64,000 bases of DNA. It comes from Minisyncoccota bacterium (GTDB lineage: Bacteria > Patescibacteriota > Microgenomatia > PFEM01 > JAFGMK01). How positions within the stretch are numbered: the first letter of the stretch is position 1; the number at the start of each line of letters is the position of its first letter. Both the position numbers and the translations under genes were made by a program. This document shows, piece after piece, positions 1 to 64,000 of the stretch. The notes beneath the pieces are model-generated. The model saw only the letters and a program-made list of their open reading frames with translations, did not search any database and was not told where the DNA came from. Location: assembly GCA_016927565.1 (NCBI GenBank), contig JAFGMK010000018.1:13119-77118 (forward strand), written 5' to 3'.

Positions 1-571
1 GCTCAAGCTTAGTCGGCGGCTCTATTTTGACAATCAATCTGACCGAATCTGTCAGAACCCTAATCTTGTCCTTATCAAGGCTTAAATCTTCCACCTTAAT
101 CATATCTCCAACCTCAGCCAGCACGGTAGTATCAACCTCAATTTTTTCAGGTAAATCGGTCGGTAAAGCCTCAACCTCAAGTTCATCCAAAAGCCTGACC
201 AAAATTCCGCTTTTCTGCTCGGCCGCCGGCGATTCACCGATGAGCTCAATCGGAATTTCTGCTTTCACCTTTTCTGACAAATTCACCTGATGGAAATCAG
301 CATGAATTGCCTGATCAGTAACCGGATCAAATTGAACATTATGAATTAAAACCGGCCGGGAATTTTTTTCTTTGGCCAAAGACAAATCCACTATCCCCGT
401 TTCGCCCACTTCCCGATAAACCGGCATAAACTGCCTCACCTCAAGCTGAACTGCCTGCGATTTGACTTTTTTACCATAGATATTAGCAGGCAGAATCCCC
501 TGCTCACGAAGTTTCTTGACCTTCCGCCCAAAAATTTCCCTTTTTTCAACAACAAGCTTAACCTTTGCCAT
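1..571 (-). CDS. rplY: 50S ribosomal protein L25 / general stress protein Ctc, 3'-truncated by the window edge
   Basis: Reverse-complement translation from the ATG at 571 gives MAKVKLVVEKREIFGRKVKKLREQGILPANIYGKK...HADFHQVNLSEKVKAEIPIELIGES...EVD, which matches the Ctc-type L25 pattern. The frame stays open to position 1, so the gene is absent from the ORF track. Confidence 0.7.
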   Translation of the reverse strand, partial: MAKVKLVVEKREIFGRKVKKLREQGILPANIYGKKVKSQAVQLEVRQFMPVYREVGETGIVDLSLAKEKNSRPVLIHNVQFDPVTDQAIHADFHQVNLSEKVKAEIPIELIGESPAAEQKSGILVRLLDELEVEALPTDLPEKIEVDTTVLAEVGDMIKVEDLSLDKDKIRVLTDSVRLIVKIEPPTKLE

Positions 572-624
572 GATGGTTTGCTATTGTAACCAAAAAAACC
601 CTCCCCGTCAACCGCAATCCCGGA

Positions 625-771
625 GACTGTTGAATAATGTCTTGATCCATTGTTATTCTGATCCCGCCCCGTCATTCAGAGGCCGAAGACCGAAGAATCC
701 CTTCGGGTTCAAGCCGGGGATCCTTCGTTTTACTCAGGATAACGGTGAGAAAATTTTTATTCAGCAGCCTC
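625..771 (+). repeat. Structured intergenic element, family copy A
   Basis: The closing stem is GUUAUUCUGA/UCAGGAUAAC. Relative to copy C, the third base pair is U-A instead of C-G, which is a compensatory change. Confidence 0.6.
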
Positions 772-784
772 ATCTTAAAAGCTT

Positions 785-3718
785 TCAGAGTCTGACCCTG
801 GTCTGTAAAACAAGGTCTTTATTAAAAATGTCTTCAAACCAAAGACTCCGGTCAATTGCCGCCGGCGTCGGATTAGCTGATAGGAAAGAAGCTCCCGGCG
901 GCAATTCAATATTGACTTTCAAATGACTCGGATGACTGCCTGACTGGCGTTGGAGAAAAAGAAGATAATCGACTTCCTTTCCCTGTTCTGCTTGAAAAGG
1001 AGGCCGGTAAACCACCTCCAGCCTTAATTCTTTTCCCGGAGGAACAACTACTAAAAAACCGAAGTAAGCTTTTCCTGCAGAAATACCCCGGTCGATTTCA
1101 TTTTCGGAAAGAATTTTTTCCCCAACCTTAACCTGATCCAATTCGGAACCAAGGGGAAAATAAAGCCGCAGATAATTTTTATAATCACCTCCGAAGGGGC
1201 TTGATTTCGAGCTGTTATTAAGATAACCAATTTTTAGAATGTTTTTAAAAGTCCTTTCCTGGTCAATAATTACTCTCAAGCCCAAGCTTCGCTTCAAGTA
1301 ATAGTTAACCTTATTTACACCCAAATTAGCCTCGACAATCATCAGATAATCCTTGAGGCAGTCAACAGCTTCATCCAAGCAGTTTAAAGTCCGGAGGGAA
1401 CCTTCCCAAGATAAATTATTAATCGTCGTCATTAAATGAGGATCCTCTAAATAAATCATCAGGTCCTTCTCTTCAAGAGATGAATAAACTGCCTCCAGAA
1501 TAGCCAGCGACTTTCCCGGGCCGCTCTCTTTAATTCTTTCGAGCAAAGCCTTAGCTAAGTTGCCCAGAAAATCTTTTTTTTGGGTTGAACCGGGAAAAAA
1601 ATTATCCTGACTGTAACTTTGGGCTTTTTCAAATAAGTTCTCGGCCTTAACTTCCTCTCTAAAATCGATCAACCGCAGCGGTCCGGTTTTTTCCAGAATT
1701 TTTTGAGGTAATCCGAGATTGATGGCAATAACTCCGTCTGCCTTTTTGTTAAGAGCCTTTTGCAGAAACCACAAAGCTCTGTGGGCTGAAGTGGGAAAAT
1801 TAGGATCCCAATTAGAATCGCGTAGATACCAGCCTCCTTCTCCCAAATACTCTTTAATCGGCGGCGGCGGTTCAATATGACCCTTTATCTGACCGTCAGC
1901 ACTATAGACATCGCTCACTTCAAAAGCGACTAGCCGCCCCTTTTTAAAACTTGCCTGAGCGAATGAACCGATAAAACCACCGGTCGGCCGAAGCTCCATA
2001 TTATTCTGAAACAAAACCAAATAATTTTTTTCTCCTTCCCAACCGACTAAATCAGGCAGAATCTTTAAAAACGAATCTGCCTCTGAAAGCCCTTTCCTTA
2101 ATCGGGGCAAATTAGTTTTAAGACTGACAACCAAAGGAGAAAGATTAAAAAATTCATTTTGAAGAATCCCCAAGTCATTAAGTTGAAGACTGGCTTCAAG
2201 AAACGAAGTTTCCCGCCAGACAGTTTGGGTAATCAACCTTAATTCAGCTGACAACTCGTCCAGATTTCCCGGGCCGCCGTTTAACACCATTTGGCTTAAT
2301 TCTTCTCCTTTAGCCATTGCCAAAACTAAGTCGTTGCCGATTTTAGCCCCGCTTTTAATCGTTGAAACCATTGATAATAATTTCTGGGCCTTTTCCGGCT
2401 GGCCCAGAAAAAACAAAACTTCAGCGATTTGATTTAATCCCTGGTTGGCCTTTTCAAAATTTTTCAAGGAACGGACAATTTTATTTTCAAAACCGGCCAT
2501 CTCTTCCTCCCCTAAGGCCCGATAGGCTTTTTTCAATTCTGCGGCTCCTGACCAGATGCGGAAAAAGGGTAGGGAAAAAGGCAACGCCATTGCAAAAATT
2601 AAAAAAACAAAAACCAATACAAAAAACCCTATTTTTAATCTTGGTCTTGGCTTGCTTGTGTTTGGCCTGGTTTCAGCCTGAATAAATTTTGTTTGGGCCG
2701 GCGGACATGGTTGAATCGGCAAAGAGGGCTCTAATGGCCGTTCTGTCACCAACCGCGTCTTACCCTCAATTGGCTTCATTGAAAAAAAACGGCCGGTTCG
2801 TTCTAAACCTTCATCAATCCCTATTTTTGCCCGCCAACCGGGCAGTAATTGATTTTCACCTGCCAAAAGGCGAAAATCGGCCAAGTCTTTTTTGGCCGGA
2901 ACAAACTTAACCGGCAGCTTTTGACCGCTTAGATTTTTAATTTTCTGAGCCAGATCAACAAGCTTGATTTTTTCCGGGCCCCAAAGTGAGAAAATTTCTC
3001 CCTTTGTTTGACTGACAAACATTGCTTTGATCAGGCCGAACACCACATCAGAAATAAAAGCCGGACAAATTATTTGCTCACCGTCACCCGGAATTTCAAG
3101 AGGTAAACCCTGGACGAAACTTTTTAAAAAAAGGGCCATTCCTCTGGCTGAAGCCAAGTTCATCCGCGGCCCGTACACCCAGCCCAAACGAACTATCCGG
3201 ATATTCAAGCCCTGCTTAAAATAAGCCAAAGCCATTTCTTCAGCAAAACGCTTGGCTTCATCATGTAAGGCCAAAATCTTTTTTTCGCGCCTTTGATTTT
3301 TTGATCGGGAAAGCAAAAAAAGATTAAAATCGTCCAATGATGAACCGAGCAGAAATTTAGCCTGATGCTGTCGGGCATATTCCAAAAGATTTTTAGTCCC
3401 CTGAGAATTAACCACAAGATGTTTTAAGGGATAAGCCTGATTTCCTTCCATCCCCGCCAGATGAAAAACGTAGTCAGCTCTCTCCACCTTTTCCAGTGGC
3501 CGATTAAGATCAAACTCCTGAAAAGAAAAATCCGGCTGGGTAAAACACGCTTTGAGATTAATCCGACTGCCGCTTGACAGATTATCCAGCGCCAATACAC
3601 GGCAACCCTGAAGCAGTAAGCTTTGGCAGACAAACGAACCGATAAACCCGGCTCCGCCGGCAACCAGGGCAGTCGGCTTATAGACTAAAGCAGGTGGCAA
3701 CTGATCATTACTTGTCAT
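785..3718 (-). CDS. Fusion protein: N-terminal NAD-dependent sugar epimerase/dehydratase, one TM helix, and a roughly 600-aa extracytoplasmic domain (DUF4012-like by memory)
   Basis: The N-terminus has a Rossmann motif LVAGGAGFIGS and reads like an epimerase for about 330 aa. A hydrophobic helix IGFFVLVFVFLIFAMALPF follows, then a long soluble C-terminal region containing GGFIGS..GWYLRDSNWDPNFP. Confidence 0.55.
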   Translation of the reverse strand: MTSNDQLPPALVYKPTALVAGGAGFIGSFVCQSLLLQGCRVLALDNLSSGSRINLKACFTQPDFSFQEFDLNRPLEKVERADYVFHLAGMEGNQAYPLKHLVVNSQGTKNLLEYARQHQAKFLLGSSLDDFNLFLLSRSKNQRREKKILALHDEAKRFAEEMALAYFKQGLNIRIVRLGWVYGPRMNLASARGMALFLKSFVQGLPLEIPGDGEQIICPAFISDVVFGLIKAMFVSQTKGEIFSLWGPEKIKLVDLAQKIKNLSGQKLPVKFVPAKKDLADFRLLAGENQLLPGWRAKIGIDEGLERTGRFFSMKPIEGKTRLVTERPLEPSLPIQPCPPAQTKFIQAETRPNTSKPRPRLKIGFFVLVFVFLIFAMALPFSLPFFRIWSGAAELKKAYRALGEEEMAGFENKIVRSLKNFEKANQGLNQIAEVLFFLGQPEKAQKLLSMVSTIKSGAKIGNDLVLAMAKGEELSQMVLNGGPGNLDELSAELRLITQTVWRETSFLEASLQLNDLGILQNEFFNLSPLVVSLKTNLPRLRKGLSEADSFLKILPDLVGWEGEKNYLVLFQNNMELRPTGGFIGSFAQASFKKGRLVAFEVSDVYSADGQIKGHIEPPPPIKEYLGEGGWYLRDSNWDPNFPTSAHRALWFLQKALNKKADGVIAINLGLPQKILEKTGPLRLIDFREEVKAENLFEKAQSYSQDNFFPGSTQKKDFLGNLAKALLERIKESGPGKSLAILEAVYSSLEEKDLMIYLEDPHLMTTINNLSWEGSLRTLNCLDEAVDCLKDYLMIVEANLGVNKVNYYLKRSLGLRVIIDQERTFKNILKIGYLNNSSKSSPFGGDYKNYLRLYFPLGSELDQVKVGEKILSENEIDRGISAGKAYFGFLVVVPPGKELRLEVVYRPPFQAEQGKEVDYLLFLQRQSGSHPSHLKVNIELPPGASFLSANPTPAAIDRSLWFEDIFNKDLVLQTRVRL

Positions 3719-3944
3719 TGGGCAGAGAAATCCGGATCAGGCCGTTATCAACAACCCGACACCGAAACAGCAATTTCCTTTTATTCATCATACCTAAACT
3801 CTTCAGTTCTTTCAAGGAAATAACAAGGTTTGACAAATTGTTCATCACCGAGAAATCCTGGACAATACCCAAAACCCGGCCAGACAAAACCTCAAACAAA
3901 AAATGAGAAAAAAGGGGGGAAATATCCTTACATTTTGGTTTTTT

Positions 3945-4385
3945 TCAAACAAGGGCGGTGAGATTTTTTTTGATGATTTGATTAACCAGAGCGTCGGCTT
4001 CTTTATTTTTTTCCCGGGGAACATGTTGATAAAAAACTGCCCCTTCAATTTCATTTTCCAATTGTCTGACCGTAATAATCAACTCTCTTAAACCCGAGTT
4101 TTTTATCTTATAAAGACCGTTCAGCTGATTAACCACCAACATTGAATCCAGATGAAATCTAATTTCCGATAGTTCCCCTATCCGATTGGTTTTAAACCAT
4201 TTTAAAGCCTCGACTACTGCCCGGTATTCAGCTACGTTATTAGTAGCCCGTCCAATGAACCTGGCTCCCTTAGCCAGAACATGGCCCGAATAATCATAAA
4301 CAACAAATCCAACTCCGGCAGGCCCCGGGTTTCCCCGCGCCCCACCATCGCAATAAACTGAATAATTCACTCTTTTTTTATCCAC
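3945..4385 (-). CDS. rnhA: Ribonuclease HI
   Basis: VYCDGGARGNPGPAGVGFVV...NNVAEYRAVVEAL...REKNKEADALV is a classic RNase H type 1 signature. Confidence 0.85.
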   Translation of the reverse strand: MDKKRVNYSVYCDGGARGNPGPAGVGFVVYDYSGHVLAKGARFIGRATNNVAEYRAVVEALKWFKTNRIGELSEIRFHLDSMLVVNQLNGLYKIKNSGLRELIITVRQLENEIEGAVFYQHVPREKNKEADALVNQIIKKNLTALV

Positions 4386-4397
4386 TTGTGCCCTTTT

Positions 4398-5714
4398 TCA
4401 AAACAGCCTTTCTTTTCGTCCGATTAATTGCCTGATAGTTTTGGGAAAGGAAAAAAATTTCAAATCAAAATCAGTCGCCCTTCTCAAATATGAAAATGTT
4501 AAAACAAATATTAATCCCTCTGTCAAGACGCTGACTCCGGCGGCACCCGAATAAGAAAAGCGGGGAATAAACAAAAAATTCAAGATAATATTTAAAAAAA
4601 GAGCTATCAAAGAAAATCTTAAATGGATTCTTTGTTTGCCCAAAGCAGCTAAAGAATAGCCGCTTAAATGATTAAGATAGGCAAAACCCGTCGTTAGAAT
4701 CAAAATCCGCAAAATCGTCAACGATTCCCCGAATTCTTCACCCCCAAGGATTCTGATTATCAGAGGCGCGAAAATTAAAACACCGGCCACCACTATCAAA
4801 GCCATGACAATCAATAAATCAAGCGCCCTCTGAATCAAGTTTTTTAAATCCGGGTGTTTGGCCGGAGAATTAGCCAAATTAACAATCACCGGGAAAAAAG
4901 CACCCATTAAATAGGCCGCCCCTAAAACCAGATTGTCGTGAACTTTATAAGCCAAAAGATAAAGACCGGTAACGGTTTCGCCTTTTAAGAACTGAAGAAT
5001 AAAGGTATCGGCCCGGCTGTAAACAGAATAAACGGTTAACAATGCCCCCATCGGCAATGATTCTTTCAGCAGATAAAGCAGTAATTCTTTATTCAGCCGG
5101 AAGTCAACTTTGATTGTTTTCAAAACCACAATTATTGCTCCGCCAGCCGACAAAGCCGAAGTAACTATCAAAGCAAAAATTGCCTGGCCCAAAACAATTT
5201 CCTGCCAAAAAAGGAGAAAAATTAAAAACAAGATTGAGGCCAACAACTCTATTAGGGCTGTCCAGTAAAGCTTCAGACGGGCGTGAAAAACAATCTGAGC
5301 CGAAGTTTTAACAGATAAGAATAAAATGATTAGAGCCGCTGATAAGGCCTGGTCTCTAAATCCCGCCAAAGACGGATTAAACCAAATAAAAAAAATAAAA
5401 AAAATTATTCCCAGAAAAGCCATCAGCGTCCTTAGAAAAAGAGAGTTGGCAAATATCTTGCCCGTCTCCTCAGGCTTTTTAGCAGCTTCCCTCACTGCAA
5501 TCAGATTTGTTCCCCAGTCAGCGAAAGAAAAAAAAATTACTACTGCTGTATTAATCACCCCAAAAGCGCCATAACCTCCCTGGCCCAAACGACGGGTCAA
5601 CATTGCCGTCGTGAAGAGAGAAATTAAAATCACTCCAATCCGGCCAATTACTTGGATTAGAGTATTGAAAGCGATTTTCTTTGAAAGTTCCACTAAAACA
5701 AACTTAAAGATCAA
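4398..5714 (-). CDS. Polytopic membrane protein, polysaccharide flippase-like (MOP/Wzx superfamily)
   Basis: The 438-aa product has roughly 12-14 predicted TM helices and lies next to the epimerase fusion and the O-antigen ligase-like gene. Confidence 0.45.
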   Translation of the reverse strand: MIFKFVLVELSKKIAFNTLIQVIGRIGVILISLFTTAMLTRRLGQGGYGAFGVINTAVVIFFSFADWGTNLIAVREAAKKPEETGKIFANSLFLRTLMAFLGIIFFIFFIWFNPSLAGFRDQALSAALIILFLSVKTSAQIVFHARLKLYWTALIELLASILFLIFLLFWQEIVLGQAIFALIVTSALSAGGAIIVVLKTIKVDFRLNKELLLYLLKESLPMGALLTVYSVYSRADTFILQFLKGETVTGLYLLAYKVHDNLVLGAAYLMGAFFPVIVNLANSPAKHPDLKNLIQRALDLLIVMALIVVAGVLIFAPLIIRILGGEEFGESLTILRILILTTGFAYLNHLSGYSLAALGKQRIHLRFSLIALFLNIILNFLFIPRFSYSGAAGVSVLTEGLIFVLTFSYLRRATDFDLKFFSFPKTIRQLIGRKERLF

Positions 5715-5749
5715 TAAGGAATGGCCGGAATTATTTTAGCACAGTTTAC

Positions 5750-6979
5750 TCAGGCACGTCTTTGCCAGACAAGTCCCAAAACCAAAGCAAAGACAAGCTG
5801 GCCCTGCTGGAGTGTCAACCAGTAATGATCAAATAAGCCGGTAAATAAAATTGCCAGCAAGGAAATTAAAACTCTTTTTTCCTTAACAATTTTGGCTAAA
5901 CTCCGCCAGAGAAAAAAACAACTCCCCAAAAGTCCCGCCAAGCCGGTTTCGGCACCAATTAAAAAATAAAGATTATGAACCGGTTGCCAAAACCGGCCTA
6001 TCTCCCGGGCCTGCCAAAAATCCGGCAGGTGAACCAGAAAATTACCTAAACCGACTCCGATAATCGGATTTCTTTTAATCATCAAAACAGCCGCTTCGGA
6101 TAAAGCCAGCCGTCTTAAAATTGATAAACGGGCCGGGAAAAAAAATAAGAGGGAACCGGCCAGCAGTAAAAAAATCAGTACCGGCCCGGCTTTGGAAAAT
6201 TTTTTTGATAAAAAAAAGGATCCTGCAATTGCTCCGGCCAGCCAGACAGGCCGGGAAAAACAGAAAAACAAAACCGGCCCGGCTATAAAAAACAGCAGCC
6301 AGGACCGGCAATTTTTTTTCCGGTTCCAAGCGAGAATTAAACTCACCAACAAAAAGCCGGCTAAAACATTCGGATGGGGAAAGACACCATAAGGCCGGAG
6401 ATAAACTTTATTTCCCAAATAAGCCCTGGCAATCCCGGGAGTGCCAAGAGTAAAAGTCCTTTCCCCCAGCCACCAGAAAATCCCGTTTAAAGAGCTTTGT
6501 TTAAAAAGCTGGCCAAAGGCAATCAGACAATTATAAATAATTGTTATCGGCAGAATCCGGCAGATTGTTTTTTGGGTTTCCTGATTTCTGGCAACATAAA
6601 GAGCAAACAAAAAAAACTCAACCGATTTCGATAACTTATAAAAAGCCAATCCCCGGCTTTTAGCCCAAAAACTATTTAGGATTAAAAAAATTCCCGATAG
6701 TAAAATAAGGTTTAAGTGTTTTAACTCCCGGATGCCGGCTCTCTGTCTGCGACCCGCCGCCCATTGTGTTTCCAGCACCCAGCTAAGCAGCGTTGCCAGC
6801 ACCAGAAAATCAGTCAGGTAGACAGTTGGTGACAAGTAATCAACCCGCAATCCCCACAAAAGGGAAAATTCGGGCCAGAAGTGTTTCCCCAGTTGAAGCG
6901 GTAAAAAAAGAATCAGAAGCTTAAAAAAAAAGCGGTGGAGGTTTGTTAAAAAATTTTTAAAAACTGAATCCCAAGTCAT
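5750..6979 (-). CDS. O-antigen ligase/polymerase-like membrane protein (Wzy_C-like)
   Basis: The 409-aa product is a multi-TM protein with a central loop GNKVYLRPYGVFPHPNVLAGF. Its locus context supports the call. Confidence 0.4.
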   Translation of the reverse strand: MTWDSVFKNFLTNLHRFFFKLLILFLPLQLGKHFWPEFSLLWGLRVDYLSPTVYLTDFLVLATLLSWVLETQWAAGRRQRAGIRELKHLNLILLSGIFLILNSFWAKSRGLAFYKLSKSVEFFLFALYVARNQETQKTICRILPITIIYNCLIAFGQLFKQSSLNGIFWWLGERTFTLGTPGIARAYLGNKVYLRPYGVFPHPNVLAGFLLVSLILAWNRKKNCRSWLLFFIAGPVLFFCFSRPVWLAGAIAGSFFLSKKFSKAGPVLIFLLLAGSLLFFFPARLSILRRLALSEAAVLMIKRNPIIGVGLGNFLVHLPDFWQAREIGRFWQPVHNLYFLIGAETGLAGLLGSCFFLWRSLAKIVKEKRVLISLLAILFTGLFDHYWLTLQQGQLVFALVLGLVWQRRA

Positions 6980-7035
6980 AGCCCAACCGCCCCGCCTGAG
7001 TGAAGTTATGATTGCTTCAATTAGGCTGTCTGTGA

Positions 7036-7515
7036 TCAGCCAGTTAAATCTTCCCTTCTTTCCGCCGGTTTAACCATTATCCGCCTGCCTCTTCCTTCCC
7101 CTTCTGACTCAGCAATAATTCCTTCTTCCCGGGCTAAAACAAGATGAACAATCCGACGTTCAAAAGCCGGTAAAGGCGGCAGAGCCAAAACCCGGCCTGA
7201 AGTTTTTACCCGACGGGCCGCGGAAAGAGCCATATTCTCTAAAACCCTCTCCCGGTTTTCCCGATAACCGCCCACTTCAACCATCAAAGAAGGCCAATGG
7301 CTGGTTTTTTGATAGACGATCATTTTCAACAGATGTTGAAAAGAGTTCAGATTTTCTCCATGATAGCCAATCAACACCCCCGATTCCCGATCTTTCAAAA
7401 CAACTTCCAGTTTCTGGCGATCTTTAGACAAGTTGATTTCGGCTTCAAGTCCCAGCTTAGCCAAAATATCTTCGGCTGTTTTTATAACCACCTGATCTGT
7501 TTCTGATAAAGTCAT
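7036..7515 (-). CDS. khpB: RNA-binding protein KhpB/Jag (KH + R3H)
   Basis: The C-terminal R3H-like segment RRIVHLVLAREEGIIAESEGEG sits immediately downstream of yidC, the conserved jag position. Confidence 0.75.
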   Translation of the reverse strand: MTLSETDQVVIKTAEDILAKLGLEAEINLSKDRQKLEVVLKDRESGVLIGYHGENLNSFQHLLKMIVYQKTSHWPSLMVEVGGYRENRERVLENMALSAARRVKTSGRVLALPPLPAFERRIVHLVLAREEGIIAESEGEGRGRRIMVKPAERREDLTG

Positions 7516-8309
7516 TTTTTCAAACGGCTCTCTTTCTTAGTTTTTTTAATTAATAACTGCTGGCCAAGACTTGCCAACGAAAAGACTAACATATAAATTA
7601 CCAATCCCGAAGGAAAAGCAAGGCCAAAAAAGATTGTCATAAAAGGCAGGATATAAACCATCTGTTTTTGGGTTGCCGCAGCAACATCGTCAATTTCTCC
7701 CGGAGTTTCAGAAGCAATCTGCTTAGTTTTCTTTAAAGACGGCAGCATTTTCTTAGAAGAAATGAATTGAATTAAAACTGCCGTAATTAAAAAAAGGCCC
7801 GGCAGTTTAACCTTTCCCAGATTAAATACGTCAGGCTTAGTCAGATCAAGATATAAGAAACGGGTGTTGAGTTGAGTTCCCGGAACCAACTTCAAAGCCG
7901 GATAAAGAACTTCGTTCAACTTAGCAACGATATCGCCATTTCCCCTAAGGATAGTGTTAAAAGCCCGAAAAAAAGCCACCAAAACCAGAAGTTGGATTAT
8001 CTGAGGCAAACACCCGGCCGCGGGGTTAATCCCCTGCTGTTGATAAAGCTGCATCTGGGCCTTGGCAAAAGATTGTTTGTCATCTTTGTATTTTTTCTTC
8101 AGCTTGTTGATTTCTGGCGCAATCTCTTTTAAACGATCGGCTGTTTTTAAAGAAGGCAAAGTTAAAGGCAAAAGGGCCAGACGCAGCAAGCCGGTCATCG
8201 CAATTACTGCCCAGCCTAAATTATCAAACATCTGATAAAAAAAAATCAGACTATTGAGAAGCGGTTGATATAAGAGTGTCTGCCACATGTTGCTAGGCTT
8301 AAAAGGCAA
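7512..8309 (-). CDS. yidC: Membrane protein insertase YidC
   Basis: GWAVIAMTGLLRLALLPLT...KEIAPEINKLKKKYKDDKQ...QQGINPAAGCLPQIIQLLV is the YidC/Oxa1 core. Confidence 0.9.
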   Translation of the reverse strand: MPFKPSNMWQTLLYQPLLNSLIFFYQMFDNLGWAVIAMTGLLRLALLPLTLPSLKTADRLKEIAPEINKLKKKYKDDKQSFAKAQMQLYQQQGINPAAGCLPQIIQLLVLVAFFRAFNTILRGNGDIVAKLNEVLYPALKLVPGTQLNTRFLYLDLTKPDVFNLGKVKLPGLFLITAVLIQFISSKKMLPSLKKTKQIASETPGEIDDVAAATQKQMVYILPFMTIFFGLAFPSGLVIYMLVFSLASLGQQLLIKKTKKESRLKK

Positions 8310-8325
8310 AGCGCATAACTAAGAA

Positions 8326-8547
8326 CTAATTATTAAAATCAGGCACCGGGTCAATTCCTCCTTTAGTCCAGGGATGGCAACGGATAATTCTTGTAAAACC
8401 CATCCAGACTCCCTGTAATATACCATATTTTGAAATTGCCTGATAAGCATATTCCGAACAAGTCGGTTGAAAACGGCAAGCAGAGTGGGAAAGAAAAAAA
8501 GGCAAACGCTGATAAAACCGGATTAGCCTGAGAAAAAATTTTTTCAT
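8326..8547 (-). CDS. yidD: Membrane protein insertion efficiency factor YidD
   Basis: RFYQRLPFFLSHSACRFQPTCSEYAYQAISKYG...GFTRIIRCHPW is the YidD signature. Confidence 0.9.
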   Translation of the reverse strand: MKKFFLRLIRFYQRLPFFLSHSACRFQPTCSEYAYQAISKYGILQGVWMGFTRIIRCHPWTKGGIDPVPDFNN

Positions 8548-8596
8548 TCTTGATTTGAGAGCATTTATGATCCGGGATCGGAGATTGATCCCTAGT

Positions 8597-8938
8597 TTAT
8601 TTTAAAAATCCCGCTTTTTTTAAGATCGCAGCTACCGCAATTTTAATCTCTTCAGACCGCCGACCGACAGTTTCTTTTTTAACTAGGAACAAGCCCAATT
8701 TGCCGTCCTTAATCTTGTCAATTTTCAGCCGAATGACCTCTCTTAATTTTCTCTTGATCTTATTCCTTTCAACCGCCTTTTTGGCTGTTTTAAGAGAAAC
8801 GATAAAAGCAAATCGGGAAGGCCGGGAATCATCAAGATCATAAACCAGCAAACCAAAAAGAGGGCCGGAGATTAGTCTTCCTTCTTCACGAGCAAGAACG
8901 ATTTCGGCTGGATTGGCGCGGTTTTTACGAGAGAGCAA
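8597..8938 (-). CDS. rnpA: RNase P protein component
   Basis: [16 protein letters not shown] matches the RnpA basic motif, and the gene sits between rpmH and yidD. Confidence 0.85.
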
Positions 8939-9065
8939 TTCTTTTTCTTTTTTTTAAAGTCCGCCGTTTTAAAACCTTTTGTCCGTCCCTGGTTTTTTTC
9001 CGAGCCCGATAGCCGTAGGTTCTTTTTCTTTTGATCTTGCTGGGGGAATAAGTTCGCTTGGTCAT
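8925..9065 (-). CDS. rpmH: 50S ribosomal protein L34
   Basis: Reverse-complement translation gives [46 protein letters not shown] (46 aa), the L34 signature. It is below the ORF-track size cutoff. Confidence 0.85.
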
Positions 9066-9148
9066 TTGCCTGGTTATCAGTTATTAAAGGTTAATTCTGC
9101 GATTTATTATAGTTTTTTTCAACTTCAAAAACAAGCGAAATTAATTTG

Positions 9149-9988
9149 CTAGTCTTCCTGCCACTGCAGACTAACTATTCTGAGTCCCGTTTCAGTTATA
9201 AACTTATCGACATGCGCGGTTTTAGAATCTGCCGCTAAATCCTGATAAGTTTCTTCAGCCCGAGCAATATCGTTTAGACTAAAATCACTTACTCTAGTTT
9301 TCAACAAATCTCTATTATAGGTAATCACCCATCTTCTCTCTCGACCGTCCCCGGCAGGTTCTAGCAAATTTCTTCCAGACATAGCCTGTCCGGCAACAAT
9401 CAGCTCTCCATAGTCCGGAAGATCAATTTCCGGCGCTCCGTCGGTTCCTAAACTTACAACCTCCACTGTAAAACCACTCGTAGGATCAGCCAAAACCGTA
9501 GCCCGCCTCTCGGCTTGTTCTTCCGCCGGCGTTCCCTTTTTCTCCTTTGGTCTTTTACTCGCCCTGATAGCAAGAGAGGGAAAAGTTGCCTCTGCCTCAA
9601 TCCGACCCCGGCCATCATCAACGGGCACCCACCGGTAAACAAGATTTCCACCGTAAGATCCACTAAGGATTTGTCTGGCTGTGGCAATCCCCGCCCCTCC
9701 AGGTCCTGAACAAACAACTCGATCTTTTCTTTTTTTTTGAGAAGCCGGCTTTGGATCATTCAGATTTCTTAACATTGCCTCTTTCTCAGAAACAGGATAG
9801 GTTTTATCATCCCTGACAGTCATTTTCCTTCTCCAGGGATCAATTCTAACATCCACAAAACCAGCTGCCTGCTCCTCGCAATTTTTCACCAGCTCATTAA
9901 GAACTGAAGCTATTGGGGTATGTTTTCCCGAAAGACCATACTTGTCTTTAATCCGGATTTCCGACGGGCAACCTACAGCTTCAGACAT
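9149..9988 (-). CDS. Hypothetical protein with no recognisable domain, inserted between rpmH and dnaA
   Basis: The 279-aa ORF has no overlapping alternative and no TM segment. Confidence 0.4.
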   Translation of the reverse strand: MSEAVGCPSEIRIKDKYGLSGKHTPIASVLNELVKNCEEQAAGFVDVRIDPWRRKMTVRDDKTYPVSEKEAMLRNLNDPKPASQKKRKDRVVCSGPGGAGIATARQILSGSYGGNLVYRWVPVDDGRGRIEAEATFPSLAIRASKRPKEKKGTPAEEQAERRATVLADPTSGFTVEVVSLGTDGAPEIDLPDYGELIVAGQAMSGRNLLEPAGDGRERRWVITYNRDLLKTRVSDFSLNDIARAEETYQDLAADSKTAHVDKFITETGLRIVSLQWQED

Positions 9989-10055
9989 ACTGATTTTGAT
10001 TAATCATTTTTTTCTTTAAATTATTTTAGCCAAAAAAAACCGGATTAGCAAACTT

Positions 10056-10186
10056 TAAAATGGCGAGACTGTTGAATAATATCTCAGCCGCTTGTCATTC
10101 TGAGGCTAAAAGCCGAAGATCCCCGTCCGGAAGAAATCCTTCGTTATGCTCAGGATGACGATGCGAAAAAGAATATCCAACACTCT
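10056..10186 (+). repeat. Structured intergenic element, family copy B (diverged and shortened), about 200 nt upstream of dnaA
   Basis: It shares TTGAATAAT, GTCATTCTGAGG, GCCGAAGA, CCTTCGTT and CTCAGGATGACG with the other copies. Its closing stem is extended to 11 bp. Confidence 0.5.
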
Positions 10187-10393
10187 CAAAACAGCTGAAC
10201 CTCCGGGATTTAATCAATTTTTTTTTCCTCTAAGCCAGAAACCAAACAATTGAAGAATCGACTCTTTAAGCTTCTGGCGGAAGCCGGCCGAGACATTTAT
10301 CCCCAACTGTTTTTTAACCCTTGACCGGTTGTGGAAAACTTGCTTAAATGATTTCTGCTGCCCTTCTTATTTGGCTTCAATTTAAGATCATTT

Positions 10394-11752
10394 ATGAACA
10401 AAGAAATTCTTTGGCAAACTGTTATTGAAACCTTAAAAATTAATCTCTCTCCAGCTAACTTTTCCACCTGGTTTCCCCAAACCTTTATCCTGAAAATTAA
10501 AAAAGTAAATAATCAACATCAAATTGTGGAAATCGCCTGTCCGTCAACCTTTGTTAAAAACACTATCGAAGATCGTTATTTTGGTCAGATCAAAGAAATT
10601 ATCGATTCCGCCACCGGCCAGAAGTCAAACCTTATTTTCTCCATCAAGCAAGCTGACCAAACCAAAACAACCGCTAATCCGCCCCTTTTCCAATCAACTC
10701 CCGCACCGGTATCAACAGTTAATCATAATAACCAGGGTCTCAATCCCCGATTCGTATTTGAAAGTTTTATTGTCGGCAGCAGCAATAATTTTGCCCATGC
10801 CGCCGCCCGGGGAATTGTGACCAATCCCGGCAAAGCTTACAACCCCTTTTTTATTTATGGCGGAGTAGGCGTCGGCAAAACCCATTTAATGCAAGCTATC
10901 GGCCACGGGATCAGCCAACATTTTCCTGACCACAAAATTATTTATGCTTCCGCTGAAACTTTCACTAATGAACTGGTTGCCAGTCTGCAAAATAAGACAA
11001 CACCAAAATTTAAAAAAAAATATCGCGAGGTTGATGTTCTACTGATTGACGACATTCAATTTATCAGCGGCAAGGAATACTCCCAGGAAGAATTTTTCCA
11101 CACTTTCAACAGTCTTTATATGAACGGCCGTCAAATCGTTTTAACCGCTGACCGGCGGCCTGAAGAAATCTCCCGCCTGGAAGACCGGCTGGTTTCCCGT
11201 TTTCTGGGAGGTTTAACCGTTGACATCCAAGCTCCGGATTACGAGATGAGACTGGCCATCCTCAAGCAAAAATGCCGTCAAAAACAAAAAGAAGTCAGCG
11301 GGGAAGTTTTGGACTTCATTGCCACTCAAGTTGAATCCAATGCCCGGGAGCTGGAAGGAGTTCTTGTCCAAATCCTCACGCTGACCGAGACCAACCGAGC
11401 TGACCTTGATCTTGATTATGTTAGAAAATTCTTTGGTGTTAAAAAGAAACAGCGATCTTTAAAAATCACCCCGGAGAAAATCGTTTCCCTAATCGCAAAA
11501 GAGAGCGGTTTTAAAATCAAAGAAATAACCGGACTTAGCCGGAAGGCCCCTCTGGTTAAAGCCCGACACTTAGCTATGTATCTTTTAAGAAATGACCTGG
11601 AACTGCCTCTGACCAAGATCGGAGAAATATTCGGCGATCGTGACCATACAACGGTGATGCATGCCACGGATAAGATTCAACGCCTTTTTACTTCCAATCA
11701 AAATTTGAGAAGCGAGGTGGTGAATTTAAGAAATAATTTATTTAAGCAATAG
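10394..11752 (+). CDS. dnaA: Chromosomal replication initiator DnaA
   Basis: Walker A GGVGVGKTHLMQAIG and Walker B LLIDDIQF are present. The C-terminus carries the DNA-binding helix LTKIGEIFGDRDHTTVMHA. Confidence 0.95.
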   Translation: MNKEILWQTVIETLKINLSPANFSTWFPQTFILKIKKVNNQHQIVEIACPSTFVKNTIEDRYFGQIKEIIDSATGQKSNLIFSIKQADQTKTTANPPLFQSTPAPVSTVNHNNQGLNPRFVFESFIVGSSNNFAHAAARGIVTNPGKAYNPFFIYGGVGVGKTHLMQAIGHGISQHFPDHKIIYASAETFTNELVASLQNKTTPKFKKKYREVDVLLIDDIQFISGKEYSQEEFFHTFNSLYMNGRQIVLTADRRPEEISRLEDRLVSRFLGGLTVDIQAPDYEMRLAILKQKCRQKQKEVSGEVLDFIATQVESNARELEGVLVQILTLTETNRADLDLDYVRKFFGVKKKQRSLKITPEKIVSLIAKESGFKIKEITGLSRKAPLVKARHLAMYLLRNDLELPLTKIGEIFGDRDHTTVMHATDKIQRLFTSNQNLRSEVVNLRNNLFKQ

Positions 11753-12099
11753 AAAATCAATAAAATAAGTTTTGCACAATCTAAGCCGACTTATTCACAT
11801 AATTATCAACAAAAAAGCCGGGGTTTTACAGACGAAAAAGGGCCAAAACAAAGTTAGCCTATAGGGCAGAAAAGTTTTCTTTGTAAGTTAGTAGGATAAT
11901 TCTGGAGTTATCCACTTTTCAGCAGGCAAAACGCAGTCGCGATTTGCACTTTTACCCAAAGACTATTAGAACTACTACTATCTTTAGATAGTATTTAATT
12001 TTTAGTTGCTGATTATTAAAGACAATGGGGATAACTATCCAAAGATTTTCTTTCTGGAAAAACATAATTATTTAATTTACAATGAGAAAGGGTCTTTTT
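11753..12099 (+). promoter_or_regulatory. Putative oriC segment in the dnaA-dnaN spacer, with DnaA-box-like 9-mers and an AT-rich stretch
   Basis: TTATTCACA lies at 11791-11799 and TTATCCACT at 11908-11916. The AT-rich run tatttaatttttagttgctgattattaaag lies at about 11985-12020. The region upstream of dnaA also holds 1-mismatch boxes, TGTGGAAAA and TTATCCCCA. Confidence 0.5.
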
Positions 12100-13221
12100 A
12101 TGAAACTGACAGTTTTACAGGAAAATTTAAATAAAGGCTTGCTAGTCGCCGCCAGGACAGTCGCTTCCCGGCCTCAGTTACCGGTTTTAACCCATGTTTT
12201 ATTGGCTGCTGACAAGGGCCGATTGAGAATCGCCTCGACTAATTTGGAAACCGGGATTAACCTTTGGGTTGGGGCTAAAATTGAAGAAGAGGGTTCAATT
12301 ACTATTCCGGCCAGGATTCTTTCTGAATTTGTTTCTTCCCTTCCCTCTGATAAGGTTGTTCTTCAAACCAAAGAAAACCTTTTAAATTTGATCTCAGGGC
12401 GTTTTAGGGCCTCTTTTAATGGCCTGTCAGCCAGTGAGTTTCCCAAAATTGCTTCAACTCAAGGAAGGCCGATTTTAACGATTGAATCTGAAACACTGAC
12501 CAAAGCTGTCAGCCAGGTAGCTTTTGCAGCGGCCGCTGATGAAACCCGGCCGGCCTTAACCGGAGTTTTCTTTTTTCCCAAAGGGGAAAATCTGAATTTA
12601 GTGGCAACTGACGGATACCGCTTGAGTCTTAAAACGCTGACATCTTCTTTAACGCCTGAGGCAAAAGAGAAATTAACCAAAGGGATAGTGGTGCCCGCTC
12701 GGGCCTTTAGTGAGGTAGCTCGGATTGCCGGCGATGAGGAAGGCAAAGTTAAATTTTATTTTATGCCCGAAAGCAGTCAGTTGATTTTTATGATTAATCA
12801 GATTGAGGTGGTGACTCGTCTGATTGAGGCGGATTTTCCGGAATTTGAAAAAATAATTCCGGTTGAAGGCAAAATCAAGGCAGAGATCGAAACCCAGGAT
12901 TTTATTCGGGTGATTAAAATGGCGGCCATTTTTGCGCGGGAAAGCGCCAACATTATCCGTTTTTCTCTGGGTAAATCCGGTGTGGAGGTAAGTGCCAATA
13001 CCGCTCAGGTAGGCGAAAATAAAAGTTTGGTAGAGGTGAAGGTGGAAGGAGGAGAAGATAAAATTGCCTTTAATTCCCGCTATCTTTTGGATTTTTTAAG
13101 CGCAGTTAGGGACGAGTCTTTTACTTTGACCATTAATGGGCCATTGAGTCCGGGTGTTTTTAAACCCTTGAAAGACAACTCTTTTCTTCATGTGATTATG
13201 CCGGTGCGGGTGCAGGAGTAG
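12100..13221 (+). CDS. dnaN: DNA polymerase III beta sliding clamp
   Basis: MKLTVLQENLNKGLLVAARTV...LTHVLL is a typical DnaN N-terminus. The ATG at 12100 has an upstream AGAAAGGG Shine-Dalgarno-like sequence; the ORF track starts 18 nt earlier. Confidence 0.9.
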   Translation: MKLTVLQENLNKGLLVAARTVASRPQLPVLTHVLLAADKGRLRIASTNLETGINLWVGAKIEEEGSITIPARILSEFVSSLPSDKVVLQTKENLLNLISGRFRASFNGLSASEFPKIASTQGRPILTIESETLTKAVSQVAFAAAADETRPALTGVFFFPKGENLNLVATDGYRLSLKTLTSSLTPEAKEKLTKGIVVPARAFSEVARIAGDEEGKVKFYFMPESSQLIFMINQIEVVTRLIEADFPEFEKIIPVEGKIKAEIETQDFIRVIKMAAIFARESANIIRFSLGKSGVEVSANTAQVGENKSLVEVKVEGGEDKIAFNSRYLLDFLSAVRDESFTLTINGPLSPGVFKPLKDNSFLHVIMPVRVQE

Positions 13222-13247
13222 ACGGGTTTGGGATTAGTTAGCTATCC

Positions 13248-13282
13248 GATCCCGGATCGAAGGATTAAGACGATCCGGGATC
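13248..13282. repeat. Palindromic element GATCCCGGATCG-N11-CGATCCGGGATC, copy 1 of 3, between convergent gene ends
   Basis: A perfect 12-bp inverted repeat with an 11-nt loop. Related copies lie at 33460-33494 and 34685-34720. Confidence 0.6.
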
Positions 13283-13298
13283 AGTCATTTTTTGTCAC

Positions 13299-14336
13299 CT
13301 ATTCTAAGTATTCTGGAGAGATGGCGGGAATGATGATGGAGAGGATAACGGCTTTTTGGTCGCTGGCAACTCCTTTACCGGAAAAGAGGTAGTGGGGAAT
13401 CAAAATATCTTCTTGAGAGTAGAAATAAACTAGCTGAACTTGATCTAGGTTGGCTGATTTAAGACCGGTGATGTTTAGAGGTATTTCCGAGTAATCATTT
13501 CCTTGACTTTTCGATGAATAATGAAGAAAGGTTATTTGACCTTGCCCTTGGTTAATGAGAGTGATTGCCTGGTCGAGGCTCGTTAAGGGATAGGTTTCTT
13601 GCTTTTCAAACTCTTGGGGTAGAAATTTGAAGACGGTTTTGGAGATTCTATTTTCTGAACCAACCCAGACGGTGAAAGGAAAGGTATTAGTGCCGAGTTG
13701 GAAGATTGGCCAGGAATCAAGTTTCTTTTGATAATTCAGCTTGATAGTGGTGGCTTTTTCAAAATCGGAAGGGAGATATTCGCCGCCACCGGATTTTAAA
13801 TAACTAATGCTTTCCTGGTCAAGCTCGAATTGATCAGGATTAAGTTTGATTTGGCTGGCAAAATTAGAGACGGCTTCTTGAGCTTTGGTTAAGTCTGGTT
13901 TCTTTCCCAGCGAAGGTTCTTGGTTAAAACGGACAAGATTTTGCCTTAGATCGCAATTTAGGCTGTAGTTTTCACTTTGCCAAAACCTAAAAAAATCATC
14001 GCTGACAAGCCGGTTTTCCTGGAGTTTAAACAGGTCGGCAATAGTCTGGCAAAATGAAATCATGTCCGGGTTTTCTGCGGCCTGATAAAGAGCCAGTTTT
14101 TGAGGAAAATCCGGCCGTTTGCCCGAAAAGCGGATATTTTGAATTTGAAATTGGCCTTGAGAATCGTTTTTAACGGTTGGTTTTTTGACCAGGGGCAGGT
14201 TGGGTTGGCTGGTTGGGGAGGGTTTTCGTCCCGGTGTTTGATTAGTCAACCAGGCCAAACCGACAATTAGAACAATTAAGATCATAATCAGCCAAAAAGC
14301 CGGTTTTTTAAAAAGGTTCTTGATTTTATTAATCAT
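13299..14336 (-). CDS. Hypothetical single-pass membrane protein with a large extracytoplasmic domain; last gene of the T4SS-like operon
   Basis: An N-terminal TM helix FWLIMILIVLIVGLAWL is followed by a 300-aa soluble region. A VirB8-like role is speculative. Confidence 0.4.
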   Translation of the reverse strand: MINKIKNLFKKPAFWLIMILIVLIVGLAWLTNQTPGRKPSPTSQPNLPLVKKPTVKNDSQGQFQIQNIRFSGKRPDFPQKLALYQAAENPDMISFCQTIADLFKLQENRLVSDDFFRFWQSENYSLNCDLRQNLVRFNQEPSLGKKPDLTKAQEAVSNFASQIKLNPDQFELDQESISYLKSGGGEYLPSDFEKATTIKLNYQKKLDSWPIFQLGTNTFPFTVWVGSENRISKTVFKFLPQEFEKQETYPLTSLDQAITLINQGQGQITFLHYSSKSQGNDYSEIPLNITGLKSANLDQVQLVYFYSQEDILIPHYLFSGKGVASDQKAVILSIIIPAISPEYLE

Positions 14337-14350
14337 GATTTTATTTTGTC

Positions 14351-17300
14351 CTAAGGACAGCTAGAACTAACATTAATTCGATCCAGATATGGCGGCAGAT
14401 AGACTTTTTCTTCAATTGGTGGCGAAGTGGCCGGAACGTAACTTAGAATGTCAACTCCCAGGCCGGGATTGCCTCTTAATTCATAGTGAAGATGATTGCC
14501 TTCTGAATTCCCGGTGCTGTTTACAAAGCCGATTAACTGACAAAAGCTGACTGAAGTATTGCCGCCGTCATCAATGTCTGAGAATTCGGTGGCAAATTTC
14601 TGTAGGTGGACGTATCGAGTTTCAAAATGGTCACAACCCAGGGACGAACATAGCTTGATCCAGTTACCGCCGGTGCCACCCTTACCGCCGTCGCGGTAAA
14701 AATAGGCGGTGCCATTATGAGTGGCGTAAACTGGGGTGCCTTCTCCGGCGGCAATGTCGATTGAATTTGAATAAGCGCCGTCGGGGTCGTGAGAGCCGCC
14801 AACAGCTCTCGGTCCTTGAGTGATAAAGCCGGAAGTAGGCCAGCCGGTGGGGATCATTTCCGAGGGGTCACCGATCTTGACGCGGGCAGAAGCGCTTTGG
14901 CTTTCGCCGATGATATTTTGTTCCGGATCGTCAGGATCAATTATTACATCGGCGGTGGCAATGACGGTGTCAATCAGCCAGGAGTCATGGATTTGACTGA
15001 TATCGGTAATTTCAACTCCGACTTGACTTTCGATCGCGCTGCGGACTAGGGCAACATCATATTCCAGAACAATTACTTCATCCGGATTTAAGATTAGTGG
15101 AATTAGCTCGGAGTTGCTGCTGTCCCAGAGCCTGATTTGATTGCCGGAGGCGTCTTTCACCACTTGATATTCGCCCTGAACATCCGGATTAAGATTGTGA
15201 ATGACAGTTTCATTGCTGACAGTAATGTTGGTCAGAGCGTTTTCTACGGCATAAATTTCGATTCGGTAATTGATAATTGCCGGCTCCTTGGTTTGAAGAG
15301 GATTAGCTACTTCCCCGGGGACGGCAGTTTTAACCACATCAATGTAGGCTGAGCTGATAATCTCTTCTTCAAAACGACCCTGGGGGGTTTCCTGGGGAGT
15401 GACCATAAAAGCGCCGCCGCTGATTAGTACCACGATAAAAGTGCTTAGAGAAATCAGAATTAAATAAAGAGCAATGATCCGGCGCAGGTTTAGCCGGATT
15501 TGCCATTGCCAGAGCCAAGCTAGAAAAGCAGTGGTGCCGGTGGTGACCAGGGTAGTGGTGGTAGTAGCGAGGACGGCGGTCGTGGCGGCAATGGTTGAAA
15601 GTGATCCGATGATGACTACGCTGCCGATAACCAATCCGGCGCCGATTAATAAGGCGGTTGGTCCCAGGGTGAAAAAGGCGGCCATTAAAAGCGGTCCGGC
15701 TAAACCCAGAATATTAAAAATCTGTTTTAAATTACCCTTAAGGCCGCCTTCTTTTTGGCCTTCACGGAAGTAACGGAAGGTGATTAATCCGCCGAAAATC
15801 TTAAAACCTCTTCTGAGCATGCCGATCGGGCCGGCGGCGATATCTATTAATAATCCCAGTGGTTTGCCGATCACTGGAATTGCCTCAACCAGACTGACGG
15901 CCATATCGTAAAAACCGAAAATTGCCAAAACTTGAGTGACTCCGGTAGGCAGGGCCAGGGCGGCAAGGTTGACAGAGCCTTTAATGCCGAGTTTTTTTGC
16001 CAGCCAGGCGGCTCCTTTGCCGGCCAATTCTGCTGCTTTTTCTTTTACAGCTTTTCTGGCAGCTTTGAGCGATTGCTGAACCCAGGCGTAAGCTTTTTTA
16101 AAAGGCCGGAGGAGGGCCCGGCTGGCCCGGCCGGCGTATTCGCCGACGAATTTGCCGGCTTGGCCGACATATCTGGCGCCGGTAGTAAATAGTTGCCGGC
16201 CTTGGGTTAAAATCCAGGCAAAGGGCCGGCCAATCCCGGAGCGGTTGAGAATAAGAATCAGTTTTTCAAGACCGGCCCCGGCTAACTTGAAGGGGGTGCC
16301 CAGGCCTTTGCCAATTATTTTCAGGGTTTTTCCTAAACCGCTGGTGATTCCCTGCCATATCTTTTTCAGCCTTTCCGGAACCTTTATTTTTTGCTTGATT
16401 TCAGCGAGTCGTAATTTCAGCTGGGGGAGGCCCAATTTTTCCCTGATTTTTTCAAGCCTGCTTTTGGTAAATCCCCGGCGCCGTTCTTTGTCAAAAGCCA
16501 GTCTCAAAGCTTCAGCGATCTTGGGATGCTCTTCTTCAAATTTCAGAAGATTATTCCTGAGATGGCGGTACTGGCCGATAAGCCCCTGATTAACATCGAT
16601 GTTGCCGGGGGCAACATCACGGAGAATCGCTTCCAGCTGGATAATCGTTTCGTCGATGTCTTCCAGCCTGACGCCATTGGCCAGAATCACCAGGGGATGC
16701 TGAGGACCGTATTGGGGGTGTTTTTCCAGGTAAGGGGCGAGTTGTTTTAGAATTTGAGAGCGGACAGGAGTCGGCGATCGGTTGAAGAAAAACTGGAAAA
16801 GGTTAGCCTCTTCTGATACAGGAGCTGGTTCTGCTGATACAGGAGCTGGTTCTGCCGGCGCCGGTGGTTCTTCGGGCCGCGTTGGGGTTGGGGAAGGGCG
16901 TCTTCTTCTGGCAGGCGCCGGAGGAGTTCTTCTCGGAGGAGGTTGATAATGGCCGGTTTCATCTACCGGCAGCTCGTCCAACTTTTTCTGAGTCTCCGGT
17001 GCTAATTCCTGTCCGATTATCTCAGGTTCAATTACGGTTTGCATTTCTGCAACCATTTTCTCAATTTCCCGGTCTTTGTCTGCAATGCTAACCCAATAGG
17101 CCTTAAGTGCTTCTTTCAAGGCTGTTTCGGCTTGTTCTCGAGTGGCGCCGGGGGGGAGATTTTGGCGGATACTTCCTAAAACGGCCTCCTTGATTTTTTG
17201 CCTGGCATATGTTTCAAAAGAATTGTCAAAGCCAGGAATGATTGCTAAAAAGGGATGAAGTTCTCTTTGTCTTTTTTTGGCTTCCTCAATGGCTTCTTGG

Positions 17301-18154
17301 ATTTCAGGCTCATCCTCCAACAGCTCGTCAAGCAGGTCGTTGAAATCGGGGGTGACGGTTACCGGGATTGGCTCATTATCACCGGCGCGGCCGTATTGAG
17401 CAATAGGGGCTTCTTCTTGCTGGGGTGACGGCCGGCTTGGCGGAGACAGAGGCGGGGTGAGGGGATGAGGAACAGTGGCTGCTGGTCTGGTTTTGGGCAG
17501 AGCAGCAGCTCTGGGCGGAGGAGGGTTGGGATTAAAATCTCGGGGAAAGGGTTTGCTTCTGACGGCATGGTCTCTCCGCCCTCCCAGATCAACATTGGCT
17601 AAGATAGTGAGTCGGCCGGGCCGGATTTCGGCGGGATTGCCGCGAGAGTCAGTGATTGGGCCTCCGTTGCTTTCCCGAATTAAAGCAAAAAGATTTTCCG
17701 GTTTTTCTTCAAGCGCCTGGGCCAGTCTTTCGGCTTCTTCTTGACTGGTTATCCAGACTGCCCGCAAAGCGTTGCTTCTGGCCCCACCGGTACCTTCATC
17801 AGGGCCTCTTTGGTCAATGTGATGACCGTGAACGGCTGCTAAAGTAATCACATCATTAGGACTGAATTTGCCTTTTAAATTTCCTTTTACTTTTGGGGGG
17901 ATGGCAGGACTGCTAAGAGGAACCTGAATAACACGGCTGTAGCCTTCCTGAGGAACATCATATCCGGGGAGAGTTAGCCGGACTTCGCTGTCAATAGGCG
18001 TGCTTTGAAGTAAATCGTAAACTTGATTATCGCCCCGGACCTGATAACCTCTGGGAGAATAATTTTCGATTGCCTGGCCTTTGATTGCAAATTTTTCTGC
18101 GTGACCAGTGGTGGATTCTGTATTAATGGCGGCCATTAGAAGTAATGATACCAA
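14351..18154 (-). CDS. Giant 1267-aa membrane protein with a C-terminal M23 (LytM) metallopeptidase domain; candidate T4SS cell-wall hydrolase
   Basis: The C-terminus carries FVNSTGNSEGNHLHYELRG and GGSHDPDGAYSNSIDIAAGEGTPVYA, which are M23 signatures. The central part has a block of 4-5 TM helices, and there are Pro-rich linkers. It sits directly downstream of VirB4. Confidence 0.7.
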   Translation of the reverse strand: MVSLLLMAAINTESTTGHAEKFAIKGQAIENYSPRGYQVRGDNQVYDLLQSTPIDSEVRLTLPGYDVPQEGYSRVIQVPLSSPAIPPKVKGNLKGKFSPNDVITLAAVHGHHIDQRGPDEGTGGARSNALRAVWITSQEEAERLAQALEEKPENLFALIRESNGGPITDSRGNPAEIRPGRLTILANVDLGGRRDHAVRSKPFPRDFNPNPPPPRAAALPKTRPAATVPHPLTPPLSPPSRPSPQQEEAPIAQYGRAGDNEPIPVTVTPDFNDLLDELLEDEPEIQEAIEEAKKRQRELHPFLAIIPGFDNSFETYARQKIKEAVLGSIRQNLPPGATREQAETALKEALKAYWVSIADKDREIEKMVAEMQTVIEPEIIGQELAPETQKKLDELPVDETGHYQPPPRRTPPAPARRRRPSPTPTRPEEPPAPAEPAPVSAEPAPVSEEANLFQFFFNRSPTPVRSQILKQLAPYLEKHPQYGPQHPLVILANGVRLEDIDETIIQLEAILRDVAPGNIDVNQGLIGQYRHLRNNLLKFEEEHPKIAEALRLAFDKERRRGFTKSRLEKIREKLGLPQLKLRLAEIKQKIKVPERLKKIWQGITSGLGKTLKIIGKGLGTPFKLAGAGLEKLILILNRSGIGRPFAWILTQGRQLFTTGARYVGQAGKFVGEYAGRASRALLRPFKKAYAWVQQSLKAARKAVKEKAAELAGKGAAWLAKKLGIKGSVNLAALALPTGVTQVLAIFGFYDMAVSLVEAIPVIGKPLGLLIDIAAGPIGMLRRGFKIFGGLITFRYFREGQKEGGLKGNLKQIFNILGLAGPLLMAAFFTLGPTALLIGAGLVIGSVVIIGSLSTIAATTAVLATTTTTLVTTGTTAFLAWLWQWQIRLNLRRIIALYLILISLSTFIVVLISGGAFMVTPQETPQGRFEEEIISSAYIDVVKTAVPGEVANPLQTKEPAIINYRIEIYAVENALTNITVSNETVIHNLNPDVQGEYQVVKDASGNQIRLWDSSNSELIPLILNPDEVIVLEYDVALVRSAIESQVGVEITDISQIHDSWLIDTVIATADVIIDPDDPEQNIIGESQSASARVKIGDPSEMIPTGWPTSGFITQGPRAVGGSHDPDGAYSNSIDIAAGEGTPVYATHNGTAYFYRDGGKGGTGGNWIKLCSSLGCDHFETRYVHLQKFATEFSDIDDGGNTSVSFCQLIGFVNSTGNSEGNHLHYELRGNPGLGVDILSYVPATSPPIEEKVYLPPYLDRINVSSSCP

Positions 18155-18189
18155 TTTTCGGCTTGGGAGTAAATAGGCGGGGACTCTTT

Positions 18190-20151
18190 TTATTCCCGGA
18201 AATTACCGGTCAGAGAAGCTACTTCGGCTGGTGAAGCTGCGTTTTGGGGAGTGACGGTTTCTATCCGGAAGGCTGATTCATCCGGCGGCAGATTGGGAGT
18301 AAGGGTGATTTTGGCTTGAGCCTTGGCGGCTTCAATTTTTTTTCTTTTCTCCTCAGCCAGGCGGAGGAGTTCTTCCGGATTACTGGTAATTAAGTTGTGC
18401 TCTTCAGGAGAGGCAACGACACGGATAGCCACATGATTAGCTCCGGCAAAGAAAAGGCCCTCGCCGACATCAGCCGCCAAAAGGAGATGTCTTTCTCCTT
18501 CGGAAAGGTAAAAAACCTCAGCTAATTTGTCAATCGCGGCCGGCGATTGCTTCATCAGGATTTGAATGGAGGAATTAGTGACGATTTCCTTACCGTATTC
18601 GGTTGCAAAAAAGTCTTCAACATCCTGGGTGATGGTGGTTAATCCCAGGTAGTATTTCCGGGCTCTTTTGGCAATTGAACGCAGGAAATTAGCCGAATCG
18701 GGATAACGCATCATGTACCAGGCTTCGTCAACGACCATGATTCTTTTTTTCATCTCTTTTCTGACTCTGGTCCAGATATAGTCAAGAATAATAAACATCG
18801 CTACCGGCCGGAGAGTGTCTTCCAGATCTCTCAGGGAAAAAGCGGTGAAGGGATTGCTCAGGTCGACGTTCGAATGTTGATCAAAAATACCCCGGAATGA
18901 GCCTCTGACGAACTTTTCAATCCGGTCGGCTAAAGATCGGGCTTCGGCTTCTTCCATGCCGGTGAGAGCTTTATAGAGATCTTCCATTAGGGGAGGTTCG
19001 TTTTGTTGAGTTGCCGGATCGGGGGTGATGCCTTTCATTTTGTAGGTGAGAACCAGAGCGCGGTCAAGAGTGGCTTCCTCGGAAGGGGTCAGATGGCCCA
19101 TGACTACCTTAAAAAGCGAGTGAAGGGAAAGGATTTTTTGATTCAGCTCGTTTTCGCCTTCAGCATAAACGGCTGAAAGATCGAAGGGGTTAATTTTAGC
19201 TTGAGAGCCGAAGCCGAAACTAATGTATTGACCGTCAAGAGTTTCGCAGAGCGTTTTATATTCTGATTCAGGATCGATCACAATGACTTCTGCCCCGAAC
19301 ATTATCGAGCGGAGCGATTCCAGTTTGACCATGTAAGATTTCCCGGCCCCGCTTTTGGCAAAAACAACCGCATTGGCGTTTTCCATGGTAAAGCGGTCGA
19401 AAATTACCAGAGAGTCATTGTGTTCATTGATGCCGTAAAGAATGCCTTCGTTAGCTGTCAGTTCTGAAGAGGTAAAGGGAAAGGTGGTGGCGAGAGAGGT
19501 GGTGTCCATGTTGCGGCTGATCATCAATTTATCGGTGCAGATGGGGATGGTGGTTTTAAAACCTTCTTCCATTTGAAGGGTGGCGTGTTTGGAAATAATT
19601 AAAAGTGAGCCTAGGGTGGCCTCGATTTGTTTTGAAACCTGATTCAGTTCTTCTAAGGATTCAGCCGGGATGGTGACATATAGGGAAAACTGGAAAAAGC
19701 GCTCGGCGCCTTTGACTAATTCTGCCTGGAGTGACTGGGCGTCTTCCAGTTTTGCCTGAGTGCCGGGGTCGACTATCCGGCCTCTCTCGAGGTCGGTTTT
19801 AATCTCAGCTTCCATTTCGGCAATCTTTCTTCTTAATTTGTCCAGGATTGAACGTCCTTCGACCGGATAAACAAACATCGAAACATCAAGGGAATGGTCA
19901 AAGTTAATCAGAGGGGCCAGCCAGTTGGCGGAAACATAGCGGGGATAGCCGGAGACGAAAAGAGTTCTGAAATAGGTGGTGCCGATTTTGATGTGGTCAA
20001 AATCCACTTCAATGGCTGAGGGGGCGATGATGTCTTGGATGCTGACAATTCCCTGAGACAATTTGTCTTCAACCGAAGCCGCTGATAGCCCCTGATTTTT
20101 AACCGGAGCCGTTTTTTGTTTTTTCTTTTTGAACTTGTCTAAAAAGGTCAT
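18190..20151 (-). CDS. virB4: Type IV secretion ATPase, VirB4/TrbE/TraC family
   Basis: Walker A VVFAKSGAGKSYMV and Walker B IMVVDEAWYMM are present. The 653-aa size fits the family. Confidence 0.8.
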   Translation of the reverse strand: MTFLDKFKKKKQKTAPVKNQGLSAASVEDKLSQGIVSIQDIIAPSAIEVDFDHIKIGTTYFRTLFVSGYPRYVSANWLAPLINFDHSLDVSMFVYPVEGRSILDKLRRKIAEMEAEIKTDLERGRIVDPGTQAKLEDAQSLQAELVKGAERFFQFSLYVTIPAESLEELNQVSKQIEATLGSLLIISKHATLQMEEGFKTTIPICTDKLMISRNMDTTSLATTFPFTSSELTANEGILYGINEHNDSLVIFDRFTMENANAVVFAKSGAGKSYMVKLESLRSIMFGAEVIVIDPESEYKTLCETLDGQYISFGFGSQAKINPFDLSAVYAEGENELNQKILSLHSLFKVVMGHLTPSEEATLDRALVLTYKMKGITPDPATQQNEPPLMEDLYKALTGMEEAEARSLADRIEKFVRGSFRGIFDQHSNVDLSNPFTAFSLRDLEDTLRPVAMFIILDYIWTRVRKEMKKRIMVVDEAWYMMRYPDSANFLRSIAKRARKYYLGLTTITQDVEDFFATEYGKEIVTNSSIQILMKQSPAAIDKLAEVFYLSEGERHLLLAADVGEGLFFAGANHVAIRVVASPEEHNLITSNPEELLRLAEEKRKKIEAAKAQAKITLTPNLPPDESAFRIETVTPQNAASPAEVASLTGNFRE

Positions 20152-20177
20152 GGTTCTTCTTTTTTTATAGGCTGTTT

Positions 20178-21278
20178 CTAAGGAACAGGACTGGTTATTT
20201 CGGGCGGTTTTTCCTCCTGAGGCGCCACTGCTTTGACTAATTTATCGATTTCTGCCTGAGTACTTTCTTCTCCGGTTTCATTAACGGCTTCTTCTGCTCG
20301 GGGAAGAGTGGTGGTAGGAAATGTTTTCGCCGAGACCGGCCGGGAGGGAAGAGTTTGATCTTGAGATGAAGTTTCGATCTGAGGCGGTAGGGAATTTTTA
20401 GTTGAAACCGGTTTGATTGCCGGTGGATTTGGGGCCGAAGAAGAAGCGGGTGCCGGTGTTGGGATTGGCGGCGATGGTGGATTTGGGGCCGGCGGAGCCG
20501 GAGGAAGCGGGGATTCGGGTGTCTGGCCGGATTTTTCTGTCGGTTCGGCGGCGGTTTCAGCCGGAATGACAACCGGAGCCTGAATAAAATTAGCGGCAGG
20601 CTTAACTAAGGGCGTCTCATAATCGGCTGAGGTAGATAAAATCTGCCCGAAGCTGTTGGGATTGTAGATCTCATAAAAAAGCTTGATTAATTCCTGGTTG
20701 TTTAATTGCCTTGATCTTAAACCCAGGCGGTTTAATAGTCTGATGAGATGATCTCTTTTGGGGAATAAGTTGGTTTTGGCTTTGTTTAGGACATAGTCCT
20801 TGGGAAAGGGCAGGCCCCGCTTTTTTTTAAGCTTAGAGCCTAAGTTTTGGCTGATTCCCAGTTCCAAAGATGACATGGGGATAATGATATAAAAACTTTT
20901 TTCCAGGACATTGTTGACCTGGACGGTATTTTGAATAAATTCGTGGTATTTTTGAATTTGAGTCTTAAATTCTTTTTTGACGGTCCTTTTTTCCTGTTCG
21001 GTAATTAATTTCAGGTAGGCGGTGATGTCTTTTCTTTTTGACCGGATTAAAATCTGGATTGAGAAGGTGAGCGAGTTCAGAAGGGCGCCATAAGCATAAA
21101 TGGCGGCATCTTGTTCTTTCTCGGACAAAAGGCCAAAGTTAATCGCAGTGGTGGTAATGATTAAGATGCAGCTGCCGTCCTTGAGAATAACGATGCCTTC
21201 CTTAATGTCTTCAATTTCCAAAAAAGATTGGGTGCTGGCTTTGACTGGGGTGGTGCTGGCAGGTTTTCCTGATTTCAT
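20178..21278 (-). CDS. Hypothetical T4SS-associated protein with a Pro-rich C-terminal half
   Basis: The 366-aa ORF lies between the PrgI-like gene and virB4. A PAPPAPNPPSPPIPTPAP tract is present. Confidence 0.35.
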   Translation of the reverse strand: MKSGKPASTTPVKASTQSFLEIEDIKEGIVILKDGSCILIITTTAINFGLLSEKEQDAAIYAYGALLNSLTFSIQILIRSKRKDITAYLKLITEQEKRTVKKEFKTQIQKYHEFIQNTVQVNNVLEKSFYIIIPMSSLELGISQNLGSKLKKKRGLPFPKDYVLNKAKTNLFPKRDHLIRLLNRLGLRSRQLNNQELIKLFYEIYNPNSFGQILSTSADYETPLVKPAANFIQAPVVIPAETAAEPTEKSGQTPESPLPPAPPAPNPPSPPIPTPAPASSSAPNPPAIKPVSTKNSLPPQIETSSQDQTLPSRPVSAKTFPTTTLPRAEEAVNETGEESTQAEIDKLVKAVAPQEEKPPEITSPVP

Positions 21279-22318
21279 TTGGCTCTGATTTCAATGGGAG
21301 GAACAATTTCTCCGGTCAGATTTAACTTGATTATATCAAAAACCAACTCTTCTTTTTCAACCTCGATTTCATAAGTGCCGTTGCTTAAAGGAGTAACAAT
21401 CTGGAATTGGCCGAGGCGATTAGTTCTTAAAGCTCTGACGGGTAAACCCTCTCTGTCTCTGATTTCAATAATTGCATTCTCGACGATTTTGCCTTCCCGG
21501 TTTAAAACCATGCCGACGATAATGTTAGGCTGGGTGGAGGCGTTGGGAATGGGAAGTTCGGTTGAGGTTTTAGCCTGAACGCGGAGCTGGTCTTTTCTAG
21601 GTTTAGACGGCGAAATTTTTATCCGGGGTAATTTGACTGACTTCGGCTTCTTTTTTTCTTGGGTGGGAGGAGCCGGCAGGGAGGTTTTTTTAGCCGTTGG
21701 CGGGAAGCCGATTTTAATAACGGCTGCCTCTGAAGGCGGAGCCGATAATTTACGGGGTTTGATTTTGAGCTGGGGCATGAGCTGGTCGGTGATTTTTAGT
21801 CTTTTGGGTTCAGGAGTGATGGTTGGCGGCAGTTTGGTTGAGGCAAAAAGGTTGTTAATGGATGATAAGGCTGCGGTTTCTTCTTTTTCCGCCTCGGTTT
21901 CAGAAGCCGGGGGTGAAAGAGTATTGAGATATTTTAAAAGATTGGCCTGAGTCAGTTGAGTTGCCGGAGCAGTGGCGGTTTGGGAAATTGGCCGCAATCC
22001 CGGAGTATCTGCTAAAAAGGCAGGCAGTCTTTTTTCCTTTCGCCAGACAAACATCGTGGGGGTGTAAATTGAGTTGATAAAGGCCGTTAGCCATTGGTCC
22101 AGCGGCCGGTCTTCCAGAGGCAGAAATGCCAGAGCAAAACCAAGAAGTCCGAATAAAAGAACAAAAAACCATTTAAATAATCCCGGGATCGGGAGAACAT
22201 AGAAAAAAAGAGCCAGGACCAAGCCGCCGGCCAATTGAGAAAACTGGCGCAAAGTCATATCGCCGATCAGGCGAAATTGATAGGCTGATATCTGCTGAGG
22301 AATCGGGTGTTGTTCCAT
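21275..22318 (-). CDS. PrgI/VirB3-like membrane protein with a long C-terminal extension
   Basis: The N-terminus IPQQISAYQFRLIGDMTLRQFSQLAGGLVLALFFYVLPIP is followed by a second TM helix. It resembles the PrgI-family consensus (VPQ.I..EDKI.GPLT.KQF.YL.GG) as I remember it. Confidence 0.5.
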   Translation of the reverse strand: MEQHPIPQQISAYQFRLIGDMTLRQFSQLAGGLVLALFFYVLPIPGLFKWFFVLLFGLLGFALAFLPLEDRPLDQWLTAFINSIYTPTMFVWRKEKRLPAFLADTPGLRPISQTATAPATQLTQANLLKYLNTLSPPASETEAEKEETAALSSINNLFASTKLPPTITPEPKRLKITDQLMPQLKIKPRKLSAPPSEAAVIKIGFPPTAKKTSLPAPPTQEKKKPKSVKLPRIKISPSKPRKDQLRVQAKTSTELPIPNASTQPNIIVGMVLNREGKIVENAIIEIRDREGLPVRALRTNRLGQFQIVTPLSNGTYEIEVEKEELVFDIIKLNLTGEIVPPIEIRAK

Positions 22319-22400
22319 GAGTATTTTACTTTAACATAACCGGCTTTAAGGCTCAATAAGATCTCAGGATTATTTAAGGGTAAAACCCGGGGCTGCCGGG

Positions 22401-22985
22401 GTGGTTTGTTTTCTATTTTCTAATTTCCGGTTTTATTGTAATATAAGCCTAATGGTTTCCACCGGAGCTTTGATTATTCTGGCGATTTTGGCCTTGTCTG
22501 TCTTTTTATGGCCGACATATATTATGCTGGCTGATTTAATGGGAGCACCTTACGTGCCGGTTGAGCCGGAAGTAGTTAAACGGATTCTGGAATTGGCGGA
22601 AGTAAAAAAAGGAGAGGTTTTTTATGATCTGGGCTCCGGCGACGGCCGGGTGGTGATTGGAGCAGCTTTAAAAGGAGCTCGGGCTTATGGGGTGGAAATT
22701 GATCCCTTTCGGGCTTGGTATTCGCGGTTTTGGCTGAAGCTTCTGCGCTTAAAGCAAGCCAGGATTATCCGGAAGGACTTCTTTGATGTTGATCTGTCGA
22801 AGGCTGATGTGGTTTGTTTTTTTCTCTTGCCGGAAACGAACAGGAAGCTGGAAAAAAAACTGAGAAGGGAGCTTAAGAAAGGCGCTCGGGTAGTTTCGGT
22901 CAGCTTTCCGGTGCCGGGGTGGCGGCCGGTAGCAGTTGATCCCCGCGGACCGATTTACGGCCCGATCAGGCTTTATCAGGTTTAA
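22401..22985 (+). CDS. Class I SAM-dependent methyltransferase with an N-terminal TM anchor
   Basis: Motif I VFYDLGSGDGRVV is present. An N-terminal hydrophobic helix ALIILAILALSVFLW precedes it. Confidence 0.55.
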   Translation: MVCFLFSNFRFYCNISLMVSTGALIILAILALSVFLWPTYIMLADLMGAPYVPVEPEVVKRILELAEVKKGEVFYDLGSGDGRVVIGAALKGARAYGVEIDPFRAWYSRFWLKLLRLKQARIIRKDFFDVDLSKADVVCFFLLPETNRKLEKKLRRELKKGARVVSVSFPVPGWRPVAVDPRGPIYGPIRLYQV

Positions 22986-23054
22986 GGCTGGTTTTTTAAG
23001 CTGATTTTATGTTAAAATTGAAACGCTGGTAGATATTTTAAAAAAAGCAAAAAG

Positions 23055-25574
23055 ATGACAGAACAAGATGGGCTCGATCCTAATCCGGATCGCGGACTTA
23101 AAGAATACTGGGCTCAGCAAGAGGCGAGAGGAGCCCAAGGACCCGGTCGTTTGAGAAGCGCTTACCAGGAAAGTCCTTTCCACACCCGTCTTTTTAACGC
23201 GGAGCGGGAAAGAGTTCCGGAAAGAATACCGGGAGTAATGCGCCGGTCGTTGCACGAGATTTTGGCGGTCCAACTTGAAATATTGGGGGAAGACAGGTGG
23301 TTTGAAGGCCAATTTGGCAATCCTTATGATTTAAAGAGGCTGTTGGATAACCTGGCTTACCAGGCTAGAATCTGGCAAGCACAGTTAAGTCCGGAATTGG
23401 TAAATGAGCTTGGGTTAGATCAGATTTCTCCTCGGGCAATGATTCCCGAACTTCTTCCTGATGGTCGGCCGAGGCCGGGTATTTGGGTAGAGAGGGCTGA
23501 TCCGGTTTACGATCCGATGACATTGGAGCCTATTCCTGACAAATACAAAAGAGTTACTGTTTATCATGAATTTAAAAAGCCGGTGAGTGATGCTCAGCTG
23601 GAGGGGGCGGTTATTGGAGCTGATTATGCTCAGACCTTTCTTAAGGCCTGGTTGACGATGATGGATGATTTTTTGGCCCAGATGAGAATGGGAGGGGATG
23701 CCGGTCGGGCGACAGAGGGGGCAATGCAGGCTGAGTGGAGAGATACAACCCCGATGGGGCTTTTGGCGGTTCTTTTCCGTCGGGAAAATATAGCCTTAAC
23801 TGATGAGTTGGCAAGGGCTTTGACTCCTGCGGTGAAGGCAGCGATTCGGGCAGGTAGAACTAGTGATGAAAGGATAAGAACTGAAGCGGAGAGAGCGTTG
23901 CGATTAATAACGGCCAAAGAGGAGGAGAAAAGGGAAGCAGGGATGGTGCAAAGAGCCTATGAGGGTTGGGAGATTGTGGGGAAAGTTTATAACAAAAATG
24001 GGCTTCAAGGGGCCGGAGTGGTTAACATTTTTAATGAGCCGCCGACTGGAGACCACCGAAAGCACGCCTTAGAGTGGGTGACAGCCAGAGTTTTAGGCCG
24101 GCCTTTGCCGCCCGCCCGCCTGGATCAGCTTAGGGATCCAGGCGTTAAAGCGGCGAAATCAATTGCTTTGGAAGGATTAGCTCTATATCGGTTTTTATGG
24201 GGGGATACCGAGGCGGCCGGGGCCAGAAAACAAAAAGGCGATGGGAGCTGGGATGTAGTTAAAAAAGGGGATCTTTATAATCTTTGGCTTGGTTTGCCGC
24301 CCGGGGCTCCTAAGACTTCGGTTGATGCGGGCAAGGTGACGGCCAGTGATGCTTCAAGACTAGTCCATTTTCCCGGATATGCGGCTGCGCAGGTGACTAA
24401 AAAACATCCTTATTATATGGGTCCGGTTAGTCCGCTTATTTGTGCCTTTCCCAGGTTGACGCTTCAAAATCTTGATCTTTTTGCGGCATATCGGCAAAGC
24501 CGGACAGGCAAAGAACAACGTCTAAGCTTTACCCGGTTGAGAGAAATGGGGGTTGAACTGGCAGAATTGCCTTGGGATGTGAGTAGCTGGGAGGGAGGGC
24601 ATAGATATTTTGACCATGCTTTTGGGACGCCTGAGTCAGAAAAGGCTGAATGGAGAGCGGTTGGTGAGCCGGTTGGACCGCGGGTTGATGGTGATGATGT
24701 GCCGGCGCTTTATCACCACATGCGGGCGTATAAAGATTTTTATGATCCGCTGACGACTAAGGATGTGGCTAAGTTTTGGCAATGGGCTATTGATCCGGCC
24801 CAAATGAATGCCGAAAACAAAGGGATTAATCTTTGGGCTTTAATGATGATGGGCCATCTAAAGGTTACGGATCCAAGCATGGCCGAGAGGTTGGGGCAAT
24901 TTCTTAAGGTTCATAAAAGAGCCGCGGCTTGGTTGAGTAAGCATGGCACTTTAGATAAGTCAAACGAATATCCGGGAAAACGAACTGGTTGGGGAGCAAG
25001 AGGTGTAATAGGGCTTAATACTCCACTAGATCCGGAGGTTCAGACCCTGCAGGGAGCAGGGAATGAAAGTGTAATAAGAACTCTGGCGGAAGAGTTTGTT
25101 GACAAAGGTAGGCGGCGGTTATATTGGACTCAGCAAAGAGGCATGGTAATATGGCCAACCGGAGATGCTCATAAGTTGGAAGAAGAGCTTTTTTACAGAA
25201 TAATCAACCAGCGGCGCGGGGTCAGTCCCAAGGATTCGGGTTGGTGGAGTGATAAGGAGTTGTGGCAGTTGGCGCCACTTTATTCTGATTTGGGAATCGG
25301 GTATCAACAAAGCGAGCTTTTGGGGTTTTTGAACGAGACAGATCCCGGTAAGCCGCAAATTACTGATCCTCGCTTATTGCAGGATTTGGGTTTTACCACT
25401 AAGTTGTCTGATGAACAACTTGATAGTTTGAGTAGAAGGACCAGGACAGTGACAGACCAGAGAGGCGGCCAGAGGCAGGAGCGGGTTTTTAGCGAAGAGG
25501 CTCTTAGGCATTTGGTGTGGCTGGGTCATCCCTTTGATCCCCGCTTGCCCGAGGGATGGATGCCGCCGGTTTAG
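23055..25574 (+). CDS. Large 839-aa cytoplasmic hypothetical protein with no recognisable domain
   Basis: The ORF is long, uninterrupted and GC-richer than its surroundings. It has no TM segment and no Walker motifs. It is followed by a rho-independent terminator. Confidence 0.5.
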   Translation: MTEQDGLDPNPDRGLKEYWAQQEARGAQGPGRLRSAYQESPFHTRLFNAERERVPERIPGVMRRSLHEILAVQLEILGEDRWFEGQFGNPYDLKRLLDNLAYQARIWQAQLSPELVNELGLDQISPRAMIPELLPDGRPRPGIWVERADPVYDPMTLEPIPDKYKRVTVYHEFKKPVSDAQLEGAVIGADYAQTFLKAWLTMMDDFLAQMRMGGDAGRATEGAMQAEWRDTTPMGLLAVLFRRENIALTDELARALTPAVKAAIRAGRTSDERIRTEAERALRLITAKEEEKREAGMVQRAYEGWEIVGKVYNKNGLQGAGVVNIFNEPPTGDHRKHALEWVTARVLGRPLPPARLDQLRDPGVKAAKSIALEGLALYRFLWGDTEAAGARKQKGDGSWDVVKKGDLYNLWLGLPPGAPKTSVDAGKVTASDASRLVHFPGYAAAQVTKKHPYYMGPVSPLICAFPRLTLQNLDLFAAYRQSRTGKEQRLSFTRLREMGVELAELPWDVSSWEGGHRYFDHAFGTPESEKAEWRAVGEPVGPRVDGDDVPALYHHMRAYKDFYDPLTTKDVAKFWQWAIDPAQMNAENKGINLWALMMMGHLKVTDPSMAERLGQFLKVHKRAAAWLSKHGTLDKSNEYPGKRTGWGARGVIGLNTPLDPEVQTLQGAGNESVIRTLAEEFVDKGRRRLYWTQQRGMVIWPTGDAHKLEEELFYRIINQRRGVSPKDSGWWSDKELWQLAPLYSDLGIGYQQSELLGFLNETDPGKPQITDPRLLQDLGFTTKLSDEQLDSLSRRTRTVTDQRGGQRQERVFSEEALRHLVWLGHPFDPRLPEGWMPPV

Positions 25575-25599
25575 GATTAAAAACGTTTGAGGGTATTTT

Positions 25600-25627
25600 G
25601 CCAGGCGGTTACCTGGCCTTTTTTTCT
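25600..25627 (+). terminator. Rho-independent terminator
   Basis: The hairpin gccagg-cggtta-cctggc is followed by cttttttttc. Confidence 0.6.
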
Positions 25628-25752
25628 TTGTTCTTCCGGGGTTAAAGAACGGGTGGTTTCTTGAGCTTCAAGATTTTGTTTTTCTCGCGCCAATTTAGCA
25701 TCAACTACGCCGAAGATAATATTTTTGACAACATTGTCCATTTTTTTTGCTT

Positions 25753-27420
25753 TTAGCCTCGGAAAAGCCCGCCGATTTGCTGGCCGATCCGCTGGGCGGC
25801 TTGAAGTTTTTTAAGTTTTGCAAATTCGGCTTCATAGGTTGATCCTGCAGGAACATTCCTGACTAATTGTTGCTGGATATCAGCGCGGTGGCCGAGGTAG
25901 CCTTGAGCTCCGCTAGAAATTGGACCAACTGCTTCTCCAATCGCCGTGTCACGGCCGCCCAGACCGGCTTTAAGCATTGATTGAGCCATTTCGGCAATTT
26001 TCGGGGCATAGAAAAACATCCCCAAGCCTAAAATTTGCAATGCGTGTTCTGGAGAAAACTCACCCATTAAAGGCAGGCGGATTTCATGAGCCCGGGCTTC
26101 GAGTCCGATCGGAATTTCGCCTCTGGCACCGCCCATAAAGATTGATGACAGGACAAAAAGAGTTCCGGTGACCGGAAAAGTCACCGCCTGAGCCATTACA
26201 TTTTTGAGCCAGCCGTTAAAGGCTTTAGAGCCCGGGAAAACATCCATGAAGATCCACAGCGGGGCAACAATGGTGTAAAGAACGAGGAAGATAAAAGCTT
26301 TAATGATCATCCAGGTGGTTTTAATTGCTGTCCAAAGCAAAATAGCGGCGAGAATAAACCAGCCGATTACCATTAAACCCTGCTCGGTTAAACCGGCCGG
26401 ACCGCCGAAAACCGCCTGGGCGGCATTAGCCAGACCAACAAAGGAAGCGATAAAGCTGTTCGGCAGGATCCTCCACATTGAGTAGCCAAAAGCACTGCGT
26501 TCCATCAGCCCCCGCCGGAAGCCGTCATAAGCCAGAGTATTGCGGAAATCGCCGACACTGGAAACGATTTCGTAGGCAAAGAGAGTTGAAAACCAGATCA
26601 GATCCATAATCAGACCGACAATAGCGTAAGAAAAAGTGACCAGAAGGAGAGTGATAATCATTTTAGGCAGGGCCTGCTGGATAGTGACTACGGTACGGGG
26701 GTCAAGTTTGGTTCTAAACATTATCATAAAACCAATAATGACGGCGGCGACGGCGAAAAGAGCATAGGCGGCATTTCTGAACACTGTCCACCAGGGGATT
26801 AGTCCGGCCATGGAGTTATAGCCGAAACCCTGAGCCTGAGCCGGTTGTGATAAGCCGACTTTTTGACCCAGCCAGCTGAAATACCGGAAGCCGGAAACCG
26901 GCATTTTTTGAGAAATAAGCCTGGTCATTGTCAGGGTTCTGGTCAGGATGCCGGATTCCAAACCGGCGATTGGCAGGGGCTCTTTATTTTCGACAAACCA
27001 AAGAGCGGCGTCGGCGCAATAGGGAACAACATTTAAACAATCGCCGAAATCAGCAATGTCACCGCTGAAAACTTTATGGCTGCAGAGGACGCCCCAATAA
27101 AGACAGTTAATCAGTTCTATCCGGGTGAGGTAGTAAATCGGAATTCCCAAAAAAAGAGCTTTAAAGGTTTCGGAAACAAAGCTTTCCAAATTCATTTCCG
27201 GCGATTCAAGAGCGGGGTGGAAAACATCGGCGTAGTATTCTAACAAACCGGTTTCAGTATCGCCGATTACGCCGAGGAAATTAATGGCTTTGAAAGGGGT
27301 GGAGTCGTAAGCAAGTGCCGGTTTGGCAGATAGAGGCAATAAAATGACCAGCAGAAGAAGCGCCAGTCCTCTTTTCAGCTTTGCCAATTTTTTCAGGATC
27401 ATATAGTTTAAGTTTAACAA
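25753..27420 (-). CDS. VirB6/TrbL-like polytopic T4SS channel protein
   Basis: A signal peptide is followed by an extracytoplasmic domain of about 200 aa and then 5-6 TM helices. It lies in the T4SS cluster. Confidence 0.5.
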   Translation of the reverse strand: MLNLNYMILKKLAKLKRGLALLLLVILLPLSAKPALAYDSTPFKAINFLGVIGDTETGLLEYYADVFHPALESPEMNLESFVSETFKALFLGIPIYYLTRIELINCLYWGVLCSHKVFSGDIADFGDCLNVVPYCADAALWFVENKEPLPIAGLESGILTRTLTMTRLISQKMPVSGFRYFSWLGQKVGLSQPAQAQGFGYNSMAGLIPWWTVFRNAAYALFAVAAVIIGFMIMFRTKLDPRTVVTIQQALPKMIITLLLVTFSYAIVGLIMDLIWFSTLFAYEIVSSVGDFRNTLAYDGFRRGLMERSAFGYSMWRILPNSFIASFVGLANAAQAVFGGPAGLTEQGLMVIGWFILAAILLWTAIKTTWMIIKAFIFLVLYTIVAPLWIFMDVFPGSKAFNGWLKNVMAQAVTFPVTGTLFVLSSIFMGGARGEIPIGLEARAHEIRLPLMGEFSPEHALQILGLGMFFYAPKIAEMAQSMLKAGLGGRDTAIGEAVGPISSGAQGYLGHRADIQQQLVRNVPAGSTYEAEFAKLKKLQAAQRIGQQIGGLFRG

Positions 27421-27443
27421 CTTCTAAATTAAAAAGCAAGAGT

Positions 27444-30400
27444 TCAAAACTTAACCATTTCTTTGGGTACCATTTCATTCATGAAGTATTTCCGGAAAAC
27501 ATCAACCGCGCCGATATAGGGATAGTAAAATCTGGCCTGAGTATCGTTGATGCTTTCCCAGCCTCTAAAATCCCGGCCGAGAGAGTCTTTAGTCGGCGGT
27601 TCCCCTCCGGGGGCATTTTCGCCGCAGCCGTCGCTGTGGCAAATTCTTTCGCTGTCTTCGCAATCCGGATCATTGAGGCATTCGTCGCAGTTGCAATTGG
27701 CTTCGCAGTTGGGGGCCGGGTTGCCGCCGCATGGAGTGCCGCAGCTGTCTGTTCCCGCGCAGTAGTCAATGCAGCGATTTTCTTCGCAGACACATTCAGT
27801 GCCGGCGCATTCCCGCCGCACAATGAAAAAACCTGCCGTTCCGCCGCAATTAAAAGAATCATAAACATCGCTGGCCATGCACATCGGGTTGTTGTCCCAA
27901 CTGAAATTTCCGAGAGGACAGAAGTTAAGCTCGTTTATATCCGGTTCGAGGCCGCATTCCCGATCCTCAAAAGCTTCGCAACAGCCCCAGTGGGTTTGGG
28001 GGTTTTCTTCTCTTTCGAGATTATTGTCGTATTCGTAACTGGCGGGGCCGTAGCCTGGCAGTTCATACCAGAGCAACCGGCCCCCGGCGACTTCTTTGAT
28101 TAAACCGATGATGTTCTCAGTATAGAATTGAGGTAACATCAGCCGGAAAAGGCCGGCGGGGCCAATCGTTCTTTTGGCAATTTCCCTCAGATAGGGGATT
28201 TTGGTGGTGATCCAGGCATGAGGCCATTCAGGAGTTTCCCAGGTGTTGCGGGAAAAGACGCTGGTGTGGCGTTCGGGGAAGACGCAGGAAGGTTCAGAAT
28301 CACAGCCCCAGTCGCCGGCACCAGCTTCTACTTCATCATACCATTCGTTGTAAAATTCAATGCCCCGATCAGTGTACCCCGGCGCATCTCCGGCGATAAC
28401 ATCATTGGCCAGGGCATTGCCGGGTCCGCCGCGTACTACGCTGTTGACATTGCAATTTAAAAATTGAGAAAAAGGATTGTCCAGGGCCAGGGTGGTCATT
28501 GAGCCGTCGTTTCCCCAATACTCTTCCGAGTCGCGGTTTTGATAAACGAAGGGAGTCAGGGGCATTGCCGCCCATTCCGAAAGCTCTTTAGATTCCGGAA
28601 TATGGGGAATATAGATCATCTGAACATAGTGGAGCTCATAAAGAGGCTCGCCGCTGATTTCAGAAGCGACTCTTTCCGGCGGATTGCCCAGCCAGAGCTC
28701 AAGCCAGTAGTAGCCGTCGTGGTTGTTAACGGCGTCGTAAAGATAATCAATCGGAAGGGAAGAGGGAACGGTAATTTCCCGGAGGCGAGAGGTGTAATTT
28801 TCGCCGGGAATGTCGATATTAGCCGGGTCGGGCCAGATGCTGGTTACTCCCAGATCGACAAAAGCGGGGGCGTCCTCTTTTGAAGCCAGAGGAAAATAGT
28901 GGAGCCAGGCGGTCTTTTGGTCACCGGTCAGCGGCAGGGAAATGCCGCTGGGCAAGTCGGACAAAGTGATATCTTTGTAGAGGTGATAATCGTGAACCGG
29001 ATCATTGGAAATCAGCCGGCTATAGTTATTCTTTAGAATCTGGTCCTGCCAGCCCGGTTCGCAGACCCGGTCCGAGCTGTTTCCCATTCGGCATCGGATA
29101 AACTGCCTCCTATAGGCATTATCCCGCAGGATGGGATCGGGAAACAGTTTTCTGATCGGTCCGCTTTCATTTTGAATCCGGCGGTATTCTTTTTCCTGGT
29201 CTTCGAAATCAGCGTTCCGGTTATCCTTAACTTCTTCACCGTCAAAATAAACCGTTCCCCGTAAGAAATCGCTTAGGAAAAAGGACATTCTTTCCGTATA
29301 ATCTGCAAATTGGCGGGAGGCAGTTTCGCTGTTCCCCAAAAATGGAATTTGGGTGGCGCGGACGCTGTCGATCCATTGAGTTTTGATCTCGCCGAGCAAT
29401 TCGAAGTAGTGAGTTAAACCGTTTGGCTCATCCGGAAGGGGGAACCAATCCAGATTATCAGTGATCTCAGGTGCCGGGTTGCAGTAAACGGTAATTTGAT
29501 TATCATTGTCAAGTTTAGTCAGGTCGTAGCAATTGGCCGCACCCCGGCGGGCATCGGCATCGCCCGGAAAAGGACGCCAGGGGGATCGGTCGTTATAGAG
29601 ATCGCCCAAGCTTTTTCTGCAAGGAATTCCTTCGCCATAGACCGGCGGTCGGGCCCATTCGGTATTGCGTTTCGGGGGTAATTCAATTGGTCCCATTGAG
29701 CCTCTCTCGCTTTCGCTAACCAGTTCACAACCATCGGTTAATTCTTCGTTGTTGAAGGTGTAGAAGCGAATGTCGCTCAAATTTGGAGCAGAGGCCGACC
29801 AGCCGAAGGTGGCGCCGGTACACATGTCTAAGGGAAGAGGGGTGACGGCAATAAAACCGTCTGCTTGGAAATATTTGCTTCCGTGTTGGATCAGATCAAC
29901 ATAGAAACTGTAATAATTGCTTGGGGGGAGAGAGGGATTGGGGCCGTATTCGGTAAGGATTCTTGGTTTATTAGTGTTGATGCCAAAACTATTCATCACT
30001 CCGATTTCCCAACGCCAAGAACGCCTCCCAAAAGGGTCCTCGGCACAATCAGGTCCGCAATTGGGGTTGTCATAAGCGACAAAGGCAAGAACTTGCAGGC
30101 TGTTTAAAACCGCTAAGCCGTCAGGAGCGTCAGCAGCATACTGCCAGAATCGATCAGCACTGCCGCAGTGGGTGCAGAGGGGAGCATTAGCGGCCCGGAA
30201 GTTGCCTTGACGGGTAGTGAATTCTTTTAAAAGCCTGATGTAGTCGGCGGTAACTTTTCGGAAACTAGCTTCATCTTTGTCAATATGGGTTCCTCCCCAT
30301 TCGTCATAAACATTAGGTTCATTGAGGACGCTGATAATTGGGATCCAACCGTCAGGAAAACTGACATTAGCCTCAGCAATACCGGCAGAAAGGCCTGTAG

Positions 30401-30758
30401 CGGCAGCAACAGCCTCTTCTTGAGTCATAATTGCCCAGTGTCCGCTTTGAGTGCGGGTGACGAGCCTGATGATAGGTAAAAAATGGAGGCTGTGAAGATC
30501 GTGGATTAAGCTGGCAACATGATCCGGGTCAGCCGCGCGATCGACACCGACCATAAGAGTGACCGGGACCCAATCGGCTCCCAAGTTGTTGGATCGTTCT
30601 CGGACAGTTTGAAAAAATCCCCGATCGCTATTATTAATCAGGTGAGTTCCAAGCATTTGCCGGGATTCGCCATAAACGTGATTGGGGAAAACCCCGCTGA
30701 GAATTAAGCCGGAAAGAACTAAAAAGCTCCTCACAAGCCAAGTTTTGATGAGTTTCAT
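27444..30758 (-). CDS. Secreted roughly 1100-aa protein with a GH clan-A (GH5-like) TIM-barrel glycoside hydrolase signature and a Cys-rich C-terminal region
   Basis: The likely start is ATG 30758 (MKLIKTWLVRSFLVLSGLILSGV, a signal peptide). IISVLNEPNV is an NEP acid/base motif, and RILTEYGPN is a TE(Y)G nucleophile motif. The C-terminal roughly 150 aa contain about 30 Cys in CxxC, CxC and CNC patterns. Confidence 0.45.
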   Translation of the reverse strand: MKLIKTWLVRSFLVLSGLILSGVFPNHVYGESRQMLGTHLINNSDRGFFQTVRERSNNLGADWVPVTLMVGVDRAADPDHVASLIHDLHSLHFLPIIRLVTRTQSGHWAIMTQEEAVAAATGLSAGIAEANVSFPDGWIPIISVLNEPNVYDEWGGTHIDKDEASFRKVTADYIRLLKEFTTRQGNFRAANAPLCTHCGSADRFWQYAADAPDGLAVLNSLQVLAFVAYDNPNCGPDCAEDPFGRRSWRWEIGVMNSFGINTNKPRILTEYGPNPSLPPSNYYSFYVDLIQHGSKYFQADGFIAVTPLPLDMCTGATFGWSASAPNLSDIRFYTFNNEELTDGCELVSESERGSMGPIELPPKRNTEWARPPVYGEGIPCRKSLGDLYNDRSPWRPFPGDADARRGAANCYDLTKLDNDNQITVYCNPAPEITDNLDWFPLPDEPNGLTHYFELLGEIKTQWIDSVRATQIPFLGNSETASRQFADYTERMSFFLSDFLRGTVYFDGEEVKDNRNADFEDQEKEYRRIQNESGPIRKLFPDPILRDNAYRRQFIRCRMGNSSDRVCEPGWQDQILKNNYSRLISNDPVHDYHLYKDITLSDLPSGISLPLTGDQKTAWLHYFPLASKEDAPAFVDLGVTSIWPDPANIDIPGENYTSRLREITVPSSLPIDYLYDAVNNHDGYYWLELWLGNPPERVASEISGEPLYELHYVQMIYIPHIPESKELSEWAAMPLTPFVYQNRDSEEYWGNDGSMTTLALDNPFSQFLNCNVNSVVRGGPGNALANDVIAGDAPGYTDRGIEFYNEWYDEVEAGAGDWGCDSEPSCVFPERHTSVFSRNTWETPEWPHAWITTKIPYLREIAKRTIGPAGLFRLMLPQFYTENIIGLIKEVAGGRLLWYELPGYGPASYEYDNNLEREENPQTHWGCCEAFEDRECGLEPDINELNFCPLGNFSWDNNPMCMASDVYDSFNCGGTAGFFIVRRECAGTECVCEENRCIDYCAGTDSCGTPCGGNPAPNCEANCNCDECLNDPDCEDSERICHSDGCGENAPGGEPPTKDSLGRDFRGWESINDTQARFYYPYIGAVDVFRKYFMNEMVPKEMVKF

Positions 30759-30954
30759 CTTGCCTCTAATTTTACAATTTTTCTGCCCGGGAAACAAGAC
30801 TTGATTGGCTGGCGCGGCAATTTGGAGAATGAACGATTGCAGGTCGATCCGGTGATTTAGGATTAAAGGATGAAAACGATTCGAGATTGGAAAAGCGCTT
30901 CCGAGATAAATCAATAAAAAAGGAAATGGGCAATTATTGGATCAGAGAGTCTAA

Positions 30955-31365
30955 TTAGTTAGTAGGTTCGGGAAGGGTAAAGATGGTGACATTGAGGCCG
31001 GTGATCAGCTTGATGGCCTGTAAAATGAGCCAAGCGGCCAGAATAACGGCTAAGCCAATCACTGCGTAAGTTAGGGTTCCGCTCGCTTTTTGAGCCTGTT
31101 TGGGGTCTTCGCCGGCAGTTAAATACTGAAAACCGCCGATTACAAACATTACTAAAACCCCCATTCCGGCCAGGGTGGTGACAACCATCACTACCCGTCG
31201 GAAAACAAACTCCAAGTCATAAATCTGAGCCGGTTGATCAGTTTGGGACCAGCCGGAGACCGGAGAGAGTTCCAAAAACAAGGTTAAAACAAAAAAAGAC
31301 CCCCAGAAGAATAATTGATTTAAAGTTTTTTTTAATTTCATTAGTTTTTTAAACCGACTCTCCAA
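30955..31365 (-). CDS. T4SS pilin-like protein (CPR T4SS_pilin/VirB2-like), paralogue 6
   Basis: A signal/TM segment is followed by FQYLTAGEDPKQAQKASG and a second TM helix (two hydrophobic helices with a divergent GEDP form of the GGDK motif). Confidence 0.6.
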   Translation of the reverse strand: MESRFKKLMKLKKTLNQLFFWGSFFVLTLFLELSPVSGWSQTDQPAQIYDLEFVFRRVVMVVTTLAGMGVLVMFVIGGFQYLTAGEDPKQAQKASGTLTYAVIGLAVILAAWLILQAIKLITGLNVTIFTLPEPTN

Positions 31366-31366
31366 G

Positions 31367-31407
31367 TTATCTCCCGTTCTTTCCGCTGGGGGGAGAACGG
31401 GAGATAA
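31367..31407 (-). terminator. Intergenic stem-loop with a 14-bp perfect stem between pilin paralogues 5 and 6; candidate attenuator or terminator
   Basis: gttatctcccgttct-(13 nt)-agaacgggagataat. A hairpin after the first pilin gene is common in pilin operons. The downstream U-tract is weak. Confidence 0.35.
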
Positions 31408-31422
31408 TCTTGGATTTGCCGC

Positions 31423-31839
31423 TTAGCTGGCAACACTCAGGTCGCTCAGGTTAAGCTGAAGCAGACTGACACCAAAGAACATCTGAATCAATTGGATAAT
31501 TGCCCAAGAACCAAAGACAATTAAAAGACCAACCAGGGCGGCAGTGATGGTGTTACGGGCGGCTTCGGTTTTGCCCTTGTCGCCACCAGAGGTGATCCAC
31601 TGGATACCGCCGTAGATCAAAAAGCCAAAAGCGATCATAGCGGCAATGACCAGTGCCAGAACAATCAAACTCCTGATCATTCGGGGAAGGCTGATGTTGC
31701 CTAAACTGGCGAATTGGTCACTTGGTGAAATGTTAAACGTCAAGTCATCGGCCAATACAGGGCTAGCGGCCGTAATCAACGGCAGAGCTGCCAAAGCCAG
31801 AACCCCGGCTGTTTTAATCAGTTTTTTCATATTTTTCAC
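31423..31839 (-). CDS. T4SS pilin-like protein, paralogue 5
   Basis: A signal peptide is followed by IQWITSGGDKGKTEAARNTITAALVGLLIVF. Confidence 0.65.
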   Translation of the reverse strand: MKNMKKLIKTAGVLALAALPLITAASPVLADDLTFNISPSDQFASLGNISLPRMIRSLIVLALVIAAMIAFGFLIYGGIQWITSGGDKGKTEAARNTITAALVGLLIVFGSWAIIQLIQMFFGVSLLQLNLSDLSVAS

Positions 31840-31941
31840 CCCCCTTCAAATTCTCAAAAAAAGACTTTATTATTTAATTTTTAAAAAAAAAGATTGCTAA
31901 GTCAACCCGGTCAGCCCGATTTCATCTAGAAAACCGGTTTT

Positions 31942-32301
31942 TTAGGAACTGACCGTCGGTAGTTTAATCTGAATTAGATTAATTCCAAATATTGCTCCGA
32001 TTGCTTTTATTATAGCAAAAAGGGAGAAGAGAATAAAGAGTCCGAGAAGCGCCTGGGCAATCTTGTCTTTGGCCTGCGCCAGCAGGGCTTTGTCACCGCC
32101 GGCGCTCATCCAGTGATAAGTACCCATTACCAGATAGAGGAAAGCGGATAAAAAGCCGATAATTAATAGGGTTGTAACGGTAATTGAAATAATTTTTCCT
32201 AAAATTTCAACCCCGTCACCGCTGCCCAGAACCGGCAGGGCTTCGTTGACAATTCCTTGAGCTAAAACAGCTGAACTAATCAAAAAGGTTAAGAGCCCCA
32301 T
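31942..32301 (-). CDS. T4SS pilin-like protein, paralogue 4
   Basis: YHWMSAGGDKALLAQAKDKIAQALLGLFILF flanked by two TM helices. Confidence 0.65.
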   Translation of the reverse strand: MGLLTFLISSAVLAQGIVNEALPVLGSGDGVEILGKIISITVTTLLIIGFLSAFLYLVMGTYHWMSAGGDKALLAQAKDKIAQALLGLFILFSLFAIIKAIGAIFGINLIQIKLPTVSS

Positions 32302-32657
32302 ATGTCTCCCAATAGGCTGCCGGGCTGAAGGATGGAAAAGCCCAAAACAAAGCCTAAGACTGAAATAATGGCGTAGGCGGCCACCAGGACAACCAGGCCG
32401 ATAACGGCTTGAACAATTTTATCTCGGGCTTTCTGGAGTTTATTTTTATCGCCGCCGGCTTCGATCCATTGGAAAGCGGCAGTGATAAAAATAAATAGGA
32501 AATAGATGCCTCCGCCAATTGTCATAATCCCGATTATTACTGAGATTACTTTTTCCAAAAGGGAAAGGGGTTCGGCCGGGTTAATGTTGGTATACATCGG
32601 GCCGACGCCGACAAAGTTGCCCAGACTGACCGAACTGGCATGCACTTTTCCGATCAT
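32289..32657 (-). CDS. T4SS pilin-like protein, paralogue 3
   Basis: FQWIEAGGDKNKLQKARDKIVQAVIGLVVLV flanked by two TM helices. Confidence 0.65.
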   Translation of the reverse strand: MIGKVHASSVSLGNFVGVGPMYTNINPAEPLSLLEKVISVIIGIMTIGGGIYFLFIFITAAFQWIEAGGDKNKLQKARDKIVQAVIGLVVLVAAYAIISVLGFVLGFSILQPGSLLGDIWGS

Positions 32658-32681
32658 ATTTTTTAAAGAAATTAATTTTGA

Positions 32682-33056
32682 TTAGTTAGGTGTATAAATT
32701 TTCGGATTGATAATCGCGGTCGGATCATTAAAGATAAGCCAGCCCAAGATAGCCGCCAGAGCCAGGGAACCGGCAACTACCGCTACTCCTAAAAGTGATT
32801 GCCAAATTTTGTTCCAGGCCTGGACAACTTTGTCCATATTGCCGTCGGCATTAAGAAAGCCGTAGCCGGCAGTGATAACATTGAAAAGAGCCCAGATACC
32901 GCTGAAGACAATGATGGTTCTTAAAAGGTTGTTAGCCAGGATAATAAGACCCTGGCCTTCAGTGCTGGGGTAAGAATCGGGGCTGATTGTTGCCCAGGGA
33001 TCGCTGATAGAACCGAAAACAGTCAGCATTCTAAAAAATAGGATTAAGAATATCAA
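32682..33056 (-). CDS. T4SS pilin-like protein, paralogue 2 (divergent motif)
   Basis: Two TM helices flank NADGNMDKVVQAWNKIWQSLLG. Confidence 0.5.
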   Translation of the reverse strand: MIFLILFFRMLTVFGSISDPWATISPDSYPSTEGQGLIILANNLLRTIIVFSGIWALFNVITAGYGFLNADGNMDKVVQAWNKIWQSLLGVAVVAGSLALAAILGWLIFNDPTAIINPKIYTPN

Positions 33057-33357
33057 TGCCGGTAATGGCGCCGATAATCTGAATTATCCAATAAGAACTA
33101 ATAATAATCAAAAAACCTACGATGGCAACGGTAACCATTCCTTTATTTTTGGCAAAACCTTCTTTTTCACCTTTGCCTGCGTTCATGATAATCCCAAACC
33201 CGCCAGCGATCAAGAGGAAGAAAAAGATAACCCCGGCGAGAATATAAATGTTGGGCAGCATTACTTGAATTAGGTGACCGAAGGAAGTAAAAACCGGCGG
33301 ATTAAGGTCCGGTTCAAAGATATCGACGCCGCCGCCGGCGAAAACAGGTTTAATCAT
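33031..33357 (-). CDS. T4SS pilin-like protein, paralogue 1 (divergent motif)
   Basis: Two TM helices flank NAGKGEKEGFAKNKGMVTVAIVGFLII. Confidence 0.5.
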   Translation of the reverse strand: MIKPVFAGGGVDIFEPDLNPPVFTSFGHLIQVMLPNIYILAGVIFFFLLIAGGFGIIMNAGKGEKEGFAKNKGMVTVAIVGFLIIISSYWIIQIIGAITGIDILNPIF

Positions 33358-33459
33358 GATTATAATTTTAACTGAAAGGAAGTTTGTTTTGCAAATTAGG
33401 AGGGGTTGTTGGCCGAAAATCTTGTTCTTTTTATTCTGGTCGATCAGACAGCTCCCTCC

Positions 33460-33494
33460 GGTCCCGGATCGAAATCCGCAGACGGTCCGGGATC
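33460..33494. repeat. Palindromic element GGTCCCGGATCG-N11-CGGTCCGGGATC, copy 2 of 3
   Basis: The arms differ from copy 1 at two symmetric positions, so that G-U pairs replace A-U. The loop AAATCCGCAGA resembles the copy 3 loop. Confidence 0.55.
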
Positions 33495-33512
33495 ATTATC
33501 TTTGTTAAAGGC

Positions 33513-34646
33513 ATGAGTAATTACGGAGTCGGATGTTTAGAAAGAGGATTTAAAAAAAATCGTGTTATACTAGCAGGCACTGTGGATGTAAAAAAATACT
33601 TGGCTTCTTATCGGGAAAGGGCTGGTCGGTTTATCGATTCCTTCTTTGAGGTTGAGGCAGAAAAAGCAGCTCTGGTTTCACCTTTTTGCGCCGAGTTAAT
33701 GAGAATCTATCAGAAGTTTGCCAAGGGGGGGAAGATGGCTCGAGGGGCGTTGGTGTGTTTAGGGTACCAATCGATTGGCGGAAAGGATCATTCAGCGATT
33801 TTAGCCCCCTCAATAGCCGTCCAGCTAATTCATTCTTTTTTATTAATCCACGATGACTGGATTGATGGAGATTTAAAGCGCTATGGCCAACCGACGGTTT
33901 ATAAACAGATTGAGAAGATTTATGGAGAACGCTTTAAAAAGGGTGATCGTCAGCGCTGGTCCGGAGGATCGGCTTTTGTTCTGGGAGACATTGGTTGCTT
34001 TTTGGCCCATAAGTTGATAGCAGATTCAGATTTTCCTGCTCGGGCAAAGGTGAGGGCGATTTCTTTCTTGTCGCAGAATCTGGTTCAGACTGGTCATGGG
34101 GAAATTTGGGACATTACCTATGATTTAGTGACTGGTTTTTCCTGGGATGAAATAGTCAAAATCCGGAAACTAAAAACTGCTTACTACACTTTGGTGATGC
34201 CGCTTCAGGTAGGGACTTGTTTGGCTGGCGGGAGTCAGGCGGAGCTTAAGGCGGCCGAAGAATACGGTTTTCCGGTGGGGATTGCTTTCCAGTTGCGGGA
34301 TGACTATCTGGGCCTGTTCGGGGATGAGGTGAAAACCGGCAAATCGGCCAGTTCGGATTTACGGGAAGGAAAAAAGACTTTAATAATTGCCAAGGCGCTT
34401 GAGATTTTAAAAGGGAAGGAAAAAAAGATTTTGAAGCAAGCTTTGGGAAATAGAGAATTGACTGGGGAACAAATTAACCAAGTAAGATTAATTATCAAAG
34501 CCTCAGGAGCGGTAGACGATTGCCAGAACCTGGCTCAAGAGCTAATTGAAAAGGGTAAAAAAGCGATTCCAAAACTAACGAGTGATAAGAGCCTGCAGGA
34601 AATTTATGCCAGTCTGGCGGACTATTTAGTCAATCGGGAGAAATAA
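33513..34646 (+). CDS. Polyprenyl diphosphate synthase (trans-isoprenyl diphosphate synthase family)
   Basis: The first Asp-rich motif LLIHDDWIDGD and the second FQLRDDYLG are present. The start was moved to ATG 33513 because the upstream in-frame extension overlaps the palindromic repeat. Confidence 0.8.
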   Translation: MSNYGVGCLERGFKKNRVILAGTVDVKKYLASYRERAGRFIDSFFEVEAEKAALVSPFCAELMRIYQKFAKGGKMARGALVCLGYQSIGGKDHSAILAPSIAVQLIHSFLLIHDDWIDGDLKRYGQPTVYKQIEKIYGERFKKGDRQRWSGGSAFVLGDIGCFLAHKLIADSDFPARAKVRAISFLSQNLVQTGHGEIWDITYDLVTGFSWDEIVKIRKLKTAYYTLVMPLQVGTCLAGGSQAELKAAEEYGFPVGIAFQLRDDYLGLFGDEVKTGKSASSDLREGKKTLIIAKALEILKGKEKKILKQALGNRELTGEQINQVRLIIKASGAVDDCQNLAQELIEKGKKAIPKLTSDKSLQEIYASLADYLVNREK

Positions 34647-34684
34647 AAAGATAACTCAGTTTCTTTAACAATCCAGGATTATCC

Positions 34685-34720
34685 GATCCCGGAAGGGAAA
34701 TCTGCAGACGATTCGGGATC
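34685..34720. repeat. Degenerate copy 3 of the GATCCCGG palindromic element
   Basis: GATCCCGGAAGG-GAAATCTGCAGA-CGATTCGGGATC, with the conserved flank TCCGATCCCGGA shared with copy 1. Confidence 0.4.
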
Positions 34721-34853
34721 GGGGAGAACTAATTACAAAGCAAACAGCCCAGGGGTGTTTGCAGAATTAATGCTAATCACTCCTGCAAGGTGGCACCCTG
34801 CCATCGGCGGGGATAACTTCTTGAAGTGTGTGATGGTTAGGAGGGATTGAAGA

Positions 34854-35426
34854 ATGCGGGAGAGCATAACCAACCGGGTGATTCAAAAAGCGATTTTCGG
34901 TGATAAGACGGCCCAGGGGGAAATTTTTAAAGGCTATAGGAAACGGGTTTTGAATTTTATTCTTCAGCGGGTTGAAAATTTGGAGGATGGGGAGGAAATT
35001 TTGCAGGAAACTTTTATTTCCGTTTTTGAGGCTTTGCCCTTTTATTCAGCTCGTTCAACATTGCTGACCTGGATTTGCGGCATTGCCCGGCATGAGGTGG
35101 CTGATTTTTACCGCAAAAAAAAGATAAAAACGGTTGTTTTTTCCTTTTTTCCCGGCTTGGAAGGGTTTGTCAGTCGAGCCTTATCGCCGGAGGGGATTCT
35201 GGAGCAGAAAGAAGCCAGGGAAAAAATTAAAAAAATTCTGGCGCTTTTGGCCGAAGGATATGAGCAGGTTCTGCGACTAAAGTATATTGAGGGCTTTTCG
35301 GTTGCTCAGATTGCTCAGGAACTGGATGAAACTCAAAAAGCAATCGAATCCCGGTTGACCCGGGCCCGGGAGGCCTTCGGGAGGCTTTATGTCGTTATCA
35401 ATTCAAAAAGCCAAGAAGGAGATTAG
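34854..35426 (+). CDS. ECF-type RNA polymerase sigma factor (sigma-70 regions 2 and 4)
   Basis: Region 2 ILQETFISVFEALPFY...TWICGIARHEVADFYRKK and region 4 GFSVAQIAQELDETQKAIESRLTRAR are present. Confidence 0.8.
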   Translation: MRESITNRVIQKAIFGDKTAQGEIFKGYRKRVLNFILQRVENLEDGEEILQETFISVFEALPFYSARSTLLTWICGIARHEVADFYRKKKIKTVVFSFFPGLEGFVSRALSPEGILEQKEAREKIKKILALLAEGYEQVLRLKYIEGFSVAQIAQELDETQKAIESRLTRAREAFGRLYVVINSKSQEGD

Positions 35427-35790
35427 TTTTTTAAAAAGATTGTTTTTATTAGTAGGCTTCCGGCAGGTCTATTTTTTTTTGAAAAATCTTCTGGGGATGA
35501 TAATTCATCCCAGGTTGACAACCGCTAAGATCTTAAAAAACCGTGATTACTCCCAAGCCTTTTTAGTTTTTGGCCTGCCTATTGGTCTTTGGTTGGTGCT
35601 TTTGGGTGTTAGCTTTGTTGGCTGGTATTTTCTGCGGCCAAGTAACTGGTTTTTTTATTTAGGCTTGGGCTTTTTTCTGACGTTTTCTCTTTTTCTGCTG
35701 GTATTAGTGCTGTACGACTTTTATTGGGTGGGGAAGTACTTTGAAGGAAAAAGGAGAAAAGAGGAAAAAAAAGGGGGGTGGAGGAGTTAA
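35389..35790 (+). CDS. Small polytopic membrane protein downstream of the ECF sigma; possible anti-sigma factor
   Basis: Three or four TM helices; it overlaps the end of the sigma gene. Confidence 0.3.
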   Translation: MSLSIQKAKKEISFLKRLFLLVGFRQVYFFLKNLLGMIIHPRLTTAKILKNRDYSQAFLVFGLPIGLWLVLLGVSFVGWYFLRPSNWFFYLGLGFFLTFSLFLLVLVLYDFYWVGKYFEGKRRKEEKKGGWRS

Positions 35791-36090
35791 TTGTGGGAGT
35801 TGCGCAGTTTTATCGGTTGAGAAACCAATTTCTTCGTTTGGAAGGCGAAGAATGTTTAAGTGAGGGTTGTCGGGATGGGGAAGGAAAGGGCGGTTGCAAG
35901 ATGTTTCCGCCTCATGATGTTTGTCGGAGGTGTGGAGGAACTGATCCTCAAAGGGTCTACAGATTAGATGGAGATAAACCAACGCTGCGGGAAGTCCGGT
36001 TTCCGGTTTTAGCGCGAGTTGGCGGACGAGAGAGGGGCGGATAAGGGCTTTGTTTTTTTTATAAAGCTGCTTGTATTTAAGGAGAAAAGA

Positions 36091-36852
36091 ATGGAAAAGG
36101 GAATCGGGGCTTTTGATCCTGCTCTTTGGCCAGATCGATCAAAAGGTTATAAAGAATTAGGTTGGGTAAATGCTCGGGGGCCGCTTGAAAAGATGGTGGA
36201 GTTGATTGCGCCTAGGGGAAATGAGATTATTTTGGATGTTGGAACCGGGACTCAGGCGATTCCTAAAGAACTGGCGCCTTTATTGCCTGATGGTTCTATT
36301 CTGGCTTTTGATCTTTCTGCAGATATGTTAAGAGCTGATGGGACGACGAGTGCTGATTTGTTTAGAGCTGATGCTCATCAGATTCCTTTGGCTGAGGGAA
36401 GTGTTGATGTGGTGACAGCAAGAATGATCCTTCACCATTTAGAAAAACCCGATGTGGCTTTGGAAGAGATGTGCCGGGTGTTGGTTCCTGGTGGATTTAT
36501 GGTGGTTAGTGAATATGTGGCTATAGATGAAGAGATTTGGACGTTCGAAAGGGGAGTTTTTGATATTAAGGAGCCAGGAAGACATCTTTGGACTGGGGAT
36601 CAATTGGCATCTTTAATATCTTCGACTTTGGGAGTGGCGGTGGAATTGGACTATGCAATGATGCCGAGATATAGTGTGAGAGATTGGATGGGGAAGAGCG
36701 GATTGTCACCGGAAGTTCAAGAAAGAGTTTTGAATTGTTACCTTTGCGCACCTCAAACAATTGTTAAAAAGATGGGAATTGTTTATTCTGATGGTGATGC
36801 TTTGGTTGATCGTTCTTTTGGTTTTGTTAGAGCGTTCAAACAAGATGAATAA
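36091..36852 (+). CDS. Class I SAM-dependent methyltransferase (Methyltransf_11/UbiE-like)
   Basis: Motif I ILDVGTGTQAI and the post-I acidic DLSADML are present, as is VDVVTARMILHHL. The start was set at ATG 36091, which has an AGGAGAAAAG Shine-Dalgarno sequence. Confidence 0.7.
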   Translation: MEKGIGAFDPALWPDRSKGYKELGWVNARGPLEKMVELIAPRGNEIILDVGTGTQAIPKELAPLLPDGSILAFDLSADMLRADGTTSADLFRADAHQIPLAEGSVDVVTARMILHHLEKPDVALEEMCRVLVPGGFMVVSEYVAIDEEIWTFERGVFDIKEPGRHLWTGDQLASLISSTLGVAVELDYAMMPRYSVRDWMGKSGLSPEVQERVLNCYLCAPQTIVKKMGIVYSDGDALVDRSFGFVRAFKQDE

Positions 36853-37447
36853 AAAGCAATTACAACAGATTGAAGAACTGGCCAGAGTCTTTTATAAAAA
36901 GACGGGCAATTACCATGATTGGGGTCATGTCTTGGCGGTAAAGAAGCATATTTTAAATTTACTGAGGGAGATTGACAGAGCCAATGAAAATCTTTTGTTG
37001 GCGGCATGTTATCTTCACGACATTGGTCGCTCGGTTAAGGATGAAGGTCATCCGGCTGAAAGCGTCCGTCTAGCAAGCCCCTTGCTTAAGAAAGTTGGTC
37101 TTAGTAAAGCGGAAACAGATATTATTTTAGATGCGATTGAGTTTCACACAGCCCCTGAGATTTGTCAGGCAAAGACCTTGGAGGCAAAGATTCTTTTTGA
37201 AGCAGATAAGCTGGAGATTCTTTCAGTGGCTGGTTTTTTGCGGACCCTACTGTTTGTAATTGAAGAAAGGAAGATGAGTTTGTCAGCAGGGCTGGATTTT
37301 CTTTGGAGTTATGCCCGAGAGGTACAAAAGAAATATCTTTGGACAGAGAGAGCTAAGAGTGTTGCCAAAAGGGAGATGAAAGTACTTGGTCAGGTTTATA
37401 TCTTTTATAAAAGATGGCAAAGCCGATATTGGAAACAAAAGGAATAA
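36845..37447 (+). CDS. HD-domain phosphohydrolase
   Basis: H...HD motif: WGHVLAV...LAACYLHDIGR. The start was set at ATG 36845. Confidence 0.65.
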   Translation: MNKKQLQQIEELARVFYKKTGNYHDWGHVLAVKKHILNLLREIDRANENLLLAACYLHDIGRSVKDEGHPAESVRLASPLLKKVGLSKAETDIILDAIEFHTAPEICQAKTLEAKILFEADKLEILSVAGFLRTLLFVIEERKMSLSAGLDFLWSYAREVQKKYLWTERAKSVAKREMKVLGQVYIFYKRWQSRYWKQKE

Positions 37448-38202
37448 CTGTGAAAATTAGAAGCCAGTTAAAACTGGATCCGAAAAAAATTCCTGCCCAT
37501 GTGGCGATTATTATGGACGGGAACCGGCGTTGGGCGGCTAAACACGGTTTGGGGCCGGTCGATGGCCATTGCCAAGCGGCTCAAGAAGCGATTGAGCCCC
37601 TGATCAAAGCAGCAATTGGGTTGGGGATTAAGTATTTAACTCTCTGGGCGTGGAGCACCGAAAACTGGCGCCGGGATAAAATTGAAGTGAACGGGATCAT
37701 GAAGCTTTTCAGTAATGGTCTTAAAGACAATCTGGAGCGGTTTCAGAAAATGGGAGTGAGGTTGAATTACCTGGGTGATTTGTCCCGCTTTTCGAAGGCA
37801 ATCAGCCGGCGGGTTTTAAATCTGGTTAAGAAATCAAAAGAGAACAAGGTGATCACCGTGACTTTTGCGCTAAACTATGGCGGCCGGGATGAGATTTTAA
37901 GAGCGGTTAAAAGGCTGATTAAGACGGGAAGAAAAGTTTCTGAGATTGATGAGAATCTTTTTGCCAGTTGCCTTGATACTGCCGGAATGCCTGATCCGGA
38001 TTTGGTCATCAGGACCGGTGGCGCCAATCGTCTTTCCGGATTTTTACCCTGGCAGGCAGTTTACTCGGAGTTTTACTTTACGCCGGTCCTGATGCCGGAT
38101 TTTACTCCCGGGAAGCTTAAGAAGGCGATTGCTTCTTTTCAGAAAAGGGAACGCCGCTTTGGCGGCGGCAGTTTTTCTGTTTACCGGAAAAATAAGGGAT
38201 AG
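37414..38202 (+). CDS. uppS: Undecaprenyl diphosphate synthase (cis-prenyltransferase)
   Basis: HVAIIMDGNRRWA...YLTLWAWSTENWRR...IRTGGANRLSGFLPWQAVYSEFYF is the canonical UppS sequence. Confidence 0.9.
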   Translation: MAKPILETKGITVKIRSQLKLDPKKIPAHVAIIMDGNRRWAAKHGLGPVDGHCQAAQEAIEPLIKAAIGLGIKYLTLWAWSTENWRRDKIEVNGIMKLFSNGLKDNLERFQKMGVRLNYLGDLSRFSKAISRRVLNLVKKSKENKVITVTFALNYGGRDEILRAVKRLIKTGRKVSEIDENLFASCLDTAGMPDPDLVIRTGGANRLSGFLPWQAVYSEFYFTPVLMPDFTPGKLKKAIASFQKRERRFGGGSFSVYRKNKG

Positions 38203-38221
38203 TTTCTGAGAAAGGAACTTT

Positions 38222-38839
38222 TTAAAGAGATTCTGGAACTCCGGAAATGGTTTTGATGATTTGGTAAAGCCAGTAAGAAGCAATAACGATGGCGAAGCCA
38301 ATGACGGCGTTGGTTAAAATCTTTTGGCCGGCCGCGGCCGATTTGGGATCGCCGCTGGAGGTCAAAAGCTGGAAACCGCCCTTGATGATAAAGACCAAAA
38401 GAATCAGGCCGGCGGCAACGAACAGATAGGGTAAGATTTGACCAATTACGCCACCCAGGCTCTCATTGGCAAAGGTAAAGCCGGGGGTTTTGAGGAAATC
38501 AGGCAAGTCATCGTAGTCCGGCAACCCCGAACCTATCGGAGAGCCAAGTGTTGGAGTCGGGAGAACTGGAGTGGGAGTAGGATCGCTGGCTAGCTGGCAG
38601 ATACCGCGCGGGTTGGTATCCCAACAAACTTCAACGCCGACCTCGCAGGAAATGGGACCACTGCTTCCTGGAGTTATGGTGTAGCAGTCGTTTTGACTGG
38701 GTCGGTAATACCAGTTTTCCGGACAGCAGAATCCGCCGACGGTGGCTTGAGCCTGCGGCTTGGTTAAAAGAGTAATCAATGGAAAAATAACCAAAAGCAA
38801 AAAGATTATTTTTGCGAAGAAGAAGAATTTCTTTTTCAT
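38222..38839 (-). CDS. Pilin-domain fusion: signal peptide, Cys-rich ectodomain, then a C-terminal T4SS-pilin-like module
   Basis: The C-terminus ILPYLFVAAGLILLVFIIKGGFQLLTSSGDPKSAAAGQKILTNAVIGFAIVIASYWLYQII aligns with the pilin paralogues at 30955-33357. The N-terminal 110 aa contain 7 Cys. Confidence 0.55.
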   Translation of the reverse strand: MKKKFFFFAKIIFLLLVIFPLITLLTKPQAQATVGGFCCPENWYYRPSQNDCYTITPGSSGPISCEVGVEVCWDTNPRGICQLASDPTPTPVLPTPTLGSPIGSGLPDYDDLPDFLKTPGFTFANESLGGVIGQILPYLFVAAGLILLVFIIKGGFQLLTSSGDPKSAAAGQKILTNAVIGFAIVIASYWLYQIIKTISGVPESL

Positions 38840-38860
38840 TGTCTTGATAAATCCGTAAGC

Positions 38861-39619
38861 TTAATCCAATCCCGGTATCTGCAATATGTTGACGCCGATG
38901 AGCCTTAAAATGAAGATGGCAAAGATGATTAACAGGAGTCCGCTGATGGCGGCGGTTAAAAGCTCTCTGCCGGCCTGGACCCGCTCAGGTTTGCCGGAAG
39001 CAGTCAAAATCATAAAGCCGGCAATGACCATAAGAATAAAGGCAACTCCACCGGCAATGGCCATGGCGCGACCGATGAGCCAGGGACTAAACTGGTCAGC
39101 TCTGGTCGGAATGCAACCCAAGGCGGTCTTGGTTCCGGTAAGCTCGCCATTAATGAGACATTGAACATCGGGTAATTTTCTGGCTTGGCATTCACAACCA
39201 ATGCAGTTTACGGTATCAATGATGACCGGCCGGGTGTCTTCGGGACAGCGGCCGACCTCGTCGTTTTGGATGGGAACACAGCCGAAAAAGGTTTTGTTAG
39301 TTCCGCAGCCGCCGCCTTCGGGAGTGCGGGTCGGAGTGGGCTTAGGAACAGCACAGGCGCCGGCATTGTCAGGGGTCTGTTCACAAATTTCCCCGGGGTC
39401 GCAATTAATGGGTTGTGAAGTTCCCGGAGTTCGACCAATGCAGCGGCCGGAGCTAGGAGAATAATAATACTCGGACGCGATATCACAACAAGGGTCACCA
39501 GGAGCGGCTTGAGCCTGAGATTTTATAACTGAACCCATCAGTGGGAGGAGAATTAAGAGCCAAACAGCGGTTTTCGTTAAAAACGAAACAATCCTTTTCA
39601 TATGCTTTAATTTTAACAT
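38861..39619 (-). CDS. Pilin-domain fusion: signal peptide, Cys-rich ectodomain (about 14 Cys), then a C-terminal T4SS-pilin-like module
   Basis: The C-terminus LIGRAMAIAGGVAFILMVIAGFMILTASGKPERVQAGRELLTAAISGLLLIIFAIFILRLI matches the pilin module. Confidence 0.55.
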   Translation of the reverse strand: MLKLKHMKRIVSFLTKTAVWLLILLPLMGSVIKSQAQAAPGDPCCDIASEYYYSPSSGRCIGRTPGTSQPINCDPGEICEQTPDNAGACAVPKPTPTRTPEGGGCGTNKTFFGCVPIQNDEVGRCPEDTRPVIIDTVNCIGCECQARKLPDVQCLINGELTGTKTALGCIPTRADQFSPWLIGRAMAIAGGVAFILMVIAGFMILTASGKPERVQAGRELLTAAISGLLLIIFAIFILRLIGVNILQIPGLD

Positions 39620-39711
39620 AAAAAAGATTCCAGATACAAGAGGGAAGCGAAGACCGCCCTCAAAAAGATGGTATTATAAAAAAGGCAGAATAGTCAAATA
39701 GCAAAAAGGCG

Positions 39712-39862
39712 GGAGATTATTGAATAAAGTCTTGATCCATTGTCATTCTGACCCTGCCTTGTCATTCAGAGGCCGAAGGCCGAAGAATCCCTTCGGGTTC
39801 AAGCCGGGGATTCTTCGCTTCTTTCAGGATGACGGCGAGAAAATTTTTATTCAACAGTCTCA
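39712..39862 (+). repeat. Structured roughly 150-nt intergenic element, family copy C (candidate ncRNA or cis-leader)
   Basis: About 90% identical to the copy at 625-771, with a diverged copy at 10056-10186. The closing stem is GUCAUUCUGA/UCAGGAUGAC. An inner perfect 11-bp stem is CGAAGAAUCCC/GGGAUUCUUCG, and there is a GGCC-GAA-GGCC hairpin. Confidence 0.6.
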
Positions 39863-39889
39863 AAAAGACAGGCATGATAGCTGAGATAA

Positions 39890-41671
39890 TTGATGAATAA
39901 ATCCCTAAAAGCAGTTAAAAAAGTTTTTCTCCTAAGCCTGATTGCTTTGTTTTTTTGGGCCCTTTTTTCTTTGGAAGAAGTCAGGCAAAATTTTGTTTTT
40001 GCCGCCACTTGCGACACGGCCGATTGCGGCAGTATTGAAGAGTGTCAGCAAAAACAAAACGAATGTTGGGAGATTTGGGGCTTGTATGACGTGGCTAATG
40101 AAAAAAACAAAGAGGAGCTGGCAGTTTTAAAAAAAAGACTGGATGAAATTGTAATTGGCCTGTCAAAGGCCCAGGATCAGATCGATCAATTGGAAAAAAG
40201 CATTGTCCGGCAGGAAGAGGTTTTAAAAAGCAAAGAAAAAGTTTTTGCTTTCCGGGTTCGCAGTTTTTATAAAAGAAGCTATCAATTTTCCCCTTTGCTG
40301 GTTTTTTTAGCATCGAACACAGCCTCTTCGTTGACCCGGGAACTTTCTTACCGCCAAGCGGCGGCAGACGAGGACAGAAAGGCGATTGCCAGTCTCTCGA
40401 TCAGTTTGAATAATCTTGAGAAAGACAAGCAGTCACTGGAGGAAAAAGGAGCCTGGCTGGAGAAAACTCAGGCTGAAATCAGTCAGACAACTTTGTTTTT
40501 AGATCGGGAAGTTGCCAAAGCCGAGGCCTACTTGGGCAGTCTGAAAGGGAGAATTGCCCAATTATCAGCCAAACAAGAGGCTTTATTAGCGGCCAGAGCC
40601 GGGACTTTTACCACCAGTGTGGGCGAGGTGCCGATTTCAAATATTCCCTGTTCCGGTCCGCCCGGCAGTCCTTCTTTTTGTGACCCGGGCGGGGGAGATT
40701 GGTTTGGGGCCTTTTCTTTCGGCGGCTGGACTCACCGGAAAGGGATGAGTCAGTATGGCGCTAAGGGCCGGGCTGAAGCCGGTCAAAATGCCAGCCAGAT
40801 TCTTCAGGCTTATTACGGTCGGGAACCGGTCGGCAAAGACACCGGAGGAGCAATCCAGGTAACTGGAATTGGCGCCCTGGATTTTGAGAATTACTATTTG
40901 ATGGGAATTGCCGAAATGCCTTCCGGTTGGTCTCAGGAGGCTCTCAGGGCTCAGGCGATTGCCGCCCGGAGCTTTGCCTACCGGTATAAGAGCCAGGGTC
41001 GGGCGATTTGTACTACTCAGGCATGCCAGGTTTTTTCCAGTTCTAAAGCTAATAATCCGCCGTCAGCCTGGCGGCAGGCGGTTGAATCAACCCGGGGTCA
41101 GGTGATTGAAGAAGTGGTGGCTTTTTATTCTTCGACGGCCGGCGGGTATTTAACTTATCCGACCGGTCTTTGGGATACAATCGACGGTCAGGGCGGGCCG
41201 GGATTTGCTTCCCGAGCTTGGGAAAGCAAGGCCGGTTCACCCTGGTTTTATTCCAGTTGGTATACTCAGAATTTCACTGCCAGCTCGGCCAAGTGCGGCC
41301 GATCTCACCCCTGGCTAACCGCTGAGGAAATGGCTGATATCTTAAATGCCTGGCAGGTTTTAACTCATCAGGAAAATGACAGCCGGATTTTGCCGGAAAC
41401 TATTAATCAGTGTCCGATAGGCGGGGTTTCAGGCAGTCCTTATTCCAAAATTGAGTTAAAGGAACGGGCGGAAAGTCTTGGCCGCGGTTTTTCCCGTGTT
41501 TCCGGAGTAACGGTAATTTATAGTCAAAACGGAGAGACCAGTTCGGTTAATCTGGAAACTGACCGGGGTTCAGTTAGCCTTGCCGGCTCAGAGTTTAAAC
41601 AGGCTTTTAATCTTCGAGCGCCCGGTTATATTGCTATCCGCAGTCCTCTATTTAGTATTGAGAGGAAATAG
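39890..41671 (+). CDS. SpoIID/LytB-domain protein (amidase enhancer family) with an N-terminal anchor and coiled coil
   Basis: YYLMGIAEMPSGWSQEALRAQAIAARSFAY matches the SpoIID core. The N-terminus has a TM helix followed by a heptad-rich coiled-coil region. Confidence 0.7.
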   Translation: MMNKSLKAVKKVFLLSLIALFFWALFSLEEVRQNFVFAATCDTADCGSIEECQQKQNECWEIWGLYDVANEKNKEELAVLKKRLDEIVIGLSKAQDQIDQLEKSIVRQEEVLKSKEKVFAFRVRSFYKRSYQFSPLLVFLASNTASSLTRELSYRQAAADEDRKAIASLSISLNNLEKDKQSLEEKGAWLEKTQAEISQTTLFLDREVAKAEAYLGSLKGRIAQLSAKQEALLAARAGTFTTSVGEVPISNIPCSGPPGSPSFCDPGGGDWFGAFSFGGWTHRKGMSQYGAKGRAEAGQNASQILQAYYGREPVGKDTGGAIQVTGIGALDFENYYLMGIAEMPSGWSQEALRAQAIAARSFAYRYKSQGRAICTTQACQVFSSSKANNPPSAWRQAVESTRGQVIEEVVAFYSSTAGGYLTYPTGLWDTIDGQGGPGFASRAWESKAGSPWFYSSWYTQNFTASSAKCGRSHPWLTAEEMADILNAWQVLTHQENDSRILPETINQCPIGGVSGSPYSKIELKERAESLGRGFSRVSGVTVIYSQNGETSSVNLETDRGSVSLAGSEFKQAFNLRAPGYIAIRSPLFSIERK

Positions 41672-41695
41672 TATAATCAAAGCTAAAGAGAAAAA

Positions 41696-42328
41696 ATGAC
41701 TAAGCAGAACCCGAAGGCGGTTATTGAGGATAAGCGGCCGGAATTAGAAAAAGTCAAAGAAGAGAAAAAGGCCCATCCTATGGCTGCCTTTGTTCCGGTG
41801 CCCAGCAATTGGCGATTTGAAACCCAGGAAAAGAAAGAAAAGATTATTCTTTTGCTCCGGCGCCATTGGTTTACTAATCTGAGCTGGTTTCTGGCCGGAG
41901 TCTTCTTTTTTATTTTACCCGGAATTCTTTTCTTATTTGTTTCTTTCGATTTTATGCCGTTGCGTTTTCGAGTTGTCGGATTGGTGATTTGGTATTTAGT
42001 TTTAGCCGGATATTTTTTTGAACGCTTCTTAAATTGGTATTTTAATGTTTTTATCATTACCGATGAAAGGATTATTGATTTTGACTTTTTTGGTCTGATT
42101 TACAAGGAAGTCTCTGATGCTAAAATTGAAGATATTCAGGATGTGACCTATCGGGTAGGCGGTTTCGTCAGGAATTTGTTTGATTTCGGGGATGTTTTTT
42201 TTCAAACCTCGGCCGAACTTCCAAGGTTTGAGTTTCGTGATGTTCCTCAACCGGCCCGGGTAGCCAGAGTTCTGCGGGAGTTAATTACGGAAGAGGAAAT
42301 CGAAAAAATGGAAGGCAGGATCAGATAA
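41696..42328 (+). CDS. Membrane protein with a bacterial PH (bPH_2/YdbT-like) domain
   Basis: Two TM helices are followed by NVFIITDERIIDFDFFGLIYKEVSDAKIEDIQ. Confidence 0.5.
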   Translation: MTKQNPKAVIEDKRPELEKVKEEKKAHPMAAFVPVPSNWRFETQEKKEKIILLLRRHWFTNLSWFLAGVFFFILPGILFLFVSFDFMPLRFRVVGLVIWYLVLAGYFFERFLNWYFNVFIITDERIIDFDFFGLIYKEVSDAKIEDIQDVTYRVGGFVRNLFDFGDVFFQTSAELPRFEFRDVPQPARVARVLRELITEEEIEKMEGRIR

Positions 42329-42344
42329 TAATCTTTTAAAAAAT

Positions 42345-42596
42345 ATGACAGAATCACCTTTTGCTGAAATCTCGGGAGGATTGGTTGGTCTGAACCTTGG
42401 ATTATGGGGGCTGGTGAAGTTGGGGGTAGTCCTCGGTCTGCTTATCTATGTTGGTTTTGCCGTGATGATCTTGAGACAGGTGGGTTTAATGAACCAGTCT
42501 TTGAGTGCCGACCTCAGTTTGCGATTGAACTATTTAGCCCGTTTTTATTTGACAGCCACAATTATTGTTTTTTTTATCGCCCTCATCTTCCTTTGA
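42345..42596 (+). CDS. Small membrane protein (two TM helices)
   Basis: An 83-aa hydrophobic ORF in the same orientation as its neighbours. Confidence 0.3.
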   Translation: MTESPFAEISGGLVGLNLGLWGLVKLGVVLGLLIYVGFAVMILRQVGLMNQSLSADLSLRLNYLARFYLTATIIVFFIALIFL

Positions 42597-42605
42597 AAAA
42601 AGAGA

Positions 42606-44432
42606 ATGCTGAATTTTTGTTTTGAGATTGCCAAAATTGTGGGGGCTTCAACTGACCGGGCTTGGGCTCAGGTTCATACTTTTTTGCCGATCCAATCAGA
42701 AAAACTTGAGAAAAGGGGTCAGCTTCTGGCTGTTTTTTCCCTGAGGAAAACCGGGGAAGGGAGTGAAATTGCCGCTTTCGGGCGGGAGGTGATTACCCGA
42801 TTTCATGAAGAGTATTTTGGCCGTTTGGGGGGCTCGATTCATCGCTGTCTCAGACAGGCGGTTGCCAAAGTGGCGGCAGAGGCCGCCGGAGGTTTTGAGA
42901 TTGAAATCGTGGCGGCTGTTTTGGGATCGGGAGCGGTTTTTTTGGTTGCCTTTGGTCCGGGGAAAGTTTTTTTAAAACGGAATGGTTCTTTAGCAGTTAT
43001 TTGTAGCGGCAAAAGAGGAAAGATTGTTTCTTCCAGCGGTTATCCTCAAAAAGGCGACTTTTTCTTTTTGACTAATCGGCGCCTGGGGGAAAATCTGGCT
43101 GAGGGAACTTTACAGGCAGTTTTGGGAGGATGTCTGGTTCGGGAATCAGCCGAAATTTTAGCCCCCTTTGCCTATCAAAAAAGAGGTCTTTCGACTCCGG
43201 CAGGAGTAGTTGCTGAGATAAGGTCGGCAGAAAGGATAATCGAGGAAGAGAAAAAACAAAAGAGAAAAAAAAGCCGCTTGCTAAAAATAAAACCGGCTCT
43301 CAAAAAACCGTTGTTTTTTAAGTCAGCGGCTGCCAATAAAAGGAGAAAATCTGAAGTGGCTTTCGGAGTGGTTTTTGCTTCAGCTCTTCTTTTAGCAGCT
43401 AGTTTGATCCGGGGCGGTTTAAAGAAGGCCGGATTTTGGCAGCCGTCGGAAGACTCTGTGATTAGTCAACAGATCCAAGTTAAAATTAACGATGCCCAGT
43501 CTTTGATTGACCTTAACCCCACTCGGTCGAAACAGCTTTTTTTGGAAGCCGAGCAGATGCTGGATGATTTGACTGACAGGAGAGCGGCAGAGATTATCCC
43601 GGAATTCAGGCAGGTGATTCTGACAGGCCTGAGGCTGATATCGGGAGAACACGTCCTGGACCGGCTGCCCCTTTTTTTTGATTTGGAAATTATTAAAGAA
43701 AACGGCCGGGGCGAGAGTTTGGCTCTGGGAGGTGAAAGCTTGTTGGTCTTGGATATCGGCAGTCAGGTTATTTATCAGCTGGAAATTTCAGACAGGAAGG
43801 GAGAAATTTTGGCCGGAGGGGAGATTTTGGAGGGAGCGGTTGGTTTGACGGTTTCGCTTCAGGAAATCTTTGTCCTTACCGCCCGAGGGGTAGTTCAGAT
43901 GGGAATAAGAGATGATGGTGTGGTGCAGATAATAGAAGCGGATAGTAATTGGCAGGAGCCGGTTAGTCTTAATTTCTTCGGAGACAATCTTTACCTTTGG
44001 GACAGAGGCCGTTTGGATTTATATCGTTATCCGGCAGTTGAGTCGGGCTTCGGACCGCGGCAATTTTGGCTTAGGGAAAAAAGAGAAAATTTAAAAGGAG
44101 TTGTTTCGGTCGCGATTGATGGCGCGGTTTGGTTCTTGAAAGAAGACGGGGAAGTTCTAAAATTTACTCGCGGGACGGCAGAAGATTTTTCGGTGGTTGG
44201 TCTTGAAGAGCCGTTTGCTTCTCCCCGGAAAATTTTTACCGGGCCGGATCTGGAGCGGCTTTATATTTTGGATTCAGAAAACCGGCGGGTAGTCATTTTG
44301 GGAAAAGACGGCCGGTATGAATCCCAGTATAAATGGTCGGAAGAAAGAATTGAAGATCTGGTTGTTTCGGAAGAGAGAGGGAAAATTTGGTTGTTGGGGG
44401 AAAATAAGATTTACGAGATGGAGTTGGAATGA
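42606..44432 (+). CDS. Hypothetical 608-aa protein with one central TM helix and a repeat-containing (beta-propeller-like) C-terminal half
   Basis: A long ORF. C-terminal repeats of the type LYLWDRGRLDLYRY, VWFLKEDGEVLKF and LYILDSENRRVVILGKDGRY are present. Confidence 0.4.
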   Translation: MLNFCFEIAKIVGASTDRAWAQVHTFLPIQSEKLEKRGQLLAVFSLRKTGEGSEIAAFGREVITRFHEEYFGRLGGSIHRCLRQAVAKVAAEAAGGFEIEIVAAVLGSGAVFLVAFGPGKVFLKRNGSLAVICSGKRGKIVSSSGYPQKGDFFFLTNRRLGENLAEGTLQAVLGGCLVRESAEILAPFAYQKRGLSTPAGVVAEIRSAERIIEEEKKQKRKKSRLLKIKPALKKPLFFKSAAANKRRKSEVAFGVVFASALLLAASLIRGGLKKAGFWQPSEDSVISQQIQVKINDAQSLIDLNPTRSKQLFLEAEQMLDDLTDRRAAEIIPEFRQVILTGLRLISGEHVLDRLPLFFDLEIIKENGRGESLALGGESLLVLDIGSQVIYQLEISDRKGEILAGGEILEGAVGLTVSLQEIFVLTARGVVQMGIRDDGVVQIIEADSNWQEPVSLNFFGDNLYLWDRGRLDLYRYPAVESGFGPRQFWLREKRENLKGVVSVAIDGAVWFLKEDGEVLKFTRGTAEDFSVVGLEEPFASPRKIFTGPDLERLYILDSENRRVVILGKDGRYESQYKWSEERIEDLVVSEERGKIWLLGENKIYEMELE

Positions 44433-44920
44433 CAGGCAATAGGGGCAAGGTAATGAGGAAAGGAAAAAAGAGTTTTATGAAAGTTTTTAACCGGCGGGCA
44501 AAATATGATTATTATCTTCTGGAAAAATTTGAAGCGGGAATTGTTTTGACCGGAGCTGAAGTTAAATCGGTCAGAGAGAATAAAATTAAGCTGGCAGAAA
44601 GTTTTGTTCGGTTAAGAGAGGATGGGGCTTATCTGGTTAACGCTCATATTTCTCCCTACCGATATGCCCGAAACCAGTCTTATCAGCCAACCAGATCCCG
44701 CCGCCTTCTGCTTCATAAAAAACAAATTCTTTCTTTGATGAAAAAGATGGAGGGCCGGGGTTTGGCTTTGGTTCCGTATAGTTGTTATCTTAAAAGAAAC
44801 AAAATTAAACTGGGGATTGCTTTGGCTCGGGGAAAGAAAAAATGGGACAAGAGGGAGGCAGTTAAAAAGAGAGATTTAAAAAGAGAAGCGGAAAGGGAAC
44901 TTCGGGCCTATGAGAGTTGA
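44429..44920 (+). CDS. smpB: SsrA-binding protein SmpB
   Basis: NRRAKYDYYLLEKFEAGIVLTGAEVKSVRENKIKLAESFV...HKKQI is the SmpB sequence. The true start is probably an internal ATG, at 44453 or 44477. Confidence 0.9.
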   Translation: MTGNRGKVMRKGKKSFMKVFNRRAKYDYYLLEKFEAGIVLTGAEVKSVRENKIKLAESFVRLREDGAYLVNAHISPYRYARNQSYQPTRSRRLLLHKKQILSLMKKMEGRGLALVPYSCYLKRNKIKLGIALARGKKKWDKREAVKKRDLKREAERELRAYES

Positions 44921-44955
44921 TTTCAGGGTCTTGATTTGGTAGAATGCTTCTCATT

Positions 44956-45343
44956 GGGGACGAAAGGTTTCGACGGAGCCGGCTCTTTAACAACTGCAAG
45001 CCGCCGTTGATTCATCGGCGTTAAACAGAATCAAAAAAATAAATGCTGAAGACGAAGATTTCAGCGGTTCTTATGCTTATGGCAATTTTGTCTACGCAAC
45101 CTTGCCTTGCTAAGACCTGTCTTTGAGATTCTTTCCTGATGGAGTCTTTAAAGGCATAAACCCAGTCAGGATGCCGTCTTAAAACAGTTGACTAGCGGTT
45201 TAAGATCAAGCCTAATTAGTCTTAGCCCCGCTTTCCGGTTGGCAGGATCAGGCTGGGGTGAAAAAAAATAAAAGCCGACTAAGCTTGTAGAAGTTGTTGA
45301 AAGTATGTTTCGGACCCCGGTTCAAATCCGGGCGTCTCCACCA
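44956..45343 (+). ncRNA. ssrA: tmRNA (ssrA)
   Basis: The 5' end GGGGACGAAAGGUUUCGACGG is paired with the 3' end GGUUCAAAUCCGGGCGUCUCCACCA. This gives a tRNA-Ala-like acceptor with the G3:U70 pair, a T-arm and CCA. It lies immediately downstream of smpB. Confidence 0.8.
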
Positions 45344-45351
45344 AAGAAAAA

Positions 45352-45379
45352 GCCCGGTCTTAGGCCGGGATTTTTTTTA
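45352..45379 (+). terminator. Rho-independent terminator after tmRNA
   Basis: The hairpin cccgg-tcttagg-ccggg is followed by a T8 run. Confidence 0.6.
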
Positions 45380-45394
45380 TGCTAAGCTTGATTA

Positions 45395-46090
45395 ATGGCT
45401 TTAGTTGATTATATTTTTCCCCGTCGCTGTTTGGGCTGCGGAGAATTTGGCAATTATTTTTGCTCTGAATGTCTGAAATTGATTAAGCCGCCCAGGCGGC
45501 CGATTTGTCCGCAGTGTTTTAATCCCTCGCTTTTGGGTTCAACTCACTCTGCCTGTTTGAAACCGCTTTCGCTTGATGGCCTGGTTGCTGTTTCCAATTA
45601 TGAAGGCGCGGTTAAACAAGCGATCAAGAAATTAAAATACCAGTTTGTAACTGATTTAGCCGGGGATTTGGCTTCTTTGATGATCCGGTTTCTCAGGAAG
45701 TATCAGGGTAAATTATGGCCTGAGTTTGATTCGTCTTGGGTTTTGCTTCCGATTCCTCTTTATCCTCAAAGACAAAAATGGCGCGGTTTTAATCAGGCCG
45801 GACTTTTAGGGAGATTGATCGCCGGCAAGATGGGTTGGAGTTATAAAGACGGGATATTGATTAGAACAAGACCTGCTAAGCCTCAAGCCGAAATAAATAA
45901 CAGTAAACAGCGTCGGGCAAACGTCCGCTGGGTTTTTAAAGTGAGGCGCGAAGTTCAGGCTGTCATCCGGGAAAAGAAAGTTATTCTTTTTGATGATGTC
46001 TGGACAACCGGCTCAACGATTAAGGAATGTGCCCAGGTTTTAAAGAGAAGGAAAGTAGGTAAAGTTTGGGGATTGGCATTGGCTCGTTAG
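45395..46090 (+). CDS. comFC: ComF-family phosphoribosyltransferase-like competence protein
   Basis: An N-terminal Cys4 zinc ribbon (CLGCG...CSEC...CPQC) is present. The C-terminal PRTase motif is VILFDDVWTTGST. Confidence 0.7.
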   Translation: MALVDYIFPRRCLGCGEFGNYFCSECLKLIKPPRRPICPQCFNPSLLGSTHSACLKPLSLDGLVAVSNYEGAVKQAIKKLKYQFVTDLAGDLASLMIRFLRKYQGKLWPEFDSSWVLLPIPLYPQRQKWRGFNQAGLLGRLIAGKMGWSYKDGILIRTRPAKPQAEINNSKQRRANVRWVFKVRREVQAVIREKKVILFDDVWTTGSTIKECAQVLKRRKVGKVWGLALAR

Positions 46091-46126
46091 GGAAATGAGG
46101 CTGAATTTGATATACTATTAACCTGG

Positions 46127-46209
46127 GGAGAGTTGCGCCGAATGGCAAGGCACAGGTTTGCTAAACCTGCGTCCGCAAGGACTTGTGGGTTCGAGTCCCA
46201 CACTCTCCG
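46127..46209 (+). tRNA. tRNA-Ser(GCT)
   Basis: Cloverleaf with a 7-bp acceptor GGAGAGU/ACUCUCC, anticodon loop UUGCUAA, a long variable arm and T-loop UUCGAGU. Confidence 0.8.
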
Positions 46210-46437
46210 CAATAAAAAACATTGCCGGTATCCTTAAGATCACTAAAGGCAAAAGAATAAGAGGAGCGATAATCTTTGATTATTTAGCGGCAACAGCTTT
46301 GGTGAATGGAATCGGTTGGATCTGTATTAAAAATGTTGAGGGTTTTAAGTCGGTTTGGGTAAGATTAGGCGGGAAAACCATTCGCTGTGAGCGCTTGAAG
46401 CGGAGCAGGGGGGGGTTGGCTTATTGAGGAGGGTTGG

Positions 46438-46525
46438 CTGAGCGGTTAAAAGCGGTGGTCTTGAAAACCATTGCCCCCCGTGGGCACACAGGTTCGAATC
46501 CTGTACCCTCCGCCAGTTAGGAAAT
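46438..46525 (+). tRNA. tRNA-Ser(TGA)
   Basis: Acceptor GGAGGGU/ACCCUCC, anticodon loop CUUGAAA, a long variable arm and an encoded CCA. Confidence 0.8.
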
Positions 46526-47850
46526 GTCTTTGTTGACTCGCCCTCTGCGAGGGCTCGCCAGCCGATTTTAAGCGCGAATTGGAATTTTTTATTTTTGGCC
46601 CGAAGAGGCTGGCAAAAAGCGGGATTTTTTCATTTTTAATCATAGCGGGCTTCTTATATTTCTGAGTTTTGGGTTGGCCACTTGCGTATATCTTTGCGTT
46701 GTTCTTACATTTGAATCACGCAAAGCGTTCTTAAAAACTTTTTGTGCTGTTCTTGAGTTTCAGAAGCTTAATAAAGCTGAGAGTGAAGGTCAGGAAAACT
46801 GTACAACATTGAGAGGGATTTTTTGGCAGCTTGGTGTATTCTATTTCTTAGAAGGATAAATATTAATGGCTATAGGAAAAGAAATCAGTAGGAGAGATTT
46901 TTCTCCGAACTAGCGCTTTGGCTGCCGCAGACATGGCCGCAGCTGCTTGCGAGCCAAGGGCCGGATGGTTACCTGAACTCCCCTCTCCAGCAGAAAGACC
47001 AGAGGACGAAATCCTAGCCACTCATCCCCCGCCTAACAAAGAAGGAACAGGAAAGCCCTTTACTACCCGGAGAATTCTATGCTTACCCCTCTGTTGACTG
47101 CCAAGCCAGAATCTAAAGAGGATGACGGCGATCCACAAAAGCAAGCAAGAAAAATGATGTTGGAGGCTCTTTGGGGAAGGTTTAAGGCAAAGCTGTTAGA
47201 ACGCTTCCCAAAAAAACTCAATAGTTCCTCCGGAACACCTTGCTTTTCACACGGCTACCTAGCCCAATTATCAGCTCAATGGTAAAATAGAACCAGAAAA
47301 AGTGGTAAAAAAGTGAAGAAGACGTATTTATTAGCAGACAGCGCTCTAGCATATCTACTCCAAGTTGCCTTGAGCTTCCAGAAACCTTACAAGGAAAAAA
47401 TTGACTCTATAACTTACAGGGAAAGCTCTCTCATGTGTGTTAAAACAGAAGCCTCTTTAGCGACGCTCGCTTCAGTCGAAGGAAAAGATAAGTTATTTAC
47501 CTTAAAAACCATGCTCGGCTTCCAAACAGTAACAAGGCTTAAAGAACAAGCTAGAAATCTTAAACAGAAGGTTTGCGCTTCACAGGTTGTGGGAGGCTCA
47601 AGGAGCAACGTGGTAGCAATTGCATCACTCTTACACGACGCAGAACAACTTTCCAAGTACGCTGACAGTTTATCAAAGTATAAGTAAGAAAGATGAAAAC
47701 CTGGGTCTAAAAGAGTTGTTCGAAAAAATCAGCTAACATCGGTATATACCGAAACGTCAGTCTGAAAATTTCATCTTTTCCTGCCACAGCGCATAGTTGC
47801 CGGGCGTTATCGGAAATAACAAAAGCCCTGCTTAATGGTTATAAAAAACT

Positions 47851-48231
47851 ATGAGGATAAATCATATTACTATCTTAGTTTCTAACAGGCTAAAATCTGC
47901 TAAGTTTTATTCAGAGATTTTGGGACTGGAAATAGCTGAAAAGGGCAAGTCAAGATGGATAAAAATTGGTGACCAATATTTACACTTAGCGCAAGATTCT
48001 GGAAAACCGATTAAGGGCAGTTTCTATCATTTTTGTATTGAAGTAAAGAACGTTATTGATTTCGTCAAAAAATTGATTTCTAAAGGGGTTGACGTTTTTG
48101 ATCTCAACGATGAGCTAAATAAGGTAAATGTCAATCAAAACTTAGACAGAAAACACCGCCAATTTTTCATAAATGATCCGGACGGCAATATGATAGAGTT
48201 ATGCGACAAAAATAACGAGTACTTTAAATAA
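47851..48231 (+). CDS. VOC-family protein (glyoxalase/bleomycin-resistance fold)
   Basis: MRINHITILVSNRLKSAKFYSEILGLEI...HFCIEV...DPDGNMIEL is a typical VOC pattern. Confidence 0.75.
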   Translation: MRINHITILVSNRLKSAKFYSEILGLEIAEKGKSRWIKIGDQYLHLAQDSGKPIKGSFYHFCIEVKNVIDFVKKLISKGVDVFDLNDELNKVNVNQNLDRKHRQFFINDPDGNMIELCDKNNEYFK

Positions 48232-48336
48232 ACGTTTTTGTTACATCTAATAATACGGTATTTCCGGTTTGCTGCCCGGTTTGCGCTTGTTCTTTTATCT
48301 TGATATAATTTAGGTATTAGAAGTTAGTTTAAAAAC

Positions 48337-49098
48337 ATGCGCAAAATTAATCTGAAAAATCTTGTTTGGAAAGGGGGGAAATATTATGTTTCCTGCATTT
48401 CTTTGATTGCTGTTGCCTTGATTGCCGGGAGTGTCGTTTATTGGCGGCAGAAAACTCTATTTCAAGTTAAATGGGAAGGATTCCAGTTACAATTGGCTTC
48501 GTTGAATAGCCGATTAGAATCAGCCCAACAAGAAAATGAAGAACTTGCCAAAAAGTTGAGTATCAAATCGGAAGTTGCCACCGGCAGTAATCAAATCGAA
48601 GAGCCTGCCTCTGACAGCAAGTGGAATAAATTTATCTCTGATAGTTCTGGCCCTCTGGCTAAAACCTATTTATTGAGAGAGGATGGGTTATCATATTCAT
48701 CTGTCGAATCTGATATTTCTTTTTCAATTGAATATCCTGCCGATTGGACATGTAACAATGGCGTCTTTTCTTCAAAAGGTAAAAAGATCGCCGAATTTTC
48801 CCCGGGACTTGTTATTTTACAGCCTGGCCAGGGATGTTTTGAGGGTGGAATAATGGATCATGGCGGTGAGTTAATTTCTGAGACAACTGTTTCTATTGGT
48901 GGCCGCCAAGGGATACATCGAGTTGAGATTTGCGGTTATGAGGGCGGTTATCCGGATTACATTGGCACCTGGTACCCGAATATCTTCTGTTTAGAAGAAG
49001 GAGAAAAAGCTTTTAAGATGTCATTTTATGAACATGAATTGGGGGCTGGAGATAGAGCGCTTTTCGAGAAAATATTAGCAACGCTAAAATTTGAATAA
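48337..49098 (+). CDS. Hypothetical membrane-anchored protein: N-terminal TM, coiled coil, then a soluble domain
   Basis: A 253-aa ORF. The TM helix is YYVSCISLIAVALIAGSVVYW. Confidence 0.4.
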   Translation: MRKINLKNLVWKGGKYYVSCISLIAVALIAGSVVYWRQKTLFQVKWEGFQLQLASLNSRLESAQQENEELAKKLSIKSEVATGSNQIEEPASDSKWNKFISDSSGPLAKTYLLREDGLSYSSVESDISFSIEYPADWTCNNGVFSSKGKKIAEFSPGLVILQPGQGCFEGGIMDHGGELISETTVSIGGRQGIHRVEICGYEGGYPDYIGTWYPNIFCLEEGEKAFKMSFYEHELGAGDRALFEKILATLKFE

Positions 49099-49290
49099 AA
49101 AACCGGCCCGATATCACATCACACGGCATGCGAAGTTCGACGCTTAGCTCATGCTTCGCCCAACCCTCTGGATTGTTGTACAATACGATTATGGCGATCG
49201 ATAGGTTTTTAAGGCACACCGCCGGTCGGAAAATGTCTTTGTTGGCTTACTCTTTGAAGGGCTCGGCCGGTTATTTTCTATATACGGAAT

Positions 49291-49821
49291 ATGTCTGAAA
49301 CCGAAAAGATTTTACGATCAAAAATCAAGCCCAAGGAAAAACGGACTTTGCTCGTGGAGGCGGTTGTCACAGGCAAAATTCCGATAAAGGAATTTATGAC
49401 ATTTTTTAAGTCGGCCAAGGATAAGGACAAAGGTTCTTGCGCTGATATAATGAAGCATGTTTCAGTCCGGAAACCGGGGCTTCTTGCTCCTTACATTGAA
49501 ACGCTGATTGAATATGTTAATTTTCCCTTGCCTAGAGTGAAATGGGGTGTGCCGGAAGCTATCGGCAATCTGGCCAAGGATTATCCCGACAAGGTTGCTG
49601 AAGCCATGCCGAATTTGATCAAAAATACGACTGATGACAAAACAAACACGACGGTTATCAAATGGTGCTCGGCTTACGCTTTGACTGAAATTGCCAAGCA
49701 TAATCGAAAGACGAGAATTCAGCTTTTGCCGATTTTTGAAAAGATCATCAAAAAAGAGCAAAACAACGGCGTGAAGAATGTTTATATTAAAGCGCTCAAA
49801 GTAATTAAAAAAGAAAAATAA
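49291..49821 (+). CDS. Hypothetical cytoplasmic protein, helical-repeat-like
   Basis: A 176-aa ORF in an AT-rich islet. No diagnostic motif was recognised. Confidence 0.4.
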   Translation: MSETEKILRSKIKPKEKRTLLVEAVVTGKIPIKEFMTFFKSAKDKDKGSCADIMKHVSVRKPGLLAPYIETLIEYVNFPLPRVKWGVPEAIGNLAKDYPDKVAEAMPNLIKNTTDDKTNTTVIKWCSAYALTEIAKHNRKTRIQLLPIFEKIIKKEQNNGVKNVYIKALKVIKKEK

Positions 49822-49823
49822 CT

Positions 49824-50171
49824 ATGGACAAAAAAGTAAAACAATACATAGACAAGCAAAAATCACCGCAAAAAGAAATTATTATGGCCGTCCGAAAAAT
49901 ATTTTTCAAAACCTTAAAAAATTGTGAGGAAAAATATGGCTGGGGAGTAATCGTCTTGTGCAGGGGCAAATTTTATATTGCGGCCATGAAAAACAGGGTG
50001 CATGTCGGTTTTTCTATCATTGGTTTAGATAAGGAAGAGATTAAATTTTTGGAAGGGGGAGGTAAAACCATGAGACATATTAAAATTCCGGATCTAGTCA
50101 GTATTGACGAAGTAGAATTGAAAAAATTAATTGAATTGGTCAATAAAAAGGCCAAGTGTGTTAAGTGTTAG
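49824..50171 (+). CDS. DUF1801 (YdhG/YdeI-like) family protein
   Basis: The length and the pattern ...GWGVIVLCRGKFYIAAMKNRVHVGF... resemble DUF1801 as I remember it. Confidence 0.45.
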   Translation: MDKKVKQYIDKQKSPQKEIIMAVRKIFFKTLKNCEEKYGWGVIVLCRGKFYIAAMKNRVHVGFSIIGLDKEEIKFLEGGGKTMRHIKIPDLVSIDEVELKKLIELVNKKAKCVKC

Positions 50172-50196
50172 AGTCATTATCAATATAGTTAAAAAT

Positions 50197-50727
50197 ATGA
50201 ATAATCAAAATCAATCCTTCAACAATGTTCCCTCCGACGCTGAGGTTGTGGCGGGCAAGCAGGATAAGGAATGCTGTCCCAGATTTGACCCTGCGCCTTG
50301 GGACGGAAAAGTTTTAGAGTGGAATAATAAAAAATTTATCAAGGGCAGGGTGTTTACCTTGTTTTATATGCCGATAAATTTTGGTTCAGTTATGAAAAGA
50401 CTTGATGCAATAGTACGAAAAGCTGGAGCGAAATTTGAAGACAACATGGGACTTTCTGACCATACTTCCAAATGGAATATGGATATTTACCTGGCGGTTG
50501 ATAAAGAAATCCCCGGTATTGAAAACACTACACTTTCGGGGAAATTTTACACCAAAGTTTATGAGGGTGATTTTAAGGAAACCGGTAAATGGTGCAAGGA
50601 TTTTGAAAGTGTCGTTAAGGGCAGGGGAAAGAGTGTTGAGAAATGGTATATGTGGTACACCACTTGTCCCAAATGCGCCAAGAAATACGGCAGGAATTAC
50701 GTAGTGATTATCGGAAAGATAGGTTAA
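50197..50727 (+). CDS. Hypothetical protein
   Basis: The ORF from MNNQNQ onward ends in a C-terminal CPKC motif. It lies in the AT-rich islet. Confidence 0.4.
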   Translation: MNNQNQSFNNVPSDAEVVAGKQDKECCPRFDPAPWDGKVLEWNNKKFIKGRVFTLFYMPINFGSVMKRLDAIVRKAGAKFEDNMGLSDHTSKWNMDIYLAVDKEIPGIENTTLSGKFYTKVYEGDFKETGKWCKDFESVVKGRGKSVEKWYMWYTTCPKCAKKYGRNYVVIIGKIG

Positions 50728-50912
50728 GAAGAATTTGCCGCCAAATCTAGCGAATCTTAAAGTTTTGCTGAATGCGGAATAAAAACTTGCTTGGCCGAAA
50801 GATCGCTTCTTTTGCTTGGCCGGGACTGTGATGGGCAAGTGTGGATGGACGGAAGGTAAGATGAGAAATTCCGCCCACTGGGTAAATCAGTTCGACAAGT
50901 TCAGGACAGTTT

Positions 50913-51581
50913 TTGGGCGAAATCAATCCTGATTTTTTTGAAAGCAACTCTCTACTTATGATGTTCTCCAATTCCCTCTTGTCTTTTCAGAAGGATTTGG
51001 CTATGATTGAAGGAAAGGAGGAAAGGATGTCAGCGCCTCGTAAAGCTCCAGTAAAACCCTTAGAAGAGGAAGAAGCCAATTCAGAAAAGGTTTCAAGAAT
51101 TAAGGAATTGCTTGCCTGGGAAGCTCCGGCCAGGCCTTTTAAAAAGCGAAGCAAGGAGTTTTTTTCTACTGTCAGCGCCATTGCTTTTTTGGTGATGGTG
51201 ATTTTAGTTTTTTTGAAAGAATGGTTTTTAATTATAGCGATTATCGCCTTTTCTTTTTTGATCTATGTTTTGTCGACTATTCCGCCTCAGAAAGTAAAGC
51301 ATAAAATCACCAACCGGGGAATTACCACTAATGATAAAGAATATTTCTGGGAAGAGTTGGGCAATTTTTGGTTTACTCAGCAGTTAGATGAGACGATTTT
51401 GAATATTAAAATGCCTTTTCGATATCCCGGGCGGCTAATGATGCTTCTGGGAAATCAAAAAGAGGCCAAAGTTAAGAAAGTCTTAAGCCGCTTTTTAAGC
51501 CTGGAAAAAGTTTCGCCAACCTGGATTGAGAAAGCCGGAAAATGGTTAGCCGAAAAAGTTCCTCTTGAAGGATCTTCCTAG
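50913..51581 (+). CDS. Hypothetical membrane protein
   Basis: A 222-aa ORF with two central TM helices (IAFLVMVILVFL and IIAIIAFSFLIYVL). The true start may be an internal ATG. Confidence 0.35.
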   Translation: MGEINPDFFESNSLLMMFSNSLLSFQKDLAMIEGKEERMSAPRKAPVKPLEEEEANSEKVSRIKELLAWEAPARPFKKRSKEFFSTVSAIAFLVMVILVFLKEWFLIIAIIAFSFLIYVLSTIPPQKVKHKITNRGITTNDKEYFWEELGNFWFTQQLDETILNIKMPFRYPGRLMMLLGNQKEAKVKKVLSRFLSLEKVSPTWIEKAGKWLAEKVPLEGSS

Positions 51582-51623
51582 CTTCAAATCGGCACTATTC
51601 CATGATAAAATAAGCCCTAACAA

Positions 51624-51696
51624 GCGCTCGTAGTTCAATGGATAGAACACTTGATTGCGGATCAAGCGGTTGGAGGTTCGAGTCCTCCCGGGCGCA
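51624..51696 (+). tRNA. tRNA-Arg(GCG), an unusual anticodon
   Basis: Acceptor GCGCUCG/CGGGCGC with one G-U pair, D-stem GUUC/GAAC, anticodon stem CUUGA/UCAAG and loop UUGCGGA, T-loop UUCGAGU, discriminator A. Confidence 0.7.
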
Positions 51697-51915
51697 CCCC
51701 GCCAAGCGGGGTCGCTCGTGGAGGCGAGAACCTCCACCAGGGAAATTTTTGATTAGGAAGACTTAAGCAGTTCGTTAAAATGAGGAGGTTTTGAGGAATT
51801 GGGAAGACAGGCGGATTTTGTGTTAGATGCTTGGTGCAAACTGGATTGGAGAAAAAGACTGGGGAATGTTGAATAGTTTGCCTGTGGGAATAGGAATAGA
51901 TTTCCTGTAGGCAGA

Positions 51916-52001
51916 GGAGGGTTGGCTGAGTGGTTAAAAGCGATCGCTTCGAAAGCGATTGGGTTGAAAGATCCACAGAGGTTCGAATCCTCTACCCTCC
52001 G
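51916..52001 (+). tRNA. tRNA-Ser(CGA)
   Basis: Acceptor GGAGGGU/ACCCUCC, anticodon stem AUCGC/GCGAU and loop UUCGAAA, a long variable arm. Confidence 0.8.
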
Positions 52002-52032
52002 CTTAGAATAGGATTTTACCAGGAAGTAAAAA

Positions 52033-52108
52033 GCGCCCGTAGTTCAATGGATAGAACGTCGGATTCCGGATCCGAAAGTTGGGGGTTCGAGTCCCTTCGG
52101 GCGCACCA
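52033..52108 (+). tRNA. tRNA-Arg(CCG)
   Basis: Acceptor GCGCCCG/CGGGCGC, anticodon stem UCGGA/UCCGA and loop UUCCGGA, T-loop UUCGAGU, and an encoded CCA. Confidence 0.8.
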
Positions 52109-52241
52109 AAAAGTGCGGCGGAAGGGCGAGAAGTTTACCCCGCCGAACAAAGCGAAGAAACTGTAGCGGAAGTGAAAGCGGGGAGTCCCTTCGGGCGAGC
52201 TTCGCGCCTAGTCGCTCAGGGTGAACATTTAAAAGTTTAAA

Positions 52242-52757
52242 GTGAAAAGTTCAAAGTCAGGCGGAAACGAAAAGGGGCCTATAAAGCGAGAGTACTCGGC
52301 TGGAGGGGTGGTATATAAGAAATCTAAAACCGGAAGCCGGGGATGGGAAATATTATGGCTTTTGATCCAGCCTAAAGTGACTAGAGAAGAGCCTTGGCGG
52401 CAGGGAAGGTGGCAATTGCCCAAAGGTTGGATTGATGAGGGTGAAACCAGCCGGCAGGCGGCTTTACGGGAAACAAGGGAAGAAGGAGGAGTAGAGGCAG
52501 TTTTAGGAGAAAAAGTTGACCGCATTACAATTTTTTTTACTAATAACAGGAAAGAAAAAGTTCTAAAAGACATTGTCTTTTATTTAATGGAGTGGCAACG
52601 CAATTTGCCTGATGGCTTTGGAGACGAGACTCAGAAAATTTTATGGCTACCGTTCAAAGAGGCTGAGGAGAAGTTAACTTTTAGGTCAGAAAGGAATGTT
52701 TTGAGAAAAGCTCGGGAAGTTTTGGGCAGATCGGAGAAGCAGCCGAGGTTGATTTAG
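52242..52757 (+). CDS. NUDIX hydrolase
   Basis: Nudix box GWIDEGETSRQAALRETREEGGV (GX5EX7REUXEEXGU). Confidence 0.8.
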   Translation: MKSSKSGGNEKGPIKREYSAGGVVYKKSKTGSRGWEILWLLIQPKVTREEPWRQGRWQLPKGWIDEGETSRQAALRETREEGGVEAVLGEKVDRITIFFTNNRKEKVLKDIVFYLMEWQRNLPDGFGDETQKILWLPFKEAEEKLTFRSERNVLRKAREVLGRSEKQPRLI

Positions 52758-52777
52758 TAAGTGAGTGAGGTTAATTG

Positions 52778-52864
52778 GGAAGGGTACGAAAGTGGTTTAA
52801 TCGGCGGCACTGGAGATGCCGTGTGGCGGCAACGTCACCGTGGGTTCGAATCCCACCCCTTCCG
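52778..52864 (+). tRNA. tRNA-Ser(GGA)
   Basis: Acceptor GGAAGGG/CCCUUCC, anticodon stem CGGCA/UGCCG and loop CUGGAGA, a long variable arm and T-loop UUCGAAU. Confidence 0.75.
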
Positions 52865-53050
52865 CTTTGGCTTGAGGGGCGCTGAAGTGGTTACAGAGGC
52901 AAAAGGCGGATAAAAATAAAATTATTAAGAGGAAGGGTGACCCCCCGGAAAGGCCTGATCAGACATTTTATAACCCGAGAGGTCGGCGATAGTGATTCTA
53001 ATTGCCCCGATGGCAGCTGATTTAGTTCCACGATCAAAGCCTTGATCTGA

Positions 53051-54595
53051 GTGGATTTTGGGTGTCTTTGCAGAAATAATGCAGTAAATTTGCGGAGAAA
53101 AAAGTTGAGAGTAAGCTTTTTAAGCTTTAAAACAAAGCCCGGTCGATTTCTGGCTTTTTTGCTTCTTTGGGGTATCTTTTATGTTGCCGCGAGGCAGTTT
53201 TTAGATCCTGACCTTGGTTGGCATTTAAAAACCGGGGAATGGATTTGGCAAAACCGGCGTTTGCCGGAAAAAGACCTTTTTTCTTACACGATGCCGGATT
53301 ATTCTTGGCGCTTGCATTCTTGGTCGGGAACCTTAATTTTTTATTTGATTAATCAGCAGTGGGGTTATCAGGGCATGCTTTTGTTTTCAAGCCTAGTTTT
53401 GGCTTTGGCCTTTTGGTTGGCAGCAGGACCTAAAAAAATAGTCTTAAGCTGGTTCCCGTTGAGTTTGGCATCTTTAGCCGGGCTTTCTTTTGTCGCGCCG
53501 CGCCCAAGAGTGATAGGGATTTTGTTGGCGGCTGTAGTCTTTGGGTGTTTGCGGATTTCTTGGTCAAAGCCGGCTTGGTTGCTTCTTGTGCCGCCTGTTT
53601 TTGGAATTTGGGCTAATCTGCATGGGGGCTTTCCGTTGGGCCTGGTAATTTTTTTCTGGGCAATAATTAGTCAGTTGATTTTATTTTTTAAGCAAAAAAA
53701 GAAATTGAGTCCATTTTTGGGATGGTTGGGATTGGCTTTTTTGTTTTCGGTCGGGGCGACGCTGATTAACCCCTATGGCTTTGGTTTTTATCAGGAAGTT
53801 TTTGGAGAGATGGCCGGTGGACAAAAAGTTCATTTGCGGATCGGGGAGTGGTTGCCTTATTCTCAGTTTGATCCGGCGATGATTGTTTTTACCAGTCTTT
53901 TTTTGGTTTTGGCATTTTTTTTGAAAAAAAGCCTTTCTTTTTGGGAAAAAACTGTTAGTTTCGGCTTGCTTTTGGCAACTTTGTTTTCGGCTCGATTTTT
54001 GATTTATTATTTGCTTTTTGCTTTGCCGCTTTTGGTTCGGTTGATAAAGGATTTTTTAAAGCTGGTTTCAAGCCACGAGAGATTTCAGCTTTTGGTTTTG
54101 AAAAAGAGCTGGTTTTTGGGAGGGATTGTTACTTTGTTTTTGGTAAGCTTGACTGGTCGATTGATTAGCTTTGGCGGTTTGTCTGAGAAGAGATTTTACC
54201 CTCAGGGGGCAGTGGCTTTTTTAGGCCAGGAAAAAATATCGGGCAATCTTTTTTCAATTTATAACTGGGGTGGCTACTTGATTTGGAAGTTTCCGGGGAA
54301 AAGAGTTTTTGTTGATGGTCGGATGTTAATTTGGCAAGAGGATGGTTATTCAGCTTTTGAACAGGAGCTTAGACTTAAAAGAGGGGAAGAGGACTTTCAA
54401 GCTGTTTTTGAAAAATACCAAATTTCTCATGCCTTGTTAGCAGTAGGGGAGTCGGCAAGTGATCCTCTTTTAGTGTCTTTTAAAAATTTTTTGGGAAAGA
54501 CAACTCCGAATTTTGATTTAGGCCAAGAGCTGTTGGCTAAAAACTGGCGTTTGATTTATAAGGACGAAGTGGCTCAAGTTCTGGAAAAGCCTTAA
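53051..54595 (+). CDS. Polytopic membrane protein, GT-C-fold glycosyltransferase-like, with a C-terminal soluble domain
   Basis: The 514-aa product has 10-12 TM helices. A conserved-looking first loop DLGWHLKTGEWIWQNRRLPEKDLFSYT is present. Confidence 0.3.
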   Translation: MDFGCLCRNNAVNLRRKKLRVSFLSFKTKPGRFLAFLLLWGIFYVAARQFLDPDLGWHLKTGEWIWQNRRLPEKDLFSYTMPDYSWRLHSWSGTLIFYLINQQWGYQGMLLFSSLVLALAFWLAAGPKKIVLSWFPLSLASLAGLSFVAPRPRVIGILLAAVVFGCLRISWSKPAWLLLVPPVFGIWANLHGGFPLGLVIFFWAIISQLILFFKQKKKLSPFLGWLGLAFLFSVGATLINPYGFGFYQEVFGEMAGGQKVHLRIGEWLPYSQFDPAMIVFTSLFLVLAFFLKKSLSFWEKTVSFGLLLATLFSARFLIYYLLFALPLLVRLIKDFLKLVSSHERFQLLVLKKSWFLGGIVTLFLVSLTGRLISFGGLSEKRFYPQGAVAFLGQEKISGNLFSIYNWGGYLIWKFPGKRVFVDGRMLIWQEDGYSAFEQELRLKRGEEDFQAVFEKYQISHALLAVGESASDPLLVSFKNFLGKTTPNFDLGQELLAKNWRLIYKDEVAQVLEKP

Positions 54596-54603
54596 AAGGA
54601 GGA

Positions 54604-56376
54604 TTGATGAGTCAAGATCAATTAGACGAAATCAGACAGAAAATAAATTTGGTTGATCTGGTCAGCGAATATACACCCCTCAAAAAAGCCGGACGGAATT
54701 TTAAAGCCCTTTGTCCTTTTCATTCCGAAAAGACTCCTTCCTTTATTGTTTCCCCGGAGAGGCAAATTTTTAAATGCTTCGGTTGTGGTGAGGGCGGCGA
54801 CATCTTTAGCTTTTTAATGAAAGCTGAGGGAATGGAGTTCAGTGAAGCTTTGGAAAAATTGGCTGACAGAGCGGGAATAAAACTCAAGGATTACCATCCT
54901 TCCCAGGATTGGCAAAAAAAACAACATTTATTTGAAATTAATCATTTAGCGGCCGAATTTTATCATTTCTTGCTGCTTAGCCATCAAATTGGAAAAAAAG
55001 CTTTGGATTATATTCTGGGACGGGGAATCAGCCGAGATTCTCTGATGCGTTTTAAACTGGGTTATTCCCCGCCTTTTTGGGACGGCCTCCAAAAATTTAT
55101 GGTCAGTAAGAAAAAATATCGCCTTGATAAGCTCGAAGAAGCGGGTTTAATTATCCGGAGTCAGCGGGGGTTTTATGACCGGTTCCGTGACCGGCTGATG
55201 TTTCCCTTGCGCGACTATCAAGGCAATATCTGCGGTTTTGCCGGTCGCGTGCTGGAAAAGGAAGCTAAGGCGGCAAAATATGTCAACTCTCCGGAAACGC
55301 CGGTCTATTTTAAAAGTCAATTGCTTTATGGGCTTTGGCTGACCCGGTCGGAAATTAAAAAACGGGACGAGGTGGTTTTGGTGGAGGGAGAGCTGGACGC
55401 AATTTCTTCTTATCAGGCAGGAGTGAAATCTGTAGCAGCGGTTAAGGGTTCAGCATTGACTGAGGGACAGTTGAATCTTATCAGGCGCTTTACCAAAAAC
55501 CTGATTTTGGCGCTTGACGCTGATTTTGCGGGTGACGCGGCCGCAAAGAGAGGCATTGAGTTGGCCGATCGGTTGGGATTTGCTGTCAAGGTGGTTGAGG
55601 TAAAGGGAGGTAAAGATCCTGATGAGGTAGCTCGAAAGAATCCTGGCCGCTGGCGGAAATTGGTCAGCCAGGCGATGCCGGTTTACGATTTTTTTCTAAA
55701 CTCAGCTTTTAACCGCTATAATGTCAAAACAGCTGAGGGTAAAAGAAAAATCGGTCAGGAGCTGGCGCCGATTTTGGCCAAGATTAATGATAATATTGTC
55801 CAGGCTCATTATTTGAGCCAGGTGGCTTCTCGGTTAGGAGTGAGCGAGGAAGCGGTCAGTCGGGAGGTGGCTAAACTTTCCCGAATGGCGTCTTTGGCAA
55901 ATCAGCCAATTTCCGTGCCGGGATTTGTCACGGTTTCCAAAACGCGGCAGGAGGTTTTGGAAGAATACCTTTTAAGTCTTTGTTTCCAGAGCAATCGCTG
56001 GTCCGATTTAACCAAAAAAAGCGTCAAAAAACTGATTACTGTTCCGGCTTATAAGCGGATAATCAAGATGTTGAAACAATATTTTGGAAAACATCAATCT
56101 CCTCAGGGTGAACTTTTGGTTAAGATGTTGCCAGCAGAACTGATTGAAATTTATAATCAGTTTTATCTTAACGATTTAGGGGATTGGTTGACAGACGGAG
56201 CAGAGGTAAAAAAAGAGATTAAAAAAACCATTCAAGGATTGAAAAAAACAAGGATAAAAACAAGACTGAAAGAGCTTGCCCGCGAAATTGCCCTTTTGGA
56301 AAAGGATAAAGATCAGGAGGCTAAATTGGAGGAGCTAAATCAGAAATTTCGCCGACTCTCAGCGAAGTTGGTTTAA
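54604..56376 (+). CDS. dnaG: DNA primase
   Basis: The zinc-binding [26 protein letters not shown] is present. The Toprim region reads [12 protein letters not shown]...[10 protein letters not shown]. Confidence 0.95.
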
Positions 56377-56407
56377 TTCTGATAAAATAAGAGAAGCTGT
56401 CTTAACC

Positions 56408-57538
56408 ATGACTAAGAAAAAAGAAACACCCATTATCGAAGCTTCGAAGACTAAGAGAGGAAAACCCGTGAATGTTTCGGCTTTGATCAAGAAAGGGCGG
56501 AAGCAGGGTTTTATTATTCAGGAAGAGATTCTGGCTCTTTTCCCCGATGCGGAAGATAGGATTGAGGAACTTGATAATCTTTACGACCGGCTTCTGAAAG
56601 TGAAGGTGGATGTATTTGAAACGGCTACCAAAGAGGAAATGATCGAGGATGAAAAATCGGCTTCCCGGTTGGCCAAAGAGCTGGAAGTTTTAGCGACTCT
56701 CAAAGACAAGACAATTACTGATCCAGTCAGAATGTATCTTAAAGAGATTGGTCGGATTCCTTTGCTGACGGCTGAGGAAGAGGTTAGTTTGGCTCAAAGG
56801 ATTGAAAAAAACTCAAAAGCAGCTCGAAGAAAACTGATTCAATCCAATCTCCGATTGGTAGTTTCAATCGCAAAAAAATATGTTGGCCGGGGAATGATTT
56901 TTTTGGATTTGATTCAGGAGGGAAATCAGGGTTTGATGCGAGCGGTCGAAAAATATGACTGGCGTCGGGGATATAAATTTTCCACTTATGCTACCTGGTG
57001 GATTCGACAGGCAATCACTCGGGCAATTGCTGACCAGGCCAGAACAATCAGAATTCCGGTTCATATGGTGGAAACGATCAATAAAGTGATCCGGACTTCC
57101 CGGCGGTTGATGCAAAGATTGGGTCGCGAGCCGGCGCCTGAAGAGATCGGTGAAAAGATGGAAATGTCGGCCGATCGGGTTAGAGAGATTTTAAAAATTG
57201 CCCAGAGCACTACTTCTCTGGAAAAACCGGTCGGAGACGATCAGAATTCATTTTTAGGAGATTTTATCCAGGACACTTCTCAACCTTCGCCTTATGACAC
57301 TGCCTCAAGACAGCTTTTAAAAGAGAATATAGGAGATGTTTTACAGACTCTTTCTGATCGGGAAGCCAGAGTTTTAAAGATGCGGTTTGGTTTGGGTGGC
57401 TCCCGGCCGATGACTCTGGAGGAAGTGGGGCAGGAGTTTGGGGTGACCCGAGAAAGAATTCGGCAAATCGAGGCCAAAGCGCTGCGGAAACTCAAGCATC
57501 CTTCAAGACGAAAAAAACTTCAGGACTATTTGGAGTAA
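56408..57538 (+). CDS. rpoD: RNA polymerase sigma-70 factor
   Basis: Region 2 is [47 protein letters not shown]. Region 4 is [26 protein letters not shown]. Confidence 0.95.
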
Positions 57539-57539
57539 G

Positions 57540-57890
57540 ATGAACTCTGATCTAAGACAGGGTATTCTGTCGGCAATCTATTCCACTTGGCTTCATAATA
57601 ACTTGGCGATTGGTTTAGTGATAGGAATCGGACTGACAGCGGCCTTGTTGATTTTTAAGCCTAAGAGAAAATATGTGTTTTTTCTGCTCGGCTTTATTCT
57701 CCTTCTTTTGCAATTTGAGTATCAAAAGCATTTTGGTAAGTCTTTAGAGAATCAGACGATTATTGCCGTTATTGCTCAGGGTGAGAACCCGGGAGCCCGG
57801 AGTTTGATAAGGCAGGTTTTTTCCAAGGCAATTCCATTTTTGCTTTGGTTGTTTGGTTGGGGGTTGGTTTTTTTGGGAATAGTGTTTTAG
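57540..57890 (+). CDS. Small membrane protein (hypothetical)
   Basis: A 116-aa ORF with 3-4 TM helices, translationally coupled to the rpoD stop. Confidence 0.35.
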   Translation: MNSDLRQGILSAIYSTWLHNNLAIGLVIGIGLTAALLIFKPKRKYVFFLLGFILLLLQFEYQKHFGKSLENQTIIAVIAQGENPGARSLIRQVFSKAIPFLLWLFGWGLVFLGIVF

Positions 57891-57951
57891 GTAATTTCGA
57901 CTTCTGGAATTTTATTCTAGTGAATGATAAAATTGGGCAGTTCGTTGACAA

Positions 57952-58027
57952 TCCCCGGTAGCTCAATTGGCAGAGCGTTCGCCTGTTAAGCGAAGGGTTA
58001 CTGGTTCGAGTCCAGTCCGGGGAGCCA
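57952..58027 (+). tRNA. tRNA-Asn(GTT); integration site of the downstream element
   Basis: Acceptor UCCCCGG/CCGGGGA and anticodon loop CUGUUAA. The T-arm ACUGGUUCGAGUCCAGU is identical to E. coli tRNA-Asn. A CCA is encoded. Confidence 0.85.
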
Positions 58028-59497
58028 GTCCCTACTTACTCTAACTTTTCTCGAGTTAAGTAGTTTTTTGAAGAGTGGCGTATAGGCAACTTTCGCCACT
58101 TTTTTGTCTTTAATATCAAACCTCTCAAAGAAGATAGCTAAGTAGTGTCTTTTGGCTTCAAAGCTAGCGTCACAATAAACCTCATAGATGTTGTTGGTGA
58201 GCTTTAATACTTCTTCTATAACATCAACGTCAAAGCCTCTTTGGTTTTCAATAGTGGCAATATCATTCTCTAAGTTTTGAATCTGGAAGTTAAGGTCCTG
58301 GTGTTTGCGTTTGAAAGATTCTTTGTCGATAGTCTTGTCTAAAAGATTATCCTCTAAGATATTGCGCTTATCTTCTAGCTTTTTAATGGCATTGCGTACA
58401 CCTTGAATTTCGCTATCTCTTGACTCTCTAGACTGTTTAACTAGGCTTTTAGCCTTGTCTAAGACAGCTTGTATAAACTCTTCTGATAACTGTATCTTCT
58501 TAAATTCTTTAGCTACAGCTTTTTCAAGCTCATCTAGGGGGATGTAGTGGCTACAGCCATTTCTAGCGCTTCCATGATAATAGGCCTTGTTTTTAGCATG
58601 AACACCATCTCCATACAATCGAGCGTCACATTCTTGGCAGTAAGCAAAGCCATTCAAGAGCCACTTATACTTTCTTCTTCTGCAAGCATTGTGGTTGTTG
58701 CGAGCCATTATCTTTTGACAAGTCTCGAATATTTCTGGTGTAGTTAAACTCTTATGGTTTCCTTTATGGAGCTTCCCGTTGTATCTCATCCATTTAACAT
58801 AAAAAGGATTTTTAAGAATCTCATAAACAATACTGCGGTACATTTTTTTACCAGTTTTACTACGTAGTTTTTTATCATTAAGATAATCGACCATTTCATC
58901 GACTGAATAGTTACCAGTAGAGTAGAGCCTAAATAACTCACTTATGAGGAAACTTTTTTCTTTGTCTACTTTTATGACACGGTTGGGTTTGTCTTCTGAG
59001 CCTAGATTGACATTTTTATAGCCTAAAGGTGCCCAACCTGGCCAATTGCCGTCTTGAATTTTCTTTTCTAAACTTTTTTTAACCTTGCGACCAGTTAAAC
59101 GACTATAGAAAGCATTAATACTAGCTAACATTCCATCCATAAGCTTACCTTCAGCAGAATCATCAATCATTGGTTGGCTTATGGCTATTAGTTGAGTGTT
59201 GCAGTCTTTAAGAACATGTTTGATTTTGTAGTGGTCAAACTCATTTCGAGCTATTCTGTCTGTATCGATAACCAAGGCCACGTCTATAGTCTCTTCTTGG
59301 CATTGGATAATCATATCTTCCAAACCTTCTCGGCCAACTGTCTTGGTGCCAGTTTTGCCACCATCTTTGAATACACCAACTACTTGATAGTTGTTTTTCT
59401 TAGCCCATTCAGCACACTTTTCCTTTTGAACATCAAGAGATAAACCGCCTACTTGGCCTGGGTCTGACACTCTGGAATAGATAACTGCTTTTTTCAT
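57998..59497 (-). CDS. Large serine recombinase (integrase)
   Basis: The N-terminal resolvase catalytic domain AVIYSRVSDPGQ...GKTGTKTVGREGLEDMI is followed by a recombinase domain and a zinc ribbon CQECDARLYGDG...CSHY. The last about 10 codons read through the tRNA-Asn 3' end. Confidence 0.85.
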   Translation of the reverse strand: MKKAVIYSRVSDPGQVGGLSLDVQKEKCAEWAKKNNYQVVGVFKDGGKTGTKTVGREGLEDMIIQCQEETIDVALVIDTDRIARNEFDHYKIKHVLKDCNTQLIAISQPMIDDSAEGKLMDGMLASINAFYSRLTGRKVKKSLEKKIQDGNWPGWAPLGYKNVNLGSEDKPNRVIKVDKEKSFLISELFRLYSTGNYSVDEMVDYLNDKKLRSKTGKKMYRSIVYEILKNPFYVKWMRYNGKLHKGNHKSLTTPEIFETCQKIMARNNHNACRRRKYKWLLNGFAYCQECDARLYGDGVHAKNKAYYHGSARNGCSHYIPLDELEKAVAKEFKKIQLSEEFIQAVLDKAKSLVKQSRESRDSEIQGVRNAIKKLEDKRNILEDNLLDKTIDKESFKRKHQDLNFQIQNLENDIATIENQRGFDVDVIEEVLKLTNNIYEVYCDASFEAKRHYLAIFFERFDIKDKKVAKVAYTPLFKKLLNSRKVRVSRDWLPGLDSNQ

Positions 59498-59679
59498 TTT
59501 ATTTTCTCTCTAGAAAATCTATCGCCCTTTATTGAAATTAGTTTGAATTTATTTCTTTTTGAATAACCACGTACTATTTTTTCTTGGGTTTCAGCCTGGG
59601 ATTTTTGAGTAAATTGTTTTGTGCTAGAAACACGGTTATAAAGTGCTGTTTTTTGCATTTTTATGACTCCTTTCTTCAA
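59494..59679 (-). pseudogene. Remnant encoding a resolvase N-terminus-like peptide (KTALYNRVSSTKQ...), directly upstream of the intact recombinase
   Basis: The 61-aa ORF has the pattern A(L/V)xYxRVSxxxQ, which aligns with the first about 55 aa of the neighbouring recombinase and then stops. Confidence 0.35.
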
Positions 59680-60015
59680 ATCCTTTAACTCTATTTAATA
59701 TGTTGTTCATTACGGTATCTTCAGGAGATAAAGAATTATCTCTAATAATATGCGCTTTTGATTCAACAACCTGTTTAACACGCTTCCAGGCAGGGTATAT
59801 GCCATGAACAAAACGAAAACCAACTTCAGATAACCTAACTTCAGCTAGTTTTTGTGCCATCAATTCGAGCCAGTTGTTATTATCTTTGAGCATATTTATT
59901 GAATATTCTTTAACATTACAATATACACATTGTACTACATAAATAATATTTAGTCAACAATATACACATAGCACACAAATTGCATTTATAACATAAATGA
60001 GTTACAATTGGAGCC

Positions 60016-60243
60016 ATGCAAGTAGAGTATAAATACACTGTAGAAGATATTGCCGAAATGCTTACCGTTAGTACAGAAACGGTTAGGCGTTGGTGTCGTA
60101 ACAAACAAATAAATCACATTAAGTTGCCAGGGAGGAAAGGTGGATTTAGATTTTCCAAAAATGATATTGTCGATTTTGTCGCCAAGCTTAATAGCAATCC
60201 TTATGATAAGGGGGGTACCCAGGGTTCAGAAAATTCAACTTAA
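60016..60243 (+). CDS. Helix-turn-helix DNA-binding protein (excisionase or regulator-like)
   Basis: YTVEDIAEMLTVSTETVRRWCRNKQINHIKLPG is an HTH signature. It faces the recombinase across a promoter region that contains repeats. Confidence 0.55.
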   Translation: MQVEYKYTVEDIAEMLTVSTETVRRWCRNKQINHIKLPGRKGGFRFSKNDIVDFVAKLNSNPYDKGGTQGSENST

Positions 60244-60480
60244 AAACTGGATGGGTATCTCTCAATAAATATTGCCTTTCTCCTTATATCCCCCCTTTTG
60301 ATAGTGTTTAACGTAAGCTGGGTTGAGTGAACCTGTTCTCAATTCCCTCATCTATGAGGCAACTCTTGTCTTTAGCCTTAAAATCAAGACTTTGACTCTT
60401 CTTTTAATAGACTCATTTATGAGTGAAGTCCCGCATATATTGCGGTTAAGCCTAAACTTATTAATTAGAAAACTAAGCGT

Positions 60481-61128
60481 TTAGGTTGTTCTTTTGTCTT
60501 CAGACTTTATTTCAACAACTTCACACATTGCATGCAATCGACTTACTAACCTATCGCCAATCAGACTTGCCAACTTTGTTTCTCCAAAGTTTGTAGTAAT
60601 AATGGTTTGCTTTACCCTGTTGTAGCGACCATCGATAATCAGATATAGGATTGAATTGGTCCAATCGCTTGTCTTTTCAGCGCCAATATCATCTAGTACT
60701 AATAACTCCACATCAACAATATTTTGTATAAAGAGCATGTTTTTGTCGTTTTCTCCATCAAAATTTGTTTGCATAGTAGTTAAAAGCTCGACAAGGTTGA
60801 CGTAAGCAATATCGCTTTCTTCATCGTTCCTTAGGCGTTCTTGTAGGGTCCATGCCGCTAGATGACTTTTACCCACTCCCGCATCTCCGAATAGATAGAG
60901 GCCACTTTCAGTGTCTTTCTTGGCAATTAAATTAGCCTGTTTCCAGGCCTGGACATTTCCAGTCTCAGCTTTAAATGGTTTATCGAGAAATAGTGGTGGA
61001 ATACCAGCGTCCCCAATTATTGAGTAATCAGAATCGTAATAACTATATTTACTTTTTTCTGAATATAGTCTTTTAGGTACGATACTTGCTAGGTTTTGGG
61101 AGATTCCTGTTTTCATAAATTTTTTCAC
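60481..61128 (-). CDS. IstB/DnaC-like AAA+ ATPase (helicase-loader-like)
   Basis: Walker A LYLFGDAGVGKSHLA and Walker B LLVLDDIGAEK are present, as is sensor TIITTN. Confidence 0.75.
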   Translation of the reverse strand: MKKFMKTGISQNLASIVPKRLYSEKSKYSYYDSDYSIIGDAGIPPLFLDKPFKAETGNVQAWKQANLIAKKDTESGLYLFGDAGVGKSHLAAWTLQERLRNDEESDIAYVNLVELLTTMQTNFDGENDKNMLFIQNIVDVELLVLDDIGAEKTSDWTNSILYLIIDGRYNRVKQTIITTNFGETKLASLIGDRLVSRLHAMCEVVEIKSEDKRTT

Positions 61129-61618
61129 CTCCTTTACTTTTTTTATTTTTATAACTTTGTATATATTTATTATTTGTAGATACTTTTATTTGTTTTTCTT
61201 TCTCTTTGTATGTTCCAGTTTCTGGATTAGTGACTGTTCCAATTTTTGGACCAGTACTATTCCAACTATTGATAAAGTAGTTATCCAATTCTTGATATAA
61301 AAAGTCGGATAGTCGATAATAAATCATTGCCCTGGAACCTTTTTTGACCTTAACTATTAAATTTTCTTCATCATCAAACCTTTCAATATAGCCATTATCA
61401 ATTAGCCAGTTTATTGCGGGCGAAATTGTAGCTTTAACGTACTTAGTTTTCTTTTCAATGAAGCCATACCTGATAAAATCTTTTTCTTTTTGAAAGCCAA
61501 GTGTTTGCCTGAATATTAAAAGAAGAATCTTAAATGTAGAGTTGGGAAACATTGACTGATTGTCCGCAAGCCAGTTATATGACGCTAGCTGGAAAAGAGG
61601 GTCTTTGCGTCTTTTCAT
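61073..61618 (-). CDS. Replication-initiation/replisome-organiser-like protein (winged helix; DnaD-like N-terminus)
   Basis: Its position directly upstream of the DnaC-like ATPase gives the typical phage or plasmid replication-module arrangement. The sequence is weakly diagnostic. Confidence 0.35.
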   Translation of the reverse strand: MKRRKDPLFQLASYNWLADNQSMFPNSTFKILLLIFRQTLGFQKEKDFIRYGFIEKKTKYVKATISPAINWLIDNGYIERFDDEENLIVKVKKGSRAMIYYRLSDFLYQELDNYFINSWNSTGPKIGTVTNPETGTYKEKEKQIKVSTNNKYIQSYKNKKSKGGEKIYENRNLPKPSKYRT

Positions 61619-61866
61619 AGCGTTTCCCTCCTTTCAGCAAAAAGCCTATCTTTTAGTTCGTTTAGGCAAGAAAACAATTTTTTGGGGTTTATTAAAGCAA
61701 CATCGTCCCAATACTCGTTTATGAGTTTTTGACAGAGCAGTGTGTTTTCAAATACAAACAATACTTTTTTAGGAGAAATTTTTTCTAGACAGAGGAGAGG
61801 TACATTACCAGTAGCTAGTAAATAGGTAGCGATATAAAGCTGGTGTGTTTTAAATACGTTTTTCAT
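61615..61866 (-). CDS. Small conserved hypothetical protein (DUF5659-like by memory)
   Basis: MKNVFKTHQLYIATYLLATG...KKVLFVFEN...EYWDD resembles a short family often seen on CPR mobile elements. Confidence 0.35.
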   Translation of the reverse strand: MKNVFKTHQLYIATYLLATGNVPLLCLEKISPKKVLFVFENTLLCQKLINEYWDDVALINPKKLFSCLNELKDRLFAERRETL

Positions 61867-62159
61867 TTCAATTTACCTCTCAATCTCAATATTGGTTGCT
61901 TATATTGAGCAAACAAAAAAGCAACCGTTTAATGCTAGTTAAACTAGCTTCAACGATTGCCACCCGAATTAAGAGGTCTTAGTTTCTAAAAGCCAATGCT
62001 TTGAAACCAAGGCAATGTTTTGTTGCAAATTGAGATAAGTATTGAGGTTTTCGTAACACTACAAAAACACTACTTTCTCTATGCTAAAACTAGATTATCA
62101 CATTTCAATTTTGCGGTCAATTGGTTATAATTGGAAGTAGGTTATAATGAGGTATATTT

Positions 62160-62357
62160 ATGATTAAAGAACCAAAGGTTAAAAAAATCTTAACCATAGG
62201 AGAAGCGTCAGAAATGCTTGGTGTGACTGTAACAACACTAAGAAAATGGGATAAAAATGGCCATTTTAAGGCCTTGAGAATTGGTACTCGCAAGGGCGTT
62301 GGTGATAGACGTTACCGATTAGAGGATATTAAGAAGTATTTGATAGCAGATAAATAG
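62160..62357 (+). CDS. MerR-family or excisionase-like HTH protein
   Basis: ILTIGEASEMLGVTVTTLRKWDKNGHFKALRIGTRKGVGDRRYRLEDIKKY. Confidence 0.6.
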   Translation: MIKEPKVKKILTIGEASEMLGVTVTTLRKWDKNGHFKALRIGTRKGVGDRRYRLEDIKKYLIADK

Positions 62358-62393
62358 AAAATTAAAGAAAATTAAAAGAGAATTTAGAAAATT

Positions 62394-63944
62394 ATGGCAA
62401 AAAACAAGAAACTTGAGCTAACTTGGTTCAATAAAGATAAAAGTCTTTTTTATGACCTTGAAGATAAAAAATATATTTGGGTAGATAAAAAAGACCCTCG
62501 TGTATCTGAACCTCGAATTCTTCTTGAAAAAGCTTCTTATGGAGATAAAAATTCCGAAAATATGCTTATTAAGGGAGACAACCTTTTGGCCTTAAAAGCG
62601 CTGGAATCAGATTTTAGAAATACATTTAAGCTGATATTTTTAGACCCGCCATACAATACTGGAAGTGCTTTTGAACAGTACAATGATGGTCTTGAACACT
62701 CAATATGGTTAGGAATGATGAAGACCAGATTAGAGTCACTTTATAAACTTTTAAGCACATCTGGCTCTCTTTGGATAACTGTTGATGACAATGAGTCTCA
62801 TTATTTGAAAGTGTTATGCGATGAAATATTTGGGAGAAAGAATTTTGTTGCGAATATTATTTGGCAAAAAAAATACACAAGAAGCAATGATGCAAAATGG
62901 TTTTCAGATAATCATGACCACATATTAATTTTTGCTAAGAATAAAGATTCCTGGAAATTAAATAAACTACCAAGAACTGAGGAAATGGATAAGAGATATA
63001 AGAACCCCGATAATGACCCAAGAGGTCCCTGGATGACTCAACCTCTTCATGCTAAGAGCGGAACAGACAAATCTTACTCCTTCACTTTTGAAAATAATAT
63101 TGTTTGGAAACCACCTTCTGGAACTTTCCCAAGGTACAGCAAGAATACTCTTGAAGAAGCAGACAGAGATGGGCGTATATGGTTTGGTAAAACTGGAAGT
63201 GCTGTCCCAAGGATGAAGAAATATTTAGCAGACATGAATAAAGGCGTTGTACCTATGACAATATGGACCTACGGAGAAGTGGGCAGTAATGATGATGCAA
63301 AAAGGGAAGTAAAACAAGTAAATCCAAAAGATGTTTTTTCTACTCCAAAACCAGAAAAATTAATGCACAGAATTATACAAATGGCTACGGCTGAGAATGA
63401 CTGGGTCTTGGATTCTTTTGCTGGCTCGGGTACTACAGGAGCTGTTGCACACAAAATGAACAGAAGATGGGTAATGATAGAAATGGAAAACCATGCTGAA
63501 ACTCACATCGTGCCTAGAATGAAAAGAATTGTAGACGGAAAAGATAAGAATAAGACTTCAAAATTAGTGAAATGGAGTAAAGGTGGAGGATTTTCATATT
63601 TACAACTTGGAGATAGTTTATTTGTACAAGATGATGACCTTAAATTAACCATATTGAATCAAAAGATGTATAACGGGCCTTTGATTCGTGCGGTCTTAAA
63701 AGTAGAAGGTTTTAAGCTTAAAAATCCTGACAATGGGATACATGGTATAGCTGGTAAAACAATTGCCCATGTCACTGAACAATATATTAGCCAACAATAT
63801 ATAGATGTTCTTATAGATGAAATTGGCTCTGCAGGAGATTTTATAATAGTTTATGCCAAGACAATTTCAAGCAGTCTGGAATTACCCGATAACGTTGAAG
63901 TTAGAAGAATTCCAGATGTTCTATTAAGGAGATTCAAAGTATGA
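62394..63944 (+). CDS. Beta-class N6-adenine/N4-cytosine DNA methyltransferase, probably the Type III R-M Mod subunit
   Basis: Motif IV IFLDPPYNTGSAF precedes motif I VLDSFAGSGTTGAV, which is the beta-class order. Its stop overlaps the ATG of the next ORF (ATGA). Confidence 0.65.
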   Translation: MAKNKKLELTWFNKDKSLFYDLEDKKYIWVDKKDPRVSEPRILLEKASYGDKNSENMLIKGDNLLALKALESDFRNTFKLIFLDPPYNTGSAFEQYNDGLEHSIWLGMMKTRLESLYKLLSTSGSLWITVDDNESHYLKVLCDEIFGRKNFVANIIWQKKYTRSNDAKWFSDNHDHILIFAKNKDSWKLNKLPRTEEMDKRYKNPDNDPRGPWMTQPLHAKSGTDKSYSFTFENNIVWKPPSGTFPRYSKNTLEEADRDGRIWFGKTGSAVPRMKKYLADMNKGVVPMTIWTYGEVGSNDDAKREVKQVNPKDVFSTPKPEKLMHRIIQMATAENDWVLDSFAGSGTTGAVAHKMNRRWVMIEMENHAETHIVPRMKRIVDGKDKNKTSKLVKWSKGGGFSYLQLGDSLFVQDDDLKLTILNQKMYNGPLIRAVLKVEGFKLKNPDNGIHGIAGKTIAHVTEQYISQQYIDVLIDEIGSAGDFIIVYAKTISSSLELPDNVEVRRIPDVLLRRFKV

Positions 63945-64000
63945 AAAAAATTGTTGAACAAATCACCAAAGAATTAAGTTTAAGAAAACCACAGGCATTA
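63942..64000 (+). CDS. 5' end of an ORF translationally coupled to the methyltransferase; possibly a Type III Res (helicase-like) subunit
   Basis: MKKIVEQITKELSLRKPQAL... runs to the window end. LRKPQ resembles the helicase Q/motif-I lead-in L-R-x-Y-Q. Only 19 codons are visible. Confidence 0.3.

Follow-up and report, generated by a model that had tools for sequence, protein, structure and literature searches.

The gene cluster beside the replication origin in the window examined here (the whole 64-kb stretch of DNA analysed) is a genuine type IV secretion system (T4SS)/pilus cluster. With a probability of roughly 0.78, it represents a chromosomal, vertically inherited T4SS of the Patescibacteria type, i.e. 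a derivative of MPF-FATA conjugation systems that has gained an array of VirB2-like pilins and would serve exchange with a host. Its gene set comprises a PrgI/VirB3-like protein, a TrsD-like protein, VirB4, an M23 hydrolase with a PepSY-like partner, a VirB6/DotA-like protein and six plus two pilins (Table 1), and the core gene order is conserved beside dnaN/dnaA in dozens of related genomes. The whole picture (a T4SS derived from MPF-FATA systems, equipped with pilin genes in an array, devoid of a relaxase and located near dnaA) is already in print (Wang 2023; Quinonero-Coronel 2025); since this type of system was described between 2023 and 2025, the locus is a good example of it and not a discovery. 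The initial annotation, which recognized a T4SS of CPR/Gram-positive style and its pilin array near the origin, accords with these published systems (PMC10633639, PMC12102498). The source is an ultrasmall Microgenomates (CPR) bacterium, a 'Pacebacteria' MAG.

Table 1. Features of the T4SS locus and its surroundings (positions within the 64-kb window).
Feature	Position	Strand	Basis or remark
dnaA	10394-11752	+	Pfam DnaA match
Likely oriC			330-bp AT-rich dnaA-dnaN spacer
dnaN	12082-13221	+	Pfam beta clamp match
Bitopic protein, 345 aa	13299-14336	-	PepSY/YycI-like fold
Membrane protein with M23 peptidase, 1267 aa	14351-18154	-	Pfam Peptidase_M23, 1.6e-13
VirB4-type ATPase, 653 aa	18190-20151	-	Pfam P-loop_TraG, 2.9e-29; AAA_10
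TrsD-like protein, 366 aa	20178-21278	-	NCBIfam partial matches
PrgI/VirB3-like membrane protein, 347 aa	21275-22318	-	Pfam PrgI and CarboxypepD_reg
DOT1-like/class I methyltransferase, 194 aa	22401-22985	+	Pfam; N-terminal TM helix
Soluble protein, 839 aa	23055-25574	+	No TM segment, no P-loop
Basic ORF, 54 aa	25577-25741	-	Immediately downstream of VirB6-like gene
Polytopic membrane protein, 555 aa (NCBI call: 549 aa)	25753-27420	-	Predicted structure
Large secreted protein, 1156 aa as listed	27444-30914	-	Signal peptide, Cys-rich C-terminus (from translation)
VirB2-like pilin 1	30955-31365	-	PF18895, 2e-12, above gathering threshold
19-bp perfect hairpin	31366-31408	-	Between pilin 2 stop and listed TTG start of pilin 1
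VirB2-like pilin 2	31423-31839	-	PF18895, above gathering threshold
VirB2-like pilin 3	31942-32301	-	PF18895, weak, 4.5e-3
VirB2-like pilin 4	32289-32657	-	PF18895, above gathering threshold
VirB2-like pilin 5	32682-33056	-	No Pfam match
VirB2-like pilin 6	33031-33357	-	No Pfam match
Further pilin-domain protein, 205 aa	38222-38839	-	PF18895, 2.6e-8
Further pilin-domain protein, 252 aa	38861-39619	-	PF18895, 3.1e-4
ComFC-like gene	45395-46090		

That the cluster abuts dnaN and the origin, as originally proposed, is borne out by the Pfam matches of dnaA and dnaN, by a cumulative GC-skew minimum at ~11.4-11.8 kb, where the skew changes sign, and by four DnaA-box-like 9-mers (11791-12034) inside the spacer between the two genes. 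dnaN and the T4SS operon are convergent; transcription of the latter head-on to replication is a small addition to what has been described. For comparison, 80 patescibacterial loci were selected by their VirB4 proteins (63-81% identical to the one here) and complemented by the contexts of three relatives of the 839-aa protein (L083-L085). The PrgI, TrsD and VirB4 genes are contiguous in 74-76 of the 80 (TrsD-like directly upstream of virB4 in 76, PrgI/VirB3-like upstream of TrsD-like in 74), and dnaA/dnaN lie within 10 kb in ~60; L085 reproduces the whole layout, flanking housekeeping genes included. Could the cluster then be the decaying remnant of an integrated conjugative element that has no current function? 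Its GC content (46-52%, against 40-44% in the flanks) and the missing conjugation genes would fit such an origin. It is, however, a highly improbable one, given that all genes are intact long ORFs, that the ATPase motifs of VirB4 are preserved (Walker A, GAGKS; Walker B, VVDEAW; read from the translation), that the order beside dnaN is kept across genomes sharing only the above degree of VirB4 identity, and that the family is essential in Southlakia (PMC10633639).

The VirB4 assignment is strongly supported, as the protein scores 399.6 bits against the NCBIfam model NF045971 (CD1110-family VirB4-like ATPase; cutoff 325) and matches the VirB4 C-terminal domain in PDB entry 4ag5 at 4.2e-49, besides its Pfam hits. 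It covers positions 178-733 of the 752 in the NF045971 profile, i.e. the first ~177 positions of a CD1110-type VirB4 are missing, and the separate TrsD-like gene apparently makes up for them. The product of the latter had been described as a Pro-rich unknown; its C-terminal ~150 residues are indeed Pro-rich and of low complexity, but the protein is no longer an unknown, because NCBIfam models re-identify it as TrsD-like. Resemblance to the VirB4/TraC N-terminal domain extends over residues ~12-210, with matches, all of them below the curated cutoffs, to the N-terminal part of VirB4 models (NF045975 positions 101-236, 1.6e-8; NF045971 positions 11-122, 1e-3) and to the TrsD model NF041427 (4.9e-5). 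None of the 56 family members matched the Pfam copy used; the homologue in L085 (56% identical) carries a precomputed Pfam match to PF26593, TraC-like. Judged by these profile matches, the TrsD-like protein is the VirB4 N-terminal domain, split off and encoded separately. In the PrgI/VirB3-like protein, a Pro/Lys-rich linker joins the N-terminal PrgI domain, which contains a hydrophobic hairpin, to a CarboxypepD_reg-like beta-sandwich (9.7e-5) at the C-terminus. Taken alone, the PrgI match of this protein is borderline (8.8e-6; 26.6 bits, gathering threshold 27); the syntenic family as a whole upholds the label, with 55 of 56 members matching PF12666 (E<=1e-3) and 44 of 56 matching CarboxypepD_reg.

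Downstream of virB4, the 1267-aa protein carries its M23 peptidase as originally claimed, at residues 1129-1229 (PDB M23 domains, 4.7e-11), and is a candidate for the cell-wall hydrolase of the system, in a VirB1/PrgK role. TM prediction divides the rest into a Pro-rich/coiled N-terminal part of ~700 aa free of TM segments, a TM block at ~728-911 and an ectodomain preceding the M23 domain. In 37-42 loci, an M23-bearing ORF is located between virB4 and dnaN, although conservation is limited to the M23 part, and in L085 the position is taken by a CHAP hydrolase (weak match). The 345-aa gene always directly follows the hydrolase gene, and its product combines an N-terminal TM helix and a Pro-rich linker with a tandem PepSY/YycI-like alpha+beta ectodomain. 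The single-pass protein is not a clear VirB8, and no convincing candidate for a VirB8-like scaffold was found.

The 555-aa polytopic protein begins with a signal peptide or a first TM segment and has a helical ectodomain as well as a bundle of TM helices. Its VirB6-like label finds no counterpart among Pfam, NCBIfam or PDB sequences; it stands on the predicted structure, since TrwI/VirB6 and DotA are the best matches of the AlphaFold model. The protein is a model-based candidate for a VirB6/DotA-like channel, a small addition where VirB6 has been reported scarce in Microgenomatia. The adjacent 54-aa ORF has counterparts of 49-52 aa at the equivalent position in L083, L084 and L085, conserved by position only, as no significant sequence similarity to them was shown.

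The claim of six tandem pilin paralogues holds by different routes: three proteins exceed the PF18895 (T4SS_pilin) threshold (2e-12, 5.6e-8 and 5.2e-6), one matches weakly, and two are placed by architecture and iterative search. Pilins 2-6 are 17-27% identical to the first; when aligned, all, including pilins 5 and 6, share a helix-loop-helix core, and iterative searches from the last two reach the same 25 matches as pilin 1. The array also matches NF045849 (Mbov_0395 pilin-like protein) at 4.4e-7. Outside the originally flagged span (13299-33357) lie the 205- and 252-aa proteins, both of which have a signal peptide and an N-terminal ectodomain rich in Cys; they align with the six and bring the set to 6+2. 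The hairpin between pilins 1 and 2, found by a terminator-like scan, folds as RNA at -37.7 kcal/mol (z -7.6).

Is the system conjugative? The initial annotation excluded this because it saw neither VirD4 nor a relaxase. Their absence from the window is confirmed by a Pfam scan of nearly all ORFs of at least 100 aa (those left out are short, nested in larger genes and mostly on the opposite strand) and, for the coupling protein, by a six-frame search with a profile built from sister loci, which returned P-loop noise only. The conclusion drawn from it was nevertheless too strong. Absence from 64 kb is weak evidence about the whole genome, because the window is only part of it, because a VirD4/TrwB-like gene directly adjoins prgI, in divergent orientation, in 19 of the 80 syntenic sister loci (TrwB_AAD_bind, T4SS-DNA_transf and TraG-D_C all above gathering thresholds), and because coupling proteins in Patescibacteria are mostly encoded at a distance from virB4 (5,713 VirD4-type proteins in 2,918 genomes, only 148 of them near virB4; PMC12102498). 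A coupling protein may be encoded elsewhere in this genome. A functional conjugative or mobilizing T4SS, exporting DNA to other cells with a coupling protein and relaxase located elsewhere, would also agree with the descent of the machinery from conjugation systems. It is quite unlikely all the same: the ~4 kb to the right of the window hold only restriction-modification genes, the phylum-wide survey detected relaxases in no more than 103 Patescibacteria genomes (PMC12102498), the locus keeps its fixed place beside oriC from lineage to lineage instead of riding on a mobile element, and in Southlakia a distant coupling-protein homologue is not essential, whereas the T4SS genes are (PMC12102498, citing PMC10633639). 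The published conclusion is likewise non-conjugative and draws chiefly on the rarity of relaxases in the phylum.

The same absence of coupling protein and relaxase would suit a DNA-uptake machine resembling ComB of Helicobacter or Ced of Sulfolobales, importing host or environmental DNA as a source of nucleotides. This function was one of those suggested initially, and none of the tests made here supports it. DNA/macromolecule import is among the hypotheses of PMC12102498, a ComFC-like gene lies in the window, and VirB4 is weakly similar to the model of CedB, a DNA-import ATPase (5.3e-13, far from reaching the cutoff), a match that reflects generic VirB4-superfamily similarity; the cluster yielded no recognizable DNA-binding or nuclease component. 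Competence in Southlakia, the only system studied by experiment, depends on ComEC and type IV pili, and the T4SS is essential independently of both (PMC10633639, PMC12857230); because comEC can be deleted with no effect on viability and the T4SS is essential, the essential role is not ComEC-linked DNA uptake, and DNA import is an unlikely explanation.

The preferred reading, a Patescibacteria-type T4SS for host exchange, is favored by the comparison with known systems. Southlakia epibionticum SEML1_0006-0019 (Wang et al. 2023, PMC10633639), where epibiotic growth requires the homologous cluster with its pilin array and neither a coupling protein nor a relaxase is recognizable, and the systems surveyed by Quinonero-Coronel et al. 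(2025, PMC12102498), with a matching component set, arrays of 2-11 pilin genes, scarce relaxases and dnaA/dnaN proximity in Microgenomatia, share with this locus VirB4, TrsD, PrgI/VirB3 and a VirB6-like protein, a peptidoglycan hydrolase downstream of virB4, and tandem divergent VirB2-like pilins; a chromosomal location near dnaA/dnaN and the lack of relaxase and coupling protein likewise agree with the clade. The locus differs in coming from the Microgenomates, a class with no cultured member; the VirB6-like protein escapes the HMMs of the survey; and the 839-aa soluble, 1156-aa secreted Cys-rich and PepSY-like proteins are lineage-restricted extras. With the MPF-FATA systems (C. difficile CTn2 CD1110 family, pCF10 Prg, pGO1 Trs, Mycoplasma ICE), the locus shares its best VirB4 model (CD1110), PrgI and TrsD homologues, a large membrane-anchored wall hydrolase (cf. 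PrgK/TraG) and no outer-membrane core components, an affinity also indicated by NCBIfam models of Mycoplasma ICE VirB4 and pilins; those systems, however, have a coupling protein, relaxase and oriT, generally lack VirB2 pilins, and do not have the VirB4 truncation seen here, whereas the present locus combines 6+2 pilins with a window free of any DNA-processing parts. To R388 Trw and Agrobacterium VirB (MPF-T) it is linked by pilins with two hydrophobic helices, VirB3 and VirB4 partners and, in structure only, the TrwI-like polytopic protein, but VirB5, VirB7, VirB9, VirB10 and VirB11 were not detected and the envelope is monoderm. Bordetella Ptl, Brucella VirB and Helicobacter ComB also work without a VirD4 coupling protein and are earlier examples of VirB4, alone or together with VirB11, driving protein export or DNA import; they differ in being diderm MPF-T systems with full outer-membrane complexes, no homologous substrates and, for Ptl, a Sec-dependent two-step route of which no sign was seen here.

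We infer that the cluster encodes a host-interaction pilus or conduit powered by VirB4, with host attachment or exchange as a plausible role. A VirB4 hexamer, the sole motor encoded at the locus, would dock on the membrane via the PrgI/VirB3-like protein and the separate TrsD-like N-domain, and the VirB6-like protein would form the membrane platform on which Sec-inserted pilins, pulled from the membrane by VirB4, polymerize, as proposed for R388 (PMC9259494). The M23 hydrolase would open the cell wall for this structure, possibly under the control of its PepSY-like neighbor, and contact-dependent exchange with the host cell could then consist of exporting proteins or taking in host molecules, and not of conjugation driven by a relaxase.

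All ORFs named in the initial annotation are present where it placed them; it had passed over the methyltransferase, the 839-aa protein, the 54-aa ORF and the two outlying pilins. The methyltransferase (Pfam DOT1, 7.4e-8; Methyltransf_31, 2.2e-5), whose gene precedes that of the 839-aa protein and is oriented divergently to prgI, has homologues at the matching position in only two loci (L001 and L010), and whether it is part of the T4SS is uncertain. The 839-aa protein has no match in Pfam, NCBIfam or PDB and only six relatives among 1.84 billion representative proteins; its gene is convergent with the VirB6-like gene here and in all three readable contexts (L083, L084, L085). The family is rare and specific to the locus type; it is absent from the 80 VirB4-selected loci, where unrelated large ORFs fill its slot. 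The 1156-aa ORF probably starts at Met53 (30758), followed by a hydrophobic N-terminus that serves as the signal peptide; its former description as a GH-A-like hydrolase receives no support from Pfam (E<=10), NCBIfam (E<=0.1) or PDB sequences. A homologue (30%) occurs among the loci in L001 only, and in L085 its slot holds an unrelated 837-aa secreted Cys-rich protein. The variability of the large-ORF slot is a further small addition.

The cluster at 13299-33357 shares with the Patescibacteria-clade type IV secretion systems (T4SSs) a VirB4, a TrsD, a PrgI/VirB3 protein, a pilin array and proximity to dnaA/dnaN (PMC12102498), and its gene content, conservation and position can be read directly from the window and from 80 sister loci selected by their VirB4. 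In the phylum-wide survey, the patescibacterial VirB4 forms a distinct clade that is sister to MPF-FATA, proteins of the TrsD, PrgI/VirB3, VirB6 and VirB2-like types are widespread, pilin arrays comprise 2-11 genes with about 25% identity, relaxases are rare, and in Microgenomatia and Paceibacteria the T4SS has dnaA/dnaN close by (Quinonero-Coronel et al. 2025, PMC12102498); a 2025 review restates this picture and adds the speculation that a pilus serves as conduit for host exchange (PMC12857230). The T4SS of Southlakia is likewise similar to the conjugative systems of Gram-positive bacteria; its pilin array is essential, no coupling protein or relaxase can be recognised in it, and protein export or another role has been proposed for it (Wang et al. 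2023, PMC10633639). What the initial annotation noticed is real and largely correct, and every ORF it named is present where it was placed, but its inventory missed two plus-strand genes inside the span, those for a DOT1-like methyltransferase and an 839-aa soluble protein, as well as a 54-aa ORF. Every element of the finding and of its interpretation is already in print (PMC10633639, PMC12102498, PMC12857230); the window is a clean, complete Microgenomates example beside oriC and no new kind of system. The increments are a VirB6 candidate family for Microgenomatia, a PepSY-like partner of the wall hydrolase, a variable slot for large ORFs, a coupling-protein gene in Gottesmanbacteria-type loci and a conserved head-on orientation.

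Coordinates of the features discussed (positions in the window unless a sister locus is named)
Feature	Position	Strand	Remark
rnpA and yidC	8.6-7.5 kb	minus	
dnaA	10394-11752		
dnaN	12082-13221		
345-aa protein	13299-14336	minus	bitopic, PepSY/YycI-like ectodomain
1267-aa M23 protein	14351-18154	minus	
VirB4	18190-20151	minus	Pfam P-loop_TraG 2.9e-29; PDB 4ag5 4.2e-49
TrsD-like protein (366 aa)	20178-21278	minus	NCBIfam matches to VirB4 N-terminal segments and TrsD
PrgI/VirB3-like protein	21275-22318		PF12666
DOT1-like methyltransferase	22401-22985	plus	
839-aa soluble protein	23055-25574	plus	convergent with VirB6-like gene
54-aa basic ORF	25577-25741	minus	directly downstream of VirB6-like gene
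555-aa polytopic protein	25753-27420	minus	VirB6-like candidate
1156-aa protein	27444-30914	minus	
Six tandem pilins	30955-33357	minus	
Hairpin	31366-31408		
Two extra T4SS_pilin-domain proteins	38222-38839, 38861-39619	minus	5 kb outside flagged span
SpoIID-like lytic protein	39890-41671		
smpB, tmRNA, ComFC-like gene	within 44429-46090		tmRNA 44956-45343; ComFC-like 45395-46090
Integrated element (also L081)	57952-64000		at tRNA-Asn (57952-58027)
Large serine recombinase	57998-59497		in integrated element
N6/N4 DNA methylase	62394-63944		in integrated element
VirD4/TrwB-like gene	L039:5581-7758 (sister locus)	minus	18 other loci too, e.g. L042, L049, L050, L055

The VirB4 label is unambiguous. 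Besides the Pfam and PDB matches, the protein scores 399.6 bits against NCBIfam NF045971 (CD1110-family VirB4-like ATPase; cutoff 325), the match spanning profile positions 178-733 only; its Walker A and Walker B motifs are intact, and it is 63-81% identical to its counterparts in the 80 loci, most of them from patescibacterial metagenome-assembled genomes (MAGs). By sequence it thus belongs with the VirB4 proteins related to MPF-FATA. The N-terminal part missing from it appears to be supplied by the 366-aa product of the preceding gene, described initially as a Pro-rich unknown. That ORF stands, but its unknown status does not: NCBIfam aligns it with the TrsD model (4.9e-5) and, for two VirB4 models, with their N-terminal segments (1.6e-8 and 1e-3), all under the curated cutoffs, its homologue in L085 (a locus found through a relative of the 839-aa protein; 56% identity) carries PF26593 TraC-like, and its gene lies immediately before virB4 in 76 of the 80 loci. 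It is therefore the TrsD-like protein which, among T4SS components, is reported to be the most abundant one in Patescibacteria (PMC12102498). A PDB profile search with this family gave no match, and a profile-profile comparison with the VirB4 family of the locus gave nothing (probability 0.5%), as expected because VirB4 here is without that domain; the NCBIfam models settled its identity instead. The PrgI/VirB3-like protein is borderline on its own (26.6 bits against a Pfam gathering threshold of 27), but 55 of 56 family members match PF12666, which upholds the label; 44 of the 56 also have a C-terminal CarboxypepD_reg-like domain. A TrsD homologue adjoining virB4 and a PrgI/VirB3 homologue are thus in place.

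The M23 peptidase assigned to the 1267-aa membrane protein was recovered as a C-terminal domain above the Pfam gathering threshold (1.6e-13), preceded by a transmembrane block. Only this M23 part is conserved among the loci, and L085 has a CHAP-type hydrolase at the same position, which fits a modular, putatively VirB1/PrgK-like wall hydrolase. Measured against the zinc ligands expected of LytM-type M23 domains (HxxxD and HxH), the HLH motif is intact and the first motif is non-canonical, with Ser where His is expected four residues before the Asp (residues ~1130-1145); an 'SH' 8-11 residues upstream of this Asp is conserved between the window domain and its homologues at other loci. The adjacent 345-aa protein is a lead as a PepSY/YycI-like partner of the hydrolase. 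A homologue search of a large database retrieved nothing beyond the protein itself, and one with a profile 5 sequences, so the alignment behind its structure model is shallow; no bitopic protein with the NTF2-like fold of a VirB8/PrgL/TcpC-type scaffold was found.

For the 555-aa polytopic protein, the proposed VirB6 identity has no HMM support whatever (Pfam, NCBIfam) and no PDB-sequence match, whereas its structure prediction speaks for it: in Foldseek, the AlphaFold model (pLDDT 76.9, 101 sequences) retrieved chains of the R388 T4SS stalk complex at ranks 1-6 and 8-10, among them 7o3v_F, which is TrwI/VirB6. A VirB6-like protein is consequently the best reading, with moderate support from this model, and the family, with its 103 'hypothetical' homologues, is likely the missing VirB6 of Microgenomatia.

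The six tandem pilin paralogues are borne out as well. Three exceed the gathering threshold of PF18895, one matches weakly and two do not match; they are 17-27% identical to the first, all six have a common helix-loop-helix core, and iterative searches from them converge, consistent with a tandem array of divergent VirB2-like pilins. The two extra pilin-domain proteins encoded further on have signal peptides and Cys-rich N-terminal ectodomains, adjoin the gene for the SpoIID-like lytic protein and may be minor or tip pilins. Just past the stop codon of pilin 2, 19 bp pair perfectly in a hairpin (-37.7 kcal/mol, z -7.6) that overlaps the listed TTG start of pilin 1 and a GGGAG motif; it could be a terminator, a stabiliser or a translational block, and the true start of pilin 1 may be a downstream ATG.

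The placement of the cluster next to dnaN and the replication origin holds. Only 78 bp separate the end of dnaN from the last T4SS gene, GC skew is negative until about 11.5 kb and positive beyond, with a cumulative minimum at 11.4-11.8 kb, and the AT-rich dnaA-dnaN spacer contains four DnaA-box-like 9-mers; skew minimum and boxes together support an origin adjoining the cluster, at about 1.3 kb. The PrgI-TrsD-VirB4 operon reads towards dnaA/dnaN in 57 of the 61 loci with dnaA, and is therefore transcribed head-on to the replication forks leaving oriC. An operon so near the origin, and presumably important, is not usually oriented this way.

Is the system conjugative? It is chromosomal, and the 64 kb contain neither a coupling protein nor a relaxase, as initially claimed: Pfam revealed no VirD4/TcpA-type protein in the window, a coupling-protein profile run against its six-frame translation returned P-loop noise only, and no scanned ORF of at least 100 aa (nearly all such ORFs, save short ones nested in larger genes, mostly on the opposite strand) has a Pfam domain of a MOB-family relaxase. 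Neither gene occurs in the ~4 kb past the right edge, the side searched for a VirD4 or relaxase just outside the window, where restriction-modification genes of an integrative element were found instead; on the left, the contig with the end gene breaks off at the edge of the window. The step from there to a non-conjugative function is reasonable but was somewhat over-argued from a partial genome. In 19 of the 80 loci, all syntenic and from Microgenomates, a ~730-aa VirD4/TrwB-like gene, from which the above profile was built, adjoins prgI on its upstream side and is divergent from it, with TrwB_AAD_bind, T4SS-DNA_transf and TraG-D_C each above the Pfam gathering threshold; the window has no counterpart of it. 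Since, in addition, patescibacterial coupling proteins are mostly encoded far from virB4 (PMC12102498), the lack of either gene in 64 kb says little about the genome.

By analogy with R388 (PMC9259494) and monoderm systems, VirB4, anchored via the PrgI/VirB3-like and TrsD-like proteins, would supply the power to extract pilins and polymerise them on a VirB6-like platform, the wall would be opened by the M23 hydrolase, and the assembled structure would touch a host cell. The DNA uptake suggested initially as one function is not favoured, because competence in Southlakia depends on ComEC and is dispensable for growth, while the T4SS is essential (PMC10633639, PMC12857230).

What, then, might select the cargo of a machine that lacks a coupling protein? 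No T4SS other than the patescibacterial one is known to be essential for the growth of its owner. A search of 1.84 billion representative proteins yielded no more than six relatives of the 839-aa protein, and in all three with readable contigs (L083, L084, L085) the gene is convergent with a VirB6-like gene, the one position in which this family was seen, with an ORF of 49-52 aa in between that occupies the position of the 54-aa ORF and shows no clear sequence similarity. L085 copies the whole window layout, from rnpA, dnaA and dnaN through the hydrolase, VirB4, TrsD-like and PrgI genes to the 839-aa homologue and the VirB6-like gene, and continues with a Cys-rich secreted protein and seven pilins, followed by polyprenyl synthase, an ECF sigma factor and UppS. 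Among the 80 loci chosen by VirB4, large ORFs of other kinds occupy the equivalent slot (650-1400 aa, mostly soluble; e.g. L001, L002, L037), from many families that are mutually unrelated by BLAST and hhalign. A common origin as one very divergent family is not supported: hhalign gave every pair among 11 families or singletons less than 20% probability, and BLAST left many singletons. The 839-aa protein was rejected as a divergent coupling protein, having no P-loop, no Pfam match and less than 20% hhalign probability against the coupling-protein family of the sister loci. The slot might hold cargo or specificity factors; that its products, here the 839-aa family, are substrates or substrate-recognition factors that diversify with host range is an unlikely conjecture, to which we give roughly one chance in eight, but if true it would explain cargo choice.

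The 1156-aa protein, with a signal peptide after Met53 and a Cys-rich tail, is plausibly secreted. Its description as a GH-A-like hydrolase was not sustained: NEP- and TEYG-like motifs can be seen, yet there is no Pfam match at E<=10, no NCBIfam match and no PDB-sequence match.

The source is a Microgenomates-type patescibacterium. Its 555-aa and 345-aa proteins are identical (100%) to JW991_03595 and JW991_03555, 'hypothetical proteins' of a 'Candidatus Pacebacteria bacterium' MAG, and the nearest VirB4 relatives come from patescibacterial MAGs, several of them mislabelled. Many of the 80 loci, despite patescibacterial synteny and the VirB4 identity, are titled 'uncultured Gammaproteobacteria', 'Pseudomonadales', 'Bathyarchaeia' or 'Clostridia', which looks like mislabelled MAG taxonomy. 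Competence genes have been noted close to T4SS loci in the ABY1 class (PMC12102498); here, the ComFC-like gene (double zinc ribbon plus phosphoribosyltransferase) belongs to the smpB/tmRNA group, 12 kb away from the T4SS. The integrated element at tRNA-Asn has no relaxase and no coupling protein; besides the recombinase and methylase it carries phage O-like and DnaC/IstB-like replication genes and HTH genes, with a ResIII-type endonuclease past the window edge, and its GC content falls to 34-36%.

Follow-up and report, generated by a model that had tools for sequence, protein, structure and literature searches.

The minus-strand gene at 27444–30758 of the 64-kb window (the whole stretch of DNA that was analysed) encodes an 1104-aa protein, which is best explained as a Sec-exported beta-glycanase located at a T4SS/pilus apparatus; there it would, on balance, probably cut a beta-linked glycan, that of the host being favoured. 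The gene itself is best explained as a fixed accessory of the pilus-bearing T4SS locus in a small group of Microgenomates-type Patescibacteria. The N-terminal catalytic head of the protein is, as far as sequence comparison goes, a new family, whose known occurrence is to date in Microgenomates-group Patescibacteria. The analysis defines a previously unmodelled GH-A family and flags an orphan module of ~575 residues.

The T4SS cluster type of Patescibacteria, which is MPF-FATA-like, has been described (PMC12102498), and the system combines this Gram-positive (MPF-FATA) type with VirB2-like pilin arrays. S. epibionticum cannot grow as an epibiont without it, and its role is described in reviews as completely unknown (PMC10633639; PMC11665869). 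A hard-wired secreted glycanase, if the prediction holds, would be a concrete T4SS component in one lineage, open to expression and assay, and its substrate would reveal which envelope layer the T4SS crosses, and whose.

Gene and leader peptide

The minus-strand ORF is unbroken and ends at 27444 (stop codon TGA at 27444–27446); read mechanically, it reaches back to a TTG at 30914. An AGAGG ribosome-binding site precedes the ATG at 30758, with which the N-termini of all homologs agree, and this ATG was therefore taken as the start, giving 1104 codons plus the stop. The longer, TTG-started ORF was rejected, since it is without homolog support and the ribosome-binding site lies at the ATG instead. 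The protein is identical to the NCBI entry [quoted passage not shown], which derives from a MAG. A scan for promoters and terminators around the gene gave nothing usefully above background.

The initial annotation had described a signal-peptide protein of 1100 aa, and both the ORF and its single N-terminal hydrophobic segment are borne out. The signal peptide comprises residues 1–30 (MKLIKTWLVRSFLVLSGLILSGVFPNHVYG; 30669–30758, minus strand), with a putative cleavage point at its end, and a similar leader is found at the start of all homologs. Prediction of TM segments on the 1104-aa protein gave none beyond this leader; a membrane-anchored protein was rejected, since the leader is its only hydrophobic segment.

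The catalytic head

Clan GH-A (the 4/7 superfamily) hydrolyzes beta-glycosidic bonds with retention, using two carboxylates which lie about 5.5 Å apart in the substrate cleft. Two Glu residues mark its members: the acid/base, which has an Asn before it, and the nucleophile, located at the C-terminal ends of strands 4 and 7, respectively. We assign residues 31–345 (29724–30668, minus strand) with high confidence to a GH-A hydrolase domain of the (beta/alpha)8 type, based on an AlphaFold (AF2) model, Foldseek, profile-versus-PDB matches and 143 relatives. Two motifs, NEP in VLNEPNV (residues 144–150) and TE-Y-G in RILTEYGPN (residues 266–274), had been put forward as clan hallmarks from the sequence, and they do occupy the acid/base and nucleophile positions. 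In N146-E147-P148 (30315–30323, minus strand), E147 is the predicted general acid/base after strand 4, and in T269-E270-Y271-G272 (29943–29954, minus strand), E270 is the predicted nucleophile in strand 7, each placed by conservation, alignment and model.

The 143 relatives of the head were taken from an exhaustive HMMER search, with the homologs trimmed for the query profile. Around the acid/base, where the family consensus reads NEPNxxxEWGG, E147 and E153 are present in 143/143 sequences, N146 in 141/143, N149 in 140/143 and W154 in 137/143; around the nucleophile, where 124 rows are ungapped, E270 is kept in all of them and G272 in 123. Both R98 and Y229 are also invariant or nearly so. Because the two motifs are invariant across the 143 family members, they are not chance tripeptides, and pairwise identity among the 124–143 head sequences drops to about 16–20%.

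Direct family searches are blank. A Pfam search of the whole protein at E ≤ 10, which included the PF00150 Cellulase (GH5) model, returned no family match, nor did NCBIfam, PHROGs or phmmer against the PDB with the whole protein; the three closest homologs are likewise blank in Pfam and NCBIfam. No SLT, CHAP or lysozyme family was matched by the 1104-aa protein in Pfam, NCBIfam or PHROGs. Profiles of the domain do reach solved structures. With a 4-sequence profile, the best match in the PDB is the GH5 enzyme EglA (3ayr, E = 6e-6), in which NEP is aligned on LNEP and sEvG on GEYG; the TE-Y-G motif with E270 is aligned to the GEYG stretch of both 3ayr and 8ghx. A 20-sequence profile matched GH5 (2.5e-4 and 4e-3), a GH39 xylosidase (8e-3) and PslG (0.06), the last two over the strand-4 region only and by themselves not significant. 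The GH5 matches (E = 6e-6 to 4e-3) span roughly strands 4–7. Within the GH5 active-site set (Arg, His, Asn, Glu, His, Tyr, Glu, Trp), Arg98, Asn146, Glu147, Tyr229 and Glu270 are family-invariant, and among the columns conserved at ≥85% in the head family, neither a His nor a Trp of strand 8 is invariant. The head is a member of no defined GH family, and the proteins of its family are left "hypothetical" in current annotation.

The AF2 model of the domain alone, built with a 20-sequence alignment (pLDDT 88.9, pTM 0.90), has eight strands alternating with helices, i.e., a (beta/alpha)8 barrel. In full numbering, strand 4 covers residues 141–143, so that N146-E147 lies 3–4 residues beyond its end, and strand 7 covers residues 266–271, with E270 inside. 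The TIM-barrel model proposed earlier as a check was obtained, and it puts the two Glu residues at strands 4 and 7. The absence of a GH family hit, with the motifs outside a barrel, had been named as speaking against the assignment; there is indeed no Pfam or NCBIfam GH match, whereas both motifs lie inside the barrel at canonical positions. Foldseek with the domain model gave 96 PDB matches at E ≤ 1e-3, and the best 50 of these 96 are nearly all GH-A enzymes (GH5, GH79, GH1, GH86, GH164, GH158, GH30, GH10), each GH-A match having a probability of 0.99–1.00, with TM-scores against solved GH-A structures of only about 0.5 and identities of about 8–15%. A retaining beta-glycanase activity of the head is predicted from these alignments and the model.

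The remainder of the protein

Behind the head follow an orphan module of ~575 residues, a Cys-rich spacer which varies between homologs, and a C-terminal segment of 42 residues which is conserved. These two-thirds of the protein beyond the GH-A head show no resemblance to anything known. The orphan module (residues 346–920; 27999–29723, minus strand) has no Pfam, NCBIfam, PHROG or PDB sequence match, and in a full-length alignment profile against the PDB, GH5 was matched on the N-domain only and residues 346–1104 were without a match. Full-length AlphaFold modelling with a 4-sequence alignment gave a mean pLDDT of 34, with the orphan module below 50, and beta/alpha alternation in the N-domain only. 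The module is conserved all the same: in 13 homologs, the polar residues R395, R490, D497, R500, R527, E531, R557, H589, D590, D629, T852 and E899 are invariant, and so are the cysteines C380, C410, C426 and C769. It occurs in about 14 protein clusters among 1.84 billion representatives, in this locus type only.

The Cys-rich segment (residues 921–1062; 27573–27998, minus strand) contains 20 Cys, i.e., 14% versus 1.5% elsewhere (binomial p about 4e-14 for the difference). No run of 150 residues contains more than 20 Cys, and the whole protein has 34; the "about 30 Cys within 150 aa" of the initial annotation was thus overstated. The length and sequence of this segment vary between homologs, and it is mostly skipped in P0006 and P0008–P0010. 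Nor does it form the C-terminus, as had been supposed, since it is followed by the conserved Cys-free segment (residues 1063–1104, RGW..ARFYYPYIGAxDxFRxY..P; 27447–27572, minus strand), which is shared by all full-length homologs. Additional domains lie beyond this 42-residue segment in P0002–P0004; the one in P0002, which carries NEP and TEW motifs, gave no match by phmmer against the PDB. The description as a large polysaccharide-degrading enzyme is likewise overstated, since the enzyme makes up only about 30% of the protein.

Locus and relatives

Upstream of the gene lies an array of six small membrane proteins (30955–33357, minus strand), four of which match PF18895 T4SS_pilin, two over the curated cut-off and one at the cut-off. 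Downstream, separated from the GH gene stop by 23 nt, a 555-aa polytopic membrane protein is encoded (25753–27420, minus strand), for which a signal peptide and about 5 TM segments are predicted. This protein has no Pfam VirB6 match and no match to any family, so the label "VirB6-like" describes its topology and position only. Of the earlier placement between a VirB6-like gene and a pilin array, the pilins are thus confirmed by family matches, and the other neighbor only in this looser sense. The T4SS core block follows beyond the polytopic gene (14351–22318, minus strand), with a PrgI/VirB3-like protein (21275–22318), a 366-aa protein in the place of the TraC-like gene (20178–21278), the VirB4 ATPase (18190–20151) and a membrane protein of 1267 aa whose C-terminal part is an M23 peptidase (14351–18154), all on the minus strand. 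The window is chromosomal, with a tmRNA, tRNAs and housekeeping genes; a phage origin was rejected in view of this context.

The link to the secretion cluster holds up in four further loci with conserved synteny. In L001, L003, L004 and L005, the order of pilin(s), GH gene, ~560-aa polytopic protein and a reverse-strand protein of ~800–1100 aa is kept, and in all related loci the gene after the GH gene is that for the polytopic protein. The PrgI, TraC-like and VirB4 genes come after in L001, L003 and L005, and the L004 contig ends before them. Identity of the GH-gene proteins is 31–41% for L001, L003 and L004, and the L005 ortholog is 32% identical over the shared module. A DOT1 methyltransferase is also encoded within the cluster in L003 and L005.

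The head family comprises about 200 clusters at 50% identity, previously without a family model, and its source-named members are all Microgenomates-group CPR; because a scan of GTDB species genomes gave a single locus, this taxonomic spread is drawn from few source names. The head domain is not T4SS-specific, since it is also found in about 130 other proteins, many of about 460–570 aa, and at least one head-family gene lies among housekeeping genes, with no T4SS gene nearby. Most members of the family are shorter and have no central module. Conversely, P0009, P0010 and P0011 share the central module and carry a different head, matched by Pfam Glyco_hydro_42, Glyco_hydro_cc or Cellulase (GH5), where the best match passes the curated cut-off for P0009 and P0010 and the P0011 matches fall below it. 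Comparison by hhalign of the head family with these heads found no homology past the NEP strand (probability 0.5%). They were thus read as different GH-A families, and the idea that they are divergent copies of the head family was rejected. At least two unrelated head families therefore occur at the same locus position, one ortholog among the four other loci having a different GH-A head.

Proposed role and alternatives

In the favoured reading, Sec would export a multi-domain extracellular protein whose conserved non-catalytic part holds it at or near the pilus/T4SS apparatus. The head may then cut a beta-linked polysaccharide layer in the path of the pilus or channel, its acid/base being E147, where strand 4 ends, and its nucleophile E270, where strand 7 ends. 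We infer the association with the apparatus, as well as the target glycan. That the protein is a functional component of the T4SS/pilus system is quite likely; that its target is a glycan on the surface of the partner (host) cell, the candidate favoured here, is a tentative assignment. The suggestion made at the outset, an epibiont attack factor that would penetrate the wall or capsule of a host, is plausible in these terms. On the other side, the M23-peptidase protein of the locus could itself open the wall.

The same enzyme could serve the producer instead, substituting for VirB1 by locally opening the cell's own wall-associated glycan for assembly of the pilus or channel, an alternative which we consider unlikely. 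To our knowledge, none of the families that cleave peptidoglycan glycan strands (GH22–25, 73, 102–104, 108) belongs to clan GH-A, which argues against remodelling of the producer's own envelope, as do the 1267-aa M23 protein already present in the locus and the lack of an obvious reason for exchanging heads between orthologs or for a variable Cys-rich segment. Such a function would, however, suit the close packing of the GH gene, which has the pilins on one side and the polytopic channel-like protein on the other and ends 23 nt before the next gene. The weak profile matches also include PslG, a periplasmic GH39-like hydrolase that processes exopolysaccharide of the cell which makes it. VirB1 homologs are also mostly missing from Patescibacteria T4SS loci, and a survey suggests that other glycosidases may substitute (PMC12102498).

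A nutritional glycanase, which would free sugars for fermentation from polysaccharide of the environment or of the host, and for which the T4SS location would be mechanistically meaningless, is improbable. The exact gene position is kept across loci at 31–41% protein identity, even with a replaced head, and the ~575-residue module is confined to this locus type; yet most head-family members are shorter and without this module, the one examined lies among housekeeping genes, and Patescibacteria are thought to ferment the products of their many glycoside hydrolases (PMC11665869), a lifestyle which such an enzyme would fit. The invariance of both catalytic Glu residues, the Asn before the acid/base, Arg and Tyr in 124–143 sequences, at pairwise identities down to about 16–20%, is what an active, not a decayed, enzyme is expected to show, and leaves very little room for a non-catalytic sugar-binding adhesin, in which the barrel, its shape preserved, would be a lectin or pseudo-enzyme by which the pilus system is fixed to a glycan. 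What speaks for the adhesin is that the large secreted proteins of Gram-positive-type T4SS loci are often adhesins, e.g., PrgB.

A more speculative extension of the favoured glycanase reading, to which we give a low probability, is a pilus- or T4SS-borne depolymerase, a cellular counterpart of the phage tailspike. Here, the module and C-terminal segment would provide the docking to the channel mouth or the VirB2-like pilus. The GH-A head, being exchangeable, would set which host glycan can be breached and hence the host, and the orphan module, with its invariant His-Asp/Asp/Glu/Arg set, would represent a new fold or carry a second activity. The two or more unrelated head families at the locus position and the hydrolase-like domains appended in some orthologs are its bases. 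If heads differ because hosts differ, the protein would mark the host range of organisms which are not yet culturable.

Comparison with known systems

Like the head, the GH5 endo-beta-1,4-glucanases EglA of Piromyces (3AYR) and CelD of P. finnis (8GHX) are (beta/alpha)8 barrels of clan GH-A, with N-E-P after strand 4, x-E-x-G in strand 7, and a conserved Arg and Tyr in common with it. In CelD, the acid/base role falls to the NEP-type Glu154, and the nucleophile Glu278 lies between Arg66 and Tyr231 (PMC10485095). R98 and Y229 of the head may be likened to the Arg and Tyr which flank the GH5 nucleophile. However, the His residues and strand-8 Trp conserved in GH5 are not family-invariant in the head, which has an extra invariant E153-W154 six residues past the acid/base and a compact barrel of about 315 residues.

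Exopolysaccharide hydrolases of the PslG/GH39 type are secreted or periplasmic GH-A barrels which act on cell-surface polysaccharide and are encoded in a surface-structure locus, and the head can be likened to them in its fold, export and predicted activity and in where it is encoded. PslG differs as a two-domain protein of ~440 aa from a polysaccharide-synthesis operon, with no T4SS locus. VirB1, and PrgK and TraG of Gram-positive conjugation, are likewise exported hydrolases inside a T4SS cluster, presumed to clear envelope polymer. These act on peptidoglycan, however, as lytic transglycosylases of the GH23 type, to which CHAP or M23 peptidase domains may be added, whereas the 1104-aa protein has no SLT or CHAP match, a GH-A fold and about 760 residues of unrelated sequence. 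Unlike in the comparison proteins with M23 domains, the M23 function in the T4SS locus of the window resides in a separate protein.

Among viral structures (BFVD), the best matches are to phage proteins of 326–873 aa labelled "glycosyl hydrolase" or GH5 (E = 2e-7 to 2.5e-5), so the GH-A catalytic fold is also phage-encoded. These phage GH5-type glycosyl hydrolases have the catalytic fold in common with the head, whose locus, however, is without phage context. Head exchange is seen in phage receptor-binding proteins as well, and this parallels the exchange of heads between orthologs at the T4SS locus.

The reading frame, its export and its catalytic motifs

The glycoside hydrolase (GH) gene is an open frame on the minus strand that ends at 27444 and extends, when called mechanically, to a TTG at 30914. 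The true start is the ATG at 30758, since an AGAGG precedes it at the proper distance and all homologs begin at the equivalent Met, which is followed in each of them by a basic-hydrophobic leader. The resulting protein of 1104 aa occurs, with 100% identity, as 'hypothetical protein JW991_03600' in a Candidatus Pacebacteria MAG. A Kyte–Doolittle scan showed that the leader, at residues 6-24, is its sole hydrophobic segment, and the protein is therefore exported and either soluble or surface-associated. The two motifs taken as catalytic in the initial annotation, VLNEPNV and RILTEYGPN, lie at residues 144-150 and 266-274, respectively, within the N-terminal domain, or head (residues 31-345).

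Evidence for a clan GH-A domain

The GH protein has no match in Pfam (E ≤ 10), NCBIfam or PHROGs, nor in the PDB by phmmer, and the sequence family of its head is without a model in Pfam and NCBIfam. When 1.84 billion cluster representatives were searched exhaustively by HMMER with a trimmed four-sequence profile, only 216 proteins were recovered at E ≤ 1e-3. The N-domain is present in 143 of the 150 matches listed (the best 150 of the 216), and these relatives share only 16-36% identity with the query domain. Among them, the acid/base region is nearly invariant (N146 in 141/143, E147 in 143/143, N149 in 140/143), as are the positions following the NEP motif (E153 in 143/143, W154 in 137/143) and R98 (143/143), Y229 (129/132), E270 (124/124) and G272 (123/124).

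When the four-sequence domain profile was compared with the PDB, it matched the GH5 endoglucanase EglA (3ayr, E = 6e-6), with NEP aligned over LNEP and the E270 strand over ILGEYG. A 20-sequence profile matched GH5 enzymes (2.5e-4 and 4e-3), a GH39 xylosidase (8e-3), PslG (0.06) and GH17 (0.23), all of which belong to clan GH-A. A PPR-repeat match of the same profile contained no significant stretch and was rejected as spurious. In CelD (8ghx), a GH5 relative, Glu154 is the acid/base and the nucleophile Glu278 sits between Arg66 and Tyr231 (PMC10485095), an arrangement which the invariant R98 and Y229 of the head fit.

An AF2 model of the domain alone, built from the 20-sequence alignment, has a pLDDT of 88.9 and a pTM of 0.90, and shows eight strands alternating with helices (domain residues 14-16, 39-47, 69-76, 117-119, 164-166, 199-204, 242-247 and 278-281; adding 24 gives full-protein numbering). 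In this model, E147 (domain 123) is located just past strand 4, Y229 just past strand 6, and E270 (domain 246) within strand 7. The predicted structure thus shows the '4/7' placement of the catalytic Glu residues, a defining feature of clan GH-A. A Foldseek search against the PDB returned 96 matches at E ≤ 1e-3, and the best 50 of these are nearly all GH-A enzymes, including the GH5 mannanase 3jug (3.9e-6) and members of GH79, GH1, GH86, GH164, GH158, GH30 and GH10; for one match among these 50, the annotation reads putative chitinase domain. The TM-scores are only about 0.5 and the identities 8-15%, so that the head cannot be clearly placed in any existing family.

Taken together, family conservation, profile-to-PDB matches, the AF2 model and the fold search, four independent lines that agree, indicate that the head is a clan GH-A-type glycosidase domain. 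The GH-A barrel proposed in the initial annotation is thus supported by the modelled '4/7' Glu placement, the GH5 profile matches and the near-invariant residues.

The central module and the Cys-rich segment

For the rest of the protein, a profile of residues 346-1104 recovered only about 14 proteins. Conservation is found at residues ~355-940 and in the last ~40-75 residues; the intervening Cys-rich stretch varies, and the alignments of the homologs P0006 and P0008-P0010 pass over most of it. The central module (residues 346-920) has no match in Pfam, NCBIfam, PHROGs or PDB sequences, and the full-length AF2 model is uninformative over it (pLDDT below 50). Across thirteen aligned modules, 40 positions are invariant, including R395, R490, D497, R500, R527, E531, R557, H589-D590, D629, T852, E899 and four Cys; this pattern suggests a folded extracellular unit that may also have its own site. 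A sub-piece (residues ~458-540) also occurs C-terminal of the GH domain in P0014, a 659-aa homolog whose gene likewise adjoins a T4SS pilin gene.

The Cys-dense tail reported in the initial annotation is present, but its figure of about 30 Cys within 150 aa was too high. Residues 921-1062 contain 20 of the 34 Cys of the protein (14%, vs. 1.5% outside this segment; binomial p about 4e-14), and are followed directly by a conserved 42-residue segment without Cys.

The secretion locus

Six small membrane proteins, four of which match PF18895 (T4SS_pilin), are encoded upstream of the GH gene on the same strand. Twenty-three nt downstream of the GH gene lies a gene whose 555-aa product has a leader and about five TM segments; this product has no family match, and the label 'VirB6-like' therefore rests on topology and position. 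Beyond it lies a gene for a divergent 839-aa protein, likewise without a family match. Further along the same cluster are PrgI (VirB3-like), the VirB4 ATPase and a 1267-aa membrane protein with an M23 peptidase at its end. A 366-aa protein (20178-21278, minus strand), which has no Pfam match, occupies the position held in related loci by a TraC-like (PF26593) gene; in PHROGs, it weakly matches the N-terminal end of a terminase large subunit (E = 1e-5), which may reflect a shared ATPase-like fold. Between prgI and the gene for the large divergent protein, the cluster also keeps a gene (22401-22985, plus strand) for a small DOT1-like SAM methyltransferase whose N-terminus contains a TM segment; this gene recurs in the related loci L003 (17482-18009) and L005 (18620-19141). 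The cluster is a Gram-positive-type (MPF-FATA-like) T4SS with VirB2-like pilin arrays, a type known in Patescibacteria (PMC12102498).

Within the pilin array, a minus-strand hairpin at 31350-31425 (at least 14 consecutive pairs, − 39.8 kcal/mol, z = − 6.8 vs. shuffles) runs from just past the stop of one pilin gene (31423-31839) to just before the next (30955-31365), with no U-tract after it. The hairpin may stabilise the transcript or cause attenuation, and so set the ratio of pilin to downstream genes, including the GH gene.

Orthologous loci and exchange of the head

P0002, P0003 and P0004 (31-41% identity), as well as P0009, share a common gene order of pilin(s), GH gene, a ~560-aa protein and a reverse-strand ~800-1100-aa protein. 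PrgI, TraC-like and VirB4 genes come next in L001, L003 and L005 (the loci of P0002, P0003 and P0009), whereas the contig of L004 (P0004) stops before them. The L001 VirB4 gene (11124-14928; product >1287 aa) is split by an intein with Intein_splicing and LAGLIDADG_3 matches. Genes for a polyprenyl synthetase, an ECF-type sigma factor and an undecaprenyl-diphosphate synthase adjoin the pilin array in the window (33384-38202, plus strand), L003 (1436-5905) and L005 (2081-7427), and the divergent sigma factor gene beside the pilins could be a regulator of the locus. The methyltransferase and HD-domain genes of the window flank also occur in L003, whereas in L005 their place is taken by genes of the mevalonate pathway (AA_kinase, MVD-like).

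In P0009, P0010 and P0011, the central module is kept while the heads are unmatched by the N-domain profile. Pfam recognises the P0009 head as Glyco_hydro_42 (24.4 bits, cut-off 21) and the P0010 head as Glyco_hydro_cc (28.9 bits, cut-off 21) and Cellulase (25.0 bits, cut-off 23.5), and gives only sub-threshold Cellulase and Glyco_hydro_42 matches for P0011. An hhalign comparison of the two head types aligned nothing outside the NEP strand. Based on these matches, the locus position appears always to hold a GH-A-type head, not always of one family. A third head type occupies the N-terminal ~360 residues of P0008 and P0030, in which WNDVNN replaces the NEP position (Asp for Glu) and a nucleophile-like LQETGV strand is kept; it could be a GH-A variant that uses Asp as the acid/base, or have another activity.

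Some orthologs carry extra C-terminal domains. In P0002 (L001 585-4928), a second, unrelated domain past the conserved C-terminal segment (residues ~1113-1447) looks GH-A-like at the level of motifs only (VEVMNEPD, VLITEWGWE), with no PDB match by phmmer and no Pfam match. P0003 (L003 8836-12855) and P0004 (L004 567-4913) share a different extension of ~170-210 residues, in which a W(I/M)EETGAS(H/Y)F motif is conserved and Cys occur in pairs; this extension matches no family and could be another hydrolase-type domain.

Possible function

The results show an exported protein that has intact catalytic residues in a GH-A barrel and holds a fixed place in a pilin/T4SS operon-like array. We infer that the enzyme would act extracellularly on a beta-linked polysaccharide that blocks the pilus or channel. 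As its target we tentatively favour a surface glycan of the partner cell, because the head is exchanged among orthologs while the rest of the protein is kept, because variable Cys-rich segments such as this one are typical of exposed surface proteins, and because the M23 peptidase protein of the locus is already there for the cell's own wall. The epibiont 'attack factor' of the initial annotation is a reasonable hypothesis. The best BFVD matches of the head are phage GH5-type barrels, showing that phages encode this fold too.

The main rival is that the enzyme remodels the envelope of the cell that makes it, as a stand-in for VirB1, which is usually missing; this idea was raised previously (PMC12102498). 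We consider this rather unlikely. To our knowledge, GH-A enzymes do not cleave the glycan strands of peptidoglycan, which weakens the proposal, although a non-peptidoglycan layer could still be the substrate. A glycanase serving nutrition only is improbable, since it would leave the constant gene position and the module specific to this locus hard to explain. A lectin-like pseudo-enzyme, which would bind glycans through the same fold, is hardly credible with invariant catalytic residues.

The catalytic fold and chemistry of the head are textbook. In the literature searched, no description was found of the combination seen here, in which a new GH-A sequence family is joined to an orphan module of ~575 residues, keeps one place in T4SS/pilus loci of Patescibacteria and has its heads exchanged between orthologs.

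Distribution and genomic setting

Named sources of family members are Candidatus Pacebacteria, Gottesmanbacteria, Roizmanbacteria and 'Patescibacteria group', with one Bathyarchaeia label. The latter belongs to contig DATKWK010000017.1 (385 kb; L005/L011), deposited as 'Candidatus Bathyarchaeia archaeon', which carries sigma-70 (ECF), SpoIID, the VirB4/PrgI/pilin T4SS locus and P0009, whose synteny with the window is complete. The presence of sigma-70, SpoIID and the same T4SS locus makes an error of binning or classification the probable origin of the archaeal label. A scan of GTDB species genomes returned this locus only. The largest GH-domain subgroup has 66 members, mostly of about 460-570 aa, and the one member examined lies in a housekeeping context, so that the domain family also occurs outside T4SS loci.

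The window is a piece of chromosome that encodes a tmRNA and seven tRNAs. The tmRNA (44956-45343, plus strand) has an unusual predicted tag peptide, AEDEDFSGSYAYGNFVYATLPC, with a Cys at its end; tmRNA tag peptides commonly end in ..LAA. The G+C content falls from about 0.42-0.52 to 0.34-0.36 in the last 6 kb (58001-64000), and the GC skew changes sign near 12 kb, at the same place as the switch of coding strand.

Follow-up and report, generated by a model that had tools for sequence, protein, structure and literature searches.

A six-gene T4SS_pilin array with a conserved, apparently ancient gene order and strong expression signals at a single slot in an origin-proximal secretion locus of a patescibacterium

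Arrays of VirB2-like pilin genes are known from Patescibacteria. A survey reported 441 of them with 2-11 genes each, the members of which share a mean identity of 25% and a maximum identity of 54% (Quinonero-Coronel et al. 2025, PMC12102498). An array was defined there as at least two pilin genes, in tandem or split by one non-pilin gene, near a virB4 of the Patescibacteria clade, and host-adaptive variation was suggested for the pilin paralogues (PMC12102498). Such arrays are known and essential elsewhere (PMC12102498, PMC10633639, PMC12857230): Southlakia epibionticum ML1 possesses an essential six-pilin array (Wang et al. 2023, PMC10633639), and the known arrays include the "Sec-secreted array" of TM7x. 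The published work on Patescibacteria describes no T4SS pilus on a member of this phylum.

Related systems of other bacteria fall further away. The VirB2/TrbC/TraA pilins (PF04956; T-pilus 8EXH, F-pilus) are small proteins that combine a leader with two hydrophobic helices and a short charged loop, and in diderms their genes adjoin virB3/virB4. The Mbov_0395 family (NF045849, Mycoplasma ICE) and PrgF_B2 of pCF10 are small two-TM hairpins encoded beside a VirB4 of the CD1110 or Mbov_0397 type, in single copy and in conjugative systems with a relaxase and a T4CP. Several tandem virB2-like genes per T4SS locus are found in Bartonella, Anaplasma and Rickettsia, diderm pathogens with PF04956 arrays that are thought to be antigenically variable. 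Type IV pili and type II secretion, the fold and assembly machinery of which are unrelated, provide a purely functional analogy, in that one abundant subunit is encoded together with conserved low-abundance paralogues, the minor pilins, which prime or tip the fibre.

In the 64-kb stretch of DNA analyzed here (64,000 nucleotides, hereafter the window), six small ORFs follow one another on the minus strand from 33357 to 30955, exactly where the initial annotation had placed them. They are named g1 to g6 in transcription order and occupy slots 1 to 6. This array belongs to the kind already published: six adjacent genes of low mutual identity (tandem members at about 25%) lie near a VirB4 gene in a Candidatus Pacebacteria MAG, and the PF18895 family, the phylum, the VirB4/TrsD/PrgI cluster near dnaA and the lack of a nearby relaxase or coupling protein are shared with the described arrays. 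Unlike these, the present lineage has not been individually described. What is new with respect to published work is the fixed slot order and the single slot with strong expression signals.

The first four genes are packed or overlapping. The 108-residue pilin-like hairpin protein g1 (33031-33357), with two TM helices and the loop NAGKGEKEG, is preceded immediately upstream by a promoter-like TTGCAA-18-TAAAAT found in a promoter scan, and has neither a Pfam match nor a Shine-Dalgarno (SD) site. One nucleotide past its stop begins g2 (32682-33029; ORF 33056-32682), for which the orthologue-supported ATG at 33029 gives 115 aa. This is followed by g3 (32289-32657, 122 aa, loop QWIEAGGDK) and by g4 (31942-32301, 119 aa, loop HWMSAGGDK), which at its start shares 13 nt with the end of g3. 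An AT-rich spacer of 111 nt (31831-31941) then precedes g5 (31423-31830; ORF 31839-31423; 135 aa from the likely ATG at 31830), and the array ends with g6 (30955-31341; ORF 31365-30955; 128 aa from the likely ATG at 31341; loop QYLTAGEDPK). The g5 protein matches JW991_03610 from a Candidatus Pacebacteria MAG at 100% identity; it carries a Sec-type signal peptide of classical form, MKKLIKTAGVLALAALPLITAASPVLA/DD, followed by TM1, the loop QWITSGGDKGK and TM2.

Hydropathy analysis identified two strongly hydrophobic helices with a short charged loop between them in all six proteins. The initial annotation had assigned a signal/TM1-loop-TM2 architecture to every member; the helices and the loop stand in six of six, whereas a signal-peptide-like hydrophobic N-terminal segment is present only in g5 and g6 and weakly in g4, with g1 to g3 having a short polar N-tail instead. 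The near-identical core that had been noted in the central four genes is exact, as (Q/H)W(I/M)x(S/A)GGDK, in three, namely, g3, g4 and g5, and its spacing is W-x2-(S/A)GGDK rather than the W/Y-x3-(S/A)GGDK given initially. The variants that depart from the exact core are QYLTAGEDPK in g6, GFLNADGNMDK in g2 and IIMNAGKGEK in g1.

At the whole-protein gathering cut-off of 26.6 bits, PF18895 (T4SS_pilin) recognizes g6 (47.4 bits), g5 (33.2 bits) and g3 (26.9 bits); g4 stays below it (17.5 bits), and the Pfam profile search gave no match for g1 and g2. Published HMM criteria would therefore count three of the six, as g1 and g2 match neither PF18895 nor PF04956 and g4 is sub-threshold. Profile-profile comparison found all six slot profiles to be mutually homologous, with probabilities of 97.2-99.9% and E-values from 5e-11 to 7e-34, which is far beyond chance. 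In hhalign, slot 4 and slot 5 matched at 99.9%, slot 1 and slot 5 at 99.7% (E 9e-26), and the families of g2 and g5 at 97.1% (E 5.8e-11) over both helices. It is solely through such comparisons, at 97-99.7%, that g1 and g2 are assigned to the T4SS_pilin family. The most divergent paralogue is g2, with the signature AGY.F.(S/N)A(D/G).N..K..AW.KIWQ; it has 1629 relatives, and PF18895 is carried by just 16 of the 120 top-ranked ones. AF2 models of the two proteins that were modelled predict helical hairpins, with helices at residues 48-80 and 85-119 of g5 (pLDDT >90; mean pLDDT 79.6) and at residues 26-60 and 65-100 of g2 (pLDDT about 87). A hairpin fold is thus predicted and similarity to T4SS_pilin was detected, both of which the initial annotation had expected of pilins.

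Scores against NCBIfam NF045849 (Mbov_0395 family pilin-like conjugal transfer protein; cut-off 40 bits) were all sub-threshold, namely, g6 30.1, g3 24.6, g5 21.8, pY (see below) 19.6 and g2 13.9 bits, with E-values from 2.8e-7 (g6) to 0.03, that of g3 being 1.5e-5. These five proteins are related to NF045849 but lie outside the equivalog, a likeness that fits a pilin having arrived with the monoderm T4SS.

The array is part of a chromosomal T4SS locus of monoderm type that is adjoined by dnaA and dnaN. All T4SS-related genes described here lie on the minus strand, like the array. About 11 kb from the array is the gene for a VirB4-like ATPase of the CD1110 (monoderm, MPF-FATA) family (18190-20151; NF045971 399.6 bits, cut-off 325; PF19044 102 bits), and between the two lie genes for a PrgI-family (VirB3-like) protein (21275-22318; PF12666 26.6 bits, just below the cut-off of 27, E 8.8e-6) and a TrsD-like protein (20178-21278; NF041427 TrsD, E 4.9e-5) that resembles the N-terminal part of VirB4 (VirB4_plasma positions 101-236, E 1.6e-8). 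With a CD1110 VirB4 and PrgI/VirB3-like and TrsD-like neighbours, the locus is of the MPF-FATA type. A protein of 1267 aa that has five TM helices and ends in an M23 peptidase domain (14351-18154; PF01551 51 bits) may be the cell-wall hydrolase of the system, in a VirB1-like role. The search for relaxase and VirD4-type T4CP domains was negative for every ORF of at least 150 aa in the window, which agrees with the published absence of these proteins from most Patescibacteria (PMC12102498).

Directly 3' of g6, a large secreted protein with a signal peptide is encoded (27444-30758; about 1104 aa from the ATG at 30758), which has 20 Cys within its last 250 residues and the position of which is kept in relatives; we regard it as a candidate pilus-associated adhesin or hydrolase. 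The protein encoded at 25753-27420 (555 aa), predicted to have a signal peptide and five TM helices and syntenic in three related loci (L001, L002 and L003), could be a divergent VirB6-like platform; VirB6 has been reported to be scarce in Microgenomatia. These roles are guesses, as none of the large proteins encoded downstream (1104, 555 and 839 aa) has a Pfam, NCBIfam or PDB match.

The view that the array consists of pilin paralogues is borne out by the T4SS_pilin family and the T4SS adjacency. The pilin set extends beyond the array. Two more proteins that combine a signal peptide and a Cys-rich N-terminal domain with a pilin hairpin at the C-terminus are encoded at 38222-39619: pY (38222-38839, 205 aa), with a Pro/Thr linker and a PF18895 match above the cut-off (34.3 bits, residues 125-188), and pX (38861-39619, 252 aa), with a larger Cys-rich domain and a match below it (21.2 bits, residues 185-241). 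In most relatives, the pY equivalent is located immediately upstream of slot 1.

The array proteins resemble the VirB2/TrbC/TraA pilins in size, leader, helices and charged loop, and the placement of their genes is similar to that in diderms, but sequence homology is not detectable and no structural match is significant. The comparison with VirB2/TraA to which the initial annotation had pointed gave hhalign probabilities of 0.3-0.4%: against an Agrobacterium-type VirB2 alignment that comprises 33 sequences and is narrow (Neff about 3), the g5 family scored 0.33% and the g2 family 0.38%. Since this alignment is narrow, a remote homology to VirB2 is conceivable. The only match to PF04956 (TrbC/VirB2) was that of g3 (E = 0.24, 12 bits). 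PrgF of pCF10 (from NC_006827) compared with the g5 family gave 0.32%, and PrgF itself matches Maff2 alone, weakly, and not PF18895. The g5 family profile found no PDB chain at E up to 10 in a sequence search, and Foldseek hits in the PDB had E >1, with any helical hairpin matching equally well. Further differences from the diderm VirB2 systems are the monoderm envelope, the presence of six to eight paralogues instead of one, and the lack of VirB5, whereas the Mbov_0395 and PrgF_B2 systems differ in being single-copy and conjugative.

This lack of significant similarity to any solved pilin is one of the reasons to consider that the proteins might stay in the membrane as subunits of a T4SS translocon or envelope conduit, perhaps a hetero-oligomeric ring of hairpins, and not build an extended pilus. 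The cell is monoderm with a thin envelope, and pilin arrays of other Patescibacteria contain proteins with 3-6 fused pilin hairpins; covalently joined hairpins are more readily imagined as a ring or layer than as a filament that polymerises freely. We nevertheless consider this unlikely, given that VirB2-like proteins have exactly this combination of two helices with a charged loop, signal peptide and VirB4 adjacency, that PrgF, which is likewise small, has two TM helices and belongs to a monoderm T4SS, acts as a pilus former (bioRxiv 10.64898/2025.12.18.695078), and that the expression signals presented next, which suggest a very high level of one subunit, suit a polymer better than a fixed ring.

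These signals are concentrated at g5. The spacer ahead of it contains a promoter-like TTGACT-17-AAAAAT (31905-31877; promoter scan) and the only strong SD site of the array, GAAGGGGGGTGA. Inspection of the sequences upstream of the six genes in four close genomes revealed a strong SD solely at slot 5, and across loci such a site precedes 29% of the slot-5 genes vs 1-4% of the genes at other slots. Between g5 and g6 is a stem-loop (about 31361-31414, minus strand), the core of which is the perfect 14-bp hairpin at 31367-31407 that had been annotated initially, with fully complementary 14-nt arms at 31367-31380 and 31394-31407 and a 13-nt loop; a 6-bp outer stem extends it. As coding-strand RNA it has a predicted energy of -39.8 kcal/mol (z = -7.3), and none of 200 shuffled sequences was as stable. 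There is no U-tract 3' of it on the coding strand, so it is not a canonical terminator. No second copy of its sequence was found in the window, and its identity as a repeated element was rejected.

The proposal that the hairpin sets stoichiometry receives comparative support. L001, L002 and L003 have strong hairpins of unrelated sequence after their g5 orthologues; these three and the hairpin of the window lie between -30 and -40 kcal/mol. Across loci, hairpins of -22 kcal/mol or stronger follow 17 of 84 slot-5 genes vs 15 of 392 other pilin genes (p = 2e-6), many of these hairpins being canonical terminators. Independent hairpins at one junction, this enrichment in hairpins and terminators, and the single-copy sequence all speak against a hairpin that is unrelated to pilin dosage, be it a palindrome arisen by chance, a site of protein binding or recombination, or a mobile-repeat remnant, an explanation that we judge improbable even though the coding strand lacks a U-tract and the junction often has no hairpin in the wider clade. 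There, a strong SD and a hairpin are each present at only about 20-30% of slot-5 genes; these signals are lineage-variable and, being enriched but not universal, are claimed firmly just for the lineage of the window.

Each of the six genes has a counterpart at the same slot in relatives. Same-slot matches score 84-182 bits at 38-69% identity, compared with 16-76 bits for paralogues. For g1, the orthologues in L001, L002 and L003 reach 112-115 bits vs 32-55 bits for its paralogues, and the corresponding orthologue scores are 134-137 bits for g3 and 105-113 bits for g6. Slot 4 is the least conserved (84-104 bits, 38-45% identity) and slot 5 the most conserved, with g5 sharing 59-69% identity with its orthologues; in mean pairwise identity across loci, slot 2 (0.49) is nearly equal to slot 5 (0.50). 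The order 1-2-3-(4 or 5)-5-6 was found in 59 of the 66 loci not cut by contig ends, 37 of them having exactly 1-2-3-4-5-6, and every slot has its own conserved signature. Judged from these alignments, the six genes represent ancient, position-specific orthologous groups and not a recent expansion: each is far closer to its same-position counterpart in relatives than to its neighbours.

Within the array, identities to g1 are 20-30% in the six-way alignment and BLAST identities between paralogues are 20-40%. No DNA-level repeats were found among the six genes, and recent duplication or gene conversion was rejected. In other lineages the slot that has been duplicated is slot 5, as in L026 (copies at 100% and 83% identity) and L047 (79%).

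An antigenic or host-range role has been proposed for the VirB2 paralogues of Bartonella and Anaplasma. That the six are likewise interchangeable major-pilin variants, expanded in tandem for antigenic variation or host-range breadth as the initial annotation suggested, is the least probable reading: low within-array identity near the published 25% average (PMC12102498), N- and C-tails outside the hairpin that are the most variable regions, and recent slot-5 duplicates in some related lineages would agree with it, but slot-specific orthologues in the same order across dozens of species-level genomes are the reverse of what rapid birth-and-death or gene conversion would produce, DNA repeats are absent, translation signals are very unequal and strong in one gene only, and g1 to g4 are packed as in a co-translated set.

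Fixed slots and signals concentrated at g5 argue for one major and several dedicated minor pilins. We consider it probable that the array is an ancient, fixed set of T4SS_pilin paralogues in an origin-proximal monoderm T4SS of a Microgenomates-type bacterium, with g5 as the major subunit and the others as minor ones. Each protein would be a membrane helical hairpin, in which TM1 and TM2 are joined by a short lysine-rich loop that is predicted to face the cytoplasm by the positive-inside rule. From the genes, a VirB2-like mode of working may be expected, whereby a membrane pool is extracted into a filament and, by analogy with VirB2 pili, the loop would line the lumen. The assignment of g5 as the highly expressed subunit is based on its own promoter-like spacer, only strong ribosome-binding site, classical signal peptide and top conservation, and the slot-5 duplicates of other lineages also favour it as the major one. 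The stem-loop after g5 would terminate or stabilise the g5 transcript and thereby reduce g6. The proteins g1 to g4, g6, pX and pY would be low-abundance pilin-like subunits that initiate, cap or decorate the structure built by the VirB4/TrsD/PrgI machinery.

A more specific version of this model is possible, albeit doubtful: a heteromeric T4SS filament of the slot-5 major subunit and five dedicated minors, in which pX and pY display their Cys-rich N-terminal domains and the minors replace VirB5, which in diderm systems has an initiation, tip or adhesin role. Such a division of labour is not described for VirB2-type pili. Five minors would correspond in number to a single five-fold layer in a conjugative-type pilus, a count that is weakened by the extra pX/pY pair. 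Natural proteins with as many as six fused hairpins, from arrays of other lineages, suggest that hairpins act side by side.

The current Pfam profile misses about one-third of the array members, which is relevant for annotators. A corollary of the heteromeric model would be that the arrays of Microgenomates-type genomes are larger than published surveys suggest, as slots 1 and 2 are not picked up by this profile. Patescibacteria live in dependence on bacterial hosts, and for no such system other than the T4SS with its pilin series has an essential role in epibiotic growth been demonstrated (Wang et al. 2023, PMC10633639). The window adds nothing new in kind; its value lies in the comparative result, that is, the gene order, the slot signatures and the one slot with strong expression signals, which replaces a vague idea of "variation" with a testable model of major and minor subunits.

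The region 30955-33357 consists of six consecutive minus-strand ORFs of 108-138 aa, transcribed from 33357 to 30955. All six encoded proteins, g1 to g6 in order of transcription, contain two strongly hydrophobic helices and a short lysine-rich loop between them; two membrane helices and a short loop had been described in the initial annotation. Following comparison with orthologues, three starts were moved, namely, those of g2 (ATG at 33029, minus strand, 115 aa), g5 (ATG at 31830, minus strand, 135 aa), and g6 (ATG at 31341, minus strand, 128 aa). The genes g1 to g4 are tightly packed or overlapping, and the six proteins share 20-30% identity in a six-way alignment. The core motif initially assigned to four genes is real, but its exact form, W-x2-(S/A)GGDK, is present in g3, g4, and g5, whereas g6 (QYLTAGEDPK), g2 (GFLNADGNMDK), and g1 (NAGKGEKEG) have variants. 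An N-terminal signal/first-helix segment had been proposed for all six proteins; this holds for g5 and g6, which have a predicted Sec-type signal peptide, but g1 to g3 possess only a short acidic N-tail.

Membership in the T4SS_pilin family is upheld by Pfam searches, in which g6 (47 bits), g5 (33 bits), and g3 (26.9 bits) exceeded the PF18895 cut-off of 26.6, with g4 under it at 17.5 bits and no PF18895 match for g1 and g2, and by the mutual homology of all slot profiles. These profiles, one per gene position (slots 1 to 6) and built from about 70 related loci, were homologous in 15 of 15 profile-profile comparisons (probability of 97.2-99.9%, E values of 5e-11 to 7e-34). An independent alignment of g2 relatives matched the g5 family at 97.1%, spanning both helices and the loop. 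AlphaFold2 predicted a helical hairpin for both proteins modelled: g5 (helices 48-80 and 85-119; pLDDT above 90 in the hairpin, mean of 79.6) and g2 (helices 26-60 and 65-100; pLDDT of about 87). The g5 protein is 100% identical to a hypothetical protein from a Candidatus Pacebacteria MAG of the phylum Minisyncoccota, alias Patescibacteria, and its profile defines a very large family of 49,733 representatives (50% identity level) at E ≤1e-3.

Alignment of the g5 and g2 family profiles with the VirB2 family by hhalign gave 0.3-0.4%, and that of the g5 family with PrgF of pCF10, which a recent study describes as a VirB2-like pilus protein of the Gram-positive T4SS (bioRxiv 10.64898/2025.12.18.695078), gave 0.3%; neither is significant. 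The g5 family profile had no match in a PDB sequence search, and Foldseek returned non-specific helical hairpins only. The closest curated family beyond Pfam is NCBIfam NF045849, the Mbov_0395 pilin-like conjugal transfer protein of Mycoplasma ICEs, which g2, g3, g5, g6, and pY, the product of a PF18895-domain gene outside the array, resemble at sub-threshold level (lowest E value of 2.8e-7). These sequence matches hint, without amounting to proof, that the pilin arrived together with the monoderm T4SS and does not derive from a diderm system.

Clear orthology emerges between the six positions and those of other genomes. In the contigs of three close relatives, the six-gene block is flanked as in the window by a divergent polyprenyl synthase/ECF sigma factor pair and the same large downstream genes. 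The window proteins scored 84-182 bits (38-69% identity) against the same position in these relatives and only 16-76 bits against every other position. Slot HMMs were then run on 79 loci of species-level genomes, drawn from 504 matching stretches. Of the 66 arrays uncut by contig ends, 59 had the order 1-2-3-(4 or 5-like)-5-6, and 37 the exact order 1-2-3-4-5-6. Each slot has its own conserved signature. Judged by these sequence comparisons, g1 to g6 are position-specific orthologous groups. An expansion for antigenic or host-range diversification, as first suggested, is not upheld, since the slots are conserved by position and order and no DNA-level repeats were found among g1 to g6. Slot 5 is the most conserved, and lineage expansions, where present, duplicate it; locus L026 has three copies with 100% and 83% identity. 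Recent slot-5 duplicates (two or three copies, 67-100% identity) are seen in L026 (5998-7411), L047, L073, L045, L027, L075, and L032, and duplicated copies often occupy the slot-4 position. Slot-5 amplification is a true lineage-specific event that is absent from the window.

Expression signals mark out g5. Directly 5' of this gene is an AT-rich spacer of 111 nt that contains a promoter-like site. Alone among the six, and in all four close genomes, g5 has a strong Shine-Dalgarno sequence, GAAAGG(G/A)GGTGA. Across the wider locus set, strong sites precede 29% of slot-5 genes versus 1-4% in other slots. The 14-bp hairpin noted initially is an exact inverted repeat (arms 31367-31380/31394-31407) that, with an outer 6-bp extension, folds at -39.8 kcal/mol (z = -7.3). 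The associated idea that it sets gene dosage is supported: hairpins of -30 to -40 kcal/mol with unrelated stem sequences lie 3' of g5 in the window and all three close relatives, and hairpins of at least -22 kcal/mol strength follow 17 of 84 slot-5 genes versus 15 of 392 other pilin genes (Fisher p = 2e-6), and none of 73 slot-6 genes. Many of the hairpins across loci are canonical terminators with U-tracts. The window stem-loop has no U-tract, which makes a role in processing or stabilisation just as probable as one in termination. At the other end of the array, g1 has a promoter-like -10 element a few bases 5' of its ATG and no Shine-Dalgarno site (33357-33394), and because of this sequence context it may be translated from an mRNA with little or no leader. 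The polyprenyl synthase and ECF-type sigma factor genes (33384-35426, plus strand) are divergent from g1, a pair also flanking the array in the three close relatives; the pilin operon could be under the control of this sigma factor.

The same strand downstream of the array encodes a VirB3-like member of the PrgI family and a 1267-aa protein that combines five TM helices with an M23 peptidase domain. Also on this strand, within 18190-21278, are genes for a TrsD-like protein of 366 aa, similar to the N-terminus of VirB4, and a 653-aa CD1110-family VirB4 (399.6 bits; cut-off of 325). The alignment of the latter covers the 752-position model only from about position 178 onward; VirB4 is effectively split into a TrsD-like protein followed by a CD1110-type ATPase. 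Three further genes are kept beside the array in all close relatives, and their products have no family or PDB match: a secreted Cys-rich protein of about 1104 aa whose last 250 residues contain 20 Cys (27444-30758, minus strand), a five-TM-helix protein of 555 aa that carries a signal peptide (25753-27420, minus strand), and an 839-aa soluble protein (23055-25574, plus strand) adjoining a DOT1-like methyltransferase (22401-22985). No relaxase or coupling protein was found among window ORFs of at least 150 aa. Two other minus-strand genes encode PF18895-domain proteins, pY (38222-38839, 205 aa) and pX (38861-39619, 252 aa). Both have a signal peptide and a Cys-rich N-terminal domain (CCxxxxYYxxPSxxxC), which a Pro/Thr linker joins to a PF18895 hairpin at the C-terminus. 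Their equivalents lie directly 5' of slot 1 in most related genomes; in the window, the pair and the array are about 5 kb apart, with opposite-strand genes in between. Both proteins may be minor pilins that display domains.

The arrangement is that of the monoderm-type (MPF-FATA-related) T4SS with TrsD, PrgI, and VirB2-like pilins described for Patescibacteria, which often lies close to dnaA and in most cases lacks a relaxase (Quinonero-Coronel et al. 2025, PMC12102498). Southlakia epibionticum possesses six sequence-divergent VirB2-like pilins (2025 review, PMC12857230), and its pilin series is essential by Tn-seq (Wang et al. 2023, PMC10633639). Given these descriptions, the array is an ordinary feature for the phylum. 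Published HMM criteria (i-Evalue <0.001 for PF18895 or PF04956; PMC12102498) would detect only g3, g5, and g6 here and thus under-count the array; a precomputed PF18895 match exists for only 16 of the 120 best slot-2 relatives. Fused pilins were also observed, single polypeptides of 500-790 aa with five or six tandem hairpins each (P0365, P0367, P0390, and P0408), as were proteins with 2-4 hairpins. Fused multi-hairpin ORFs lie within pilin arrays on metagenome contigs from other Patescibacteria (L084, 1777-3435; L085, 76-1743) and translate as stated. We know of no description of such "poly-pilins."

The T4SS cluster sits at the replication origin, as indicated by dnaA, dnaN, and a switch in the sign of the GC skew near 12 kb, and begins immediately past dnaN. 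The origin neighbourhood (7036-13221) comprises jag/KhpB-like (7036-7515), yidC (7512-8309), dnaA (10394-11752), and dnaN (12082-13221) genes. The housekeeping content at 44429-46515 and 51624-52865, namely, smpB, tmRNA (44956-45343, 167.5 bits), and clustered Ser and Arg tRNAs, confirms the chromosomal context. A tRNA-Asn gene (57952-58027) is adjoined by that of a large serine recombinase (57998-59497, minus strand), past which, to the window end at 64000, the GC content drops to 0.34-0.36. This low-GC part encodes an IstB/DnaC-like ATPase, an N6/N4 DNA methylase, and a phage RepO-like protein; 57952-64000 is probably an integrated mobile element or prophage.

In the mechanism we propose, the hairpins would insert so that the lysine-rich loop faces the cytoplasm and both termini are outside the cell membrane, with g5 and g6 entering by a cleavable Sec-type signal peptide and g1 to g3 with the short acidic N-tail only. 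The g5 protein would be the abundant polymerising subunit of a putative structure, and g1 to g4, g6, pX, and pY would be present in few copies and serve to initiate, cap, or decorate it on the VirB4/TrsD/PrgI machine. The stem-loop 3' of g5 would terminate or stabilise the g5 mRNA and reduce the output of g6. The polytopic 555-aa protein is a candidate for the VirB6-like platform, which sequence searches have missed in Microgenomatia. What is new here is modest: a conserved slot order and a single slot that is, by predicted signals, strongly expressed. Together, they make a model of major and minor subunits testable.
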